In this document: one piece after another, positions 1 through 57,172 of the stretch | Position numbering within the stretch: the first letter of the stretch is position 1 | Layout of the letters: each line of letters opens with the position of its first letter | From: a virus | Taxonomy: Duplodnaviria > Caudoviricetes | Strand: one strand, 5' to 3' | Length of the DNA: 57,172 nucleotides | IMG/VR virus record: IMGVR_UViG_3300046757_000226 | Span: 1-57,172 of that record | Notes under the pieces: model-generated | Told to the model about the DNA's origin: nothing | The model's database searches: none | The model's input: the letters and a program-made list of their open reading frames with translations, nothing else | Made by a program: the position numbers and the translations under genes

Positions 1-2
1 GG

Positions 3-374
3 CAAATTTCATTTGCTGCAAATTCAACATATAGTAATTCTGGTGTAGGTACAGGATATCCTGTAGGAAATTACCAATTAAATAGCGCATATAGACTTTG
101 CTACTCTAAAAGCGGTGGTGCATTATACGCTAGAAATGATTATGAAATATATGCTAGAGAAGTAAGCCAAAACACAATACAATTTAAAGTAACATTTGTT
201 GATGGTTCACCAAACGATCCTACATACGGTATTGATGAAAGCGTTTTTGGCGATTTTGAAAGTTCAATTTTACTTGCTGCCCCTACTGGTTCAGTAAATA
301 TTAATGGAACAGTATACAATACTGTTGTTTACCAAGAAGCGTTACCAGTTGGCGCAACTATTTCTCCTTTATAG
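3..374 (+). CDS. C-terminal part of a probable virion structural (fibre/baseplate-like) protein, 5' end outside window
   Basis: Hand translation of frame 3 is open from 3 to TAG at 372-374 (QISFAANSTYSNSGVGTGYPVGNYQL...LPVGATISPL). Ser/Thr/Gly/Asn-rich, beta-type composition. Not in the ORF track because the start is missing. Confidence 0.6.
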   Translation, partial: QISFAANSTYSNSGVGTGYPVGNYQLNSAYRLCYSKSGGALYARNDYEIYAREVSQNTIQFKVTFVDGSPNDPTYGIDESVFGDFESSILLAAPTGSVNINGTVYNTVVYQEALPVGATISPL

Positions 375-385
375 TCACTATTAGC

Positions 386-414
386 TTGACAACTCCAAAA
401 AACTGTTATATACT
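386..414 (+). promoter_or_regulatory. sigma70-type promoter
   Basis: TTGACA (386-391), 17-nt spacer, TATACT (409-414); AGGAG at 429-433 before ATG 441. Confidence 0.85.
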
Positions 415-440
415 AATATAATATCATTAGGAGTATTACT

Positions 441-797
441 ATGGACGAACGTCTTGAAAAAGCATTAGATTTTTCAAATTACATGATCACGCTAAACAAC
501 CAAAAAAGATTACTTCGAGAAAAATTTGAAGAAGGGTTGTTGTATTTTTATGCTGGATCTCAATTTACAATTACTAAAGAACTAATTAACTTTTGTAAAG
601 CAATGGACGATGCAGATCAAGATAGTATAGTACTAATTGACGACCACGGTAATCCTGCATTAGTTGAAAATATCGAAGACTTTTACGGAAAAATACTTGC
701 GCAATATTTTGAAACAGCCAACTCTTATCATGCAGGATATATTTCATTAAAGAAAAATAGAAGTGTAGAAAAGTTAGTTGAATATGAGCAAGAGTAA
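441..797 (+). CDS. hypothetical phage protein (possibly fibre-assembly related)
   Basis: 118-aa ORF with promoter and SD, overlapping the next gene; no motif recognised. Confidence 0.75.
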   Translation: MDERLEKALDFSNYMITLNNQKRLLREKFEEGLLYFYAGSQFTITKELINFCKAMDDADQDSIVLIDDHGNPALVENIEDFYGKILAQYFETANSYHAGYISLKKNRSVEKLVEYEQE

Positions 798-1641
798 AGG
801 TGTTTTTCTTTTTGCTAAAAACAATGGTCAACTAGATTATGTAAAACAGGCAGTTTTCCTAGCAAGAAGAATTAAAAAATATTTAAATGTTCCTGTTTCT
901 CTTGCAACAGATAGTCCCGTATACTTAGAAGAAACGTATGGTACTGATGATTTTGACAAGGTTATAAAATTAGATTACACCGACGAACGTAATCTGCGTT
1001 ATTTTTATGATGGCGCAATGTCAAAAAAGAAGGGCGGATTCAAAAATGCAAATCGTGCAAGTGCATATGAATTATCTCCGTATGATGAAACACTACTATT
1101 AGATACTGATTACATTATATCTAATAATTTACTAGCATCTGTGTTTGAATCTGATGCAGACTTTATGATATATAAAAAATCAAGTGATATTTCTCAAGCT
1201 AGAAATGAAGACGAATTTCAAAAAATTGACGATGTTAGTGTTGATTTTTATTGGGCAACTGTTGTGTTTTTTAAAAAAACAGAAACTAATAAAAAGTTTT
1301 TTGATTTAGTTAAGCACATCGAAGACGAGTGGCATCATTATAGAAGAACATATCAAGTTAAGTCACATCTTTTTAGAAATGACTTTGCATTTAGCATTGC
1401 TATTCATATAATGAATGGATTTCAGCCAGGCAGTTTTGCCAAAGAGTTACCCGGAACAATGTTTTATACTGCCGACTTAGATATACTTTGGCAATTAGAT
1501 GATGATGAAATGATGTTTCTTGTAGGTAAGGAAAACTACTTAGGTGAATACACTACAGTAAGAACAAAAGGACTAACGGTTCATGTTATGAATAAGTTTA
1601 GTTTAACACGGATGATTGATATGGAGTTAGCAAATGAATAG
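784..1641 (+). CDS. GT-A fold glycosyltransferase (GT8-like nucleotide-diphospho-sugar transferase)
   Basis: SPYDETLLLDTD with DxD motif, later RND and HVMNK; second ATG (784) chosen as start. Confidence 0.75.
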   Translation: MSKSKGVFLFAKNNGQLDYVKQAVFLARRIKKYLNVPVSLATDSPVYLEETYGTDDFDKVIKLDYTDERNLRYFYDGAMSKKKGGFKNANRASAYELSPYDETLLLDTDYIISNNLLASVFESDADFMIYKKSSDISQARNEDEFQKIDDVSVDFYWATVVFFKKTETNKKFFDLVKHIEDEWHHYRRTYQVKSHLFRNDFAFSIAIHIMNGFQPGSFAKELPGTMFYTADLDILWQLDDDEMMFLVGKENYLGEYTTVRTKGLTVHVMNKFSLTRMIDMELANE

Positions 1642-2473
1642 AGGAATAGTTGTATTAGCTCAAAATAATGAAACAGATAATTATGTAGATCAAGCAATTT
1701 TATTAGCAATGAGTTTGTTAGTACATAATCCTGATACAAAAATTAGTTTAGTTACAAATGACAAAGTATCAAACCCAAATGTATTTGATAAAATTATTCC
1801 AATTCCTTACGGAGATCATGCTGAAGATAGTGACTGGAAAGTAGAAAACCGTTGGAAGTTGTATCATGCTAGTCCTTACGATGAAACTATCGTAATGGAC
1901 ACAGATATGTTAGTATTACAAAATATAGATGTATGGTGGGATTTTTTATCAAACTATGAATTATTTTTTACTAACAATGTGTTAACATACAGAGGAACTC
2001 CTGCAAATACACAATTTTATAGAAGAACATTTATTGATAGTAATCTTCCTAATTTGTTTAGCGGATTTCATTATTTCAAAAAATGTGAGTTTGCACAAGA
2101 CTTTTATGCATGGTTAGAGTTAGTGGTTAACAACTGGGAAACGTTTTACGAGCAACAATTAATGCCACAGTCTAGACCACAACAAGTTAGCATAGATGTA
2201 TGTGCGTCAATTGTTGCAAAAATTTTAGATTGTGAAGATGAAATTACTAATAGTATTTCAGCAATACCTACATTTGTACATATGAAAGCACATTGTCAAG
2301 ACTGGAAAGAAATAGAAGCTTCGTGGCTAGATAAAGTTGGATTTTATATTTCAAAAGATTGCAATGTTAAAATAGGAAACTTTTTACAAAATGGCATATT
2401 GCACTATACAGAAAATAGTTTTTTAGAAAAGACTCCGGTAGTTGAGCGTTATAGGAGTTTAGTAAATGTCTGA
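1634..2473 (+). CDS. GT-A fold glycosyltransferase, paralog of preceding gene
   Basis: SPYDETIVMDTD (DxD), FSGFHYF, FVHMK; same layout as 784-1641. Confidence 0.75.
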   Translation: MNRGIVVLAQNNETDNYVDQAILLAMSLLVHNPDTKISLVTNDKVSNPNVFDKIIPIPYGDHAEDSDWKVENRWKLYHASPYDETIVMDTDMLVLQNIDVWWDFLSNYELFFTNNVLTYRGTPANTQFYRRTFIDSNLPNLFSGFHYFKKCEFAQDFYAWLELVVNNWETFYEQQLMPQSRPQQVSIDVCASIVAKILDCEDEITNSISAIPTFVHMKAHCQDWKEIEASWLDKVGFYISKDCNVKIGNFLQNGILHYTENSFLEKTPVVERYRSLVNV

Positions 2474-3803
2474 ATTAGCAAGTTTATTAAGAAAATTAAA
2501 AGTAGAAGCTGTTTCAAATGATGCATATATCTATTATGAGAAAGAAACTGGATCAGTTAAAAAAGTTAGTAACAGAAAATACGATTCGGACGAATACGAA
2601 GTATTAATAGTTACTCAAGATGAAGCAAAGCCGTTACTTCAAGGGGAGTTTAGGCTTGATGAGTATATTATTGCATACGATGTTTCACTTAAAGATAGAA
2701 AATTAAAACGTAAAACATATGAAGATCAAAACAAAATTGCATCAACATTATGTTACGAATTACCATTAATAAAAAACTATAACGACGGACACAGTTCACT
2801 TGAACCAGCATATGACGGTGTTGATGTTTATATATGGGCAGTTGACGGATCATATGTAAAAGATCAAATAGTTTTTTATGAAAATAACGTTTATAAACTT
2901 TTAGCAGATAACGATGAAGGTCAAATATTTGGTAACGCAGAACTTTTTGTAAAGGATGTGCTATTAACAGACATGTCAACAGTTACACACGATTTACAAT
3001 TTTTAACAATGCAGCCTGAATACGAAGGCGTACATGTTGATGTTTGGTATGACGAATTATCACATACAGAAGGTCAACATGTTTGGCATCAAGGAACAGT
3101 TTACAGAATCAAAAAAGACCAAAAAGCAGAAACTAAATTTAGAAAAGCAAATTGTGAAATTATCGTAGAAGATGTTATTTTATACGCTGATGAAAACAAG
3201 TACTTAAAAGTTATTGACCCTAATGATCTAAACTCGGGTATGATTATATTAAACAATAATAAAATTTTTAGTATTAGATATGCTTCTGAAGAATTTGAAA
3301 AACAACAAGAAACTTCTTTTTGGAGAGAATCTAATAGACATTTGATTGTTTGGGATTCAAAAGAACTTTTAAAATTTGATTCATTAAATAAGAAAACTTT
3401 GTTTTACGAGACCGAACATACTGTAGTAGGTAAAGATACTTTAGAAAATGGACAATTGGTACTAGTAGGTACAAGGATTTATAATTATAAGACTAATAAG
3501 GATTATGACGTTATTATACAACAAAATTTTATTGATAAATGCTGGACAATTATACTTAATCCTTATACTAAAGCGTTTTTAAACACTAGTGGTTATTCTA
3601 TTAATGACAAACTATACTTTAGTGTAACAGAAAAATATGATCCCAATATTCTTTATAGAACTTTGGAAATAAATGCAGAAGAATTGCTTTGGGCAAAGCC
3701 AAAAACTATACCTTTCATATATGACAGCGAACTAGACGGAGTTAACGTAAGTATATACACAGCAAAATATTTTGAACACTATGCACATGAGGTAGTACAA
3801 TAA
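2466..3803 (+). CDS. hypothetical protein with two CBM5/12-like aromatic repeats
   Basis: Internal repeat YDGVDVYIWAVDGSYVKDQIVFYENNVYKL / YEGVHVDVWYDELSHTEGQHVWHQGTVYRI resembles the W-x5-Y-x2-G-x2-V-x-Y-x-G-x2-Y pattern of CBM5/12. Confidence 0.5.
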   Translation: MSELASLLRKLKVEAVSNDAYIYYEKETGSVKKVSNRKYDSDEYEVLIVTQDEAKPLLQGEFRLDEYIIAYDVSLKDRKLKRKTYEDQNKIASTLCYELPLIKNYNDGHSSLEPAYDGVDVYIWAVDGSYVKDQIVFYENNVYKLLADNDEGQIFGNAELFVKDVLLTDMSTVTHDLQFLTMQPEYEGVHVDVWYDELSHTEGQHVWHQGTVYRIKKDQKAETKFRKANCEIIVEDVILYADENKYLKVIDPNDLNSGMIILNNNKIFSIRYASEEFEKQQETSFWRESNRHLIVWDSKELLKFDSLNKKTLFYETEHTVVGKDTLENGQLVLVGTRIYNYKTNKDYDVIIQQNFIDKCWTIILNPYTKAFLNTSGYSINDKLYFSVTEKYDPNILYRTLEINAEELLWAKPKTIPFIYDSELDGVNVSIYTAKYFEHYAHEVVQ

Positions 3804-4736
3804 ATGAGTAAATTTAAGCCCATTGATTATGACATAATTTATTTGTCTTATGACGAGCCAAACGCAGAAAAAAACTATGCAGATTTATGTCAAAAAGTTC
3901 CGTGGGCTAAACGTGTTCACGGAGTAGAAGGTAGTGATGCTGCACACAAGGCTTGTGCAAAATTAAGTGAAACAGAAAGATTTATTACAGTCGACGGCGA
4001 CAACAGAATACGTGCAGAATTTCTAAATCAAGAAATTGATTTTACTGAACATGTTGATTTACAAAATGCTGTTATTAGTTGGTGCGGAAGAAATGAAATA
4101 AACGGATTGATGTACGGCAACGGCGGTATTAAATGCTGGCCAACTGATTATGTGTTAAATATGCGAACACATGAAAATGCTGATCCTAACAATGCACATG
4201 CACAAGTAGATTTTTGCTGGGATGCACAATATATACAAATGAATAGTGTTTATTCAGACGTATTTAATAATGAAACACCAGGACAAGCATGGAGAGCAGG
4301 TTTTAGAGAAGGTGTAAAACTTGCTACTGATCGAGGCGTAAGAATTACACCCCAAGAGTTTAAAGATAATCATTGGAGATGTTTACATTGGTTATACATT
4401 TGGACTATGGTAGGTGCAGATGTTGACAATGGCCTTTGGGCAATCTATGGCGCACGAGAAGGTCTGTATAAAACAATGTGTACAGATTGGGATTATGTAC
4501 AAGTTAGAGACTTTAAATATCTAAATAGTCTTTGGGACGAAGTTGAACCAAGGGTATCAATGGAAGGATTACAAGATTCTATTGAAGATTTAGGCGATAA
4601 AATTCTAGCTAAATTAGATATACCTATTGCAGCCCAGCCATTAGATGCTAATCAAAGTAAATTTTTTAAATCAGTTTATCAAAATCCTTCAAGAACCGAT
4701 AATCAAAGATTTATCGAAGAATTAAAGGACGTATAA
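3804..4736 (+). CDS. GT-A fold glycosyltransferase (phage type)
   Basis: FITVDGD DxD motif, YGNGGIK, AWRAGFREGVKL; paralog of 10898-11572. Confidence 0.7.
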   Translation: MSKFKPIDYDIIYLSYDEPNAEKNYADLCQKVPWAKRVHGVEGSDAAHKACAKLSETERFITVDGDNRIRAEFLNQEIDFTEHVDLQNAVISWCGRNEINGLMYGNGGIKCWPTDYVLNMRTHENADPNNAHAQVDFCWDAQYIQMNSVYSDVFNNETPGQAWRAGFREGVKLATDRGVRITPQEFKDNHWRCLHWLYIWTMVGADVDNGLWAIYGAREGLYKTMCTDWDYVQVRDFKYLNSLWDEVEPRVSMEGLQDSIEDLGDKILAKLDIPIAAQPLDANQSKFFKSVYQNPSRTDNQRFIEELKDV

Positions 4737-6148
4737 TGGGTGACGTTTTAACAGGATATAAGAGTGTAAGAGAAGAGCTCAATAACATCAGTTGTTCTAT
4801 GTGCCTTGCTAAATGGAAGCAAGTTACACTTCACTTGCAAACAGGTCATACGCACAGTTGTCACCACCCGGCAACTCATAAAATACCTTTAGAGGAGATA
4901 GAAGCAGATCCTAGTGCGCTACACAATACTAGTTTTAAAAAGCAACAACGTGCTAAAATGCTTAAAGGTGAACGCCCAGAAGAATGTGACTATTGCTGGA
5001 CAGCAGAAGACTCGTCAGACGGCTCTACATTTAGTGACAGAATAACTAAAAGTGCAGAAGAATGGGCTTGGCCTGAGAAAGATATTATTGCAAAGAGCTC
5101 TCCTAATGAAAATACAAATCCTAGCTACGTAGAAGTTAGTTTTTCAAATGCTTGTAACTTTGCGTGTACATACTGTTCACCTGAAATTAGTAGTACTTGG
5201 ATGCAAGAAATACAAAAGCATGGCGGGTATACTGGCACTACATATAATTTTAATAATTTAGAATGGATTGCACAAAACGGTAAAACACCAATTCCGCATA
5301 AAGATCCAAACCCTTATGTTGATGCGTTTTGGAAGTGGTGGCCAAAGTTGTATCCTGATTTGCATACATTTAGAATTACTGGCGGCGAGCCATTAATGGC
5401 AAAAGATACTTTCAAAGTTTTAGATTATATTATTGAGAATCCTAATCCTAACTTAGAATTAAACATAAACAGCAATCTTTGTGTACCAGACGGTTTAGTT
5501 GACAAGATGATAGAAAAGGCTAAACGCATTCAAGGCGAAGGTCTAATCAAAGATTTTAAAATCTATACTAGTGCAGAAGCTCACGGTAAACGTGCTGAGT
5601 ATATTAGACACGGTATGGATTATAACCAATGGATTGATAACTGCGATAAAGTTTTAACAGAAATACCAGATTGTAAAATTACAAATATGGCAACATACAA
5701 CTCATTAAGTTTGTCTAGTTATCAAGACTTAATGAAAGACTTGTTAGACTTGCGTAAAAAACATCACACTGATCCTGCAAAAAGCCATGCAGTAAGTTTA
5801 GATGTTAGTTATTTACGTTGGCCACCTCATCAATCAATATTAATAGTACAGAATGAAAAATATTTAAAAATGCTTGAAGATCAAGTAACATGGATGTTTC
5901 AAAATAAAGAGCATAGTCATTGGCCTCCATTGTGCGGCATTGGAATGTATGATTATGAAATTAATAGATTACAAAGGATATATTGGGTAATGCAGCAGAG
6001 TCCTAAGCACATCAAAGAAAAAGATCTTATCGAAGGAAGAAAAAACTTCGTTGCATTCTTTGATGAACACGACAAGCGTAGAGGAAAGAACTTCTTAGAA
6101 GTATTTCCTGAAATGGAAGATTTTTATTGGGAGTGTAAAACATTATGA
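4736..6148 (+). CDS. radical SAM enzyme with N-terminal Twitch/SPASM-like Cys cluster
   Basis: CNFACTYC, ITGGEP, N-terminal CLAKW...SCHH...ECDYC, C-terminal DKRRGKNFLEVFPE. Confidence 0.9.
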   Translation: MGDVLTGYKSVREELNNISCSMCLAKWKQVTLHLQTGHTHSCHHPATHKIPLEEIEADPSALHNTSFKKQQRAKMLKGERPEECDYCWTAEDSSDGSTFSDRITKSAEEWAWPEKDIIAKSSPNENTNPSYVEVSFSNACNFACTYCSPEISSTWMQEIQKHGGYTGTTYNFNNLEWIAQNGKTPIPHKDPNPYVDAFWKWWPKLYPDLHTFRITGGEPLMAKDTFKVLDYIIENPNPNLELNINSNLCVPDGLVDKMIEKAKRIQGEGLIKDFKIYTSAEAHGKRAEYIRHGMDYNQWIDNCDKVLTEIPDCKITNMATYNSLSLSSYQDLMKDLLDLRKKHHTDPAKSHAVSLDVSYLRWPPHQSILIVQNEKYLKMLEDQVTWMFQNKEHSHWPPLCGIGMYDYEINRLQRIYWVMQQSPKHIKEKDLIEGRKNFVAFFDEHDKRRGKNFLEVFPEMEDFYWECKTL

Positions 6149-7557
6149 GTAAAGGACTATTTGATTGGCGTAAAAGAGTACTAGACTCAGTTAGTCCTAG
6201 CTTCTGTGCTGCTAAGTGGCTTAATGCAACTATCCATTTAGGCCATGGTATGACACATAGTTGTCATTTGCCTATTCCTCATCCTATTGACAAGGAAGAA
6301 ATTAAAACTAATCCTAGTGCGTTGCATAATACAGCACACAAAAAGAAACAACGTGAGCGTATGATTAAAGGTGAACGACCACCTGAATGTGAGTACTGCT
6401 GGAAAATTGAAGATATTGGTAGAGATAATATTTCTGATAGAGTATATAAGAGTCAAATATACAAAGAAAAAGATATTATTGCAATCGCAGAAAATGATCC
6501 ATATGAAGATGTTATTCCAAAAACATTAGAAATTAGTTTTGATAGAACGTGTAACTTAGCATGTAGTTATTGTAATTCAAGTTATAGCACCACATGGGCA
6601 CAAGATATTAAAAAGAATGGTCCATATCAACAAATGAAATCAGATGGCGCAGGCGCCTATCATCATGACGGCGAATGGACCGAGCCTTACGGAAAGTTTA
6701 ACGAAGACAATCCTTATGTAGAAGCATTTTTTAAATGGTGGCCGCAATTAAGCAGTGAACTAGAAGAACTTAGGATAACTGGCGGCGAAGCATTAGTAAG
6801 TCATCAGTTTTGGAACTTTGCAAAAGTTGTAAAACAAAATCATGCTCCTAATTTAAGAATTGCAATTAATTCAAATCTTATGGTGAAAGATGATTTAATA
6901 CAAGACTTAGTTGATTTTACTAAACTTGATAATTATAAAGAGTTTGACTTGTTTACTAGTTGCGAAGCTACTGGATTGCAAGCAGATTATATAAGAGACG
7001 GACTAGAATATAATACTTGGAAAGATAACCTAGAATATGTTATTAGTAATGGACGTTTAAGATGTGCAACAATTATGATGACTATTACAAGTTTAAGTTT
7101 GTTTAGTATTACAGAATTCTTAGATGACATGGCAGAATTAAAAGCAAAATATGCACCTCATAAACCTGCTGTTGATTTAAATATTTTACGTTGGCCGAGT
7201 TTTATGAGCCCGTTAGCATTGCCCGATCATATTAAGGATCATTGCAGAGAAAAGTTAGAAGCATGGTCAGAAGAAAATAAGTTAAATCCGTTATTTAATC
7301 CAGGTGAAAGAGCACAAATACAAAGATTAATAGATTATATTGAAGTAGTAGATAAACCGCATAGACGCACAACTGAAGACAAAGATAAATTACAACACGA
7401 CTTTAAAAGTTTTTATGCACAGTATGATAAGCGTAGAGGTAAGGATATAGGTGTATTTCCAAAGATACTTACTGACTGGCTAGATACTATTGATTTAGAC
7501 AACACTATTCCGGTAATAGAAATGCATGAAGGGAGCATCACACACTATGACGACTGA
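6145..7557 (+). CDS. radical SAM enzyme, tandem paralog of 4736-6148
   Basis: CNLACSYC, ITGGEA, N-terminal CAAKW...SCH...ECEYC; shared blocks PSALHNT, KGERP, NPYV-AF-KWWP, DKRRGK. Confidence 0.9.
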   Translation: MSKGLFDWRKRVLDSVSPSFCAAKWLNATIHLGHGMTHSCHLPIPHPIDKEEIKTNPSALHNTAHKKKQRERMIKGERPPECEYCWKIEDIGRDNISDRVYKSQIYKEKDIIAIAENDPYEDVIPKTLEISFDRTCNLACSYCNSSYSTTWAQDIKKNGPYQQMKSDGAGAYHHDGEWTEPYGKFNEDNPYVEAFFKWWPQLSSELEELRITGGEALVSHQFWNFAKVVKQNHAPNLRIAINSNLMVKDDLIQDLVDFTKLDNYKEFDLFTSCEATGLQADYIRDGLEYNTWKDNLEYVISNGRLRCATIMMTITSLSLFSITEFLDDMAELKAKYAPHKPAVDLNILRWPSFMSPLALPDHIKDHCREKLEAWSEENKLNPLFNPGERAQIQRLIDYIEVVDKPHRRTTEDKDKLQHDFKSFYAQYDKRRGKDIGVFPKILTDWLDTIDLDNTIPVIEMHEGSITHYDD

Positions 7558-8887
7558 TAGAAAAAAATATTATTTTGCATGGGATAGAATGCCTTTCAAT
7601 AAAAAGGGAATACGAACTCCTGATCGCAACTTAATGGATGCATGGTTTGATGGGCGTTACATCTTATGCAATCAATTCTTAAAAGAATACTGTAGGCATG
7701 TTGGCGACTATGAAGATGTATCACTACGCGATGCTAAAAAATTAAAGTTTATATATGAAATTGGTACATCAGGGCCACCGGCAAATTGGTTAGGAGGATA
7801 CGACTCTCCTAGACATAACTTATTTGATTTGTTACATATACATAGGCCAATTGTAGTGCAGTCAATGCGTAAGCGTAGAGCTATTTTACATATTGACCAA
7901 GGATGGGAAGGATTTCCTTTAATAGAAAGTAAAGTATTAAAGAGCGTTGGTATTCCGAGAGATTATTATGATGTAATCTATACAAAATGTGAAGAATATA
8001 AAATTCCACCTTCACAAATTATTATTACAACATCAAACTTACTAGAAAAACAAGTACATGAACAGCACTACGGTAGTAGGAAAGAAAAAATTAATATTGT
8101 ACCTTCTATTTCTTTTTGTGGTTTGTTAAAATATCAAAACGGACAAGATGCTATTTCTTTTGAAGAACAGATTGAATACAAATCAAAAGCAAAGAAAATG
8201 AAAAGTTTTAGCTGTTTGAATAGAGTTACTCGTCAGCACAGAATGACACTAGGCGTTATGCTTAATTATTACAAGTTACTAGATCCTAAAATAAGCGACT
8301 TTAGCCATTCTGCACATTTAGGAGGACATCCTAATCAATCAGCTGAATTAATAACACATAGGCACGCAATACCGCCTGACTGGGATCCGCATCCTGCATT
8401 TACTAGAGGAAATGCTAATAATTTTATTGAAAAACTACCTTGTGTGTTAGATCAAAAAGATTTTAACCAAAATCATGTTTGGACAATGTTTAAAGATACA
8501 TATCTAAGAACATGGTTTAGTCTTATTTCTGAAACAGCATTTAATGAAGAACATAAAACAACATGTTTCTTATCAGAAAAAATATTTAAACCAATGCTAT
8601 GTCATCAACCGTTTGTACTTGTTGGTCATCCGAACTCGCTTGCATGGCTTAAAAAATTAGGATTTAAAACTTTTGATAAATGGTGGGACGAAGCATATGA
8701 CGGTATGATTAATCCTACAAATAGAATGCAAGCTATTATGGATTTAACTATACAACTAACTAATAAGTCTGATTCAGAATGGTTAGAAATGTACAAGGAT
8801 ATGCAAGAAGTATTAGAACATAATTACAATCATCTAGATACGATGAAATGGATAGACTATACGGACGTACTCAATGAAATACAATAG
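7547..8887 (+). CDS. GT-B fold glycosyltransferase-like protein (GT10-like SEK motif)
   Basis: FSLISET...FLSEKIFKPM...QPFVLVG resembles the GT10 E-x(n)-(T/S)EK donor-binding motif; GGGAG SD before ATG 7547. Confidence 0.55.
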   Translation: MTTDRKKYYFAWDRMPFNKKGIRTPDRNLMDAWFDGRYILCNQFLKEYCRHVGDYEDVSLRDAKKLKFIYEIGTSGPPANWLGGYDSPRHNLFDLLHIHRPIVVQSMRKRRAILHIDQGWEGFPLIESKVLKSVGIPRDYYDVIYTKCEEYKIPPSQIIITTSNLLEKQVHEQHYGSRKEKINIVPSISFCGLLKYQNGQDAISFEEQIEYKSKAKKMKSFSCLNRVTRQHRMTLGVMLNYYKLLDPKISDFSHSAHLGGHPNQSAELITHRHAIPPDWDPHPAFTRGNANNFIEKLPCVLDQKDFNQNHVWTMFKDTYLRTWFSLISETAFNEEHKTTCFLSEKIFKPMLCHQPFVLVGHPNSLAWLKKLGFKTFDKWWDEAYDGMINPTNRMQAIMDLTIQLTNKSDSEWLEMYKDMQEVLEHNYNHLDTMKWIDYTDVLNEIQ

Positions 8888-9629
8888 ATTTTTTGCTTTT
8901 GGTTGCAGTTATACACATTATCTTTGGCCAACTTGGGCAAATATAATTGCTAGAGATACCGGCTTGCCCTTTCAAAATTGGGGGAAGTCGGGTGCAGGCA
9001 ATGTATATATTCATCACAAAATGGTTGAAGCAAAAATTAAAGAAAGTATTAATGACGATGATTTAATTATAGTTAATTGGACATCTTGGCATCGAGAAGA
9101 TAGAGTTAATCTAAACGGCGATTGGATGTTAGGTGGAAATATCTTTAATAATAATAGTAACTATGATAAACGCTTTATAAAAAATTACCATTCTATATAT
9201 AACGATATAGTAAAAAATGCAACAGCAATTATTTCTGGAAACCATGCAATGAAAGTAGCATACCAAAGTCATATGATTGATTATGAAAATATGGTCGAAT
9301 ATCCGGGTTTGAATCAATTACATGCCGACGAACTTTCAGCTAGATATTCATATTTCAATGATGCTTTACCAGAGAAAAAAATATTTGATCAAAGAGATCA
9401 TACATCCTTTAGTGGAGCATCTCAAGGCCTTGATCAGCATCCCGATATATTAGGACAATTAGGACATGCAAAGCAAATTTATAACGATTTAGGTTGGGAG
9501 CTAAAACAAGAAACTATAGATTATTATAACATAATGCAAGAGCGTATTGGTAAACGTATACCAAGAAAAAATTATTGGCAGGAAATTGGCGGCAGAATTG
9601 CAAAAATTTATTCGCTTGAAGATTATTAA
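8874..9629 (+). CDS. SGNH/GDSL hydrolase-fold protein (acyl-esterase or acyltransferase)
   Basis: FAFGCSYT (block I), NWGKSGAGN (block II), DQHP (block V). Confidence 0.7.
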   Translation: MKYNRFFAFGCSYTHYLWPTWANIIARDTGLPFQNWGKSGAGNVYIHHKMVEAKIKESINDDDLIIVNWTSWHREDRVNLNGDWMLGGNIFNNNSNYDKRFIKNYHSIYNDIVKNATAIISGNHAMKVAYQSHMIDYENMVEYPGLNQLHADELSARYSYFNDALPEKKIFDQRDHTSFSGASQGLDQHPDILGQLGHAKQIYNDLGWELKQETIDYYNIMQERIGKRIPRKNYWQEIGGRIAKIYSLEDY

Positions 9630-9660
9630 ATAAATAATAAACTACGTATATTATAGGAGT
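9627..9660 (+). promoter_or_regulatory. late-type TAAATA promoter(s) with AACTACGTATA motif and SD
   Basis: TAAATA at 9627-9632 and 9631-9636, AACTACGTATA 9640-9650, AGGAG 9655-9659, ATG 9666. Confidence 0.55.
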
Positions 9661-9665
9661 TTTAA

Positions 9666-10895
9666 ATGAAGGTTGGTTTTATAGGCATCGGCAAACTTGG
9701 ATTGCCTTGTGCAGAAGCAATTGCACAAAAAGGGCACGAAGTTGAAGGGTATGATGTTGCAAAAGTTACAAGTGATAATATTACAGTTGTTGATACAGTA
9801 AAAGATGTTGTAGCAAATAAAGAAATTGTATTTGTAGCAGTCCCTACACCTCATGACCCTGCATATGATGGCAGAGCTCCTACTGCACATCTTGATCCAA
9901 AAGATTTTTCTTACGACATTGTAAAGAAAGTTCTAACACAAGCAAATGAACATATGAACAAAGACCAGTTACTTGTACTTATTAGTACAGTGTTACCAGG
10001 CACAGTTAGGAACCAGTTAGTTGAACTTACAGACAATAGTCGTTTTATATATAATCCTTATCTTATTGCAATGGGCTCAGTGGCATGGGATATGGTAAAT
10101 CCAGAAATGGTAATGATTGGTACAGAAGATGGCACTGAAACTGGAGATGCAAAACAACTTGTAGATTTTTATAAAACTATAATGGAAAACAATCCACGAT
10201 ATGAAATTGGTACGTGGGACGAATGTGAATGCATTAAAGTATTTTATAACACATTTATTAGTACAAAAATTGGCCTTGTTAACATGATACAAGATGTTGC
10301 ACAAAAACAAGGCAATATTAATGTAGACGTTGTTACAGAAGCACTAGCACAAAGCACAAAACGCATTATGGGTCCGCAGTATATGACAGCTGGCATGGGC
10401 GATGGCGGAGGATGCCATCCAAGAGATAATATTGCTCTACGTTATATGGCAAGTGAATTAGGATTAGGATACGATATTTTTGATGCAATAATGAATGCAA
10501 GAGAAATCCAAGCAAAAAATATTGCATTAGAACTTGTAAAATATGCAGAAGAAACAAACATGCCAATCTTTATTCACGGCAAAGCATACAAGCCTGGTGT
10601 AGAATATTGCGACGGCAGCTATAGTTTACTAGTAGGACACTATGTTGAAGAACAAGGACATCGTGTTACGTATATTGATCCTCTTACAGGTGATGATGTA
10701 GAGTTAGGTATGCCCGGCATTATATTACTTGCACACAGTGCAAGTACAACTTACAAGTATATGCAAGAAGAAGGCGACAGTACTGATAAATTGTATTGTA
10801 AAATTCCATCTAATAGTATCGTAGTAGATCCGTGGAGGAACTTTAGTTCCGATACATCTAAAGTAATACACTACGGTAACACGAGACATGGATAA
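9666..10895 (+). CDS. ugd: UDP-glucose/GDP-mannose 6-dehydrogenase family
   Basis: GIGKLG Rossmann motif, AVPTP, STVLPGT, catalytic K (ECIKVFYN) and C (GDGGGCHPRD), C-terminal GKAYKP domain. Confidence 0.9.
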   Translation: MKVGFIGIGKLGLPCAEAIAQKGHEVEGYDVAKVTSDNITVVDTVKDVVANKEIVFVAVPTPHDPAYDGRAPTAHLDPKDFSYDIVKKVLTQANEHMNKDQLLVLISTVLPGTVRNQLVELTDNSRFIYNPYLIAMGSVAWDMVNPEMVMIGTEDGTETGDAKQLVDFYKTIMENNPRYEIGTWDECECIKVFYNTFISTKIGLVNMIQDVAQKQGNINVDVVTEALAQSTKRIMGPQYMTAGMGDGGGCHPRDNIALRYMASELGLGYDIFDAIMNAREIQAKNIALELVKYAEETNMPIFIHGKAYKPGVEYCDGSYSLLVGHYVEEQGHRVTYIDPLTGDDVELGMPGIILLAHSASTTYKYMQEEGDSTDKLYCKIPSNSIVVDPWRNFSSDTSKVIHYGNTRHG

Positions 10896-10897
10896 TT

Positions 10898-11572
10898 ATG
10901 TACGACATTGTATTCATAAGTTATCAAGAACCTAATGCAGATGAAAATTTTACTAAACTAAAGGAAAGATTTCCAATGGTAAAACGTGTGCATGGTGTAA
11001 AAGGATTACATCAAGCACATATAAACGCAGCTAAAAAATGTTTTACTAATATGTTTTGGGTTGTAGATGCTGATGCAATTATTTTAGACGATTTTAACTT
11101 TGAATATAACGTACCTAGTCATCAACTTGATCATGTACATGTTTGGAGGACTCAAAATCCAATTAACGACTTAGTTTATGGCTACGGTGGTGTAAAACTT
11201 CTTCCTAGAAAACTAACTTTATCTGTAGACATTAACAGCGCCGATATGACAACTAGCATTAGTAAAAACTTTATGGCAATGCCAGACATATCAAACATTA
11301 CAGCATTTAACACAGATCCGTTTAATACATATAAGTCAGCATTTAGAGAATGTGCAAAGCTAAGTAGTAAAGTTATTAAAGGGCAACATGACGAAGAAAC
11401 AGAAAAACGACTTGAAACTTGGTGTACAGTTGGCAAAACTAGACCGTATGGTTTATACGCTTTGGCCGGTGCTATTAGTGGCCGCAAGTTTGGGATGGCT
11501 TCTGGCAGCAATATTGCACTTATTAATGACTTTGACTGGCTAAAGGATCAGTTTGATGCAGCTAGTTTCTAG
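10898..11572 (+). CDS. GT-A fold glycosyltransferase (phage type)
   Basis: YDIVFISYQEPNA, FWVVDAD (DxD), YGYGGVK, SAFRECAKL; paralog of 3804-4736. Confidence 0.7.
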   Translation: MYDIVFISYQEPNADENFTKLKERFPMVKRVHGVKGLHQAHINAAKKCFTNMFWVVDADAIILDDFNFEYNVPSHQLDHVHVWRTQNPINDLVYGYGGVKLLPRKLTLSVDINSADMTTSISKNFMAMPDISNITAFNTDPFNTYKSAFRECAKLSSKVIKGQHDEETEKRLETWCTVGKTRPYGLYALAGAISGRKFGMASGSNIALINDFDWLKDQFDAASF

Positions 11573-12635
11573 TATTAAGACAGTTCATGTTGAACTAACT
11601 GACAAATGCCAAGCACAATGTCCAATGTGTGCTAGAAACTATCATGGCGGAGCAACTCGTCCATTTATACGCAATGGCGACATGAGCATTGAACAATTTA
11701 AAGAATGGTTTCCTAAAGAATTTTTAGCGCAATTAGATAACTTTTATAGTTGTGGTAACTATGGCGATCCAGCATTTGCAAGTGATTGTTTAGAAATATA
11801 TTCATATGTGCGTGAATGTAACCCTACTGTAAGATTAGCATTGCATACTAACGGAGGTATGCGTAATCCTACATGGTGGACAAAGTTAGCACAAGCAATA
11901 GGAACACAATCTAATAGTGAAGTAGTATTTGCAGTTGACGGCTTTAAAGGAAAGCATGAGTTATATCGCAAAAATACAAATTTTGATAAAGTAATTGCCA
12001 ACATGAAAGCATTTATTAGTGCAGGAGGTAGGGCAAGAGTTGATAGTTTAGTATTTGCTCATAACGAACATGAAGTAGACGAACTTGAAGAATACATATT
12101 AGGTCTAGGAGCGCAGGCTATAAACTTTGTAAGCACTACGAGATTTTATGAAATGTCAGAATATGAAGTACACGACAATGAAGGTAATGTAGAATACACA
12201 ATTAAGCCTGCAAAAACTGAACGTTTTAAAAAGACTCCAAACAAAACGCTAGTTAATTTAGTAGATAAAGAATATAGAGACAGTGTAATTTCTAATACAA
12301 CAATTAATCCAAAGTGTGTAGACGAACAAGGGATATATGTAGATCCATATGGTAGTATTTTTCCGTGTTGTTGGATAGGCGGAGACTATTTAGAGCAACC
12401 TATTGAAGAAAAGTTACCAATACATTATCTTAGAAATCTAAGTGTTGAATTTTCAAAACAGATGATGGAAGATATTCGTGTTGAAAATTGCAGTACAGGA
12501 ATATTAAAAGATAGAAGTACAAAATTATTTAAGAGACTAGACACATATTGGGAAGATGAAAATAAGTGCTTGACATGTGCTAGACAATGTAGTAAACTAG
12601 TATATGACTCTAATAGAAAGTATGAATTTGAATAG
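11556..12635 (+). CDS. radical SAM enzyme with C-terminal Twitch/SPASM domain
   Basis: CQAQCPMC, CGNYGDP, HTNG, C-terminal C...GSIFPCC...CARQC. Confidence 0.9.
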   Translation: MQLVSSIKTVHVELTDKCQAQCPMCARNYHGGATRPFIRNGDMSIEQFKEWFPKEFLAQLDNFYSCGNYGDPAFASDCLEIYSYVRECNPTVRLALHTNGGMRNPTWWTKLAQAIGTQSNSEVVFAVDGFKGKHELYRKNTNFDKVIANMKAFISAGGRARVDSLVFAHNEHEVDELEEYILGLGAQAINFVSTTRFYEMSEYEVHDNEGNVEYTIKPAKTERFKKTPNKTLVNLVDKEYRDSVISNTTINPKCVDEQGIYVDPYGSIFPCCWIGGDYLEQPIEEKLPIHYLRNLSVEFSKQMMEDIRVENCSTGILKDRSTKLFKRLDTYWEDENKCLTCARQCSKLVYDSNRKYEFE

Positions 12636-13611
12636 TTACGACAAAATACCATGGACTGATATAACCAGTTTTGGACAGCAAACGATGCTTAAGAGCCATC
12701 TTTTCACGGTCTCATGGATTTTGGCTAGATTTTGTAATTATTCATGCAGTTATTGCTGGCCATACGCTAGATCTAGTACCCCGGATCACCAAGATTTAGA
12801 AATTTACTTAAAGGCCTTAGATAGTATCAAAGCACAAGCTCGTGCAAACGGCTTTACAGACTTTCATTTTAGCTTCTCAGGAGGCGAACCTACAGCGTAT
12901 AAGTACTTTGGGGAGATCATAGATCATTACTGTAGTGATACAGCACCCGATTACCAAAGTATCCACATGACGACCAATCTTAGCCCGGGAAGCAAATGGT
13001 GGAACAAATGGTTAGAAAGTACTAAGACTCTGCACCGCAGAAGTATAACAGCAAGTTACCATGCAGAATTTGCAAATGAACAGGAGTTTGGAGATAAATG
13101 TCTCCAATTAATAGACAATGAAACATTCGTTACAATTAATCAAGTTATGGTTCCAGAAATGTTTGAAGAACTTTACGAACGCTTGGAACGATTTGCCGCC
13201 CGAGGTATTAATGTTACTCTCAAACCCCAATCTGACCCAACCGCCAGTTACGTGGTACATGGATATACAGAAGACCAAATTGCAAAAATGCGACAAGGAT
13301 TTCCACAAAAGTGGAACGGCGAGCAAATAGCACAAATTGCACTATATGATAGTGAAGGTACAAAATACGAGTTAGATCAAGCAGAACGCTTCAATGCATT
13401 TGGATTCAATAAGTTTCACGGATGGGAATGTAATGCAGGATACCAAGGTTGTGTTATTCGAGAGAATGAAGTTAAACGTAGCTATAGCTGTCACGATTAT
13501 CCTTTAGGCACGTTAGACGGAGGATTTGAGCTGTTTAAAGCGCCACAAGAGTGTATAACCTATAGTTGTGTTAGTAGTGCAGACTCTAAAATACCAAAGA
13601 GAAAAATATGA
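12622..13611 (+). CDS. radical SAM enzyme with C-terminal Twitch-like domain
   Basis: CNYSCSYC, SGGEP, C-terminal CNAG...SC...CITYSCVSSAD. Confidence 0.9.
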   Translation: MNLNSYDKIPWTDITSFGQQTMLKSHLFTVSWILARFCNYSCSYCWPYARSSTPDHQDLEIYLKALDSIKAQARANGFTDFHFSFSGGEPTAYKYFGEIIDHYCSDTAPDYQSIHMTTNLSPGSKWWNKWLESTKTLHRRSITASYHAEFANEQEFGDKCLQLIDNETFVTINQVMVPEMFEELYERLERFAARGINVTLKPQSDPTASYVVHGYTEDQIAKMRQGFPQKWNGEQIAQIALYDSEGTKYELDQAERFNAFGFNKFHGWECNAGYQGCVIRENEVKRSYSCHDYPLGTLDGGFELFKAPQECITYSCVSSADSKIPKRKI

Positions 13612-14342
13612 AATTTGGAATATTAGGATACGGTTACGTAGGTAAAGCCACACACAAAGGTTTGCTCAATGATGCAAAGACTGTTGTGCATGACATTACA
13701 TTTGACACTGAAAGAGAAATTTTAAAAAATGCAGATACTATCTTTGTGTGTATACCTACAGAAACACAAGCAGATATTGACACTGTTATTTCTGAAATAA
13801 AATTAATACAAGAATTTAACCCTTTAGCAACATTTGTTATCCGTAGTACATTGCCATTAGGATCTTGTGAACGCATACAACACGAAGTAGGTACTATAAT
13901 TTATATACCAGAATTTTTACGTGAACGATATTGGGACACAGATTGTTTTAAGCGTCCACTAGTTGTTGGTTATGACAACGTAGATTTGCCTCAGTGGTTA
14001 TTAGATGAAGAAATTAATATTTGTACTACTAAAGAAGCAGAACTAGTTAAGATGTATTCAAATAATTTTGCAGTAATAAAAATTGCATTTGCAAATGTAT
14101 TTTATGATCTAGCAGAAAACGTTGGTGCTGATTATGACAAAGTTAAAGATGCATTTTTAAAAGTACAACATTCGCAAACATATTTAGATGTTCCTGGACA
14201 TGACGGAACAAGGGGCTTTGGCGGCAAATGTTTGCCTAAAGATTTAGATTTCCTAATTGATACATTAGAAGATCAAGATATAAACCAAAATTGGTTTAAA
14301 CATATTAGAGAGTTAAACAACGGATGGAAAGAAAAGTTCTAG
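13608..14342 (+). CDS. short nucleotide-sugar dehydrogenase (UGDH family, lacks C-terminal domain)
   Basis: GYGYVG, CIPT, RSTLPLG, PEFLRE, AELVKMYSN, GFGGKCLPKD; only 244 aa. Confidence 0.85.
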   Translation: MKFGILGYGYVGKATHKGLLNDAKTVVHDITFDTEREILKNADTIFVCIPTETQADIDTVISEIKLIQEFNPLATFVIRSTLPLGSCERIQHEVGTIIYIPEFLRERYWDTDCFKRPLVVGYDNVDLPQWLLDEEINICTTKEAELVKMYSNNFAVIKIAFANVFYDLAENVGADYDKVKDAFLKVQHSQTYLDVPGHDGTRGFGGKCLPKDLDFLIDTLEDQDINQNWFKHIRELNNGWKEKF

Positions 14343-15196
14343 TTACAGGAGCGTCTGGGCTCATTGGTAGAGAGTTGTGTAAGCAGTTGTCTAAAAATTT
14401 CCATGTGGTTGGAATTGACAATGAATTTAGATATTCATATAGACCAAATTCTCAAGAATTTGTAAAAGGAAACCTACAAAGTTTTTTAGATGCTTGCCAA
14501 GAAGAATTTGCATATATTTTTCATATGGGTGCAATTAATGGTACAAAATACTTTTATGATATTCCTAACAAATTAATTGAAAATAATATATCAGCTGACA
14601 TGTCAGTTTTTAAATATGCTGAAAGAAATAAAAAGTGTAAAATAATTTATGCAAGTAGCAGTGAAGTTATTGCAGATACAAATATATTTCCTACACCAGA
14701 GATAAACAACATAGCTATACACGATATAACTAATCCGCGATGGAGTTATAGACTGTCTAAAATAGTTAGTGAAAATTATCTTACTAATAGCAGTATAAAT
14801 TATATTATATTAAGATTCTTTAATATTTTTGGACCAGCATCTGCGTCAGGACATTTTATAAGAGATATTTTAGAAAAAATTGATAATGAAGATTTTACTC
14901 TTATTGCTCCAGATGAAACTCGAAGTTTTTGCAGAGTTGAAGATGCTGTTGATGCAATAGTAAATATCTTTGATAAAGTAGATAATACAACAGTTAATAT
15001 TGGCAGCGACGAAGAACTCACAATTAAAGAAGCAGCAAATATTATCGCTGCTTCAAAAGGATTAACTGTAGACTGGAAAAGACTACCTCCAAATTATGGA
15101 AGTGTTAGTAGAAGATGTCCGGACATTGCTAAATTAAAAAACATTTATCCTCAATATAGTCCTAAAAAATTCAAGGATGCAATACAAGATCTATGA
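14324..15196 (+). CDS. NAD-dependent nucleotide-sugar epimerase/dehydratase
   Basis: TGASGLIG, YASSSEV, YRLSK (YxxxK), RFFNIFGP, TRSFC. Confidence 0.9.
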   Translation: MERKVLVTGASGLIGRELCKQLSKNFHVVGIDNEFRYSYRPNSQEFVKGNLQSFLDACQEEFAYIFHMGAINGTKYFYDIPNKLIENNISADMSVFKYAERNKKCKIIYASSSEVIADTNIFPTPEINNIAIHDITNPRWSYRLSKIVSENYLTNSSINYIILRFFNIFGPASASGHFIRDILEKIDNEDFTLIAPDETRSFCRVEDAVDAIVNIFDKVDNTTVNIGSDEELTIKEAANIIAASKGLTVDWKRLPPNYGSVSRRCPDIAKLKNIYPQYSPKKFKDAIQDL

Positions 15197-15801
15197 AAGT
15201 TGATTTAGAAGATGTATTATTTTGGATGGACGCTATACGAGACAGCGATGATCGTTATAGAACACTTGAAAGTTTTTGGAAAGGCCAAATACATAGTAAG
15301 GAATGGCTAGTTAAAGAACTTGAGCGTACTGATATTAAAGCTAACAATGCAGTTGTATACGGCGGCTGGAATGGTGTGCTTGCATCTTTACTTTTTAATA
15401 GTGAGAAACTTAATTTACAGTTTGTAACAAGCGTAGACATTGATCCTAATTGTGAAAAAACTGCAAATACTATTAATCGGCGCTATCAAATAAAAGAAAA
15501 ATTTAAGGCAGTAACAGCAGACATGTGTGATTATACACAACCGTTAGATATTGCAATTAATACTAGTTGTGAACATATTACACAGCAGCAATATGACAAG
15601 TGGTTATCTAATCAGCCAAACGATGCATGGATAGTAGTACAAAGCAATAACTATTTTGAGCATCCGGAACATATTCGATGTGCAACTGATATAAACGATT
15701 TTATGAAGATGAGTAAGATAAAGCCGTTCTATCGAGGATGTCTTGAAACATCTAAATACACTAGATATATGATTATAGGAAAGAAAAAATCGACTCATTA
15801 G
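15193..15801 (+). CDS. class I SAM-dependent methyltransferase
   Basis: VYGGWNG Gly-rich motif I, SVDIDP acidic motif II, TADM, INTSCEH. Confidence 0.75.
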   Translation: MKVDLEDVLFWMDAIRDSDDRYRTLESFWKGQIHSKEWLVKELERTDIKANNAVVYGGWNGVLASLLFNSEKLNLQFVTSVDIDPNCEKTANTINRRYQIKEKFKAVTADMCDYTQPLDIAINTSCEHITQQQYDKWLSNQPNDAWIVVQSNNYFEHPEHIRCATDINDFMKMSKIKPFYRGCLETSKYTRYMIIGKKKSTH

Positions 15802-17171
15802 ACAAATATACAGATGCAATAGCAAATGCAGCAGGCGTAAATACCTTTTGTGTCTTGCCTTGGATACATTTTGCTACACGACCAAATGGAGACATGCGTC
15901 TCTGTTGTTCTTCAAATGCTAGTGGTGCTGGAGAAGACCACGAAGTAGGTTTAGTTAAAATGGAACACGGCAAACCAGCTAATTTTGGCCGTGAAACTCC
16001 TATGGAAGCATGGAACAATGAGTACATGAAAAGTGTACGAACAACTATGCTACAAGGAAATATACCTGCAAGTTGCCGCAAGTGTTTTGAAGAAGAATCT
16101 CGAGGCGTTGCAAGTAAGCGTGTATGGGAATCTTATACTTGGATGGAAGATGGTGTTGATATTCCTGAGCTAATACGTCAAACACAAGAAGACGGAACTG
16201 TTCCTGAAAAGTTACAATATTTAGATTTACGTTTAGGACACACATGTAATATCAAATGTGTTATGTGTAGCCCACATGATTCGAGTAAATGGGTAGCAGA
16301 TCATAAACAGCTTATTCCTGTATTACAAGATCCAGAAGTTAAAAGACAAATGCAATGGGACCGCAAAGAGTTTAATAATAAGTGGCATGAAAAGGATACG
16401 TTCTGGGAAGAAATGAACGCACAGATTCCGCATCTAAAACAAGTGTACTTTGCAGGCGGCGAACCTTTAATGATTAAAGAACATAAAATGTTTATTGAAG
16501 AAATTGTACGTCAAGGATATCAAGATAAAATACTATTACGTTATAATTCAAATGGATTATTAGTAGATGACGATTTAATTGAATTATGGTCAAAGTTTAA
16601 GAAAGTTAAATTTGCTATTAGTATGGATGCAAGCCACGAGCGTGATGAATATATACGTTATCCTACAAAGTTTGAAACTGTAGAAAAAACTTTGCATATG
16701 CTTGACAACACACCTGATAATATACAAACAAGTTTAGCAACAGCAATACAAATATTCAATGTCAAACATTTGCCAGACTTTATGAAATGGAAACTTGAAA
16801 GCGGATTTAAAAAGTTAAACAGTGGTACAGTTCCAGGCGGCGTACAAATGGGCGGCGGATTAGTTAACATGCACTTACTTTACATTCCAACATTTCTTAG
16901 TATACAAATATTACCTAAAGAAGATAAAGAAGAAGTTAAAGAACGGTTTATGGACTTTAAAGATTGGCTGTGGAATAACTATAGACAAGATGACGATTAC
17001 TGGAAACATAATCCTTACGGCTGGAAACGTTGGGAAGCAGTTCTTAATCATATGAACGCACAAGACAACAGTCATTTGCTGGCAGGCTTTAAGGAATACA
17101 CAAACAAACTTGATGCAATACGTGGACTTTCTGCAGCAAAAGTATTTCCGGAGTTAGCACATCTACTATGA
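15789..17171 (+). CDS. radical SAM enzyme with N-terminal Twitch-like cluster (start uncertain, upstream of 15855)
   Basis: CNIKCVMC, FAGGEP. The frame is open upstream to 15765 and encodes TFCVLPW, the conserved first Cys of the N-terminal cluster, so the TTG at 15855 truncates it. ATC 15789 follows AGGA. Confidence 0.85.
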   Translation: MDSLDKYTDAIANAAGVNTFCVLPWIHFATRPNGDMRLCCSSNASGAGEDHEVGLVKMEHGKPANFGRETPMEAWNNEYMKSVRTTMLQGNIPASCRKCFEEESRGVASKRVWESYTWMEDGVDIPELIRQTQEDGTVPEKLQYLDLRLGHTCNIKCVMCSPHDSSKWVADHKQLIPVLQDPEVKRQMQWDRKEFNNKWHEKDTFWEEMNAQIPHLKQVYFAGGEPLMIKEHKMFIEEIVRQGYQDKILLRYNSNGLLVDDDLIELWSKFKKVKFAISMDASHERDEYIRYPTKFETVEKTLHMLDNTPDNIQTSLATAIQIFNVKHLPDFMKWKLESGFKKLNSGTVPGGVQMGGGLVNMHLLYIPTFLSIQILPKEDKEEVKERFMDFKDWLWNNYRQDDDYWKHNPYGWKRWEAVLNHMNAQDNSHLLAGFKEYTNKLDAIRGLSAAKVFPELAHLL

Positions 17172-18181
17172 AAAAACTAATTAAAATTATTACAACACAA
17201 GAACCGGAAATATTAGACATTCGTTTTTGGCCTACTGATATCTGCAATTTTTCATGTGCATATTGTTTTCCTGGAAGTGTAACGAATAAACTCCGTTACC
17301 CAAAAAATATTGACACAGTTGTAAATAACTTTAGAGCATTGTTCGATTTTTATATTGCTAAACATAATAAAACAAAATTTAAAATTAATATTGTAGGAGG
17401 CGGTGAACCTACATTATGGCCACACTTTGCTCAGTTTTGTAAAGACATTAAAGAAAGACACGATGTGCATATTCAATGTACAACAAATGGCAGCAGAACA
17501 GTAAGATGGTTTTCTCAAAACGCAACAGACGTAGACGAATTTGTTTTAAGTTGTCATCAAAAAGATGTTGACATAGATAACTTTATAGATGTCGGTGATT
17601 ATCTATTTACTAATGGTAAAGACGTTACTGCTCTTATGTTAATGGATGCCAGTGCTTGGGAAAGGTGTTTAGATCTTATAGAGCAAATGAAACAAAGTAA
17701 ACAGCCTTGGATTGTTCAAGCAAAAGAAGTTGTTGATGCTCCTGGATATGATATACTAAGTTACACCCAAGAGCAAATGGATTACTTGCAACAACCATTA
17801 AAACGTGCTCCGGATAGCGATTGGATTATTTCTAACCTGCATAGATTTAGAATACATGAAAGTATAGCAATGTATGATAATGGAGGTGCAGTACCGGCAA
17901 CTCCTAACAAATATATAATGGAGCAAGCAAATTATTTTAAAGGTTGGAAATGTAATGTTGCTATTGAAAATTTAGTTATTACACACGATGGACAGGTTAC
18001 CGGAAGTTGCCAAGAACAAGTTTTTAAAAATGCAAATATTAATATGTTTGCAGAAGAATTTATAGAACAGTTTAATAAAGCATCAATGGATTTAAAACCT
18101 ATTATGTGTCCTCGAACTAGTTGTAGTTGTCAACCTGATACACACATATCTAAAGAACTAGTGCCAACAAGCAATATTTAA
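17168..18181 (+). CDS. radical SAM enzyme with C-terminal Twitch-like domain
   Basis: CNFSCAYC, GGGEP, TTNG, C-terminal CNVA...GSC...CPRTSCSCQPD. Confidence 0.9.
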   Translation: MKKLIKIITTQEPEILDIRFWPTDICNFSCAYCFPGSVTNKLRYPKNIDTVVNNFRALFDFYIAKHNKTKFKINIVGGGEPTLWPHFAQFCKDIKERHDVHIQCTTNGSRTVRWFSQNATDVDEFVLSCHQKDVDIDNFIDVGDYLFTNGKDVTALMLMDASAWERCLDLIEQMKQSKQPWIVQAKEVVDAPGYDILSYTQEQMDYLQQPLKRAPDSDWIISNLHRFRIHESIAMYDNGGAVPATPNKYIMEQANYFKGWKCNVAIENLVITHDGQVTGSCQEQVFKNANINMFAEEFIEQFNKASMDLKPIMCPRTSCSCQPDTHISKELVPTSNI

Positions 18182-19261
18182 AATATCTTTATTGGCTTTT
18201 TGTGTATAATTAATCCTAATATCTTTTATATGTCTTATTAACGCTGCTTCTAAATTTTCTTGTGCAAGAAGTCTATGTTTTAAAGAATACTTAGCAGCAG
18301 TACCTTCATATGAAAATATATTTGATAAGTTAATAAACGTTCTTGCATCGGATTTTAAATGATTAATTAAATCAGTATTGTCTAATAAATTTGCTTTTAC
18401 AAATTTATATTCTATTCCGTCCTTGCGAGGACATGCTGATTTCCAATAATCTAATGCACGTTGGTTATAATCGTAAAAAACGATAGTTCCGCATTTTACT
18501 AAATCTGTATACAGTAGTCCACTTGCAGGCACAACAACTTGTTCGTATTCACTGTATATTCCAGTAGCCCATTCGGTATTATCAGTATGCACAAACTCAA
18601 ATTCACAATGAATTAGTTTATAATCAATATAATCCTTACATTTATAAAAGTCTTTTTCACTTTCGGGATAATAATGTTTCTTACTATTTCTTAATCTTTC
18701 ATTGAACACTAACACGTCTAAGTTGTTATCAAATGCTGTGCTAATTAAATTCCAACCATGGCATCTATTGTTGTAAGTTTGTTCAGTATTACCTTTGCGG
18801 ACAGTAAACGGTGTATATGTATCGTGATAATTGTCTATGCTACGTATAGGCACTGTTTGGGTGTGTTGTATGTCTTTTTCTAAAACACCGACTGTAGGGC
18901 ATTGTAGAGCTTTGTAATGCGCCATATTAATCACATAGCATTGATGATGTAGTTCGTAGTAAGCATCATACTCACTTCGATCTAATACATGCCCTGCAAC
19001 AAAAAAATCATGTTTTATAAGTTCGTCGAGGTGTTCAAAAAAATCTGTACCATTAATAAATTCTGTACCAGGACTCATTACAACTGCATGACTAAAGTTT
19101 TTAGATTTTTGTAATAATACTTCTTCATCTTTGTCCACAAATACGTTGTAACCTTTTGTAATCAAGTTTGAAATAGTATGATCTGCAATATTTGTAATTG
19201 TAGTTTTTATTTCATCGTTAGCATAGGTATGTATGTCGTCAATAATACAAAACGCAATCAT
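18158..19261 (-). CDS. hypothetical two-domain protein (possible GT-like N-terminus, SAM-binding-like C-terminus)
   Basis: Start at 19261 overlaps the upstream stop (ATGA). Motifs GHVLD, YYELHHQC; C-terminal VVVPASG...FYDYN...NLSNIF suggest a Rossmann/SAM fold. Confidence 0.45.
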   Translation of the reverse strand: MIAFCIIDDIHTYANDEIKTTITNIADHTISNLITKGYNVFVDKDEEVLLQKSKNFSHAVVMSPGTEFINGTDFFEHLDELIKHDFFVAGHVLDRSEYDAYYELHHQCYVINMAHYKALQCPTVGVLEKDIQHTQTVPIRSIDNYHDTYTPFTVRKGNTEQTYNNRCHGWNLISTAFDNNLDVLVFNERLRNSKKHYYPESEKDFYKCKDYIDYKLIHCEFEFVHTDNTEWATGIYSEYEQVVVPASGLLYTDLVKCGTIVFYDYNQRALDYWKSACPRKDGIEYKFVKANLLDNTDLINHLKSDARTFINLSNIFSYEGTAAKYSLKHRLLAQENLEAALIRHIKDIRINYTQKANKDILNIACWH

Positions 19262-20166
19262 TGTAATAATACCTTTGTTAACGGAATGTCTGCTACACAT
19301 GTACACCATTTGCGTGTACAGATAACAGGAGCAACAGGAGATTCAAATGTGCCGTCGTATATGTTACCTAAACTGTCACCAACTCTACATGTAGCACGAT
19401 GTACGTTACCGTCCCAGTTGATCATTAAACTTTCTAATCCTGCGTTACATGTCCAACCTTCAAATGCATTTAATTTATGTTTAATTACATCGTTTGCATG
19501 GATTAAGTCTTTATCGTTTACTACGCAATTTGCTTTTACGGTTGATTTCTTATCTAATATCCATGCTAGATCTTTTTCTTTATAACGCATGTCGTCAAAG
19601 TAATCTCGATCTTCAGCATCGGTCCAACGTATACGTCGACACACATAGGGAATGTTATGGCCTTCTAACAACTGTGCTGCTTGACGAACTTTGTCCATAT
19701 GTTCATGATGGCACATTAGATTTACTTGAAATTTGGTATCTTTACTATGCATGTCTAACAACTGGCTGTAATAAACAATATTTTCAGCTGCTCTTTGACT
19801 ATGTTCGTTATCAAAGTGCAAACTAAACACCCATTGGTCTACTGGTTGTTTTGCATACCATTCAGACAAGCGAAGCCCGTTTGTAGTAATACTAATCCAT
19901 TGCAATCTTGCTTTTGCACATTCTATTATTTTTTCTATCTTTGGATGTACAGTAGGTTCACCGCCAGTTAAACTTAGACGTATAGGTTTGCCAATTTTTT
20001 CTAATTCGTAAATAGTATTAACCATAACGTCTAAGTCAGTATGCGGGCTAAAGTTATCGTGTATTTCTGCAGGACAGTAAGAACAATCTAAATTACAGCG
20101 TTTACCAATATTCCATTCTACATGAATACTATTTTGATGCCCCCACCGGCTTTCTACTTTATACAT
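19258..20166 (-). CDS. radical SAM enzyme with C-terminal Twitch-like domain
   Basis: CNLDCSYC, TGGEP, TTNG, CNAG...ATC...CTRKWCTCVAD; ATG 20166 overlaps the upstream gene end. Confidence 0.9.
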   Translation of the reverse strand: MYKVESRWGHQNSIHVEWNIGKRCNLDCSYCPAEIHDNFSPHTDLDVMVNTIYELEKIGKPIRLSLTGGEPTVHPKIEKIIECAKARLQWISITTNGLRLSEWYAKQPVDQWVFSLHFDNEHSQRAAENIVYYSQLLDMHSKDTKFQVNLMCHHEHMDKVRQAAQLLEGHNIPYVCRRIRWTDAEDRDYFDDMRYKEKDLAWILDKKSTVKANCVVNDKDLIHANDVIKHKLNAFEGWTCNAGLESLMINWDGNVHRATCRVGDSLGNIYDGTFESPVAPVICTRKWCTCVADIPLTKVLLQ

Positions 20167-21499
20167 AAGATTCAAACTCTGGATTAGCACTTAAGAAGTT
20201 TTGATTACGAGTTTTATCTAATCTACGATTAAATTCTATACAATCTTGCCAATGTGATTCATACATACACTTTGCTTGTAAAAAGTTTATATTATCTTGT
20301 ATCTGTTGTAGTGTAACTTTTTTAAGCAAGTCGTTTTGTTCTACTAACGGATAAGATAATACAGTTTCTTTCATTACTTCAAGATTATTAATAACCTGTT
20401 GTTTTAGGACAGGCGGCAATACCTGTGCAGACAATGACATAGGGTAATTTACTCTATGTGAATAAAATATAATACCCATATCATTTAAGAAGTAATCAAT
20501 AACTTTGTCTATCTGCATAATATTATTTGCTTGTACAGTAAACGCACCCACTACTCTACTTACATTAGAAAAGCTCTTAAACACTTTAATGTTTTCTTCT
20601 ATTTCACTAAACTTGCCGTTGCCTCTAATGTATTCGTATACATCGTGTATACCGTCTATACTTACATTTACAGCAACACTTTTAAACTTAGGCCAATAGT
20701 CGTGTATAGTACGTCCGCCTTTAATGCCTAGCGTAGTGCCGTTTGTAGCATATTTGATTTCAATATTTTTACCGTATGGTGCTAACATGTCTAGTATTTT
20801 ATAATGGTATGGATCCATTAATGGCTCGCCGCCTGCAAACTCTACACGCCTAAAATATGGCAATAATTTTTCAAATGATGTCCACCAGTTATCGCTGTTA
20901 TCAAACGGGCCAATATATTGTCCGGGTTTGCTTACTAGTGCATCAACTGTAGGAATAAGATAATTGTTTTCTTTTTTATAAAACTCTGTAACTTGATCCC
21001 AATCTTTCCAACTAGTTGAATCAAGTGGATTACACATACGACATTTTAAATTACATAAATTGTTTAGTTTTATCTCCATTGTAGGAAGTTCAAATGGCAT
21101 TGTATAATCTTCTTCTTCTAATGCATCTAGTGCATCAGGATATAAGTTTGCTCTAGCTTCTGGTATAACTCCTGCTATATGACGCTGTCGTAAGCTCTCT
21201 ACACCCTGATCTTCTAAGTCAAAACACGGCTTGCATACATCTGGTCGTTCGTTATTAAGCACTTGCTTGCGTACTTCACGCATAGCATTACCATTCCATA
21301 CTTCTTCTAAACTTTCTTCTTGTATCCAGCCAATAGGTTGACTACGACAGCATACCTTAATGGCGCCGTCTTCTCGAGTAGCAAGTCCTGTAAAAGGATG
21401 CATACAAAAAGTACAACTATTTTGCTTGTTCAATAGCCCATTCTCTTTCTTTACACCAAAAACATTCTCCACAAAGTGGAACATCTTGTCCTGGTTCAT
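20159..21499 (-). CDS. radical SAM enzyme with N-terminal Twitch-like cluster
   Basis: CNLKCRMC, FAGGEP, TFCMHPF...VCC...CKPC, C-terminal LDKTRNQNF...PEF; true start may be TTG 21433. Confidence 0.9.
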   Translation of the reverse strand: MNQDKMFHFVENVFGVKKENGLLNKQNSCTFCMHPFTGLATREDGAIKVCCRSQPIGWIQEESLEEVWNGNAMREVRKQVLNNERPDVCKPCFDLEDQGVESLRQRHIAGVIPEARANLYPDALDALEEEDYTMPFELPTMEIKLNNLCNLKCRMCNPLDSTSWKDWDQVTEFYKKENNYLIPTVDALVSKPGQYIGPFDNSDNWWTSFEKLLPYFRRVEFAGGEPLMDPYHYKILDMLAPYGKNIEIKYATNGTTLGIKGGRTIHDYWPKFKSVAVNVSIDGIHDVYEYIRGNGKFSEIEENIKVFKSFSNVSRVVGAFTVQANNIMQIDKVIDYFLNDMGIIFYSHRVNYPMSLSAQVLPPVLKQQVINNLEVMKETVLSYPLVEQNDLLKKVTLQQIQDNINFLQAKCMYESHWQDCIEFNRRLDKTRNQNFLSANPEFESYV

Positions 21500-22094
21500 A
21501 CGTAGTGTAGTCTAAGCCTGCAAATTCGCCTTCGCAACTACGTGTTAAATTTAGTAAGTTTTCAATACCGTTTTCATAGTATTGTTTTATTATCCAGTCT
21601 TTTTTAGTATACACGAATGGATGACAAATGTCAACTCCATTATGCACAAAATGTGGCTGAATATGTCCATAATCTCTTTCAGCAACCTTTCCTGGAATAT
21701 CTATGTCAGGATTCATGTTTACACCAGCATATAGTGCATCTAAGTTATATTGGTAAGCAACATACTCGTTGTGTGCTCTGAGTATAATTCTATTACCCGG
21801 TTTCATTTTTCCATATTCGTCTTTGATAAGATATTCAGTAGGCTCTTCTAATTCTGGGGGAATAAGATTTTGAATATGGTGTATACGATGAGGAAAATTA
21901 AATCTAAACCATCGAACAACTTGTTGAGCAACATATCCTTGCCAAGGTCTTGTCTTCCACATACGCACTTGTGTAGTAAAATAGATTTCTGCGTTTGATT
22001 GTTTTAAAATAAGATATGCAAGTAGTGCGCTATCAGCACCTCCACTAAGACTTATTCCTATTTTCTTCCAAGATTGATTTAAATATAATTCCAT
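21417..22094 (-). CDS. QueC-like PP-loop ATPase (non-canonical)
   Basis: SLSGGADS PP-loop, PF...K, TRSC...CGECFWCKER Zn motif; lacks QueC YPDCR; start 22094 set by TAAATA-N5-ATG. Confidence 0.75.
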   Translation of the reverse strand: MELYLNQSWKKIGISLSGGADSALLAYLILKQSNAEIYFTTQVRMWKTRPWQGYVAQQVVRWFRFNFPHRIHHIQNLIPPELEEPTEYLIKDEYGKMKPGNRIILRAHNEYVAYQYNLDALYAGVNMNPDIDIPGKVAERDYGHIQPHFVHNGVDICHPFVYTKKDWIIKQYYENGIENLLNLTRSCEGEFAGLDYTTYEPGQDVPLCGECFWCKEREWAIEQAK

Positions 22095-22151
22095 CTTAAT
22101 ATTTACCAAGAAATATGCGCTGTTAATTCAAATGCGGTAAATATGTATATG
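22092..22151. promoter_or_regulatory. divergent late-type promoter pair
   Basis: Minus: TAAATA (22105-22100), 5 nt, ATG 22094. Plus: TAAATA (22138-22143), 5 nt, ATG 22149. ATATGCGCTGTTAAT between them. Confidence 0.75.
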
Positions 22152-22793
22152 CTACAAAAAACCCCTTATAAAGTTGCACTTGATGGTATTGATGTCATTG
22201 TTGACAAGGGTAAGCATGACCTAACGTATCCAACAGGTGACTTTTTTTATGATCCTTGGGATATAAAAGAAGAATTTAAAGGAACACTTTGGGAAGAAAT
22301 ATGGTGCAGTCTTCCTGGAGATACTGGACAAGCACGAATCATAGTTTTAGAGTCGCCAAGTTGCTATACACAACATGCAGACATTGATGATAGATACCAT
22401 TTAAATTTATTCGGTGATGAAGATTATCTTATAGACTTACAAAGTAAAGAAATGCATAAACTTGAAAAAGATGGTATTTGGTATGAAATGGATGCAGGAC
22501 GTTTACACACAGCTATAAGCGTAGGTGAACATTTGCGTATGCAACTTGTAGTTAGAAAATTATTAAAGCGCAATGCTCTAAAAAATCCTACACCTGTAGG
22601 TATTGCAGCTTCTGGAGATAATCCTCGTTATCATTTTGATAATATATTAAGTCCGTGGCTAAACCGTGCGAACAAAAGAGGTATTATTAATAATTTTGTT
22701 CACAGCGGTGGCAGTGTTTACTTCGATGTAGAAAAAGAAAATGCCCCAGAACTAATACAAATTATGCCTAAGGATTTTAAATTATGGATATAG
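22149..22793 (+). CDS. Fe(II)/2OG oxygenase (Asp/Asn beta-hydroxylase-like)
   Basis: HAD...RYHL, distal H (LHTA), R in RMQLV. Confidence 0.7.
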   Translation: MLQKTPYKVALDGIDVIVDKGKHDLTYPTGDFFYDPWDIKEEFKGTLWEEIWCSLPGDTGQARIIVLESPSCYTQHADIDDRYHLNLFGDEDYLIDLQSKEMHKLEKDGIWYEMDAGRLHTAISVGEHLRMQLVVRKLLKRNALKNPTPVGIAASGDNPRYHFDNILSPWLNRANKRGIINNFVHSGGSVYFDVEKENAPELIQIMPKDFKLWI

Positions 22794-23473
22794 AAGATTG
22801 GAAGCCCTACTTAAAATTAGACACAGTAGGACGATCGTGCATGGCACAACAAACATATGAGCCTTTAGTAAGTCCTGATGGTAAAACATTTTGTAAAAAT
22901 TACGAATTTCCGAATGAGTATCAATATAGAGATGAAAAAGATCGTCCATTGTATACTGACGAAGTATGTGATTGGTTTTTTGATAACGAAGTAAAATATC
23001 TGTTAAAGTTTGAAGACAAACCTTATGCACCTGAAATAATTGATATTGATTTTATTAATCGCCGCATATTTATAGATTGGTACAGCAAAAGTTGTAATCA
23101 AATAATGTATGCTGAAAATAAGAGTTGGCCACAAGGTGAATGGCGAGCCCAAATCAAAGAAATTATACTTGATCAATATAATGAAGGTATATATAAATTA
23201 ACAATGTATCCACACTGCCACTATATTGATAGTCAAGGACAAATGCGAGCAATTGATTGGTACGGATGTGTACCAGTAGACGCTCCGTATATTGAAGAAA
23301 AATATATGCAAGGTATAATACACGATACTGCACAGTTTAGATTAGAGGAAACAGGAAAAGCAGTTGACAGTGTATTAAATTTAGAAACTATGTTCAAGCG
23401 TAGTTTAGGCACTCATGTACTTTGGGGAGATCAAAACATGAGTTATATATACAAGGAATTATTTAATGCCTAA
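22784..23473 (+). CDS. protein-kinase-like fold protein with degenerate catalytic loop
   Basis: FCKNY, NEVKYL, APEIIDID, GIYKLTMYPHCHY (in place of HxDxxxxN), AIDWY. Confidence 0.5.
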   Translation: MDIEDWKPYLKLDTVGRSCMAQQTYEPLVSPDGKTFCKNYEFPNEYQYRDEKDRPLYTDEVCDWFFDNEVKYLLKFEDKPYAPEIIDIDFINRRIFIDWYSKSCNQIMYAENKSWPQGEWRAQIKEIILDQYNEGIYKLTMYPHCHYIDSQGQMRAIDWYGCVPVDAPYIEEKYMQGIIHDTAQFRLEETGKAVDSVLNLETMFKRSLGTHVLWGDQNMSYIYKELFNA

Positions 23474-24038
23474 ATATTTTGGAACTACAAATAATATTAT
23501 AGACTGGGATCCTATTGTAAGCGTCTGTAAAGAGTGTACAATAGGGGATGTTAATACTCCGGTTGCTGTAATTGATAGAAGTGAAGCAGAAGCCGAAGGC
23601 ACATTGTTAGAAAGCTACAGAGATATTATGAACACTTGGCTTGACGCCGGTTATAAACTAGAAGAAATAAAATGGGTTGACTATTATCCTGGAGAACATT
23701 TTGATATTGAGATACAAAACAAATTTGCAGAAATAGTAGATGCACAACCTTTAAGAGTGTTTGTAAGTGACGTTGCTCCGGGAACAAATGTTCCATATCA
23801 TTGGGACGTTGAAGACAAAGAAGAAGAATGGTTAGCACAAGGCGAACTAAAACGTTGGGTGTGTTTTATGGACAAACCCCGTTGGGGAAGCGTATTAATA
23901 TTAGAGGACGAAGCATTTCACAATACAGCTCAAGGTGAAATATGGGAGTGGGATAATTATCGCAGTCATCACGCAGGAACAAGTATGGGAATTCATCACC
24001 AGTATTTGTTTCATTTTTTAGGAAGGCCAAACAAATGA
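23466..24038 (+). CDS. Fe(II)/2OG or cupin-type oxygenase
   Basis: PGTNVPYHWD, distal HHAG. Confidence 0.65.
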   Translation: MPKYFGTTNNIIDWDPIVSVCKECTIGDVNTPVAVIDRSEAEAEGTLLESYRDIMNTWLDAGYKLEEIKWVDYYPGEHFDIEIQNKFAEIVDAQPLRVFVSDVAPGTNVPYHWDVEDKEEEWLAQGELKRWVCFMDKPRWGSVLILEDEAFHNTAQGEIWEWDNYRSHHAGTSMGIHHQYLFHFLGRPNK

Positions 24039-24562
24039 AAAACTTAGGAGTATGCGATACTATAGATTGGGATAACGTTATTAAACAATGCGCAAGTGTT
24101 GAACCTGAGTTTGTAGGACCAAGTCACAAACGTGGAGATACTATACCTGGTTTAGATCCTATATTAGATATGTGGGAAGAAGCAGGATATAAAACTGTAC
24201 ACGAAGGCGGCACAGCTGGCTGGGATATGTTTATTCCTGGAAAGCAATTTGATCAAAGTATAGCAGATGCATGGAATGAATTTTATGGATTAGAATGTGA
24301 TAACATTTGGATCAGTAGAGTATGGCCAGGAAGATTTGCACCTATACATTGGGATGTACACGATGACGAAGTTAATTTACCTGACTGCCCAAGATATCAT
24401 TGTCATATAGGAAAACCACAGTGGGGACACATTTTTATTGCAGATGAAGAACTATTTTACAATCAGCCACAAGGTACAACTTGGGAATGGACTGATAGAA
24501 AGATATGGCATGCAGGAACAAACTGTGGAACACAACCTAAGTATATATGGAATGCGTGGTAA
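24035..24562 (+). CDS. Fe(II)/2OG or cupin-type oxygenase, paralog of preceding gene
   Basis: PGRFAPIHWD, WHAGTN, PKY. Confidence 0.65.
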   Translation: MKNLGVCDTIDWDNVIKQCASVEPEFVGPSHKRGDTIPGLDPILDMWEEAGYKTVHEGGTAGWDMFIPGKQFDQSIADAWNEFYGLECDNIWISRVWPGRFAPIHWDVHDDEVNLPDCPRYHCHIGKPQWGHIFIADEELFYNQPQGTTWEWTDRKIWHAGTNCGTQPKYIWNAW

Positions 24563-25593
24563 TGGAAACAGGAATAGTACAATGGTTTAATGACGCAAAA
24601 GGTTTTGGCTTTGTAGAAACTGAAAAAGGCGATCAAATTATTTGCGAGAAATGGCATATGATTGATGAAATTAAAACATTATATCCAAGACAGAAAATAC
24701 AATTTAATAGATTCCCCCACAATGGCAGAGAACATGCTGGAGAGATTACAGTATTAGAAAACAATGCAGTGCCTGAACCTATTTTAAATATGAAAGAAGG
24801 TAGGGTATTTTGCAAAGAACCTTTAATTATAGTTTTTGATAATGCTGTACCAGAAAATATATGTGACGAGATAATTGCTAAACATATTGCTGATGGCATG
24901 AATCCCGATAGTGGTAAACAAAGTAGGCAAGAAAGTTATACACAAGTAACAGAAGATGTAGAACAGCGTGGTATTAGTTTAGGGATGGACCCACACCACT
25001 ACGGAATTATTACAGATGCAATTGTTAAAAATTGCGGATTTCCAAATACTTTAATTGAAGCAATTGACATATATAATTACGATGTAGGCAGATACTTAGA
25101 CTTGCACCACGATTATCCTTACTTCCCAGACAAAATTAATTATTACAGTCATGGCGGAAACGACAGAGTAGGCACAGGCATACTTTATTTGAATGACGAT
25201 TACGATGGCGGCACAACATACTTTCCAAAATTAGATGTTGACATAAAACCTAAAAAAGGAAGTTTGCTATATTTTAAACAATGTTATGATGAACCTACAA
25301 ACTGGAGCACCATACATGAAAGTACAGTAATTACAAAAGGCAAAAAGTGGATTGCAAGTTGTTTCTTTAGTGAAACAGACCGCATAGGATATACAGATAG
25401 AGAGGATTTCATGCCAGAAGATAACCCAACATTCGACGAGCCATTTTATGTTAAAAAGTTTATGGAAATACAACGTGCTAATGTACAGTTGTATAGAAAA
25501 CTAAAGCGTCTAGAAGACAGTGACGCAGCAGATATTGTAGAAAAAGAATTAGGTGAAGATTTTTTTAAAAATCTAGAAAACTTAATAAAATGA
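24562..25593 (+). CDS. cold-shock domain fused to prolyl-4-hydroxylase-type 2OG-Fe(II) oxygenase
   Basis: N-terminal GIVQWFNDAKGFGFV (CSD RNP-1); C-terminal HHD, ILYLND, GGTTYFP, IHES, KW. TAATG overlap sets the start at 24562. Confidence 0.8.
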   Translation: METGIVQWFNDAKGFGFVETEKGDQIICEKWHMIDEIKTLYPRQKIQFNRFPHNGREHAGEITVLENNAVPEPILNMKEGRVFCKEPLIIVFDNAVPENICDEIIAKHIADGMNPDSGKQSRQESYTQVTEDVEQRGISLGMDPHHYGIITDAIVKNCGFPNTLIEAIDIYNYDVGRYLDLHHDYPYFPDKINYYSHGGNDRVGTGILYLNDDYDGGTTYFPKLDVDIKPKKGSLLYFKQCYDEPTNWSTIHESTVITKGKKWIASCFFSETDRIGYTDREDFMPEDNPTFDEPFYVKKFMEIQRANVQLYRKLKRLEDSDAADIVEKELGEDFFKNLENLIK

Positions 25594-26033
25594 CGTTTTA
25601 TATAGCAGGCAGTACAAGAGGCTTAGGCAAATACTTGCGTAAGAGATTTGATTGCACTAGCATAGATAGGCCTACAGATCTTCTTACAGATATTGATGAA
25701 GTTGTAGAATTGTTTAATGAAGGCGATTGCGTAATTTTAAATGCACATGCTAATCAATTAGAATATGTAGAAAAATTAAAAGACAAATGCAGTCTTGTAA
25801 TTATGGGTAGTTTAGCAGCAGTATATCCTGATCAGTTAATGCCAGATTATAGTGCAGATAAATTAGTTTTAGAAAAAACTATACAAGAATATGCAATACA
25901 CAGCAAGTTTCCTATGCTTTATTTGCGACTTACTAGCAGCAGTTACCGTGATTATGTACTAATTGGTAATAGCATACAGTTTTGGTTGGACAATCAAGAC
26001 GTAACTTTTATAGGATATAATATTAATGAGTGA
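25590..26033 (+). CDS. minimal short-chain dehydrogenase/reductase
   Basis: AGSTRGLG, ILNA, MGS, YSADK (YxxxK); 147 aa. Confidence 0.65.
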   Translation: MTFYIAGSTRGLGKYLRKRFDCTSIDRPTDLLTDIDEVVELFNEGDCVILNAHANQLEYVEKLKDKCSLVIMGSLAAVYPDQLMPDYSADKLVLEKTIQEYAIHSKFPMLYLRLTSSSYRDYVLIGNSIQFWLDNQDVTFIGYNINE

Positions 26034-26637
26034 AAACAAAATAGTAATTACAGGACATACCACAGGACTTGGTAAAGCAATTTATGATAAGTTTACAGAA
26101 GTAAGCTGTCGTAAAATTGTAGGCCTAAGTCGAAGTAACGGATATGATATTGATAAAGATTTTGATAAAGTTGTTGAAGAAGCAACAGGTGCAGAAATTT
26201 TTATTAATAATGCGTATCGTGACAAGCAACAATTAAAGTTGTTACATGCACTAAAAGATAAAGTAGATATGATGATTGTAATGGGAAGTGTTAGCCGATT
26301 CTATCCAGAAATTATTCCTACAGATTATGTAAATGACAAACAAGAATTGGCAGAAGCATGTAGAGCAGAAAGTTTAAAGCCAAATAGTATTCCCATATTA
26401 CATTTAGATTTAGGATTTCTTGAAAATCCTGATAATGCAGGACTGATGAAATATATTTCTCCTACAGATTTTACTAGTGATTATAATACACCTTTAGAAG
26501 ATGTTGTTGACACTATTATGTTTTGGGCACAAAAACCAAATATTAGAGAAATTGAATTTACATGGAAATTAACTGATCACGTAAGAAGTGAATTTAATCG
26601 TATAAACCCTAATGCAGATCTATCAAGAGTCGAATAA
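26026..26637 (+). CDS. short-chain dehydrogenase/reductase
   Basis: TGHTTGLG, FINNA, MGS, YVNDK (YxxxK). Confidence 0.75.
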   Translation: MSENKIVITGHTTGLGKAIYDKFTEVSCRKIVGLSRSNGYDIDKDFDKVVEEATGAEIFINNAYRDKQQLKLLHALKDKVDMMIVMGSVSRFYPEIIPTDYVNDKQELAEACRAESLKPNSIPILHLDLGFLENPDNAGLMKYISPTDFTSDYNTPLEDVVDTIMFWAQKPNIREIEFTWKLTDHVRSEFNRINPNADLSRVE

Positions 26638-27297
26638 GTGCGGTTCTAAGCGGATACAAATAAAAAGCCAATCTTCGTTTGATGGGTTCCATACTGCATG
26701 TGGACTATTTGTTGCATCAAAAATATATGCATCGTATAAACCCATATCGTTAATCCTGTCGTCTACTTTTAATTTAACTTCATTATTACTTTTAATGTTT
26801 ACTAGCAACGAATAATTAGGAGTTCCGTCATCGCCATCGGTGTGAGTATGTAGTACACTAGAAGGAGAGAACCAAAAGATTAATGCTTCTCTAGCAATAT
26901 CGCATTTATCTAAATATAAATTTTGTTCTCTTAATAAATTACTCACATACGGATGCGCCCAATCTTTATCTGAGTAATAAGAATAAATTACTCTCCATTC
27001 AGATTCTTGTTTTAACAAGTGTTGACTTTCCTTAGGAAAATTATACATTAGTTCTTCTGTTATCTCGTCACTTTCGGTTTCACAAGACGAAGTAAGATGC
27101 GCCATATTATCTTTATATTGTAAAAAACTCCAAGATTCAAAATCATGGTAAGTTGGATTTTTTAATATGTTTTTTTTAATGTCATTAACATCTAAGTTTT
27201 CAAAGTTTGTTTTTACATATTTTACTAATTCTTTTATCTTAGATAGATTTTCACCTTCTAAAACTTTCTTTACACCAGCGTCTTGTTTTATATCCAT
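26623..27297 (-). CDS. Fe(II)/2OG oxygenase (Asp/Asn beta-hydroxylase-like)
   Basis: LHTHTD, FDATNSPHAVWN. Confidence 0.65.
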   Translation of the reverse strand: MDIKQDAGVKKVLEGENLSKIKELVKYVKTNFENLDVNDIKKNILKNPTYHDFESWSFLQYKDNMAHLTSSCETESDEITEELMYNFPKESQHLLKQESEWRVIYSYYSDKDWAHPYVSNLLREQNLYLDKCDIAREALIFWFSPSSVLHTHTDGDDGTPNYSLLVNIKSNNEVKLKVDDRINDMGLYDAYIFDATNSPHAVWNPSNEDWLFICIRLEPHLFDS

Positions 27298-27845
27298 CTT
27301 TCAAATCTTTCTAAATTTTCATAAAACTTATCGGGATGTATTTCCCACACAGTTTGATCAGTATGTCTATAATGAACATCTTTAATTTTTTCAACTATGC
27401 CTAATTTAGCAAGAGTGGGAAAATAGTAACTGTGTACTAGACGTTGACTTGCTTCTTTACTAGCATTTGATGTTGCAAACATTCTTCCACGTCCTGCAAT
27501 CCATTCTATACATTGCGGCAGTAAAAATTGATCAGTTAAGTTTTGATGTTCTGCTACTAGTCGTTTGGGCGTAATCAATCCTCTACGTTCTGCTGCTTCT
27601 GCAAATGTACAAACACGAGTAAGTATACGATACCCACCTGGCATAACATCATCAAACGAATGTGCTGCTACACTGCCTATTGCTTTATCTTTATCATAAA
27701 GTATCCAAGCATTCCATTCACGTTCGTTCTTAAAACAATCAATCATTGCTTTTTGACTAGAGTTATTTACAAATCCCCTCTTAGTTGCTTCTTCGTAAAA
27801 CTCTGTTAGATCTAAATTTTTATTCCATTCTACTAGTTTATACAT
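27288..27845 (-). CDS. putative GNAT-fold acyltransferase
   Basis: WILYDKDKAIGSVAAH...YRILTRVC strand pattern; weak motif support. Confidence 0.45.
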   Translation of the reverse strand: MYKLVEWNKNLDLTEFYEEATKRGFVNNSSQKAMIDCFKNEREWNAWILYDKDKAIGSVAAHSFDDVMPGGYRILTRVCTFAEAAERRGLITPKRLVAEHQNLTDQFLLPQCIEWIAGRGRMFATSNASKEASQRLVHSYYFPTLAKLGIVEKIKDVHYRHTDQTVWEIHPDKFYENLERFERWI

Positions 27846-28419
27846 AATCGTCTTCGTTTAATGGCTTGTGCAAATGTACGGATATTAGACTCCAGTAATC
27901 ATTTGAAAAATTCCATCCTTCGTGCAGTATGGTAGCAGTGTCACAACCTATCATTTTTCCTGGCGTTGTAGAATATATTTCTTCGCCAAATTTAAGACCA
28001 ACTATATTTGGATCTTTAGATGGAACATGTACTGGTATAACAATTTTATATGCATAATCGTCATCGTCAAGATGCTTAGGAATAGTTGTATGAGGTGAAA
28101 TTACATGATACATAACTCTATCTATTTTCTTATTTTTAGAAAAACACTCTTGTATATCTTTAAATGTTTCTTGTACTAGTGTATTAACATTGCCTGTACT
28201 GTATATTTCTAAATTATGCCAGTCAACATTTCCAACAGGAAGTTCGTCGTCGCTACCAATTTCTTTTTCAATTAATGTGTTATCTATTAGAATATAATGG
28301 CTCTTGTTAACTTTATCATAATAGTCTTTAAAATTAAATCCTTTTTCTAATAGAGAATTTATAACAACAGGTATTGTATCTTCTTTAATTAAATTTTTAC
28401 ATTGTTCGTGATTAAGCAT
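27838..28419 (-). CDS. Fe(II)/2OG oxygenase (Asp/Asn beta-hydroxylase-like)
   Basis: IPKHLD, IPVHVP, LHEGWN. Confidence 0.7.
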   Translation of the reverse strand: MLNHEQCKNLIKEDTIPVVINSLLEKGFNFKDYYDKVNKSHYILIDNTLIEKEIGSDDELPVGNVDWHNLEIYSTGNVNTLVQETFKDIQECFSKNKKIDRVMYHVISPHTTIPKHLDDDDYAYKIVIPVHVPSKDPNIVGLKFGEEIYSTTPGKMIGCDTATILHEGWNFSNDYWSLISVHLHKPLNEDDYV

Positions 28420-29104
28420 AGATTTCTTTAGCCCTTTCCATTACATCATCTCTAAAGTTAGTTTTAAAACTATCAAATGCTAAGATTTGTATATTACTAT
28501 GTGCAGTAGGAGCATCAACATCAATACCATTTGCTTTCATTTTTGGAAACAAATCAGCTTGCCTATCTTCACTTATATGGCTCATTACACTACGTAGACT
28601 AATAGGGTTGTCAGTTTGATCGTAAGTAAAAAAATAATTCATACTTTTTAGTTTACCGTTTACAATAAAATAACTAGACGGATGTAAACTATATTTTGTT
28701 AATCCTAGATCTTTGTGTGCTTGTAATATTTCAAGCATTTGTTCATCCCAATTGGGTAAAACTTTACTGTAGTCTGTGCCTTGACAACCTGCAAGCTCCC
28801 ACATATCAGGACCGTCAATTTCTAAATACACTTTACGATGTTTTTCATCTATGCTAAAAATAGGAACATGTTGAGGATATTCCTTTTGCATAAGTCTTAA
28901 AAATTTTATTTCACGCTCAAATTTTTCATCCATTAAACTAGGATCAACAACTTGATTATGTCCACCGTGATATTTTTCATCATTGTAGTACCATTGACAA
29001 AATACTTGTTTTTGTTTACTAATTAGACTTGTGTAAATTAAATTATTTCTACACATGCCTTTATCTGGTACATTATTGTAATAATATTCAAAATGATTGT
29101 GCAT
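28412..29104 (-). CDS. protein-kinase-like fold protein with degenerate catalytic loop, paralog of 22784-23473
   Basis: REIKFL, HVPIFSID, VYLEI, GLTKYSLHPSSYF, SMNYF. Confidence 0.5.
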   Translation of the reverse strand: MHNHFEYYYNNVPDKGMCRNNLIYTSLISKQKQVFCQWYYNDEKYHGGHNQVVDPSLMDEKFEREIKFLRLMQKEYPQHVPIFSIDEKHRKVYLEIDGPDMWELAGCQGTDYSKVLPNWDEQMLEILQAHKDLGLTKYSLHPSSYFIVNGKLKSMNYFFTYDQTDNPISLRSVMSHISEDRQADLFPKMKANGIDVDAPTAHSNIQILAFDSFKTNFRDDVMERAKEIYA

Positions 29105-29133
29105 GTATATACTTACCGATAAGTACTAGTATG
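29102..29133. promoter_or_regulatory. divergent late-type promoter pair
   Basis: Minus: TAAGTA (29115-29110), 5 nt, ATG 29104. Plus: TAAGTA (29120-29125), 5 nt, ATG 29131. Only 26 nt between the two start codons. Confidence 0.75.
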
Positions 29134-29946
29134 ATAAAAGGAATTGGCGGTAAGCCCTATATAAACTTAGACCAGTACTTAGACATTGACGGATTTAAGA
29201 AATTACACCCTGCAATGTCAAAAGGAATGGCACTAGCAAGAGATTACGCAAAAGAAGGTACATGGATGGCACCTGGCTTTGATTGGAAAGACGCTAGTTA
29301 TATAATGAACTGGAAACCAATCTATAAAGCATGGGAAGAATATCAAGCACTAGATGATAATGATCCTATCAAAGTACATGGTAATTCAATAATGCCTACT
29401 GACTTTGGAGATTATAAGCAGCGTAACATATTCACACGTTACTTAAAAACAACTATGGGTGCAAACGATCCATACATATATTATTTTCTTTGGGACGAAG
29501 GTGATTGGAATGAACGCAATGCAGAGCGGAACCGAACACACGAGTCACAGTACTTTCCAGAACTAGTTGAATGGGTGCAAAGTATGCAAACTGAAGGCAT
29601 AATTGATCGTATAGGTAGAGTTATTTTCTTTCATTGTGATCACAATGGCCGAGCATTTGAACATAGAGATTTAGATGCAGATAACGGAGTGCATGATGAC
29701 AAACAATACAGTCCACACAATAATGAATTTATACACATACGTTGGCGCACAAAGCGTGGCTTTTATATATGGGATCCTGAAAGTGAAAACAAACATTACT
29801 TAAATTGTAATGCAGCATTTTGGAATGATCAAGATTGGCATGGCGGCGAGTCTAGCACAGAAGTAGAATACGGATTGCGTATTGATTGCAAGTTTAGTAA
29901 CGCATTCCGTAAGCAATTAGGTATTGATCATTTAGAAAGTTACTAA
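29131..29946 (+). CDS. Fe(II)/2OG or cupin-type oxygenase
   Basis: GRVIFF, FEHRD, FWNDQDWHGG, LRID; start revised from 29029 to 29131. Confidence 0.6.
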   Translation: MIKGIGGKPYINLDQYLDIDGFKKLHPAMSKGMALARDYAKEGTWMAPGFDWKDASYIMNWKPIYKAWEEYQALDDNDPIKVHGNSIMPTDFGDYKQRNIFTRYLKTTMGANDPYIYYFLWDEGDWNERNAERNRTHESQYFPELVEWVQSMQTEGIIDRIGRVIFFHCDHNGRAFEHRDLDADNGVHDDKQYSPHNNEFIHIRWRTKRGFYIWDPESENKHYLNCNAAFWNDQDWHGGESSTEVEYGLRIDCKFSNAFRKQLGIDHLESY

Positions 29947-29947
29947 A

Positions 29948-30442
29948 ATGATATGTATTGGAAACTGGCATCACTTTATTGCTAAAACAACAAAAACACT
30001 AAGAGATGATGTACTTAACAAAGAAGGACAAGCTAGACCAAGAGACTGGCCTCCTGCATTTGCTGTAGAAAGTGCTGAATACAAACGTGCAGAAGAAGCT
30101 GGCTATGACTTATCAGCAGTGAATTGGTGGGTGTACGAAGAAAAAGATTTAGGTAAATTAGATTTGCCTCTAAGTAATTATCATTGGTGGATTACTAAAT
30201 TATATCCTGGACAGTTTATGCCTATGCATACTGATCCACATACACATGAACAATCGTGTAACCGTTATTGGATACCTCTCCAAGATTATCAACCTGGACA
30301 TATTTTTATATATAAAGATAAATTTATAACAGATTACAAAGCCTACGATGTATTTGAATATGAAAATGAACAAGACATGCATGGCGCTGCTAATATAGGA
30401 CATACTCCAAGGGTAGTTTTACAGGTCACTGAGTATGTCTAA
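29948..30442 (+). CDS. Fe(II)/2OG oxygenase
   Basis: PGQFMPMHTD, MHGAANIG, PRVVLQ. Confidence 0.7.
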   Translation: MICIGNWHHFIAKTTKTLRDDVLNKEGQARPRDWPPAFAVESAEYKRAEEAGYDLSAVNWWVYEEKDLGKLDLPLSNYHWWITKLYPGQFMPMHTDPHTHEQSCNRYWIPLQDYQPGHIFIYKDKFITDYKAYDVFEYENEQDMHGAANIGHTPRVVLQVTEYV

Positions 30443-31565
30443 CACATACTGTCCAATGCCATTTATTGGTTCTAGTTTACAAAGTGACGGGCTTGTACTT
30501 CCTTGTGGACAGTACATGGATGTTGCGCCCTATAAAGGTAAATCTATTACCGAAGCACGTAAAGAGATGCAGTGTATTAGAAAAACAATGCTTGACGGTA
30601 AGCATGATAGTGGTTGTCAATGTCCTGCAGAAGAAGCTGCTGGATTGCCTAGTATGAGGCAAGATGCTTTACAAAAGTTTGGAGTACAACCGTTTGGACA
30701 ACTAAAAACAGTTGAAATATTTTTTGATAATGTATGTAATTTAAAATGTAGAATGTGTTCTAGCACACATAGTCATTTATGGTACGAAGAAGAAAAAGAA
30801 TTATACGGAGTAACATACAATCCTACAAAGTATACAAAAAGTAATTTATCAAAAGAAATTGATGTTAAAGAGTTACAAGAAATAAGAATCTATGGCGGTG
30901 AGCCTTTACAGTCACAAGAAGCTGAAGCATTTTTTAAAAGATTATTAGACGAAGCAATAGTTGAAAACTTAACAATTGAAATGAGTACTAATGGTACTTT
31001 AATTCCGCAACAGTATACGTTAGAAGTTTTTAAACGTTGTAAGAATTTAAGACTTAACCTTAGTATTGACGGTTACGGTAAACTTAATGAATTTATTCGT
31101 AGCGGCTGCAATTGGGATAGTATGCTTGAAGTAATGGATTGGTTTCATAGTTTTATAGATGAACGTCAGGATAATACTTTAATTCAAGTACACAGTGCAT
31201 TAGGAGTATATAATGTTAATTTGATAGACGAATTACATTCGTTTATTAAACAAACTTATCCAAAATTTAGTACTACAGTACAAATGATACAATATCCTTC
31301 ATTCCTTAATATTCAAAATATGCCTAACGATTATAAAATTTTAATCGAACCGTTTGTTGATGATAAAATTAAATCATATATGTACGGCAACATAGCAAAC
31401 AATCAATTCAATCATTTTGCAAACTATCATAAAAAATTAAATAAAATTAGAAACGAAGAATTTAGTTGCAATAAACTTTTACAAGACTACATTGATACAT
31501 ATGCTAAAGAAACAGATAGCAGTGAATTTTTTATAGAACATATTAAATTTTTAACAGGTCAGTAA
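30435..31565 (+). CDS. radical SAM enzyme with N-terminal Twitch-like cluster
   Basis: YCPMPF...LPC...GCQC, CNLKCRMC, YGGEP, STNGT, LSIDG. Confidence 0.9.
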   Translation: MSNTYCPMPFIGSSLQSDGLVLPCGQYMDVAPYKGKSITEARKEMQCIRKTMLDGKHDSGCQCPAEEAAGLPSMRQDALQKFGVQPFGQLKTVEIFFDNVCNLKCRMCSSTHSHLWYEEEKELYGVTYNPTKYTKSNLSKEIDVKELQEIRIYGGEPLQSQEAEAFFKRLLDEAIVENLTIEMSTNGTLIPQQYTLEVFKRCKNLRLNLSIDGYGKLNEFIRSGCNWDSMLEVMDWFHSFIDERQDNTLIQVHSALGVYNVNLIDELHSFIKQTYPKFSTTVQMIQYPSFLNIQNMPNDYKILIEPFVDDKIKSYMYGNIANNQFNHFANYHKKLNKIRNEEFSCNKLLQDYIDTYAKETDSSEFFIEHIKFLTGQ

Positions 31566-31569
31566 ATAT

Positions 31570-32586
31570 CTATAAGTTAACAGTGTCTATAGTGTCTGTA
31601 TATTTTTTAAATTTAGGCATAACTTCAGCTTCAACTTTTCTAATATCTACAGGATTTTTAGGACACATACTACATTCGTCAATATGACAATATATGTTTT
31701 TCATCATGTCTGCAATATTATCAGGAGTACATGTAGTTAAGTCTAGTGCTTTATAGCCTAAATACTTTTCCCATGCAGGATCATCTAGTGCATCGTATCT
31801 TTTTAACATAGTTTCTAATGTTCCGAGCGCAGCACATTTATAAATTTTTTTATCTTTAAGCAATGCGCAGAATCCACTTGGACAACTATTCCAATATGAT
31901 GATTTTGGATCGTCACTGTCAAACGGTTTTGGCTGTCCGTCAACCCATTTAGTTATACTTTTAAAGTAAGGCGATTCAATATAGTATATGCCATATCCGT
32001 CACCAATCCAGCTGCGATCGTTCTCGTCTAAACAATCATATGAAAACCCTATAGTGTCCATATGTGCTAACCATTCTTGGCCACCTGCCTCCATATCGAT
32101 AACTTGTTCCCACCAGTCACCGCCAGTGGCCGGCACAGTTAAATCTAAACGTCTTGCAAGTTCTTCTGTATTTGCAAGTACTTTCTCAGAGTAACTGCTG
32201 TCTACAAATTCTGGAAAGTGATTGCACACTTGTACCATAAGATTATATTTCTTAGTCATCTCTACAACACGATCCATATTATCTTTGCGATCTAATAAAG
32301 ATCCGTTAGTTGGAAAGAATACAGTAGCAGTAGGTTCTAATGTCCTAAGATATGCAATAATTTCTTCAACCTTGTCTAAGTACAACAAAGGTTCTCCGCC
32401 TAGTACGCCCCATATGTTAACATTAAAGTTTTTGTGAGCAAGGTATATACTTTCTTTAATGTTATCCATTTCAGGGTCATCTATACCTTTGCCACGTATA
32501 TGGTCACTTCTTGTGTCACACTGATTACAAGCTAAGTTACACTTATTACCATAAAAGATATCTAAGATCTTAATGTCCCTTTTCAT
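31570..32586 (-). CDS. radical SAM enzyme (C-terminal KC...CxxCP type)
   Basis: CNLACNQC, LGGEP, PTNG, IYKC...CSMCP. Confidence 0.9.
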   Translation of the reverse strand: MKRDIKILDIFYGNKCNLACNQCDTRSDHIRGKGIDDPEMDNIKESIYLAHKNFNVNIWGVLGGEPLLYLDKVEEIIAYLRTLEPTATVFFPTNGSLLDRKDNMDRVVEMTKKYNLMVQVCNHFPEFVDSSYSEKVLANTEELARRLDLTVPATGGDWWEQVIDMEAGGQEWLAHMDTIGFSYDCLDENDRSWIGDGYGIYYIESPYFKSITKWVDGQPKPFDSDDPKSSYWNSCPSGFCALLKDKKIYKCAALGTLETMLKRYDALDDPAWEKYLGYKALDLTTCTPDNIADMMKNIYCHIDECSMCPKNPVDIRKVEAEVMPKFKKYTDTIDTVNL

Positions 32587-33307
32587 ATTGTTTCCTATAA
32601 CTGTTTGCTACCAAATCAATAAAGTCCATTTTTCTACCGCCAGGTATTCCGTGTGCAATTAAATGTGTTCTTGTGTGTAGACTATTATTTATAACACTGT
32701 GATAGTTGCGTATGTTAATAATAAATGCTCGCCCTGATAAAAAAGGAACAACTCCGTGACCTTCTAATGTCATTTTACACATAGGGGGATGTGTAATTGC
32801 TACGTTAATAGGAACACCAAAATCTAACATATCAATACCTTGTTCTCCGGGTAAGCGACCCGGCGCATCACTATGTGGACTTATAATTCCTTTTGATTTA
32901 AGTTCCATAAAACGTATACGTCTATAACTTTGGTAAGGGAAGTCTTCCCAAAAACTTTTAATCATAGGCGTATGTTCACTTAGGCTAGTCCATTTGTACG
33001 GCACATCTTCTTCGCTAGTCCAATCGCCATAGTTTGTCCATGCACCAGTTTTATCAACATCAATGCCATGTATACAAGCACTGTTCCAACCTGGATGATC
33101 GTTACCTCGATGATTTACATAAGTTGCCTTAGTAGCTTCAGATGCCCACTGTTTGTATGGTATGTCAACATCAAGTTGTAACCAAGCAAAATCACTACGG
33201 TTCAATAGCCAACTTGCAATATCATAGTTAGAAGTGCAGTAGCTAGGCGCTTTAGGTAGTTTTGAATCAAAGTGTTTGTTGGCGTTATAAAAATCAACAG
33301 CGTTCAT
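32570..33307 (-). CDS. Fe(II)/2OG oxygenase (Asp/Asn beta-hydroxylase-like)
   Basis: RIRFMEL, ISPHSD, YHSVIN, RTHLI. Confidence 0.75.
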   Translation of the reverse strand: MNAVDFYNANKHFDSKLPKAPSYCTSNYDIASWLLNRSDFAWLQLDVDIPYKQWASEATKATYVNHRGNDHPGWNSACIHGIDVDKTGAWTNYGDWTSEEDVPYKWTSLSEHTPMIKSFWEDFPYQSYRRIRFMELKSKGIISPHSDAPGRLPGEQGIDMLDFGVPINVAITHPPMCKMTLEGHGVVPFLSGRAFIINIRNYHSVINNSLHTRTHLIAHGIPGGRKMDFIDLVANSYRKQYEKGH

Positions 33308-33349
33308 AACTATATTTATGTGCGCATATTATAGATAAGTATTTATATG
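33305..33349. promoter_or_regulatory. divergent late-type promoter pair
   Basis: Minus: TAAATA (33318-33313), 5 nt, ATG 33307. Plus: TAAGTA (33336-33341), 5 nt, ATG 33347. Near-palindrome ATGTGCGCATAT between them. Confidence 0.75.
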
Positions 33350-34195
33350 GTTAAAGTCTCACACCTTGAATGGCATGTAGCTCATGCTTGTAATTTTACC
33401 TGCGAACAATGTTGCCATTTTTCTAATCATGGGCACAACATTCCTGTTGAATATGATGAAATTAAACAATGGTACAATGATTGGTCGCATAGAATAGCAC
33501 CAGCAACAATTGATATACTTGGCGGCGAGCCCTTACTTAACAAACGTATTTGTGATATTGTAGAGCTTACACGTAAGAAATGGGATAAACCTAGCTTAGA
33601 AAAACTTGACATAACTACCAATGGTGTGTTATTATATAAGTATCCTGATTTACCTAAAGTATTAAGAGATAACAACTGCGGGTTAAAAATATCAAAACAT
33701 GGAACTAATGCAGAGTACAACGAGCTATGGAAAAGTATAGAAAGTATTGCATTAGAGTGGAAAGAACAATATGGAATAAATGTAGATTTTTGGAAATCAG
33801 ATATTGTTTGGTATAAAATGTATAAAGGCTTTGGATCACACATGGAACCATACGAAGATAATGATCCTGAGGAAAGTTGGAATAACTGTATTACAGGACA
33901 AGACTGCTGGCAAATACATCAAGGCAACATATATAAATGTGCGCCATTAGCATATTTGCCTATGACAAGTAATCTTTATAATTTGTCAAACAAATGGGAT
34001 CATTATTTGTCTTATAAAGCAATTACGCCTGATTGTACAGACAAAGAACTGCAAGAATTTTTTAATCGCAAAGCAGAAAGTTTTTGCGGAATGTGTCCTA
34101 AAAATCCACAACTACTGAATAGAAAAAACGATCCTAGACTATCTAGAAAGTATTACGAGCAACCAATAAAGATTATTAATGAACAAGTACAATAG
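33347..34195 (+). CDS. radical SAM enzyme (C-terminal KC...CxxCP type)
   Basis: CNFTCEQC, LGGEP, TTNG, GNIYKC...CGMCP. Confidence 0.9.
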   Translation: MVKVSHLEWHVAHACNFTCEQCCHFSNHGHNIPVEYDEIKQWYNDWSHRIAPATIDILGGEPLLNKRICDIVELTRKKWDKPSLEKLDITTNGVLLYKYPDLPKVLRDNNCGLKISKHGTNAEYNELWKSIESIALEWKEQYGINVDFWKSDIVWYKMYKGFGSHMEPYEDNDPEESWNNCITGQDCWQIHQGNIYKCAPLAYLPMTSNLYNLSNKWDHYLSYKAITPDCTDKELQEFFNRKAESFCGMCPKNPQLLNRKNDPRLSRKYYEQPIKIINEQVQ

Positions 34196-35096
34196 AACAC
34201 ATATGCCATTCGGAAATGCATTTTCAGTTGCAGATGACGAAGTAATGAAACTTTATACGCAAGACGCACCTCCTGCGATTGCACTTATGGATAACGACAT
34301 CCATACAAAGTTTTTAACTGAATATCGCGCATGGATAATGAAAACTAACAACAACCGAGTGACAGGATTAGACGAATACAAGTATGCTTGTTTTACAAAT
34401 GGTACTACAGAAGCATTTGATAAATTTTATGCAAAACATAGTACTAGAAGATTCCGTTTTTTTAAAGGTGAATACTTATACCACAGGCTAAGTTGCAGAA
34501 ACAATAAATTTGATTGGGAATATCTAGAAGATAAAAAATTAACAAAAGACGATGCTGTAATTATTAGTTTGCCGTTTTCAGACACAGGCAATAAACACAC
34601 TAATATGGATTTTATATTACAAAATTGTACAGCATTAGGTATTCCTGTATTATTAGATTGTGCATATTTTGGAGTATGCAATGACTTTAATTTTGACTTA
34701 ACACACCAATGTATTACTGATGTTACATTTAGTCTTTCAAAAAGTTTATATGCAGCACATCTAAGAATTGGTATGCGGTTAACAAGAGAAGACGATGATG
34801 ATCCATTATTTGTAACAAATAAAATTGGATATGTTAATCGTGCATCTGCTCACATTGGTAGAAAGTTAATAAAAAGATTTAGCCCAGATTATATCTATAA
34901 TAAGTACAGAGCACGACAGTTAGAAATATGTAATATTTTAAACGTTGAACCAAGTAACTGTGTGTTATTTGGCATAGGTGATAATAAGTGGAACGAATAT
35001 AATAGAGATAGAGAAACAAACAGGTTGAGTTTTCACAAATATTTAAACATTAGTGATAATACTGACTTGAGGAGGATTGCAAATGAAAAAAGGTAA
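34179..35096 (+). CDS. PLP-dependent fold-type I enzyme (class I/II aminotransferase-like)
   Basis: TNGTTEAF, LLDCAY, FSLSKSL (PLP lysine), RIG. Confidence 0.8.
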   Translation: MNKYNRTHMPFGNAFSVADDEVMKLYTQDAPPAIALMDNDIHTKFLTEYRAWIMKTNNNRVTGLDEYKYACFTNGTTEAFDKFYAKHSTRRFRFFKGEYLYHRLSCRNNKFDWEYLEDKKLTKDDAVIISLPFSDTGNKHTNMDFILQNCTALGIPVLLDCAYFGVCNDFNFDLTHQCITDVTFSLSKSLYAAHLRIGMRLTREDDDDPLFVTNKIGYVNRASAHIGRKLIKRFSPDYIYNKYRARQLEICNILNVEPSNCVLFGIGDNKWNEYNRDRETNRLSFHKYLNISDNTDLRRIANEKR

Positions 35097-36357
35097 AATT
35101 ATTAATATAGAATGGATGTGTGATTACAACTATTTTACTGATGAAGAATTCATGCCAATAAAAACAAAACTTCTAAAAGAAGAATTAACTAACACAGCAG
35201 CAGAGGGTGTTAATACTGTACTTGGAATATTATTCCTTGATGGGTTTTTACCTATTCCTGATAAACAGGCATTTATAGATCATATACAAGAGTTAGTTGA
35301 TCATGCAAAAAGTGTCGGTATAGATGACTTTTATATTGTTAGTGGACACGGTGAAACGTTTGAAGGACTACCTTGCAAACATTATTTCTTTGATAATGTA
35401 TTTAGAATTTGTTTAAATGCTTACAGAAATTTATATGATAGATTGCCACAACATTGGGATACTACAAAGGATAAAGCATTACTGTTAGGAGGAATGCCTG
35501 ATAGGTGCAATAGAATTGGCTTATTAGCAAGATTTTATGATCACGGCATGGTACCTAGTCAAATTAATCACACTTTTTTCCCACCTTGGGCACCTAATGA
35601 TCAAGAATGGTGTAAGAACTATATGCTTACAAATTTCCAACATTGGGACGAAGAAAAATATAATCAATTTCTAATTGATTGTGAAAAGCGAGTTGACGAT
35701 AGATATTTGACATGCATGGATTGGTATGGAAATTATACAAGAGAAGAATTTGATAGACCTTGGTATGAAGTACGTGATACTGAATGGGTAAGAAATCCTA
35801 CACTTATTGATTCCAAAGTATACGAAGATGTGCTATTTGATGTTGTAAGTGAAGGTCCTAATTACTGGGGTACTGGAAACTATGAATTTCTTACAGAAAA
35901 ACTTTGGCGTTGTATTTTACATAGAAGACCTTTTATTTTAGCAGCTTGGCCCGGGCAATGGGATTACTTAGAACACTTAGGATATAAGACTTTTGCAGAA
36001 TATCTTCCTATACCAGACTATGGTAAAATTGAAGATGACGAAGAGCGCATGGTTGCTGTAGTTGAAAATACAAAGTATCTTTTATCTCATAGAGAACATG
36101 ATGAAGAAATAGCTAAAGATGTAGAGTTTAATTATAATTTGTTAATGCAAAAAAATGACGAACAAAAAACAATGTGGAGACATTGGCATGACGATTTAGG
36201 AGTAGATTGGTGGCAACTAGAAAAGCTAATTGTTAATCGTATTGGTTATGACGATGTTATTATGAACTTACCAGAAGAATATTTACCTGACCATCTGTAT
36301 GATGACTCGGACAGGGGCACAGGTCATCGTGCTGATAATAAAGGCAATAATGAATGA
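35083..36357 (+). CDS. GT-B fold glycosyltransferase-like protein (GT10-like TEK motif), paralog of 7547-8887
   Basis: FDVVSE...FLTEKLWR...RPFIL...LGYKTF; GAGGAGG SD before ATG 35083. Confidence 0.55.
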   Translation: MKKGKIINIEWMCDYNYFTDEEFMPIKTKLLKEELTNTAAEGVNTVLGILFLDGFLPIPDKQAFIDHIQELVDHAKSVGIDDFYIVSGHGETFEGLPCKHYFFDNVFRICLNAYRNLYDRLPQHWDTTKDKALLLGGMPDRCNRIGLLARFYDHGMVPSQINHTFFPPWAPNDQEWCKNYMLTNFQHWDEEKYNQFLIDCEKRVDDRYLTCMDWYGNYTREEFDRPWYEVRDTEWVRNPTLIDSKVYEDVLFDVVSEGPNYWGTGNYEFLTEKLWRCILHRRPFILAAWPGQWDYLEHLGYKTFAEYLPIPDYGKIEDDEERMVAVVENTKYLLSHREHDEEIAKDVEFNYNLLMQKNDEQKTMWRHWHDDLGVDWWQLEKLIVNRIGYDDVIMNLPEEYLPDHLYDDSDRGTGHRADNKGNNE

Positions 36358-37271
36358 AGAAGTGTGCAGCATTTTGGAAACATACTAATTTAAGAAATAG
36401 CGACAAGATATTCCCATGTTGTCGTTTTAAACAGCCTGTTGGCGTCTTTGATGGAAATGTTTCTGAAATATTACACAGCGATGTTTATAATAAACTAAGA
36501 CTAACAGATGTTTCTACTCTGCCAGCTTGTGCAAAATGTATGTACGAAGAAGATAACGGCAAAAAAAGTTTACGTGAAAAATTTAATGAAACATACGACA
36601 TGGAAACTATTGGCTTAGAATATTTAGAAGTAGGTTTAGACAACATATGTAATCTAACTTGTGATGGATGTTGGGCAGAGTTTAGCAGCAGTTGGAGTGA
36701 AAAACAGTTTCCTGACAAGCCAAAAAGTTTTCATATACGTTCTGGCAAAGACATTGAAGTATTGCCTGACACACTTAACAAAATATTATTTTTAGGCGGC
36801 GAGCCATTAATGACAACACGTCATTATAAAATTCTACAAAAGATAAAAACGCCTGAAAATGTAGAAGTGACGTACAATACAAACGCAACATTTATGTTGT
36901 CCGAGCAACATATAAGTTTACTAAACACATTTAAGAAAGTACATTTTATAGTTAGTATAGATGCTTACGGTGAACTAAATGACAAAGTACGCAGCGGAAG
37001 TAAATGGAGCCAGATACTTGAATTTATTGATCAAATCAAAAGCACTAAATTTAGCATGTCAATAAACAGCGTATTACATATTAATAACTGGCGCGGCTTT
37101 ATAGACTTAGAAAATTTTGTCAATGAAGTTAATGTTGATTGGGAAGTTAATGTATTAACTTTTCCTAAGCATTTAGACGTAGCTAATAATAACAACAAAA
37201 AAGAAGTTTTAGATTTAATAAGAAAAACAAATATACCAAATAAAGAATATGTTATTAACCACTTATCATAA
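36354..37271 (+). CDS. radical SAM enzyme with N-terminal Twitch-like cluster
   Basis: KCAAFW...PCC...CAKC, CNLTCDGC, LGGEP, NTNAT, VSIDA. Confidence 0.9.
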   Translation: MKKCAAFWKHTNLRNSDKIFPCCRFKQPVGVFDGNVSEILHSDVYNKLRLTDVSTLPACAKCMYEEDNGKKSLREKFNETYDMETIGLEYLEVGLDNICNLTCDGCWAEFSSSWSEKQFPDKPKSFHIRSGKDIEVLPDTLNKILFLGGEPLMTTRHYKILQKIKTPENVEVTYNTNATFMLSEQHISLLNTFKKVHFIVSIDAYGELNDKVRSGSKWSQILEFIDQIKSTKFSMSINSVLHINNWRGFIDLENFVNEVNVDWEVNVLTFPKHLDVANNNNKKEVLDLIRKTNIPNKEYVINHLS

Positions 37272-37272
37272 T

Positions 37273-37761
37273 ATGTTGAGCAAAGCAATAGAAGAAGCTC
37301 AGAGTATAGATTATATCAAGCCGTATCTTTTGAAGGTAACTGATGTAGACGATTCTCCTGATTTGACTGATATTCATCCTAGAGATAGAGAAGACATGGA
37401 TATGAGATTTCTATCGCCTTTAATTCATAAGGATATATTTAAGTTAACTAGTAAATTAATAGAACAAGACTCTAATATTATAGATGCACTTATAATAGCA
37501 TTTGCACCTCAAACACAATTATACGAACACGTAGATACAGTTGAGCTAGAACCGTATGCTAAAATAGATTGGTTAAGTGTTTATATGCCTATGTTTGTTC
37601 CTAGTATAGACTCTAGTAAAGTTGGTGTAAAAGTAGGAGACATAATTTATGATCATAAAGAAACAATTATATTTGACACGCAGATTCCTCACAGTGCTTG
37701 GAACTGGACAGACGACTGGTGGGTGTCGCTTAGACTTAGTGTAAAGAAAGAAATAATATGA
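37273..37761 (+). CDS. Fe(II)/2OG oxygenase (Asp/Asn beta-hydroxylase-like)
   Basis: LYEHVD, FDTQIPHSAWN; similar to 27838-28419. Start 37273 or 37249. Confidence 0.65.
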   Translation: MLSKAIEEAQSIDYIKPYLLKVTDVDDSPDLTDIHPRDREDMDMRFLSPLIHKDIFKLTSKLIEQDSNIIDALIIAFAPQTQLYEHVDTVELEPYAKIDWLSVYMPMFVPSIDSSKVGVKVGDIIYDHKETIIFDTQIPHSAWNWTDDWWVSLRLSVKKEII

Positions 37762-38816
37762 AGATATCAACTAACAATCATTGGGATCCGCTAGAAGAAA
37801 TAGTAGTAGGTATTGCAGATCATGCTCGTGTACCTACAGTAGATGCAAGCACAATGAACATGAGTTATACTAACTATGACATTGAAGATGTTAAGCCGTT
37901 AGAAGGCGCATACCCAAAATGGTTGATTGACGAAGCAAATGAAGATCTACAAGGTGTAGCCGACACACTTACTAGTTTAGGTGTTAAAGTACATAGACCT
38001 AAAGCACTTGACCATAGCGTAAAGTACAGCACACCAGAATGGGAAACAACAGGATGGTATACATGGTGTCCAAGAGATCTGTTACTACCGCTAAACAATT
38101 TAATGATTGAAACACCTAGTGCATGTCGTTCGCGGTTGTTTGAAACAAGAGCATACCATGACATATACTTAGAAGCAGTACGTGACGGTGTAGAATGGAT
38201 TGCTGCACCAAAGCCTATACTGCCAGATGAAAGTTTTCAGTTTGAAGACATTGACGGCAAACCTAGTTTGCGTAATTTAGAACCTATTTTTGATGCACCA
38301 AATTGTGTACGTTTAGGTAAAGACATTCTATTCCAAATTAGTAATACTGGTAACCATTTAGGTATGCAGTGGTTAAAGAATACACTAGAGCCTAGAGGAT
38401 ATAGGATACATGCTGCTGAACACATTTATAGTTTTGCACACATGGATAGTACTATTGTTCCATTAGCACCTGGAAAAGTATTGTTAAACAGCACAAGAGT
38501 AAATCCGAATAACTGTCCTAAGGTATTTGAAAAATGGGATAAGATTTATTTTGAAGATGTAAATATTAATCCAGCAACAGATTCGGGACCAGGCAGCATT
38601 AGCCCATGTTCACCTTATATTGGTATGAATATATTAAGTGTAGATCCGACTACAGTTATTGTAGGTGATGATCAAACTAATTTAATACGTGTATTAGAAC
38701 AGCAAGGGTTTACTGTAGCACCTGTAAAAATGCGTCATGCACAAACACTTAGTGGCGGACTGCATTGTACTACATTAGATTTACGCAGACGAGGCGGCTT
38801 AGAAGATTATACTTGA
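37758..38816 (+). CDS. amidinotransferase (glycine / inosamine-phosphate amidinotransferase family)
   Basis: WDPLEEIVVG, CPRD, FDA, HMDS, GGLHCTTLD give the Cys-His-Asp pentein catalytic set. Confidence 0.9.
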   Translation: MKISTNNHWDPLEEIVVGIADHARVPTVDASTMNMSYTNYDIEDVKPLEGAYPKWLIDEANEDLQGVADTLTSLGVKVHRPKALDHSVKYSTPEWETTGWYTWCPRDLLLPLNNLMIETPSACRSRLFETRAYHDIYLEAVRDGVEWIAAPKPILPDESFQFEDIDGKPSLRNLEPIFDAPNCVRLGKDILFQISNTGNHLGMQWLKNTLEPRGYRIHAAEHIYSFAHMDSTIVPLAPGKVLLNSTRVNPNNCPKVFEKWDKIYFEDVNINPATDSGPGSISPCSPYIGMNILSVDPTTVIVGDDQTNLIRVLEQQGFTVAPVKMRHAQTLSGGLHCTTLDLRRRGGLEDYT

Positions 38817-39652
38817 AGAACTTTAATTTTTTTAGTGACTGACTTATGAGGAAGTTTTATTTTCTCGGCCCAAGGACAAAACGCACATTGTGATTGTGGT
38901 TCCAATCTAGTTTTACTCCATTCGGGTAATTCTTCAGCAGTACATCCTAGGTCTTGCTCTGCTAGTTTTTTATACTTTCCGTCAATTTGGAAATGTTTTG
39001 ATAGTTGGGGGAGCATTGCTTGTCTTGCGCATCTATAAAATCTACCTTCTAAAAAATACATACAATGACGTGCAATACAGTTTTTATGTGCAGTTTCTAC
39101 ATCATATAATTTATCCCAAGTAAGTTTTTGTCCTGGCTTTGCAATTAAACTTTCTTTAAAAAAGAACCACGATTCACTTATTTTAGCAATTTGAACCTCG
39201 CCTAACCAAACTTGGTAATGCGTATAAGCATCTTCGTCATCTGAATAGTATTTTTTCATTACTGCATGTGGACATTCGTCTTGAAACCATTGAAATATTG
39301 CAGCTAAATCAACAGGAGAATGTGCAGAAATTTCTAATTGCCAATCTCTAGTTATCCAATTATCAGGTAGGCTATTTAGATTACGTCCATTTGTTACAAC
39401 CCATTTGTCTCGATGGTGTTCCCAAACATCATCAACTAAATCCATCCATTCATGTAAATACGGATTAGTTGTAGGCTCTCCTCCTAGTATTGCAATAAAG
39501 TCAACCCAAACGTTCTTTTTAAGTTTTCCTAATTCATTCCAATCAGGTTTAAAGTGTCCACCCCAATTTAAATTGTTATATGTAAAACAACTAGGACATG
39601 CGATATCACATGTATGGCTAATATATAGACTTAGTTCTGGCAAAGTTAGCAT
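38807..39652 (-). CDS. radical SAM enzyme (C-terminal RC...CxxCP type)
   Basis: CDIACPSC, LGGEP, VTNG, GRFYRC...CAFCP. Confidence 0.88.
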   Translation of the reverse strand: MLTLPELSLYISHTCDIACPSCFTYNNLNWGGHFKPDWNELGKLKKNVWVDFIAILGGEPTTNPYLHEWMDLVDDVWEHHRDKWVVTNGRNLNSLPDNWITRDWQLEISAHSPVDLAAIFQWFQDECPHAVMKKYYSDDEDAYTHYQVWLGEVQIAKISESWFFFKESLIAKPGQKLTWDKLYDVETAHKNCIARHCMYFLEGRFYRCARQAMLPQLSKHFQIDGKYKKLAEQDLGCTAEELPEWSKTRLEPQSQCAFCPWAEKIKLPHKSVTKKIKVLQV

Positions 39653-39739
39653 ACAGTATTTATGGTGTTATCAGAAGTCTTTGTTTAAGATAGAATCATA
39701 GATAAGTATACTATATGACATGAAGAAAGGAAATAGATG
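39650..39739. promoter_or_regulatory. divergent late-type promoter pair
   Basis: Minus: TAAATA (39662-39657), 4 nt, ATG 39652. Plus: TAAGTA (39703-39708), then ATG-ACA-TGA minigene, AAGGA SD and ATG 39737. Confidence 0.65.
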
Positions 39740-40813
39740 AAAATTTCTGAAATACCCGGATTAGGATCTTTTGGACATTATATCGATGATGTTGACTTTT
39801 CACACCTGTCAAAAGAAGAATGGTTTGAAATAGGAAGAATACACCTAAACGGTCTTGTAACAATACTTAGGAACGTCAACATAACAAGAGATCAGTATGT
39901 TGCACGTATAAGAGAATGGGGACCAAATAAAGGAACCCGTAATTCACGAGCACACTTTAAAATTAAATATGGAGAAAACTTTGATCCTAAAAACGAAGGA
40001 GCGTTTGACCAGTTTAATGTTAGCGAAGAAGATCGTAATTATTTAAAATTTAAACGTCACTTTGTTGAACAAACAGAAGGCGGCAATTATCTTACACGTA
40101 TTAGTGGAGAAAGAGATGCTGAAGGTAATTCTCTAGGAGCATTTTCGGATGGCGAACTATATTGGCACAGTAATGAATCTAGCGAATTAACTTTTGCACC
40201 AGAAGTAGCACTATTAGGCTATCAAAATATGACTGGCAGTAGTACTGGATTTGTACAAACTGCGGATCTTTATCAATCTTTTAGTGACAGTTTCCGTAGT
40301 GAACTTGATGAAATGGTTGTAATTCATGAATATATTCCAGGCGGCATTAATGACAGAGAAATTACAGATCCTAATTTAGGTAACGTACTAAGGATGGAAT
40401 TTTGTCAGTTTGACGGATCAGAAGTTCCTATGGTGTTAACAAGTCCGGGCGGACACAAAGGACTACACTATACAACTAATACTGCAACTGGTATTAAAGG
40501 CATGACCAAAGAAGAGTCTAGTAAAATATTTAAAATAATTGACGAGAAATTGTTTACAGACAAATATGTTTACGATCATAAATATGTAACAGATAATGAG
40601 CTGTTATTGTTTGATAACTCTATTACAATGCATAGAAGAAAAGACCCAGGACATCCTAATAGACTGGCATACAGAATACAGTATGATCCGTCTAATGTTT
40701 TAGATAGTCCTTGGTATCCGTACAATCATTTACCTAAATATGCAGAAAAATATAAAAAGCAAACACACGAGCTTATTAATCTTTTACAATTAACGGATTT
40801 TAAATTACCATAA
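39737..40813 (+). CDS. TauD/TfdA-family dioxygenase
   Basis: GLVTILRN, LYWHSN, STGF, LLFDNSITMHRR, RLAYRI. Confidence 0.8.
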   Translation: MKISEIPGLGSFGHYIDDVDFSHLSKEEWFEIGRIHLNGLVTILRNVNITRDQYVARIREWGPNKGTRNSRAHFKIKYGENFDPKNEGAFDQFNVSEEDRNYLKFKRHFVEQTEGGNYLTRISGERDAEGNSLGAFSDGELYWHSNESSELTFAPEVALLGYQNMTGSSTGFVQTADLYQSFSDSFRSELDEMVVIHEYIPGGINDREITDPNLGNVLRMEFCQFDGSEVPMVLTSPGGHKGLHYTTNTATGIKGMTKEESSKIFKIIDEKLFTDKYVYDHKYVTDNELLLFDNSITMHRRKDPGHPNRLAYRIQYDPSNVLDSPWYPYNHLPKYAEKYKKQTHELINLLQLTDFKLP

Positions 40814-42666
40814 TGAAAAATGTTTATCTCTTTCAAGTGAACTATCAAATGGGTCACGGACAATATACTAGTCTTTGGCTACCCTATAGCATTGCTTCGG
40901 TTTGGACCTATGTAAATCAATTTGAAGAAGTTAGTAGTAATTTTAAAATAAAAGAGTGTATATTTAAACGTGAAGAATTTGAAGATGTTCTTGCAAGATT
41001 AGATAATCCTGATGTTTGCTTGTTTAGTCATTACCTTTGGAATGATAGTTATAACCTACAACTAGCAAAATTAATTAAACAAAGATTTCCTAATACTATT
41101 ATAATATTCGGCGGACCACAAGTTGATGAAATAGGATTTAATTTTACTCTTGCTAATCCATTTGTTGATGCTATTGTAGTAAATGAAGGAGAAGTATCGT
41201 TACATCATCTGCTAAAGGATTACTTAAACAACGAACTAAAGCCAATTTATCAAATACAAAAGAGAGTAGATCCTGCAGGATTGCCAAGTCCATTTGTAGA
41301 TGGCGATATTTTACAGACAGTAGTAGATGATAATCCAGGTATTAAATGGGCTACGTGTTTAGAAACAAACAGAGGATGTCCGTTTAGTTGTACATTCTGT
41401 GATTGGGGTAGTTTAACGCAAGCAAAAATTAAAAAGTTTGATCTTGGCAAAGTCTTTAGTGAATGGGATTGGATTGTAAATAACGGTATTGAGTACGTAC
41501 ATATAGCAGATGCTAACTTTGGTGTGTTTTATGATCGTGATAAAGAAATTGTTGATTACATTGTTAAAAAGAAAAAAGAAACAGACTATCCACACAATGT
41601 AAGTGCTACGTGGTATAAAAATAGTGCTGAAAAAATGATTGGACTAGCAAAGATACTTGAAGATGTAAATCTTAACAAAGGATTTACGTTAAGTGTACAA
41701 AGTATGAATGAAGAAACATTAGATAGCATTGAACGTAAGAATATGGAAATGTCAAAGTTAGCTGATATGTATGCAGAGTGTGACAAACAAGATGTTGCAT
41801 ACTACACTGAGTTTATATTAGGATTGCCTTTTGAAACAAAACAAACGTGGCGAGAAGGATTGTGTGCAGCAGTAGAAGCAGGTTGTCATTTCTTTATTGA
41901 TATACATCCGTTAGAAGTATTAAAAAACAGTCAATTTGCAAAACAAGTAAAAGAATTTAATTACGAAGTATTTAATTTTTCTGTTACTATGCCTAATCAA
42001 ATATCACGTATACCAGAAAACCATAACTATGTAATTGCTAGTGAGTTTATGTCACGTCAAGACTATATTGATTCTTGGATGTGGGGCTGGGTAATGTTAC
42101 ACTTTCATCATTATGCGTGGACACAAGGACTTGCTAAATTTGCACGTCAACATATGGATATTTCATATTTAGATTTCTATGAAGACTTACTTGAAAATTG
42201 TATTAGAAAAGATAAACTTCTAAATACGTTGTATGAACAACAAGAACAGCAATTAAAAGACTTCTTTTGGAATACCGAAAGTGGTGTAGTGTTTGATAAC
42301 GATAATGTCATTGTTGTATTAAATCAAATTGAATGGCATAAAAATAGAGAACAAGTTCTTAATAGCATTGAAAAATGGGCTGTAAACTTTTTCAAAGATC
42401 TAGACAACGACTTAGTCAGTGAAGTTATACGTTTTTCAGAAACATATCTTGTTAACAAAGACAATAGCTTTGATTACACTAAAAACTTTGAATATAATAT
42501 AAATGAAGTATGTAATGAAAATGCTAAATTAACTAAAGAAAAATATACATATAATTTTAAACATAAGTTTAAATGGACAGATGATAAAGACTTTAAAGAT
42601 AAACTATTCTATAAAAACAGAAACGGGTTTAGTATTAAGAAAGTAGAAAGGATTAGCAATGCCTAA
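40813..42666 (+). CDS. cobalamin-dependent (class B) radical SAM enzyme, probable methyltransferase
   Basis: N-terminal B12-binding-like domain (FSHYLWN, IFGGP, NEGE), ETNRGCPFSCTFC, ADANFG, EFILGLP. Confidence 0.88.
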   Translation: MKNVYLFQVNYQMGHGQYTSLWLPYSIASVWTYVNQFEEVSSNFKIKECIFKREEFEDVLARLDNPDVCLFSHYLWNDSYNLQLAKLIKQRFPNTIIIFGGPQVDEIGFNFTLANPFVDAIVVNEGEVSLHHLLKDYLNNELKPIYQIQKRVDPAGLPSPFVDGDILQTVVDDNPGIKWATCLETNRGCPFSCTFCDWGSLTQAKIKKFDLGKVFSEWDWIVNNGIEYVHIADANFGVFYDRDKEIVDYIVKKKKETDYPHNVSATWYKNSAEKMIGLAKILEDVNLNKGFTLSVQSMNEETLDSIERKNMEMSKLADMYAECDKQDVAYYTEFILGLPFETKQTWREGLCAAVEAGCHFFIDIHPLEVLKNSQFAKQVKEFNYEVFNFSVTMPNQISRIPENHNYVIASEFMSRQDYIDSWMWGWVMLHFHHYAWTQGLAKFARQHMDISYLDFYEDLLENCIRKDKLLNTLYEQQEQQLKDFFWNTESGVVFDNDNVIVVLNQIEWHKNREQVLNSIEKWAVNFFKDLDNDLVSEVIRFSETYLVNKDNSFDYTKNFEYNINEVCNENAKLTKEKYTYNFKHKFKWTDDKDFKDKLFYKNRNGFSIKKVERISNA

Positions 42667-43147
42667 GTTTGTAACTAATGTAGAACCATTTTGGCAACAA
42701 GAATTAAAGGATCATACATACGCTAGGACAGTAGACTGGAGTGCAAAAAACTTTGATCATCTGAATAAAGAAGATTATAATACTGGACATTTATTGCAAA
42801 GTTTTAACGAAGAGTTACCGTTGTGTGCAGACGCTTTTAAAGACGTCTTAGACGCTCATACAGCGTCTGTAAGCTGGACTTGTATAAAGCCCAATGTAAT
42901 ACTTCCAACACATAAAGACACCTTTTATACGCTTAGACAGGAGCATAATGTAGAGCTAGATGATTGTTATAGATATTTAATTTTTTTAGAAGATTGGATA
43001 TTTGGACAATATGTAGGCTTTGAGCATTGTAGTATTACTAAATGGAAAGCTGGAGATGTATGGTGTTTTACAGGACACGAATTGCACTATGCAGTAAATG
43101 CTAGTGCATTGAATTTTCATTCATGTCAGGTAAGTACGTTTAGTTAG
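42659..43147 (+). CDS. Fe(II)/2OG or cupin-type oxygenase
   Basis: ILPTHKD, LHYAVN. Confidence 0.65.
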   Translation: MPKFVTNVEPFWQQELKDHTYARTVDWSAKNFDHLNKEDYNTGHLLQSFNEELPLCADAFKDVLDAHTASVSWTCIKPNVILPTHKDTFYTLRQEHNVELDDCYRYLIFLEDWIFGQYVGFEHCSITKWKAGDVWCFTGHELHYAVNASALNFHSCQVSTFS

Positions 43148-44301
43148 TGTAAGTCAGTCCAAGCACTGCCATTGTACACTTGTGCTTTGTTTGTAGCAGT
43201 TAGATAAATCATCATTCCTGCTTCTGGAGAAGCAATTGCAGCATCACGTGCAGTTGTATCAGCATAACTCATTAATTTAGCAGGACCAAAGAAAGATGTT
43301 TTTTGCATATGGTCAACGCTTAGTGCCGCAACAATTCCACTTACTGGATTTGCTGTAGCAATAAGGAAGTCACCTGGAACAATACCTGCTGATGGAGCAG
43401 CACCTACGCTAGTCTGTAATACAACAGAAGCTTGTGCATTATTATTTGAGTCGTAACCAAAATAGTTAATACCCATAAGTTCGTCATCAGCTTGGTTGCC
43501 TACTGGTGCTGCTAGTGTTCCTCTTGATCTAATATAATTAATTGCTGAGCCTACATCGCTGTTTGATGCACTGTAAATTGTAAATAGATCGTATTCGTCA
43601 TCGGCGTTTTGTTCAGTCCTTATTGACAGCCCGCCTGTAGCACCTTGTGTTTGAGATGATTCAATTTTCAAAGTGCCTGTTACAACACTATTGGTTGATT
43701 TACTTGATAAGTTATCTACAGGACCTGTAATAACACTGTTTACACCGTCTACTAGTAATGAACTATCATCGCCATGTACACTACCTTTTACATCGCCTTG
43801 TACGTCACCAAATAGTAAACCTCTAAAAGAGTTTGTATCTGTGTCAACTAGTAGTGTAGAATCATCTCCGTAAATATTAATTCTGTAGTTCATCTGCTCT
43901 TGGAAGATAGATGTTATAGGTGTTGTAATAAAGTTAAAACCGTCAAAGATTAAAATATCTAATGCATTAACATTGGTATAATCTACGTCAGTAAGATCGT
44001 TCATTCCAATTGGACTAGCACCAGGAATTGGAATTGGCTCCCACTTATTTGATGCTCCAACAAATGTTAGTACATCACCATCTGTGTAACCTGCTAAGTC
44101 GGTATCAGTTAAGCCGTTCAGTGTGCTAGAACCGCCACCACCTCCGCCACCAGAACCAACAACTTCAATACCACCTGTTGCGCTGCCATCACCGATGAAT
44201 AGCTTACCAGTATCGGTTACATATATAAGTTCACCTTCTGCTAAAGGTGTTACTAGATTTTGACGTTCGCTTTCAGTTCCGCGTCTTAAACGTAGTGCCA
44301 T
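43144..44301 (-). CDS. virion fibre/appendage protein (Mtd-N / hyaluronidase-N-like head)
   Basis: LRLRRGT...LAEGELIYVTDTGKLFIGDG, Gly7 linker, L-x-x-LTD-x-D repeats, GDDS-x-LLVD repeat, C-terminal GMMIY...YNGSAW. Confidence 0.7.
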   Translation of the reverse strand: MALRLRRGTESERQNLVTPLAEGELIYVTDTGKLFIGDGSATGGIEVVGSGGGGGGGSSTLNGLTDTDLAGYTDGDVLTFVGASNKWEPIPIPGASPIGMNDLTDVDYTNVNALDILIFDGFNFITTPITSIFQEQMNYRINIYGDDSTLLVDTDTNSFRGLLFGDVQGDVKGSVHGDDSSLLVDGVNSVITGPVDNLSSKSTNSVVTGTLKIESSQTQGATGGLSIRTEQNADDEYDLFTIYSASNSDVGSAINYIRSRGTLAAPVGNQADDELMGINYFGYDSNNNAQASVVLQTSVGAAPSAGIVPGDFLIATANPVSGIVAALSVDHMQKTSFFGPAKLMSYADTTARDAAIASPEAGMMIYLTATNKAQVYNGSAWTDLH

Positions 44302-44336
44302 TTGTTATACTCCTGGAATAATCTTCTTGCTAGTAG

Positions 44337-44355
44337 TATTTATGCAATTTGTCAA
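44337..44355 (-). promoter_or_regulatory. late-type TAAATA promoter with upstream TTGACA
   Basis: TTGACA (44355-44350), 7 nt, TAAATA (44342-44337); AGGAG SD before ATG 44301; no good sigma70 -10 at 17 nt. Confidence 0.6.
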
Positions 44356-44360
44356 ATAAC

Positions 44361-44684
44361 TCATTGACGCTTTTTCATAAATGTTTTGGTACGTTCTTTA
44401 ACATCATTTACTACTTTAGAAGTATTAAGCCTAAAATCAACGTGTGATATAGATTCATCGTATTCTGTGAAAAAAGCATCTAAACTATTCTCAATTTCAT
44501 CAATATTTACCTGCTCTTTATCGTCAATTGGATCAACGTTGATTTCCCATACTTTACCGTCTAAAAAATGTACATGCACACTGTGAATGTATTGTATAGG
44601 AACGGCTTTAATTTCAACATCACCGAACACTTCTGGCCAATGTTTAATAACTTCTGGTGGCAATTTTCCTCTTTGTTTAGGCAC
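44361..44684 (-). CDS. hypothetical protein
   Basis: 107-aa ORF in a co-oriented overlapping run; GTG start. Confidence 0.7.
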   Translation of the reverse strand: MPKQRGKLPPEVIKHWPEVFGDVEIKAVPIQYIHSVHVHFLDGKVWEINVDPIDDKEQVNIDEIENSLDAFFTEYDESISHVDFRLNTSKVVNDVKERTKTFMKKRQ

Positions 44685-45258
44685 TTTGAGTTGACTTCGC
44701 TTTAGACTTCTTCTTTGTCGGTACTAATTCTTCAGCCATTTCTCTAAGTTGTTTTGCTTCTTTATACAAACGATCAGCGTCTGATCTATACTTAGCCGCT
44801 AAGGCAGCATCATCTAATACGTCAGACGAGCTAGTATCGCTAGTTGGTACGTCACTCACTGATGCTAATGTTTCTGGACCTTTCATTGCTAAGTCTGCTA
44901 CGCTAACACCTTTTTGTTGTGCAATTACTTCATTCAAATCAGACAACAAAATAGCTGAATTTGAATTAGGAACCATTTCAACATCAGATGTTTTAACTTT
45001 AACCATTTTACCTGTTTTATGGAATCTAGCTAACATAGTGCTACCGTCTGATAATTTAGTTCTAGCCATTACTGTAGCAAGATCTTCAGCTTCTTGACCT
45101 GCTGGAGATTCTACTAACTTAATTAGCGAGTCGTGATCGGCTGCTTCTAAATTTTCTGTAGTTACGACTACACAATGATCAGCATCATTAGGTAGAGTTT
45201 TATATGCAACTACGATTCTTCTTTTATTTTGGACCATTCGTCCTACATGCTTTAACAT
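44677..45258 (-). CDS. hypothetical protein
   Basis: 193-aa ORF with GGAG SD; helical, basic C-terminus. Confidence 0.75.
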   Translation of the reverse strand: MLKHVGRMVQNKRRIVVAYKTLPNDADHCVVVTTENLEAADHDSLIKLVESPAGQEAEDLATVMARTKLSDGSTMLARFHKTGKMVKVKTSDVEMVPNSNSAILLSDLNEVIAQQKGVSVADLAMKGPETLASVSDVPTSDTSSSDVLDDAALAAKYRSDADRLYKEAKQLREMAEELVPTKKKSKAKSTQSA

Positions 45259-45259
45259 A

Positions 45260-45502
45260 TTATGCTCCTTGTGGGGGTTGCTGGTTTGCTGTTACAGCAC
45301 CCAAAAATGCATCTAATTTGTTGTAAGTTTGACCAACTGTCATCATTTCATTTGGCTTAAATGCTCCACGCTGACTTGCAACATCAATGATGCTTTTTAA
45401 TGCTTGTAAATCAGTAACAGTTAAATCAGGTGCCTGTGCCGCTTCAGCAGTTGCTTGATCTGGTGCTTCTGTTACTTCAGCGGTAGTTTGTTCATCGCTC
45501 AT
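45260..45502 (-). CDS. hypothetical protein
   Basis: 80 aa, AAGGAG SD, upstream TAAATA at 45541-45536. Confidence 0.75.
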   Translation of the reverse strand: MSDEQTTAEVTEAPDQATAEAAQAPDLTVTDLQALKSIIDVASQRGAFKPNEMMTVGQTYNKLDAFLGAVTANQQPPQGA

Positions 45503-45538
45503 AATAATCTCCTTGTATAGTATATATGCGCATATTAT

Positions 45539-45820
45539 TTATTTGTACTTCAAATGTGGACACGCTAACATGAAATAACTCATGTCTTTTCCGTCCTCAA
45601 AACCTATTGTAAGTACTTGGGTAAGTTTATTATCATCATTAAGAATAATGTTTTTACCTACAAAGAATCTATTTTTTAAATGACCTTTAATCCATTTGCA
45701 AATAGAATCTTCTAAGTTATAAGATAGTGAAACGTCAATATATTCAAAGCACGTAGGAGGATGTTTTAACCTACGTACATTAAAAACTTCTAACGGATTT
45801 ACTTTCTTTTCTTTTATCAT
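45539..45820 (-). CDS. hypothetical protein
   Basis: ATG 45820 lies just after the upstream stop; fills the gap. Confidence 0.65.
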   Translation of the reverse strand: MIKEKKVNPLEVFNVRRLKHPPTCFEYIDVSLSYNLEDSICKWIKGHLKNRFFVGKNIILNDDNKLTQVLTIGFEDGKDMSYFMLACPHLKYK

Positions 45821-45821
45821 T

Positions 45822-47132
45822 TTATGCCGATAAATCGTAGTGTGCAGTTTGACCAAATGGCGCTTGAATATTTTTGTCGTGGTTACTGTGAACTACAAAA
45901 ATTGTATCACAGTAGTCTGGATCGCCCCAGCTATCCCAAGCATAACCATCAGTAAACATGATAAACTTTTTAGGCTCAATACCGTGTTCTTTCATATAAG
46001 ACCAATTAGCCATAAAGTCAGTGCCGCCACCGCCTTTTACTTCATAGTCTTCGATATTTTCACCATTGTCTGACGTAAAGTCAGCTTCGTTGTATACTTC
46101 AGTATCAAAGCACCATACTTTAATTTGGTAGTCTTGAAACTCTTCCATAATGCCGTTAACTTCACTTAAAAAGTCTTTAGCTTGTTTGTCTCCAATTGAG
46201 CCGCTCATATCAATACTAACACAAATATCAATAGTATCTTGAAAGCTCATGCCAGGTAGTATTGCACCACTCATTTGTCCTTTACGTGACGGACGAGTAA
46301 ATGTAAAGTCGCTTTTAATAGTTGATTGTATTTGCTGACGAAGCAGTTGACGCCAGTTCATTTTTGGCTCTGTTAGCTCTTTAATAATACGTTGTACACC
46401 TGCAGGAGTATTACCAGCACCAGCACTCTGTGCGGCATTAATCATACTCTCTTTTATCTCGTCACGTATCTTTTTAAGTTCGTCTTTGGAGTATGAAGGA
46501 CGCTTGTTTTCACCCTTGCCACCTTTTTGACCAGGCTTGCCGTCATCACTGTCACCTTCGTCACCATCACCTTCCCAGTCAATATGCTCATCAAGTAATT
46601 CGCCTAATTGCTCAAGCTGTTCTTGATCGTACTTTTCAAAAATATCATCGTATACTTCTTCAGATGACCAGCCTTCGTATTTAAAGTCTTGGAAGCAGTC
46701 AACTAGTTTTGGTATTTCACCAATACGATCTCTAACTAGTAAGTTATTAACAATGTAGTCAGCGGCAATATTAAATATCATTGCGTCACGATCTTCACGT
46801 CTTAGAAGGTGATCAAAGACACAGTGTAGTATTTCATGTGCAATAACAAACTCAATTTCTTTGTTTGACATTGCGTTAAAAAATTGTGTATTAAAATAAA
46901 GGTTGCGTCCGTCTACTGCGGCTGTTCCTAACCATTCATCAGCTTCTACAATACGCAAACGTGTAGCCATATTACCAAAGAATGGATGACGCAATAGCAA
47001 GCCAATTCTAGCAACAATAATACGATCAAGTACTTCGACACGCATCTCTTCGAGTGCTTCGGGTGTAATATCTGGGTCGGGTTGCCAGCGTTTTTTGCCT
47101 TCTACGCTATATAGTACGTCTTGATTAAACAT
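45822..47132 (-). CDS. metallopeptidase-like (HExxH) plus VWA-domain protein (DUF2201-like)
   Basis: AHEILH, acidic Gly-rich linker, DMSGS MIDAS motif, GGGGTDF, FTDG. Confidence 0.85.
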   Translation of the reverse strand: MFNQDVLYSVEGKKRWQPDPDITPEALEEMRVEVLDRIIVARIGLLLRHPFFGNMATRLRIVEADEWLGTAAVDGRNLYFNTQFFNAMSNKEIEFVIAHEILHCVFDHLLRREDRDAMIFNIAADYIVNNLLVRDRIGEIPKLVDCFQDFKYEGWSSEEVYDDIFEKYDQEQLEQLGELLDEHIDWEGDGDEGDSDDGKPGQKGGKGENKRPSYSKDELKKIRDEIKESMINAAQSAGAGNTPAGVQRIIKELTEPKMNWRQLLRQQIQSTIKSDFTFTRPSRKGQMSGAILPGMSFQDTIDICVSIDMSGSIGDKQAKDFLSEVNGIMEEFQDYQIKVWCFDTEVYNEADFTSDNGENIEDYEVKGGGGTDFMANWSYMKEHGIEPKKFIMFTDGYAWDSWGDPDYCDTIFVVHSNHDKNIQAPFGQTAHYDLSA

Positions 47133-47165
47133 TGTGCTATGTCCTTTATTTCAGTTTATATGTAT

Positions 47166-47194
47166 ATTATACACGTATTTACAGAACTTGTCAA
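47166..47194 (-). promoter_or_regulatory. consensus sigma70 promoter with nested TAAATA
   Basis: TTGACA (47194-47189), 17 nt, TATAAT (47171-47166); TAAATA at 47181-47176. Confidence 0.9.
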
Positions 47195-47196
47195 CC

Positions 47197-47233
47197 AAAA
47201 AAAAGGAGAACGAGCTCAAAGAACCCGTCCTCC
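47197..47233 (-). terminator. intrinsic (rho-independent) terminator
   Basis: GGAGGACGGGTTC-TTT-GAGCTCGTTCTCC 13-bp stem (with G-U pairs) followed by T8, just after the MoxR stop. Confidence 0.85.
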
Positions 47234-47239
47234 TAGCCA

Positions 47240-48331
47240 TTAATGGACTGTTTGAGCAGCCTTAATGTACTTTCCAAAACGTTCGTGGAACTCGTCAAAA
47301 CAAGCCACTTCGTCTGGATCAATGGGTAACTGATACTGTGTTAGAGCGAGCTTAATGCCCATAACTACTAGCTCAGTTTCAAAGTTATCCATTGCAAATT
47401 GCAGGAAGTTATTGACTTTGTCATCAAACTTTTTATCACCTTTGTCTGATGCTTCTTTCAATTCATAGCAAAGAGATACAGTTAAGGAATACATAGCACT
47501 GATTTCTTTCTGATGCATCTCCTTTACTTTACCTGCAAGTATGTCAGTAGGGTTAGGCATGCTCGACGCTACCTTGCGGTGAGCCATAAATTTGACAGCC
47601 AAACCTTCGCCTACTGCACCAGCTACAAGATCTGTAGTGGTATTCTCGTCAACACCGTCATCTAACAATTCGGACACAAATGCCCAGCTACGCGGAGTAG
47701 CAAAAGAACGACTAGATGATCTAGGATCAAAATCATAAAGATCCTTTTTGCTGAATGTTATGTAACCTAATACGTCTTGGTGTATCTTGTTATCAGCGGC
47801 CCACTGGAACCAATCGTCAAAAGATACAGCAAGTTCTAAGTGGATAAATCGGTTAGCTAACGGAGCAGGCATACGGTATGTAACACCTTTGTCAGCTTCA
47901 CGGTTACCTGCCGCAACAATAAGAACATTGTCAGGTAAACGATATTTACCTACTTTACGGTTAAGAATTAACTGGTATGCTGCCGCTTGAACACTAGGCG
48001 CTGCCGAGTTCATTTCATCTAAGAACAATACGACATAGTCGAACTGTGATGCAAATTCTTCTGTAGGAAGTTCTTCTGGTGCTCCCCAAACCATTTTATT
48101 AATATTACTATCGAAGTACGGAATGCCTTTAATATCTGTAGGCTCCCATAATGATAAGCGAATATCAATTAAGTGTGAGTTACCTAATCCGTCAGTAATT
48201 TGACGAACAATGTCAGACTTACCAATGCCTGGAGGTCCCCACAAAAAGATTGGACGTTGCTTTTTAAGCGCATGTCTAATTGCGCCTTTTGCGCCATTTG
48301 GTGTAACTGTACGAGTTGCTGTTGCTTCCAT
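47240..48331 (-). CDS. MoxR-family AAA+ ATPase
   Basis: GPPGIGKS Walker A, LFLDEMN Walker B, AAGN, PLANRF, TPRSW; adjacent to the VWA gene. Confidence 0.88.
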   Translation of the reverse strand: MEATATRTVTPNGAKGAIRHALKKQRPIFLWGPPGIGKSDIVRQITDGLGNSHLIDIRLSLWEPTDIKGIPYFDSNINKMVWGAPEELPTEEFASQFDYVVLFLDEMNSAAPSVQAAAYQLILNRKVGKYRLPDNVLIVAAGNREADKGVTYRMPAPLANRFIHLELAVSFDDWFQWAADNKIHQDVLGYITFSKKDLYDFDPRSSSRSFATPRSWAFVSELLDDGVDENTTTDLVAGAVGEGLAVKFMAHRKVASSMPNPTDILAGKVKEMHQKEISAMYSLTVSLCYELKEASDKGDKKFDDKVNNFLQFAMDNFETELVVMGIKLALTQYQLPIDPDEVACFDEFHERFGKYIKAAQTVH

Positions 48332-48379
48332 GATGTATTCCTCTTTAAGTTGTCAGTGCTAATTTCTAACTATGTATAT

Positions 48380-48408
48380 AGTATAGCAAAGGATTACTAT
48401 AAAGTCAA
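48380..48408 (-). promoter_or_regulatory. sigma70-type promoter with extended -10
   Basis: TTGACT (48408-48403), 17 nt ending TGC, TATACT (48385-48380). Confidence 0.8.
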
Positions 48409-48446
48409 CCGTTTTCTAAAAAAAGATATCGTTAATAATCAATGAC

Positions 48447-48842
48447 TTAGGAATTTTCTTTGTTTTTCTTTTGACGAGACATTGCTTTTTGTAAGCCATA
48501 TTTGCGTAAATCACCGGAAAATAACGATAATTCAACAGCTTTCTTTTGGTCTGTTACAGCAATACTTCTATTTGTGAGATAGTATGGACAATCGATAAAT
48601 TGATCTAAAAAGATAGCAACTTGCGGAGTCATTGGCATTTCTTTAGGGTATGGTATATCATATGTTTCTAAATCAATTTCAGATAATACATCAAACCCTG
48701 CTTCAGTAAGACGCAGTCCACCTGCATCTTTTGTTCGTGTATTTTGCCACCATAACGGCAAATATTCTTTTACATTGATGTCGTTTGAACTCTTACCAAG
48801 CTCTCTTAGAAAGACTTTGGTATACGTTTCTTTCCAGTTCAT
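48447..48842 (-). CDS. hypothetical protein
   Basis: 131-aa ORF, ATGA overlap with the upstream gene. Confidence 0.75.
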   Translation of the reverse strand: MNWKETYTKVFLRELGKSSNDINVKEYLPLWWQNTRTKDAGGLRLTEAGFDVLSEIDLETYDIPYPKEMPMTPQVAIFLDQFIDCPYYLTNRSIAVTDQKKAVELSLFSGDLRKYGLQKAMSRQKKNKENS

Positions 48843-49126
48843 TCGGATACTTCTTCACCTGCAGTGAGTTTAACAACAGCAAATTCGTCACTTTTAAACA
48901 TTTCATTTAATTTTTTTGCTAGATTGTGAGCATGTCCAGGATTAGAAAAACTTACTTTCTTATATTTTGGACCCGGGTAGTTAGTAATAGCATTTGCACT
49001 TTTTAAATTAAAAGGCTTGTCTTTATAAAATACTGCCCAAATAGCTTCGGCTTCTAATACTTGTTCACTTTTATAAGTTTTGTTGTTGATATGTTCTAAA
49101 AGAACATTTGGCTTGGGGCGACTCAT
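48839..49126 (-). CDS. hypothetical protein
   Basis: 95-aa ORF with AAGGA SD and upstream TAAATA. Confidence 0.75.
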   Translation of the reverse strand: MSRPKPNVLLEHINNKTYKSEQVLEAEAIWAVFYKDKPFNLKSANAITNYPGPKYKKVSFSNPGHAHNLAKKLNEMFKSDEFAVVKLTAGEEVSE

Positions 49127-49161
49127 ATGCGTATCCTTATTATTAACTACGCATATATTTA
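49125..49161 (-). promoter_or_regulatory. late promoter overlapping a hairpin around the ribosome-binding site
   Basis: Minus strand TAAATA (49161-49156); ATATGCGTA / TACGCATAT 9-bp inverted repeat enclosing AAGGA and overlapping the ATG. Confidence 0.65.
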
Positions 49162-49190
49162 TCTCTTTTGTAGGTTAACTACGTATTTTA

Positions 49191-49751
49191 TTATCTTACA
49201 AATTTAGCAAACGATGTAGTAATATATTTGGTATCGTTTGTAGCAGGCATGCCTCTGTGCCTATGCGTCCAATGTGCAGGAAAGAGTATTGTTAAACCTT
49301 TTTCAGAAGGAGTAGTTATATCTTGGTTATAAAAATAGGTTCCACCTTCGTCTTTGATATCGCAAAAGTAAGTCATTAAACTAAGATGCCGAGGCTCAAC
49401 TTCGGGATCAGTTGATCCATCATTTTCACAATGTGGTCTTGAAAACGACTGCCCTGGCAAATACTTGTGAAACATAGGTGGAGTCATATGCCACGGTACA
49501 AGATCTTCATAACTAAACTTATACTTTTCTTTGTACAGCTCAATTACTGTAAACATTTGTTTAGAATAAGCCTCTACTAAATTTTGAGGTAATGCATGTA
49601 TTGGTGTTACACCACAGAATACATACTCGTCATGTATAAAAAGATCAGGGTTTTTTTCAAAATAATCTACAATTTCATTACATAGATCATTATCTATATA
49701 CCATCCTGCTATAAAATTATTAAGTTCATTACCTCGCCATGGTACTAACAT
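49191..49751 (-). CDS. 2OG-Fe(II) oxygenase
   Basis: PHCE, MTYF, EGGTYF, FPAHWTHRHRG, KYI. Confidence 0.8.
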   Translation of the reverse strand: MLVPWRGNELNNFIAGWYIDNDLCNEIVDYFEKNPDLFIHDEYVFCGVTPIHALPQNLVEAYSKQMFTVIELYKEKYKFSYEDLVPWHMTPPMFHKYLPGQSFSRPHCENDGSTDPEVEPRHLSLMTYFCDIKDEGGTYFYNQDITTPSEKGLTILFPAHWTHRHRGMPATNDTKYITTSFAKFVR

Positions 49752-49988
49752 TTATTTCCAATCACTTCCGCCGTTTAGTTCTACTGAAATTACTTCTTCG
49801 TTATTAACTTTAGATTCAGCAACAAGTTTTTCTAAATCACCTTGCAGTCTAGACATAACTATGCCTAATGTAAATGCAAGATTTTTTGCTTGCTCTATAT
49901 TTATCTTGATTTCTCTTGCCTTGCTTGCATCAGCGTTCTTAACCTGTGTAAGAAATTGCTGTATTGGCAAAGTATTAATTGGCTGCAC
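49752..49988 (-). CDS. hypothetical protein
   Basis: 78-aa ORF, GTG start with GGAG SD, overlapping the upstream gene. Confidence 0.7.
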   Translation of the reverse strand: MQPINTLPIQQFLTQVKNADASKAREIKINIEQAKNLAFTLGIVMSRLQGDLEKLVAESKVNNEEVISVELNGGSDWK

Positions 49989-50451
49989 GGCTTAACTCCT
50001 GACGCATTTCAATTTCTGTTTTAAACGGACCTTTTGTTTCATAACGTTCAACAGTAATTAGTTTAGGGCAAAAGCTCTTTACCCAACCTTTGTCAAAGTG
50101 TATAATATAGTATCCTGCACAGTATAAACTTTTTGATTTTGCACTCTTAGTAAAAAGTGGTAATTTACGTTGTACATCATACATTTCATTGTAAGGCTTT
50201 ACACTTGTAGGATAATTGTGTATTTTATATTCAGCCTTTGTTTCAACAGGTTCTGCGTCATCTTTATCACTAAAGATAAACTCCATACCAAACTTTTGTT
50301 TCATTTGACGTTTATTATCAAAGAAGCAAGTTTCTATATTACTTGAAAACAAATAGCGATCATCGTTCCAACTAAGTGTTCCGACTTTCTCGCCATCACT
50401 TTCAACAATCCAAAATTTGTCCTTTAATACAGGTTTTGCTTTTAATGTCAT
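49975..50451 (-). CDS. hypothetical protein
   Basis: 158-aa ORF, ATGA overlap with the RNase H gene. Confidence 0.75.
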   Translation of the reverse strand: MTLKAKPVLKDKFWIVESDGEKVGTLSWNDDRYLFSSNIETCFFDNKRQMKQKFGMEFIFSDKDDAEPVETKAEYKIHNYPTSVKPYNEMYDVQRKLPLFTKSAKSKSLYCAGYYIIHFDKGWVKSFCPKLITVERYETKGPFKTEIEMRQELSRAAN

Positions 50452-51434
50452 TTAGGGTATCTCGCTTGTAATGGTGTTGCATACTGTGCCGCTTGATCTG
50501 CAATACGTTGCATATCCCACTTAGCACAAAACTTCATAAGACGCATGCCTACTTGTGATATTTCTTTAGGTGTTGCATTCTCGGCAATTGTATTATTAAT
50601 TATCTCTCTAATGTCTGTAGGTTGTGCAGTTAAATCACATAATACTACATTACGATTGTAATCATCAAGTACACGATGCTCGTCACCGTTATGATCTGTC
50701 CAACGTTGTAGCATCATATTATTCCAGTTATAGCCTTTAGTGCCTTTGTCTTCAAATGCTTCAATAAGACCTACTTTGTTCTTAGTGCCTTTCTTACGCA
50801 CACCTGGATATGCACTAAACACGTTGTCGCTAGTGTCGCCACGCATACACTTCTCAAACAACATAAATGCAGGATCGGGCGCAGGCTTAGCCTCTTTAGT
50901 TTTCTTATCTATAACAGGCTTGCCTTTGTCATCAAAGTAACCTTCGTGCGTAATAGTAACATTCTGTATACCATTGTACTGTTTACAGTTAGGAGCAATA
51001 AGTTGTGCAAAGTCACCGTCAGTACTAATAATAACATGATTGTCATTAGGGTGTGCTTGCACCCAACCTGCAATAAGATCATCTGCTTCTAATTGCGGAT
51101 GACGCATAACAGTACAATTAGTCTTGTTAGTAACAAAGTCTTTAAACTCGTCAAAGATTTCCCAAAACAATGTATCTTCTTCTGCTTGTGCAGGAGTTAG
51201 TGCATCACGTGCCTCTTGTCTATTGCGCTTGTAAGGTTCGTAATAATCCTTGCGCCAGCTACGACCTTCTAAACAAAACACAACATGATCTGCATTAAAG
51301 TCAGTCCATGCTTTCTTAACACCGTTAAGAGTAATGTGTAGAGCCATACCTAGTTTAGTATCTAGGTCTCCACGTACAACATGTCGGGCACGGAAGAATG
51401 TGTTAGCTGTGTCTACTAGAATGTAAGTTGCCAT
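50448..51434 (-). CDS. rnh: T4-type RNase H / 5'-3' exonuclease (FEN family)
   Basis: LVD, SWRK...YKRNR, LEADDLIA, ISTDGDFAQL, GDTSDNV. Confidence 0.9.
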   Translation of the reverse strand: MATYILVDTANTFFRARHVVRGDLDTKLGMALHITLNGVKKAWTDFNADHVVFCLEGRSWRKDYYEPYKRNRQEARDALTPAQAEEDTLFWEIFDEFKDFVTNKTNCTVMRHPQLEADDLIAGWVQAHPNDNHVIISTDGDFAQLIAPNCKQYNGIQNVTITHEGYFDDKGKPVIDKKTKEAKPAPDPAFMLFEKCMRGDTSDNVFSAYPGVRKKGTKNKVGLIEAFEDKGTKGYNWNNMMLQRWTDHNGDEHRVLDDYNRNVVLCDLTAQPTDIREIINNTIAENATPKEISQVGMRLMKFCAKWDMQRIADQAAQYATPLQARYPK

Positions 51435-51463
51435 TAGTTTGCCTTTGTGTAATTTATAGTACT

Positions 51464-51492
51464 ATTATAGCACCAGATCTGGCTTGTGTCAA
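51464..51492 (-). promoter_or_regulatory. consensus sigma70 promoter with extended -10
   Basis: TTGACA (51492-51487), 17 nt ending TGC, TATAAT (51469-51464); palindrome CCAGATCTGG in the spacer. Confidence 0.9.
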
Positions 51493-51495
51493 GCA

Positions 51496-51879
51496 TTATG
51501 ATACTTCGCTACGTCCTTTTTCAATAGGCGTTACATTAATATAACCAGCACCTCTATCAGTGTCTAGTCCTTGTTCTTCTAACATACCGTGTACAATATC
51601 TCTAAACCATCTGTCAACAATTTCTTCATCAGGATCATTATCTACACCATAACCTGCTTGAATTAATTCTTGAATAAAATATTTGTTCCAATCAAGTTCA
51701 AAGAATCCGTTTCGGATATTATCTTTGTTTACTTTCATGTCAAGTACATTTACCCAAGGTTCTTTGCGCCTTGTGTGATATGCTTTAGGGTCACTCTTTT
51801 TAAGAACTTTCAATTCTTTTTCTTCTAGTTCTTTTTCTTTCTTTGTAATACCTGTTATATCTTTTAAAAACTTTTTCAT
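51496..51879 (-). CDS. hypothetical protein
   Basis: 127-aa ORF with AAGGA SD; GFFELDWN motif. Confidence 0.75.
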   Translation of the reverse strand: MKKFLKDITGITKKEKELEEKELKVLKKSDPKAYHTRRKEPWVNVLDMKVNKDNIRNGFFELDWNKYFIQELIQAGYGVDNDPDEEIVDRWFRDIVHGMLEEQGLDTDRGAGYINVTPIEKGRSEVS

Positions 51880-51986
51880 ATTAATCCTTTCCTCCTCATT
51901 TCTTCTGGGCTCATAGGTTGTTTAATTGGAGCTTTCATTGCTTTATCAAGTCTTTCTTGTTGCACTTGATCAAGTGCCCCACGCAT
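51876..51986 (-). CDS. small hypothetical protein (36 aa)
   Basis: MRGALDQVQQERLDKAMKAP...RRKGLI bridges the queE stop and the next start, overlapping both. Confidence 0.4.
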   Translation of the reverse strand: MRGALDQVQQERLDKAMKAPIKQPMSPEEMRRKGLI

Positions 51987-52926
51987 TTCCGAATAAGGAT
52001 ATGTGGAGTCTGGGTGTGAATCGCCACCCTTTTTCCATACACGCTTCCGCCACGTCCTTAACGTTGAGGGCGTATTCTTCACTGCGTCCGCCCAACGGCA
52101 TAAGGTATACCGGACATTGTACTCCGGCACTCTGATACTCATTAACAGCTTTTTCAACTTCTGCAAAGTCATCTTGAGTAGCGACAACAAACTTGAGATA
52201 CATGTCACTACCGTTAACACTGTTATACTGACTAGCAACAACAGGGAGTATAGCAGTATCCCAAGGTTCTCCGCTAACGCTAAGTTTTGGGGAACAACTC
52301 CAAGTAACTTCAAATCTGTCTTGAGATGTGAGATAATCGTAGAAATCGCTGTGTAAAGGTTGCGTAGTGTTTGTTTCAAATGTAACATTTTTTAAATCCT
52401 GCATACGTGGGTGTTCAAATAGCTCAATGTAAAGCCGTTGCCACGCTAACAACGGTTCACCGCCAGTCATGATTAAATGGACATCCTGTCCATTATCCTG
52501 CACCCACTTACCGTTAGGAGTGAGTGAAAGCAAATGTTCAACTACTTCGTCTACAGTTGCTTGTCTATTAAAGTGTTTAAACTCGGGATAGATACTTGCA
52601 TATGTATCACATCCTGTGTGTATAATAGGTAAGTCTTCAAACTTTTCAGTTGTTTCATGTACCTTTGCATCAATCAAATCTTTTACTTCTTGATTGTATC
52701 GTTGTCCTTCTGCATGTAACTCTGTGCGATTCTTTTTAGTATCTACACCAAAGTTCATACAACGGAAGTTGCAACCAAAAGTGCGTAGGAATACACTGGG
52801 TACTCCTACAAACTTGCCTTCGCCTTGTACACTATAAAATGCTTCTGAATATCTTAGTTTCATAGCTGGCTTTCTGTTAACTGCTTCATAAGAAGGATAA
52901 CCTTTTTCAAATACTGGCGCTTCCAT
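51970..52926 (-). CDS. queE: 7-carboxy-7-deazaguanine synthase QueE (radical SAM)
   Basis: EAFYSVQGEG...GVPSVFLRTFGCNFRC...GCDT, TGGEP, ETN, SPKL, YLMP, RLH; adjacent to folE. Confidence 0.9.
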   Translation of the reverse strand: MEAPVFEKGYPSYEAVNRKPAMKLRYSEAFYSVQGEGKFVGVPSVFLRTFGCNFRCMNFGVDTKKNRTELHAEGQRYNQEVKDLIDAKVHETTEKFEDLPIIHTGCDTYASIYPEFKHFNRQATVDEVVEHLLSLTPNGKWVQDNGQDVHLIMTGGEPLLAWQRLYIELFEHPRMQDLKNVTFETNTTQPLHSDFYDYLTSQDRFEVTWSCSPKLSVSGEPWDTAILPVVASQYNSVNGSDMYLKFVVATQDDFAEVEKAVNEYQSAGVQCPVYLMPLGGRSEEYALNVKDVAEACMEKGWRFTPRLHISLFGNAWGT

Positions 52927-53609
52927 TAGCAGCTAAACTCCTGTTGTAGTTTAATGTTGTCAAAGAACTCTTTCTTTGTGCCTGCATCATCTTTAAACGC
53001 ACCACGTAGCACTGTAGTTTGTGTTAAACTACTGTGTGCCATAATGCCACGGTTCTCACAACAGCCGTGTGTTGCTTGAATATACACACCTAAGTGTTCT
53101 GCACCTGTTGCACTTGCAATCTCACGTGCAATATCATTTGCAAGTTCTTCTTGTAGTGTTCCGCGCCTAGCACACCACTGTGCAATACGTGTGTATTTGC
53201 TAAGTCCAATCAGTTTGTCTGCGGCAATAATACCAATGTATGCAATACCAGCTACTGGCTGATGGTGATGTGAACACATGCTTTTTAGTTCACTACGTAC
53301 TACTAGCATACCTTCATAACGATCATCCGAATCATTAGGAAATGCTGTTGCACTAGGCATAGGATCATAACGACCTGCCATAATCTCATTAAAGTACATT
53401 TTTGCAAGACGTTTTGCTGTACCTTTAGAGTTAGGATCTGTATGTCGATCAATTAATAGTGCATCAAGCACACCTTCAAATGCTGTAGTTGCATCTTCAA
53501 TAAGTTCTTCCTTATCGCCGTTCTGCAATACTTGTGAAATATTGTCGCCGGCCCAATGACGAATGCCTAGATCTTCTAGACGGGCTTTTAATTGTTCTGC
53601 TTTGCTCAT
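52926..53609 (-). CDS. folE: GTP cyclohydrolase I
   Basis: TAKRLAKM, SMCSHHH, GLSKYTRI, LQEEL, ATHGC...RG. Confidence 0.95.
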   Translation of the reverse strand: MSKAEQLKARLEDLGIRHWAGDNISQVLQNGDKEELIEDATTAFEGVLDALLIDRHTDPNSKGTAKRLAKMYFNEIMAGRYDPMPSATAFPNDSDDRYEGMLVVRSELKSMCSHHHQPVAGIAYIGIIAADKLIGLSKYTRIAQWCARRGTLQEELANDIAREIASATGAEHLGVYIQATHGCCENRGIMAHSSLTQTTVLRGAFKDDAGTKKEFFDNIKLQQEFSC

Positions 53610-53664
53610 TTTATTCTCCGATGTTTAGGCAGTGGATTGCCGATATAATGTATAACATAATCTT

Positions 53665-53693
53665 ATTATACATGTTATTTAGGTTTTTGTCAA
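53665..53693 (-). promoter_or_regulatory. consensus sigma70 promoter with nested TAAATA
   Basis: TTGACA (53693-53688), 17 nt, TATAAT (53670-53665); TAAATA at 53681-53676. Confidence 0.9.
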
Positions 53694-53707
53694 GTATAAA
53701 AAATATT

Positions 53708-54124
53708 TTAACCTGCTGATTTAACTGCAAGATTGTCCCAGTCAATATCATTAGATTTGTAATTACCTTTTTCAGGTATAACATTTCTAACTCCTCCTGT
53801 AGGATTTTCTGTGTCTTTATCACGCCTAAATATTAAATGTACATGTGGATACATGCACGTTTGACCTGCACTTGTTCCTACGTTCATTCCTACGTTAAAA
53901 CCAGTGATGTTAGTCTTTTGAGAAACTACGTTTGCTTCGCCTGTTGCAATTGCAAATTGGAAACACTTTAACATAGATTCTAAATTATTTTCTTTTGGTA
54001 CAACTAACAAATGTCCTTCTGTAACAGGATATTTGTCTTTGAATACAGTATATTCACGAGTATTAAGTTCAACATCTTGCCAAGGTGCTCTACCGTCTTT
54101 TTGCGCTTCGGCTAGTGTATCCAT
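53708..54124 (-). CDS. HIT-family nucleotide hydrolase
   Basis: DKYPVTEGHLLVVPK, GFNVGMNVG..AGQT, YPHVH. Confidence 0.85.
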   Translation of the reverse strand: MDTLAEAQKDGRAPWQDVELNTREYTVFKDKYPVTEGHLLVVPKENNLESMLKCFQFAIATGEANVVSQKTNITGFNVGMNVGTSAGQTCMYPHVHLIFRRDKDTENPTGGVRNVIPEKGNYKSNDIDWDNLAVKSAG

Positions 54125-54315
54125 TATTCAACTCCTATGTCACGTTTAATTTTAGCAATTAATCGCTGTTGTCTATAAATGCTGTCTTTAGTGCCCTGCA
54201 TATGTTGATATTTAATTTTTGCTGCTTGCATTTCTTTTAGTTCTTCTATTTTACGATTAACACTTTCTTCAAGTGCCTTAATATATCTTAATCGTTCTTC
54301 TCTATCGTGTGCCAT
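54124..54315 (-). CDS. hypothetical coiled-coil protein
   Basis: 63 aa, AGGAG SD, abuts both neighbours. Confidence 0.65.
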   Translation of the reverse strand: MAHDREERLRYIKALEESVNRKIEELKEMQAAKIKYQHMQGTKDSIYRQQRLIAKIKRDIGVE

Positions 54316-54879
54316 TTAATATTCTCCTATATTTTCCCAAGGATACACTAACCAAACATCTTCTTCTGCTTTGTTAATTTCATGACAAGTATAACGCACA
54401 TCGTCAAAATCACTTGCATCATTGTTTGTTAAGGTAGCAAAACGAACATTATTTTCCCACACAGTATCCCAAGCGTTCTCTTCGTTAGGTAAACAACTGC
54501 TCTGCCAGTCTTGTTTAATCCAGTTAAAAGTAGCGCCAGTATCGTTAATATCGTCTACAACCAAAATATTTTTACGCATAGCAGGATCCCAGCGACTTTT
54601 ATACACTGGTCTATCTTCTTCAGCAACAATGCCAAATGCGTTATCCGCCATCCAACAGTTAGATTCGCTTTCTTCGCCTTCAGCACTGTCACGTAGACTA
54701 ACTTTAAGTGCTTCGCAACGAATACCAGTCATGTTTGAAATAATAGTAGCAGGAATATTTCCGCCTCTAGTAATACCTACAATATAATCAGGACGCCAGT
54801 TATCAATATACATCTGGTTTACAATTTGTACACACATCTTTTCTACGTCTTGCCAACTATAATAATGTTTCTTAATCAT
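54316..54879 (-). CDS. type I phosphoribosyltransferase (purine PRTase-like)
   Basis: IVGITRGG, LVVDDINDTGAT PRPP-binding motif, WLVYPWE. Confidence 0.88.
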   Translation of the reverse strand: MIKKHYYSWQDVEKMCVQIVNQMYIDNWRPDYIVGITRGGNIPATIISNMTGIRCEALKVSLRDSAEGEESESNCWMADNAFGIVAEEDRPVYKSRWDPAMRKNILVVDDINDTGATFNWIKQDWQSSCLPNEENAWDTVWENNVRFATLTNNDASDFDDVRYTCHEINKAEEDVWLVYPWENIGEY

Positions 54880-55315
54880 GTTTAGCACCCCTTGCTAAGT
54901 AATCTTTATTGTGTATCCAAATACCATTCTTTAAAAAACCCCAAGCGCCTGCTTTACGGCCCATAAAGAACAAACTCCAACATGGAATTTCATTGCCGTC
55001 TGCATCTTTGTCAAGTTCTAACCAATGTGTATCATTTGCTTTACGGTAACGGAAATGTCCAGGTCCTCTCCAAAAACGCCCGTCTGGAGTATTTTCCCAA
55101 TAGCCGCCTTTGATAATAAATGTTGCATAACTCCAAGGATGATCATGCAGTACAGGTTCATCACTTACAAGAACCTTGTGTAGTGTTATGTTAAAAGGAA
55201 AGTTCTTTCTGTCCTTTAGAAACACATAATATCGTACTAGGTAAGGCACATCGCTATCACGTTCTGTAATAACTCTACGCCTGCCAAGTTTGTCCATTAG
55301 TTTAGAAAAGATCAT
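54872..55315 (-). CDS. cupin-domain protein
   Basis: LHDHPWSYATFIIKGGYWE and distal H (THWLEL); start revised to ATG 55315. Confidence 0.7.
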   Translation of the reverse strand: MIFSKLMDKLGRRRVITERDSDVPYLVRYYVFLKDRKNFPFNITLHKVLVSDEPVLHDHPWSYATFIIKGGYWENTPDGRFWRGPGHFRYRKANDTHWLELDKDADGNEIPCWSLFFMGRKAGAWGFLKNGIWIHNKDYLARGAKHD

Positions 55316-55667
55316 TATCTTGATGGTTCCCTTTATAATCTTGTTCAACCATTTTGTAAACAGTTTTAAAATTTTCCAATGCTTTTTCAAGTGCAGGATA
55401 ATGTTGACACATATCTTTCACTACACTCATAGCAGGCAAATGATCTATCCATTCAGTACCAAAGCCTGTACTAACAGTTGATCCTGATATAATATTATCA
55501 ATGTTAATAGTATCATCTAAAGTAAAAGTATAATCACTATCTGTAATTGTTAAGCTATCAGTAGATATTGAGGTAGTTCCTGCCATGTTATCGTCAAATG
55601 TAATAGTATACGGATCACTAGATCCTGTAAGTATTACAATGTCATTATCGTCTTTGGATTGTGTCAT
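55302..55667 (-). CDS. hypothetical protein (Thr/Ser/Asp-rich N-terminus)
   Basis: 121-aa ORF overlapping both neighbours. Confidence 0.65.
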   Translation of the reverse strand: MTQSKDDNDIVILTGSSDPYTITFDDNMAGTTSISTDSLTITDSDYTFTLDDTINIDNIISGSTVSTGFGTEWIDHLPAMSVVKDMCQHYPALEKALENFKTVYKMVEQDYKGNHQDNDLF

Positions 55668-56733
55668 ACAATGCTGCTCCGCTAAAAAACTCTTTGTTTA
55701 ACTTTGTACGTTGTTTGTCTAAACTTACAAGATAGTCATCATAGTTTTCCATATAATCACATATCTTTGCAACAACTTCGCCTCTGTGTTTTACATATGC
55801 AGAGTAGTCTTCAGTCCACTTGCTAGGATATGCAAACTCAGGTAATGCCATTTCACTGTAGCTGAGTCTGTCTGGCACCATAGGAATAGCATCTACTAAT
55901 GCACCTTCGTACCAACTAATGCCAAGTGTTTCTTGCAAGTTAGCACTAAACACAATCTTTGCTTCACCTAACAAATTATGGTATTCATTTTTAGTAAGTT
56001 CACGTTCTTGACATACTACAAATTCATATTGCGGCAAACGTGTTTGAAGATCTCTAAAGATATCAACTTGTTTCTCAGGAGCAACACGATGTGGGAACAA
56101 GATCAAGTCTCGCTTTTCCATACCCTTGTAACCATCTAAACTACCTTTTAGATACTCCATAGGCCAACCTACACGATGTACTTTATCATCAAAATCTAAT
56201 GCTTCTTGTGTTGTCCAGTGATCATTATTTTCTTTTTCTAAAATAGTGTCTGTAAACATATCAATGTGAAAGTCTGTAGCATAATAGTTATCATCAAAGC
56301 ATTCATACATGCTACGTTCAGCATGTCTTACCCAAGGTTTATCGCCTATTAGCCTACCAAGGAAATCATGAGGATCATAACTACCAGCATGCCAAAGACC
56401 GCCGACTCTAATGTCGACCCCAAGGAGTTCAGCCATGTAACGCAACTGGATAACAGTTGGGTTCCACGCATCCGTATATAAGAAATAATCTCCATCATTA
56501 ACTTCTCCCTTACAGAACATTTCACCAATTTGTTCTAATTGTTTTGATTTATAAACGTTAGTGCCACCAAAGTTTAAGAAAGCCCCAGGCGTTGTAGCCT
56601 GAGGTGTTTCTCCGCCGCTGATAACAACAACATTTTCATTTGTAGCACGTTGAAGTTGCCGAGGCAAATAATCCTTCCACTGTTTAGTGTATCGAGTATC
56701 TACAGCTTCAATGTCTACAATATGAATTGTCAT
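55645..56733 (-). CDS. GT-B fold (GT4-like) glycosyltransferase
   Basis: WHAG, FPHRVAPEKQ, QETLGISWYEG (E-x7-E GT4 signature), PMVPD. Confidence 0.75.
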   Translation of the reverse strand: MTIHIVDIEAVDTRYTKQWKDYLPRQLQRATNENVVVISGGETPQATTPGAFLNFGGTNVYKSKQLEQIGEMFCKGEVNDGDYFLYTDAWNPTVIQLRYMAELLGVDIRVGGLWHAGSYDPHDFLGRLIGDKPWVRHAERSMYECFDDNYYATDFHIDMFTDTILEKENNDHWTTQEALDFDDKVHRVGWPMEYLKGSLDGYKGMEKRDLILFPHRVAPEKQVDIFRDLQTRLPQYEFVVCQERELTKNEYHNLLGEAKIVFSANLQETLGISWYEGALVDAIPMVPDRLSYSEMALPEFAYPSKWTEDYSAYVKHRGEVVAKICDYMENYDDYLVSLDKQRTKLNKEFFSGAALYDTIQRR

Positions 56734-56930
56734 TAGGTTCTCCTGTTGCGATTTTGATTACGTGCTTTAGCTCGCAACCAACCTTGGTACTTTTGATAGG
56801 CAATCCAGTTAGGATCATCTTTTTTATAAAGTGCTGCCTCGTTGAACACTTTCCCTTCGGAACGGCAATAGTTACGATATGTATCCAAGTCATTAAAGAT
56901 CTTGTTTACAGTTGGGTTTTTAATAGTCAT
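56733..56930 (-). CDS. hypothetical protein
   Basis: 65 aa, GAGGA SD, TAATG overlap with the GT gene. Confidence 0.7.
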   Translation of the reverse strand: MTIKNPTVNKIFNDLDTYRNYCRSEGKVFNEAALYKKDDPNWIAYQKYQGWLRAKARNQNRNRRT

Positions 56931-56947
56931 TGGATTGATTCCTCTTA

Positions 56948-57172
56948 TTATGACTTAGGGTAAAAAATAGAACAGCCGTTTTCATTGTCTTCAGCGACAC
57001 TAATCTCTACAAACCGGCCTGGATATTTGCGAGATATTTCTAAGTACAAGTCATCTGCAATCATTTCACATGACTTATGATTTAGTTGTAGTACTGCTGT
57101 AGAACTATCTACTTCAGCGTACAACCGTTCCATCCAGCGTTTAAACTGGATAAACTCAATATCGCGATCGTT
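56948..57172 (-). CDS. QueD/PTPS-like T-fold protein, 5' end outside window
   Basis: Frame open from 57172: NDRDIEFIQFKRWMERLY...LNHKSCEMIADDLY...ISVAEDNENG resembles the QueD C-terminal half (LN...S/TxE-x-IA; V-x-E); near folE and queE. Confidence 0.6.
   Translation of the reverse strand, partial: NDRDIEFIQFKRWMERLYAEVDSSTAVLQLNHKSCEMIADDLYLEISRKYPGRFVEISVAEDNENGCSIFYPKS

Follow-up and report, generated by a model that had tools for sequence, protein, structure and literature searches.

What might a marine phage build with some 42 kb of nearly uninterrupted enzyme genes? The window analysed here is a stretch of 57,172 nucleotides, an IMG/VR virus record that represents a jumbo-phage fragment and is 16% complete. 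The first-pass annotation had described about 45 contiguous genes in it, nearly all encoding enzymes. This block is real, and between positions 441 and 43147 (~42 kb) we count 47 contiguous, intact ORFs, whose summed lengths amount to 1.009 of the span, with a largest inter-ORF gap of at most 84 nt. A chimera with a bacterial island, named at the outset as what would speak against a phage pathway, is ruled out by independent seawater assemblies that bridge the core/island junction: two DNA runs from seawater, not flagged as possible sources, cover 30/30 bins and span this 13.6-kb junction. Of the viral stretches with matches, 345/347 (the figure for 4736-6148) and 357/366 encode relatives. The locus is phage DNA.

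The block has two layers, a core operon (441-13611) and then a mosaic cassette of ~30 kb (13608-43147). The core and its promoter comprise the following.

386..414, +: sigma-70-type promoter TTGACA-17-TATACT preceding the core operon (top site in 1-20000, 11/12)
441..797, +: 118-aa conserved protein, first core gene (at 108/157 related loci; no match in Pfam or PHROG)
778..1641, +: GT-A candidate (GT8-like) with conserved DxD (invariant D109, D111)
1634..2473, +: paralogue of the GT8-like candidate 778-1641 (phrog_1903, function unknown)
2466..3803, +: protein with weak CBM5/12-like motif (E 0.007, below cut-off), variably present (44/157 related loci)
3804..4736, +: GT-A-fold protein, the module's most conserved gene (AF2 and Foldseek)
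4736..6148, +: core N-terminal-twitch radical SAM (NF033640 330 bits; CX3CX2C)
6145..7557, +: N-terminal-twitch radical SAM paralogue (NF033640 303 bits; 38% identity to 4736-6148)
7526..8887, +: GT-B-fold glycosyltransferase-like protein (AF2 and Foldseek)
8874..9629, +: possible SGNH/GDSL-like hydrolase or acyltransferase (weak; GDSL-family chain E 0.24; G10, N35/N43 and H189 conserved)
9666..10895, +: full-length UDP-glucose/GDP-mannose dehydrogenase family protein (PF00984 1.3e-17; PF03721 5.2e-17)
10898..11572, +: GT-A paralogue of 3804-4736 (32% identity; jackhmmer 1e-96)
11553..12635, +: radical SAM, weakly like BlsE and tungsten-cofactor maturase (PF04055 36.5 bits)
12604..13611, +: radical SAM (PF04055 43.9 bits), final gene common at 97% with close relatives

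Among 67 distinct upstream regions in relatives, 46 (strict) or 55 (loose) keep the promoter; the background rate is 1.3%. This promoter is of the same kind, with a -35 box, as three perfect-consensus sigma-70-type promoters in the flank, which precede exonuclease-like, GTP-cyclohydrolase-like and VWA-like genes. Late motifs of the T4 type are under-represented. Early or middle expression of the core operon fits this conserved promoter at least as well as the late expression first proposed. Such timing is usual for DNA-modifying enzymes and weighs against the glycan reading given below, for which DNA is our second candidate as acceptor.

All five core genes were found in 97/157 loci, and the order seen in the window is kept in 97/97. 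In one relative (G006) the core is common at ~97% and the right flank at 82-87%; only pieces of the island are matched, at 71-85%, some of them inverted. Cassette content thus differs even between otherwise near-identical phages. The number of radical SAM (rSAM) matches per relative ranges from 1 to 19. In another relative (G002) a long distance separates the rSAM cluster from the core rSAM, a point against the pathway proposed below. The layout of a conserved glycosyltransferase (GT) core with variable tailoring genes, proposed from the window, also holds in relatives, with the core reaching ~13.6 kb, not 4.7 kb. The cassette reads as follows.

13608..14342, +: truncated UGDH-family paralogue (Pfam; 244 aa, without C-terminal domain), where the variable cassette begins (no match of at least 40% identity in any of 157 loci; not matched in close relative L003)
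14324..15196, +: NAD-dependent sugar epimerase/dehydratase (SDR; PF01370 6.3e-32)
15193..15801, +: possibly Rossmann-like protein (hhalign P 0.001 to SDR; no match in Pfam and PDB searches)
15855..17171, +: N-terminal-twitch radical SAM (NF033640 380 bits)
17168..18181, +: radical SAM (PF04055 41.5 bits)
18158..19309, -: protein without assigned function (no matches in Pfam, jackhmmer, hhalign)
19258..20190, -: radical SAM (PF04055 51.6 bits)
20159..21499, -: N-terminal-twitch radical SAM (NF033640 329 bits)
21417..22109, -: borderline QueC-like C-terminus (PF06508 21.7 bits, cut-off 22)
22143..22793, +: probable Asp/Asn-hydroxylase-like cupin (hhalign to 32570-33307, P 4.3e-6)
22784..23473, +: candidate small kinase-fold protein (Kdo/WaaP/RIO/APH-like)
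23466..24038, +: family X oxygenase-like, HxD...H (jackhmmer, motif, hhalign)
24035..24562, +: family X oxygenase-like, HxD...H (invariant H105, D107, H159; AtsK E 0.042)
24547..25593, +: cold-shock domain fused to 2OG-Fe(II) oxygenase (PF00313 5.7e-8; PF13640 3e-10)
25590..26637, +: pair of Rossmann/SDR-like paralogues (25590-26033; 26026-26637)
26623..27297, -: Asp/Asn beta-hydroxylase-like cupin (PF05118 8.1e-6)
27288..27845, -: protein without assigned function (no matches in Pfam, hhalign)
27838..28419, -: Asp/Asn beta-hydroxylase-like cupin (PF05118 7.6e-10)
28412..29104, -: kinase-fold paralogue of 22784-23473 (jackhmmer, paralogy)
29029..29946, +: protein without assigned function (no matches in Pfam)
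29948..30442, +: family X oxygenase-like (jackhmmer, motif)
30435..31565, +: N-terminal-twitch radical SAM (NF033640 213 bits)
31570..32586, -: radical SAM (PF04055 45.1 bits)
32570..33307, -: Asp/Asn beta-hydroxylase-like cupin (PF05118 6.6e-5)
33347..34195, +: radical SAM, also in cyanophage S-SCSM2R (PF04055 33 bits)
34179..35096, +: protein without assigned function (no supporting matches)
35077..36357, +: paralogue of the GT-B-fold protein 7526-8887 (jackhmmer, paralogy)
36354..37271, +: N-terminal-twitch radical SAM (NF033640 189 bits)
37249..37761, +: Asp/Asn beta-hydroxylase-like cupin (PF05118 2.2e-5)
37758..38816, +: L-arginine-dependent amidinotransferase, nearest StrB1 (1bwd E 4e-92, 312 bits, residues 3-351)
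38807..39652, -: radical SAM (CX3CX2C; family membership from jackhmmer; unmatched by PF04055)
39737..40813, +: TauD/TfdA-family Fe/2OG dioxygenase (PF02668 1.8e-18)
40813..42666, +: B12-binding radical SAM, KedN5-like C-methyltransferase type (PF02310 and PF04055; NF033712 187 bits, below the cut-off of 700)
42659..43147, +: family X oxygenase-like, the island's last gene (jackhmmer, motif)

The most numerous of the claimed enzymes, 14 rSAM proteins including one B12-dependent, are borne out: CX3CX2C is present in 14/14, and g40813 carries B12-binding and Radical_SAM domains. Twelve of the 14 score above the Pfam PF04055 gathering score; g6145 falls short (24.4 against 29.5), the sole match of g38807 is a weak one to Fer4_12, and both join the rSAM family by jackhmmer. 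Six belong to the NCBIfam family N_Twi_rSAM (NF033640, cut-off 170 bits). Support was obtained for 11 of the 12 oxygenases originally listed, all likely Fe/2OG-cupin enzymes, and no twelfth was identified. Six are recognised by Pfam (g24547, g26623, g27838, g32570, g37249, g39737), four paralogues (g23466, g24035, g29948, g42659) by an invariant HxD...H, a weak AtsK match and hhalign, and g22143 through its hhalign match with g32570 (probability 86.7).

Six proteins are counted as GT-fold (g778, g1634, g3804, g10898, g7526, g35077). Of the four first assigned to GT-A, g3804 is modelled as a GT-A fold (AF2 pLDDT 85.4; Foldseek matches to RmlT, TarP and PBCV-1 A64R; structure comparison VIA Z 10.0, rmsd 3.1, 138 residues aligned; D64 and D66 invariant) and g10898 is its paralogue; g778 and g1634 are candidates, with a DxD that is conserved and a glycogenin match below threshold (E 0.78 for g778). 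The two called GT10-like, g7526 and its paralogue g35077, appear to be of GT-B fold, as modelled for g7526 (AF2 pLDDT 82.8; Foldseek WaaG 1.8e-5, plus LmbT, GtfA and T4 BGT), and their placing in the GT10 family itself is tentative. Genes like g3804 and g4736 are adjacent in 77/108 loci that have both, and a natural fusion of a GT-A part, of the 10898-11572 type, to an N_Twi rSAM exists (P0126). The median identity of g3804 is 74% (120 loci), that of its neighbours 51-58%; conservation so far above theirs would not be expected if the enzyme worked on a glycan that varies.

Supply enzymes fared unevenly. Pfam matches were obtained for both UDP-sugar dehydrogenase (UGDH-family) homologues, one truncated to 244 aa, and for the epimerase, and the amidinotransferase is strongly confirmed. 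Other assignments remain leads: the two SDRs (hhalign probability 89.4 to the epimerase; glucose 1-dehydrogenase E 0.006), the two kinase folds (Atlas, by features and by structure), the SGNH protein and the QueC-like protein, for which further searches gave no match. Profile searches do not support a PLP aminotransferase at 34179..35096, nor Pfam and PDB a methyltransferase at 15193..15801, and no GNAT-like gene was located among the 47 ORFs. That the aminotransferase and methyltransferase were not confirmed counts against the sugar pathway proposed here.

The enzyme content supports the sugar-centred view first taken of the block, with six GT-fold proteins, UGDH, epimerase and a StrB1-type amidinotransferase. 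We tentatively propose, as a reading somewhat short of probable, that the island of this uncultured marine jumbo myophage builds a strain-specific, heavily tailored glycan, most likely on a virion tail or fibre protein. Nucleotide sugars would be oxidised and epimerised, kinase-fold proteins may place a phosphate on an intermediate, and an amidino group would come from arginine through the amidinotransferase; the StrB1-like enzyme and kinase-fold proteins also give the earlier idea of a cyclitol a lead. The six GT-fold proteins would join these units onto an acceptor that is produced in the cytoplasm of the infected cell. After that, rSAMs and oxygenases would modify C-H bonds through methylation, hydroxylation, epimerisation or decarboxylation. 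The substrates and step order are, like the acceptor, what we infer from these enzymes and their setting; guanidino, methyl and hydroxy decorations are our best reading of the product. Against this stand N_Twi rSAM arrays without GTs in Bdellovibrionota chromosomes, so that sugars are not necessarily the substrates of this family. The absence of a transporter, as first reported, was confirmed: a Kyte-Doolittle scan (19-residue window, mean at least 1.6) found membrane segments in 0/47 products, all soluble, and no transporter-like protein among them. Lipid-linked export machinery is therefore absent from the block.

Judged only from gene neighbourhood, the acceptor of such a glycan is most likely a tail or fibre protein of the virion whose gene lies beside the block. 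Upstream genes in the relative L003 match tail-fibre and virion PHROGs, and a Mtd_N fibre-type gene adjoins the island's far end. This core also occurs in RsoM2USA, a cultured Ralstonia phage, where it lies downstream of, and on the same strand as, genes that the genome description gives as tail sheath (ORF359) and virion proteins (ORF361, ORF356) (PMC8504454).

The first-pass statement that no characterised system resembles this one was too strong. Modules combining several rSAMs with an amidinotransferase and GTs were described in Campylobacter phages CP220/CPt10 in 2010 (PMC2853527) and in cyanophage S-SCSM2R in 2025 (PMC12801897); a marine T4-like genome of 2017 has a module of that kind with 12 rSAM genes (PMC5332604), and one relative of the window has 19 rSAM matches. 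The kindred blocks noted in other large phages are smaller, and neither they nor that of the relative are characterised. In CP220 the baseplate genes have rSAMs, an amidinotransferase and two GT-A-type genes in their vicinity, and in S-SCSM2R a submodule of rSAM, family X oxygenase and amidinotransferase stands amid GTs. The amidinotransferase at 37758..38816 has homologues in both; 29948..30442 shares 31% identity with S-SCSM2R ORF308, annotated as a 2OG-Fe(II) oxygenase, and 33347..34195 shares 41% identity over 271 aa with ORF306.

The enzyme-dense block described in the first-pass annotation is real; the observation is confirmed and its interpretation partly supported. Between 441 and 43147, the stretch we refer to as the island, 47 ORFs overlap or abut at their ends, the summed ORF length being 1.009 of the span and the largest gap 84 nt. 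The record itself (57,172 bases, linear) is rated by CheckV as 16% of a genome, which makes it a fragment of a jumbo phage. The density of enzymes is like that of a bacterial gene cluster and some homologous contigs sit in bacterial MAG bins, as would fit an assembly artefact in which phage DNA was joined to a bacterial biosynthetic island, but the probability of this is in our view close to negligible. GC content varies little, between 0.31 and 0.37 across the island and between 0.34 and 0.40 in the right flank. At least 95% of the words sampled from 20001-30000 are present in 14 DNA runs, 11 of which were flagged as possible sources; two independent runs without this flag cover 30 of 30 bins of 12001-32000, and their contigs (13543-16706 and 13318-16497) bridge the junction between the core and the remainder of the island. 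The synteny is also common to hundreds of viral contigs. Relatives of the core radical SAM (rSAM) protein g4736 (ORFs are named by their start coordinate) are encoded in 345 of 347 matched IMG/VR stretches and those of g3804 in 357 of 366, on contigs of up to 385 kb, the largest of which has terminal repeats and is rated 100% complete. The chimera with a bacterial island that had been named as a refutation was thus looked for, and the DNA is that of a phage. Megablast with both halves of the window gave no match among 50,697 phage records. In two RNA libraries (X15 and X16) short contigs of 99% identity cover 14 and 17 of the 30 bins at a depth of 2-4; such contigs cannot show transcription, strand or timing.

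Parts of the island:
441-13611: core operon
3804-4736: g3804, putative glycosyltransferase of the predicted GT-A fold
13608-14342 (+): paralogue of the UDP-sugar dehydrogenase (UGDH) family, 244 aa, C-terminal UDP-binding domain absent, at the core/cassette boundary
13608-43147: mosaic cassette
24547-25593 (+): cold-shock (nucleic-acid-binding) domain fused to a prolyl-hydroxylase-type 2OG-Fe(II) oxygenase
37758-38816: g37758, amidinotransferase
38807-39652: g38807, rSAM protein

Across 157 related viral loci, the five genes g441, g778, g1634, g3804 and g4736 are all present in 97, and in every one of these they follow the order of the window. Median identity is 74% for g3804 versus 51-58% for its neighbours. 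A conserved glycosyltransferase (GT) core at 784-4736 set against variable tailoring genes had been proposed; the division into core and cassette stands, but the limit does not, as relatives at 97-99% identity have genes in common up to 13611 and different content thereafter. One related genome (G006) is about 97% identical to the window in the core and 82-87% in the right flank, whereas between the two there are only mosaic pieces at 71-85%, some of them inverted, and its island is about 7 kb shorter. The truncated UGDH paralogue at the boundary could be a duplicate in decay or a dehydrogenase put to a new use. The number of rSAM matches per record is 1 in the cultured phage RsoM2USA, 2 in G001, 11 in each of G002 and G006, 13 in the window and 19 in G003, where 11 N_Twi members (see below) exceed the cut-off. 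What the window shows is thus a large instance of a trait that varies throughout the lineage, rather than a unique object. A more distant IMG/VR contig (L079; best identities to the window 25-49%) carries an island that is a variant in its own right; among its genes are N_Twi rSAMs, epimerases, a GT-B-like gene and an amidinotransferase (39%).

The count of 14 rSAM enzymes in the first-pass annotation holds. The CX3CX2C motif is found in all 14 candidates, and Pfam Radical_SAM (PF04055) matches 13 proteins, with 12 of the 14 candidates above the gathering score. One protein (g6145) scores 24.4 bits, below that threshold, and g38807 has no PF04055 match and a weak one to Fer4_12; both are assigned to the family by jackhmmer, which places 13 of the 14, including g38807, in one superfamily and sets the B12 enzyme g40813 apart. 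The latter has a B12-binding domain (PF02310, 34.6 bits) followed by the rSAM core (PF04055, 35.8 bits), in agreement with the single B12-dependent enzyme proposed from sequence; its assignment to the KedN5 subfamily was rejected at a score of 187, far below the cut-off of 700. Six island proteins, at 330, 303, 380, 329, 213 and 189 bits, belong to NF033640 (N_Twi_rSAM), the twitch domain-containing rSAMs in which the auxiliary-cluster domain is N-terminal; the curated whole-protein cut-off is 170 bits, and none of 14 control genomes has a protein above it. Many weak NCBIfam matches of the island rSAMs are to peptide maturases, and all of these are far below their cut-offs. The N_Twi family has 718 representatives at E <=1e-30 among 1.84 billion.

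Genes like g3804 and g4736 are neighbours in 77 of 108 loci. A metagenomic protein of 681 aa (P0126), possibly an artefact of gene calling, joins a GT-A of the g10898 type (53% over 226 aa) to an N_Twi rSAM; among 150 listed N_Twi proteins, it is the only one of the 23 with at least 560 aa whose N-terminal extension resembles a family of the window. This adjacency, together with one natural fusion of GT-A and N_Twi, suggests that the rSAM is coupled to glycosyl transfer.

Twelve oxygenases had been proposed, and our searches support 11, the twelfth finding no support. Six have Pfam matches: one 2OG-FeII_Oxy_3 with the cold-shock fusion, four Asp_Arg_Hydrox and one TauD. Four more are paralogues (g23466, g24035, g29948 and g42659; family X) with an HxD...H motif invariant at H105, D107 and H159; these have weak links to the AtsK, 2OG and AspH profiles (hhalign P 0.008-0.015 versus 0.61 for a kinase control), and one is 31% identical to a gene of phage S-SCSM2R annotated as a 2OG-Fe(II) oxygenase. 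The eleventh, g22143, falls in the AspH-like group at an hhalign probability of 86.7. The product of 24547-25593 may be a nucleic-acid-directed oxygenase within the island. An oxygenase paralogous to it is encoded in the right flank.

Relatives of the core rSAM also occur in cells, as found with an alignment of its closer orthologues; a single query, g15855, found none. With one genome per prokaryote species, 118 of 164 matched stretches encode such relatives, at 77 loci, 58 of which are titled as Bdellovibrionota lineages. On chromosome-scale contigs of this group, which are predatory bacteria, rSAM genes stand in tandem arrays of 3 to 8. Nearly all are N_Twi and of the same family as g4736 (38-46% identity), and the arrays lie among housekeeping genes and, unlike the island, have no adjoining GT core:

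L216, 9923-21374: seven N_Twi and one further rSAM gene, with housekeeping neighbours
L183: seven rSAM-family genes
L210: four rSAM-family genes
L212: three rSAM-family genes

Small ORFs in the L216 array were considered as precursors and rejected, since their sequence looks like insertion-sequence remnants. A g3804-like match was found at only five of the 77 loci. One of these is on a 335-kb contig (L173) that, with one of 153 kb (L172), belongs to a MAG titled Candidatus Neomarinimicrobiota; it has all of the phage core, in the order of the window and at 40-72% identity, and probably represents a jumbo phage whose genome was binned with bacterial contigs by mistake. Several matches of 51-55%, on short contigs from MAGs of Pelagibacter, Flavobacteriales and the like, may also be mis-binned phage.

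These arrays bear on whether the island matures a protein or peptide, its rSAMs and AspH-like cupins modifying residues of a phage protein or a RiPP-like peptide. Enzymes of PF05118 hydroxylate protein residues, rSAMs with SPASM or twitch domains are typically peptide maturases, and many of the weak NCBIfam matches are to such enzymes. The cellular arrays without GTs add something to this explanation, but the linkage to GTs counts against it: the core rSAM mostly adjoins a GT-A and is once fused to one. The maturase matches are well short of their cut-offs, and no precursor-like gene was noticed among the ORFs of at least 80 aa or in the intergenic gaps of the island. We consider such maturation, in which glycosylation would be one among several marks, very unlikely.

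Of the putative transferases, g3804 and g7526 were assigned to folds by modelled structure. The model of g3804 (pLDDT 85.4) is of the GT-A glycosyltransferase fold over residues 1-160, with a Z score of 10.0 against 6p61 (rmsd 3.1 over 138 residues) compared with 8.5 against nucleotidyltransferases of the same fold class, and it shows likeness to PBCV-1 A64R and to Che8 GTs. The aspartates of its DxD motif, D64 and D66, are invariant in 21 sequences, and g10898 is its paralogue. A profile search of PDB sequences with this family gave nothing useful, one ribonuclease appearing at E 0.1. At least 7,999 database proteins match g3804; of the 120 listed, none carries a Pfam domain or is named as anything other than "hypothetical protein". 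In the GT8-like pair g778 and g1634 the DxD residues D109 and D111 are invariant in 14 sequences, and the match to glycogenin is sub-threshold. The model of g7526 (pLDDT 82.8), of which g35077 is a paralogue, has a GT-B fold resembling WaaG (1.8e-5); its family has no match in Pfam or in a profile search of PDB sequences, and no GT10 chain is among the listed structure matches of this pair, which the first-pass annotation had labelled GT10-like. Upstream of transfer, there are two clear UGDH-family members, one of them truncated, and a clear NAD-dependent epimerase/dehydratase. Two paralogous proteins are Rossmann/SDR-like, and two paralogues with a small-kinase fold like that of APH and Kdo kinases are leads.

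The amidinotransferase is secure by homology: g37758 aligns over its full length with StrB1, an inosamine-phosphate amidinotransferase (E 4e-92), and also with HsvA, SxtG and AGAT. Other labels from the first reading fared less well. Our searches do not support a PLP aminotransferase in g34179, nor did we find support for the methyltransferase (g15193) or the GNAT-like protein; the QueC-like g21417 keeps a borderline Pfam match and nothing further in other searches. For ten unannotated island proteins, Pfam searches up to E 10 returned no family in nine and one irrelevant match (E 0.17) in the tenth.

Read from these predicted activities, the island would be a cytoplasmic pathway that builds and tailors a glycan. 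Oxidation and epimerization of nucleotide sugars would come first, and an aminosugar or aminocyclitol might also be phosphorylated and receive an amidino group from arginine. Sugar units would then be transferred by the six GT-fold proteins, and the rSAMs and Fe/2OG oxygenases would functionalize C-H bonds. As acceptor we tentatively favour a virion surface protein, at somewhat less than an even chance, on the basis of placement beside tail and fibre genes and of the turnover of the cassette at the strain level. RsoM2USA is the only cultured phage with a g3804 homologue among the 50,697 records, and there the core follows, on the same strand, the tail sheath gene ORF359 and the virion protein genes ORF361 and ORF356 (PMC8504454). 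In a further viral locus (L003) genes upstream of the core match tail-fibre and virion PHROGs.

The StrB1 homology of g37758 over its full length, StrB1 being an enzyme of streptomycin synthesis, can also be read as the mark of a free small molecule, a guanidinylated compound (an aminocyclitol, or of aminoglycoside-like or nucleoside type) made during infection and acting on the host or on competitors. The two APH/Kdo-kinase-like folds, the twitch-domain rSAMs and the weak BlsE-like and KedN5-like matches are in line with this, and the authors of S-SCSM2R labelled the genes it has in common with the window "antibiotic synthesis genes" (PMC12801897). Nevertheless, we recognized no exporter, resistance gene or inositol-phosphate synthase in the island, six GT-fold proteins are more than known aminoglycosides need, the conserved placement near tail genes would be left unexplained, and cassette turnover among strains better fits a surface or recognition target. 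We regard a free metabolite as rather unlikely. With similar reserve, we speculate that a widespread jumbo-phage lineage of marine and fresh waters uses N_Twi rSAMs, oxygenases and a StrB1-type amidinotransferase to make a guanidinylated glycoconjugate. This product would, just as doubtfully, be aminoglycoside-like or cyclitol-containing and either released as a bioactive compound or carried covalently on phage DNA, and the tailoring cassette would, again with little confidence, be an arms-race module swapped among strains.

The right flank encodes a fibre-type protein with an Mtd_N domain, a DUF2201/VWA protein, a MoxR ATPase, an exonuclease, a QueE-like rSAM and GTP cyclohydrolase. Its features are:

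43144-44301 (-): 385-aa protein abutting the island, with the N-terminal domain (Mtd_N) of the Bordetella-phage major tropism determinant (3.5e-9)
45822-48331 (-): MoxR-type AAA ATPase paired with a DUF2201 metallopeptidase/VWA protein
47166-47194 (-): perfect promoter TTGACA-N17-TATAAT, in the intergenic gap before the VWA/DUF2201 gene
48408-48380: near-perfect promoter, before the MoxR ATPase gene
49191-49751 (-): oxygenase paralogous to the product of 24547-25593
51464-51492 (-): perfect promoter, in the gap before the exonuclease gene
51970-55390 (-): QueE-like rSAM, GTP cyclohydrolase I, HIT-family, phosphoribosyltransferase-like and cysteine-dioxygenase-like cupin proteins
53665-53693 (-): perfect promoter, in the gap before the GTP cyclohydrolase gene

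The MoxR ATPase has 50% identity with its counterpart in the group of Pseudomonas jumbo phage PA5oct. A diversity-generating retroelement at the Mtd_N gene was looked for and rejected: the stretch 43000-57172 contains no template/variable repeat, and we noticed no reverse transcriptase. The block at 51970-55390 hints at 7-deazapurine or pterin chemistry; the window has no QueD, clear QueC or DpdA, and g53708, considered as QueD, belongs to the HIT family.

Three perfect promoters compare with 0.18 expected, and none of 100 shuffles reaches three; none lies inside the island. The core has a promoter of its own, TTGACA-17-TATACT, 26 nt upstream of g441. Of 67 distinct upstream regions, 46 keep it by a strict criterion and 55 by a loose one, with varying spacers, against a background of 1.3%. 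The core is not simply read through from upstream genes. The T4-type late promoter TATAAATA is depleted (3 sites versus 12 expected), and another candidate motif, CGYATATTATAG, is not above chance (2 versus 0.86). Because the promoters are of the -35 type and the T4 late motif is depleted, expression cannot be called late; judged by sequence, the -35 box would fit early or middle expression by host RNA polymerase at least as well.

Promoter and flank are also what a hypermodification of DNA would draw upon, in which a modified base would bear a decorated guanidino sugar, perhaps of positive charge, that would block host nucleases. The conserved sigma-70-type core promoter, with its -35 box, is like those of perfect consensus in the flank, which also holds GTP cyclohydrolase and the QueE-like rSAM. 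All enzymes are cytoplasmic, one island gene joins a nucleic-acid-binding cold-shock domain to an oxygenase, and the very high conservation of g3804 is what an unchanging substrate like DNA would lead one to expect; phage DNA is known to be hypermodified with glycans (reference cited in PMC12619734). Against this, no base-activating enzyme (pyrimidine hydroxymethylase, DpdA/TGT) is present in the window, itself 16% of the genome, and no TGT family match was found in three relatives, two complete ones included. These two complete relatives have a ThyA-equivalog thymidylate synthase (259 and 342 bits; cut-off 108) and no obvious hydroxymethylase. The QueC-like match is borderline, the QueD candidate is a HIT protein, and the module of RsoM2USA is inside the tail gene block. 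We regard DNA as an unlikely acceptor, though a realistic one.

The resemblances of the kinase-fold proteins to Kdo/WaaP enzymes and of the GT-B model to WaaG could belong to a remodelling of the LPS, capsule or cell-wall glycans of the host for superinfection exclusion or lysis timing. In surveys of huge phages, phage GTs are grouped among auxiliary genes associated with the envelope (bioRxiv 10.64898/2026.10.24.761521), and a PAP2 phosphatase adjoins the corresponding module of phage CP220. However, none of the 47 island proteins has a membrane-like segment, and there is no flippase, polymerase, polyprenyl-phosphate transferase or initiating transferase of the membrane. The absence of membrane proteins argues against envelope remodelling, which we hold to be highly improbable; the phage also looks lytic, the fragment being without lysogeny genes.

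A product that decorates virions or DNA would rank as an exceptionally elaborate glycan of viral making, one that would probably help to determine host range or the evasion of defences; a free metabolite would mean natural-product chemistry carried out by a phage. A guanidinylated glycoconjugate, if real, would stand for a novel class of viral chemistry, be it of natural products or of hypermodification, and would give N_Twi its first function. Either way, the N_Twi rSAMs and X-family oxygenases are untapped enzymology. Swarms of rSAM genes in phages have been noted since 2010 (PMC2853527) and are still unexplained. The window ties them to a conserved, widespread module of GT-fold proteins and a twitch rSAM, with its own promoter and beside tail genes, and the cassette adjoining this core turns over between near-identical strains.

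A literature search found no paper characterizing the N_Twi family or any of the phage modules with which the island may be compared. Timms et al. (2010) counted 11 rSAM proteins in CP220 and 12 in CPt10; they lie in clusters, each with an amidinotransferase, that were read as an interchangeable module (PMC2853527). The CP220 locus resembles the window in combining rSAMs (five there) with an amidinotransferase (30.5% identical to g37758) and two genes of the nucleotide-diphospho-sugar-transferase (GT-A) type, and it lies near baseplate genes. It differs in its size (about 9 kb) and phage lineage (Firehammervirus); a tblastn search with g15855 found no N_Twi-type rSAM there, and, in contrast to the window, neither a swarm of oxygenases nor a UGDH or GT-B gene is annotated. 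Nishimura et al. in 2017 noted 12 rSAM genes in a T4-like genome of marine origin (PMC5332604). The cluster of S-SCSM2R has in common with the window an rSAM (41% to g33347), an X-family oxygenase (24-31%) and an amidinotransferase (35.5%, annotated "inosamine amidinotransferase"), set among five GTs, but it spans about 8 kb and has a single rSAM. Its authors in 2025 called these "antibiotic synthesis genes", with a purpose unclear to them (PMC12801897); S-SCSM2R on Synechococcus WH7803 offers a cultured and harmless model for this common submodule.

The closest cultured counterpart of the core is ORF347-355 of RsoM2USA, directly after tail genes and annotated as hypothetical. The order is that of the window, with a g441-like gene, two GT8-like genes, a g3804-like gene (44%), an N_Twi rSAM (44%), a g10898-like gene (45%) and a g15193-like gene. 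With a single rSAM match in its 344 kb and lacking a variable cassette, RsoM2USA represents the minimal form. In the moraphages, large aquatic phages, the core gene set of the lineage includes four putative GT orthogroups, and DNA and virion glycosylation were both discussed as options by the authors in 2025; the term "radical SAM" is absent from that paper (PMC12619734).

Among glycosylation systems, those of mycobacteriophage virions, PBCV-1 and Megavirinae fibrils resemble our preferred reading, a glycan on a virion protein, in that viral cytoplasmic GTs and sugar-nucleotide enzymes decorate structural proteins. We know of no swarms of rSAM or oxygenase genes in these three systems. The Megavirinae clusters are clade-specific (PMC10117803), and mycobacteriophage virion glycosylation is the subject of a reference cited in PMC12619734. 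Streptomycin-type aminocyclitol chemistry is like the island in its StrB1 homologue, twitch-domain rSAMs and small kinases. BtrN is a twitch rSAM of aminocyclitol chemistry. In the island, by contrast, the twitch domain is N-terminal and of a distinct family (NF033640), and no inositol-phosphate synthase is recognized. New in the island are how large it is, its six N_Twi paralogues, its swarm of oxygenases and the arrangement of a conserved core plus cassette with its own promoter.
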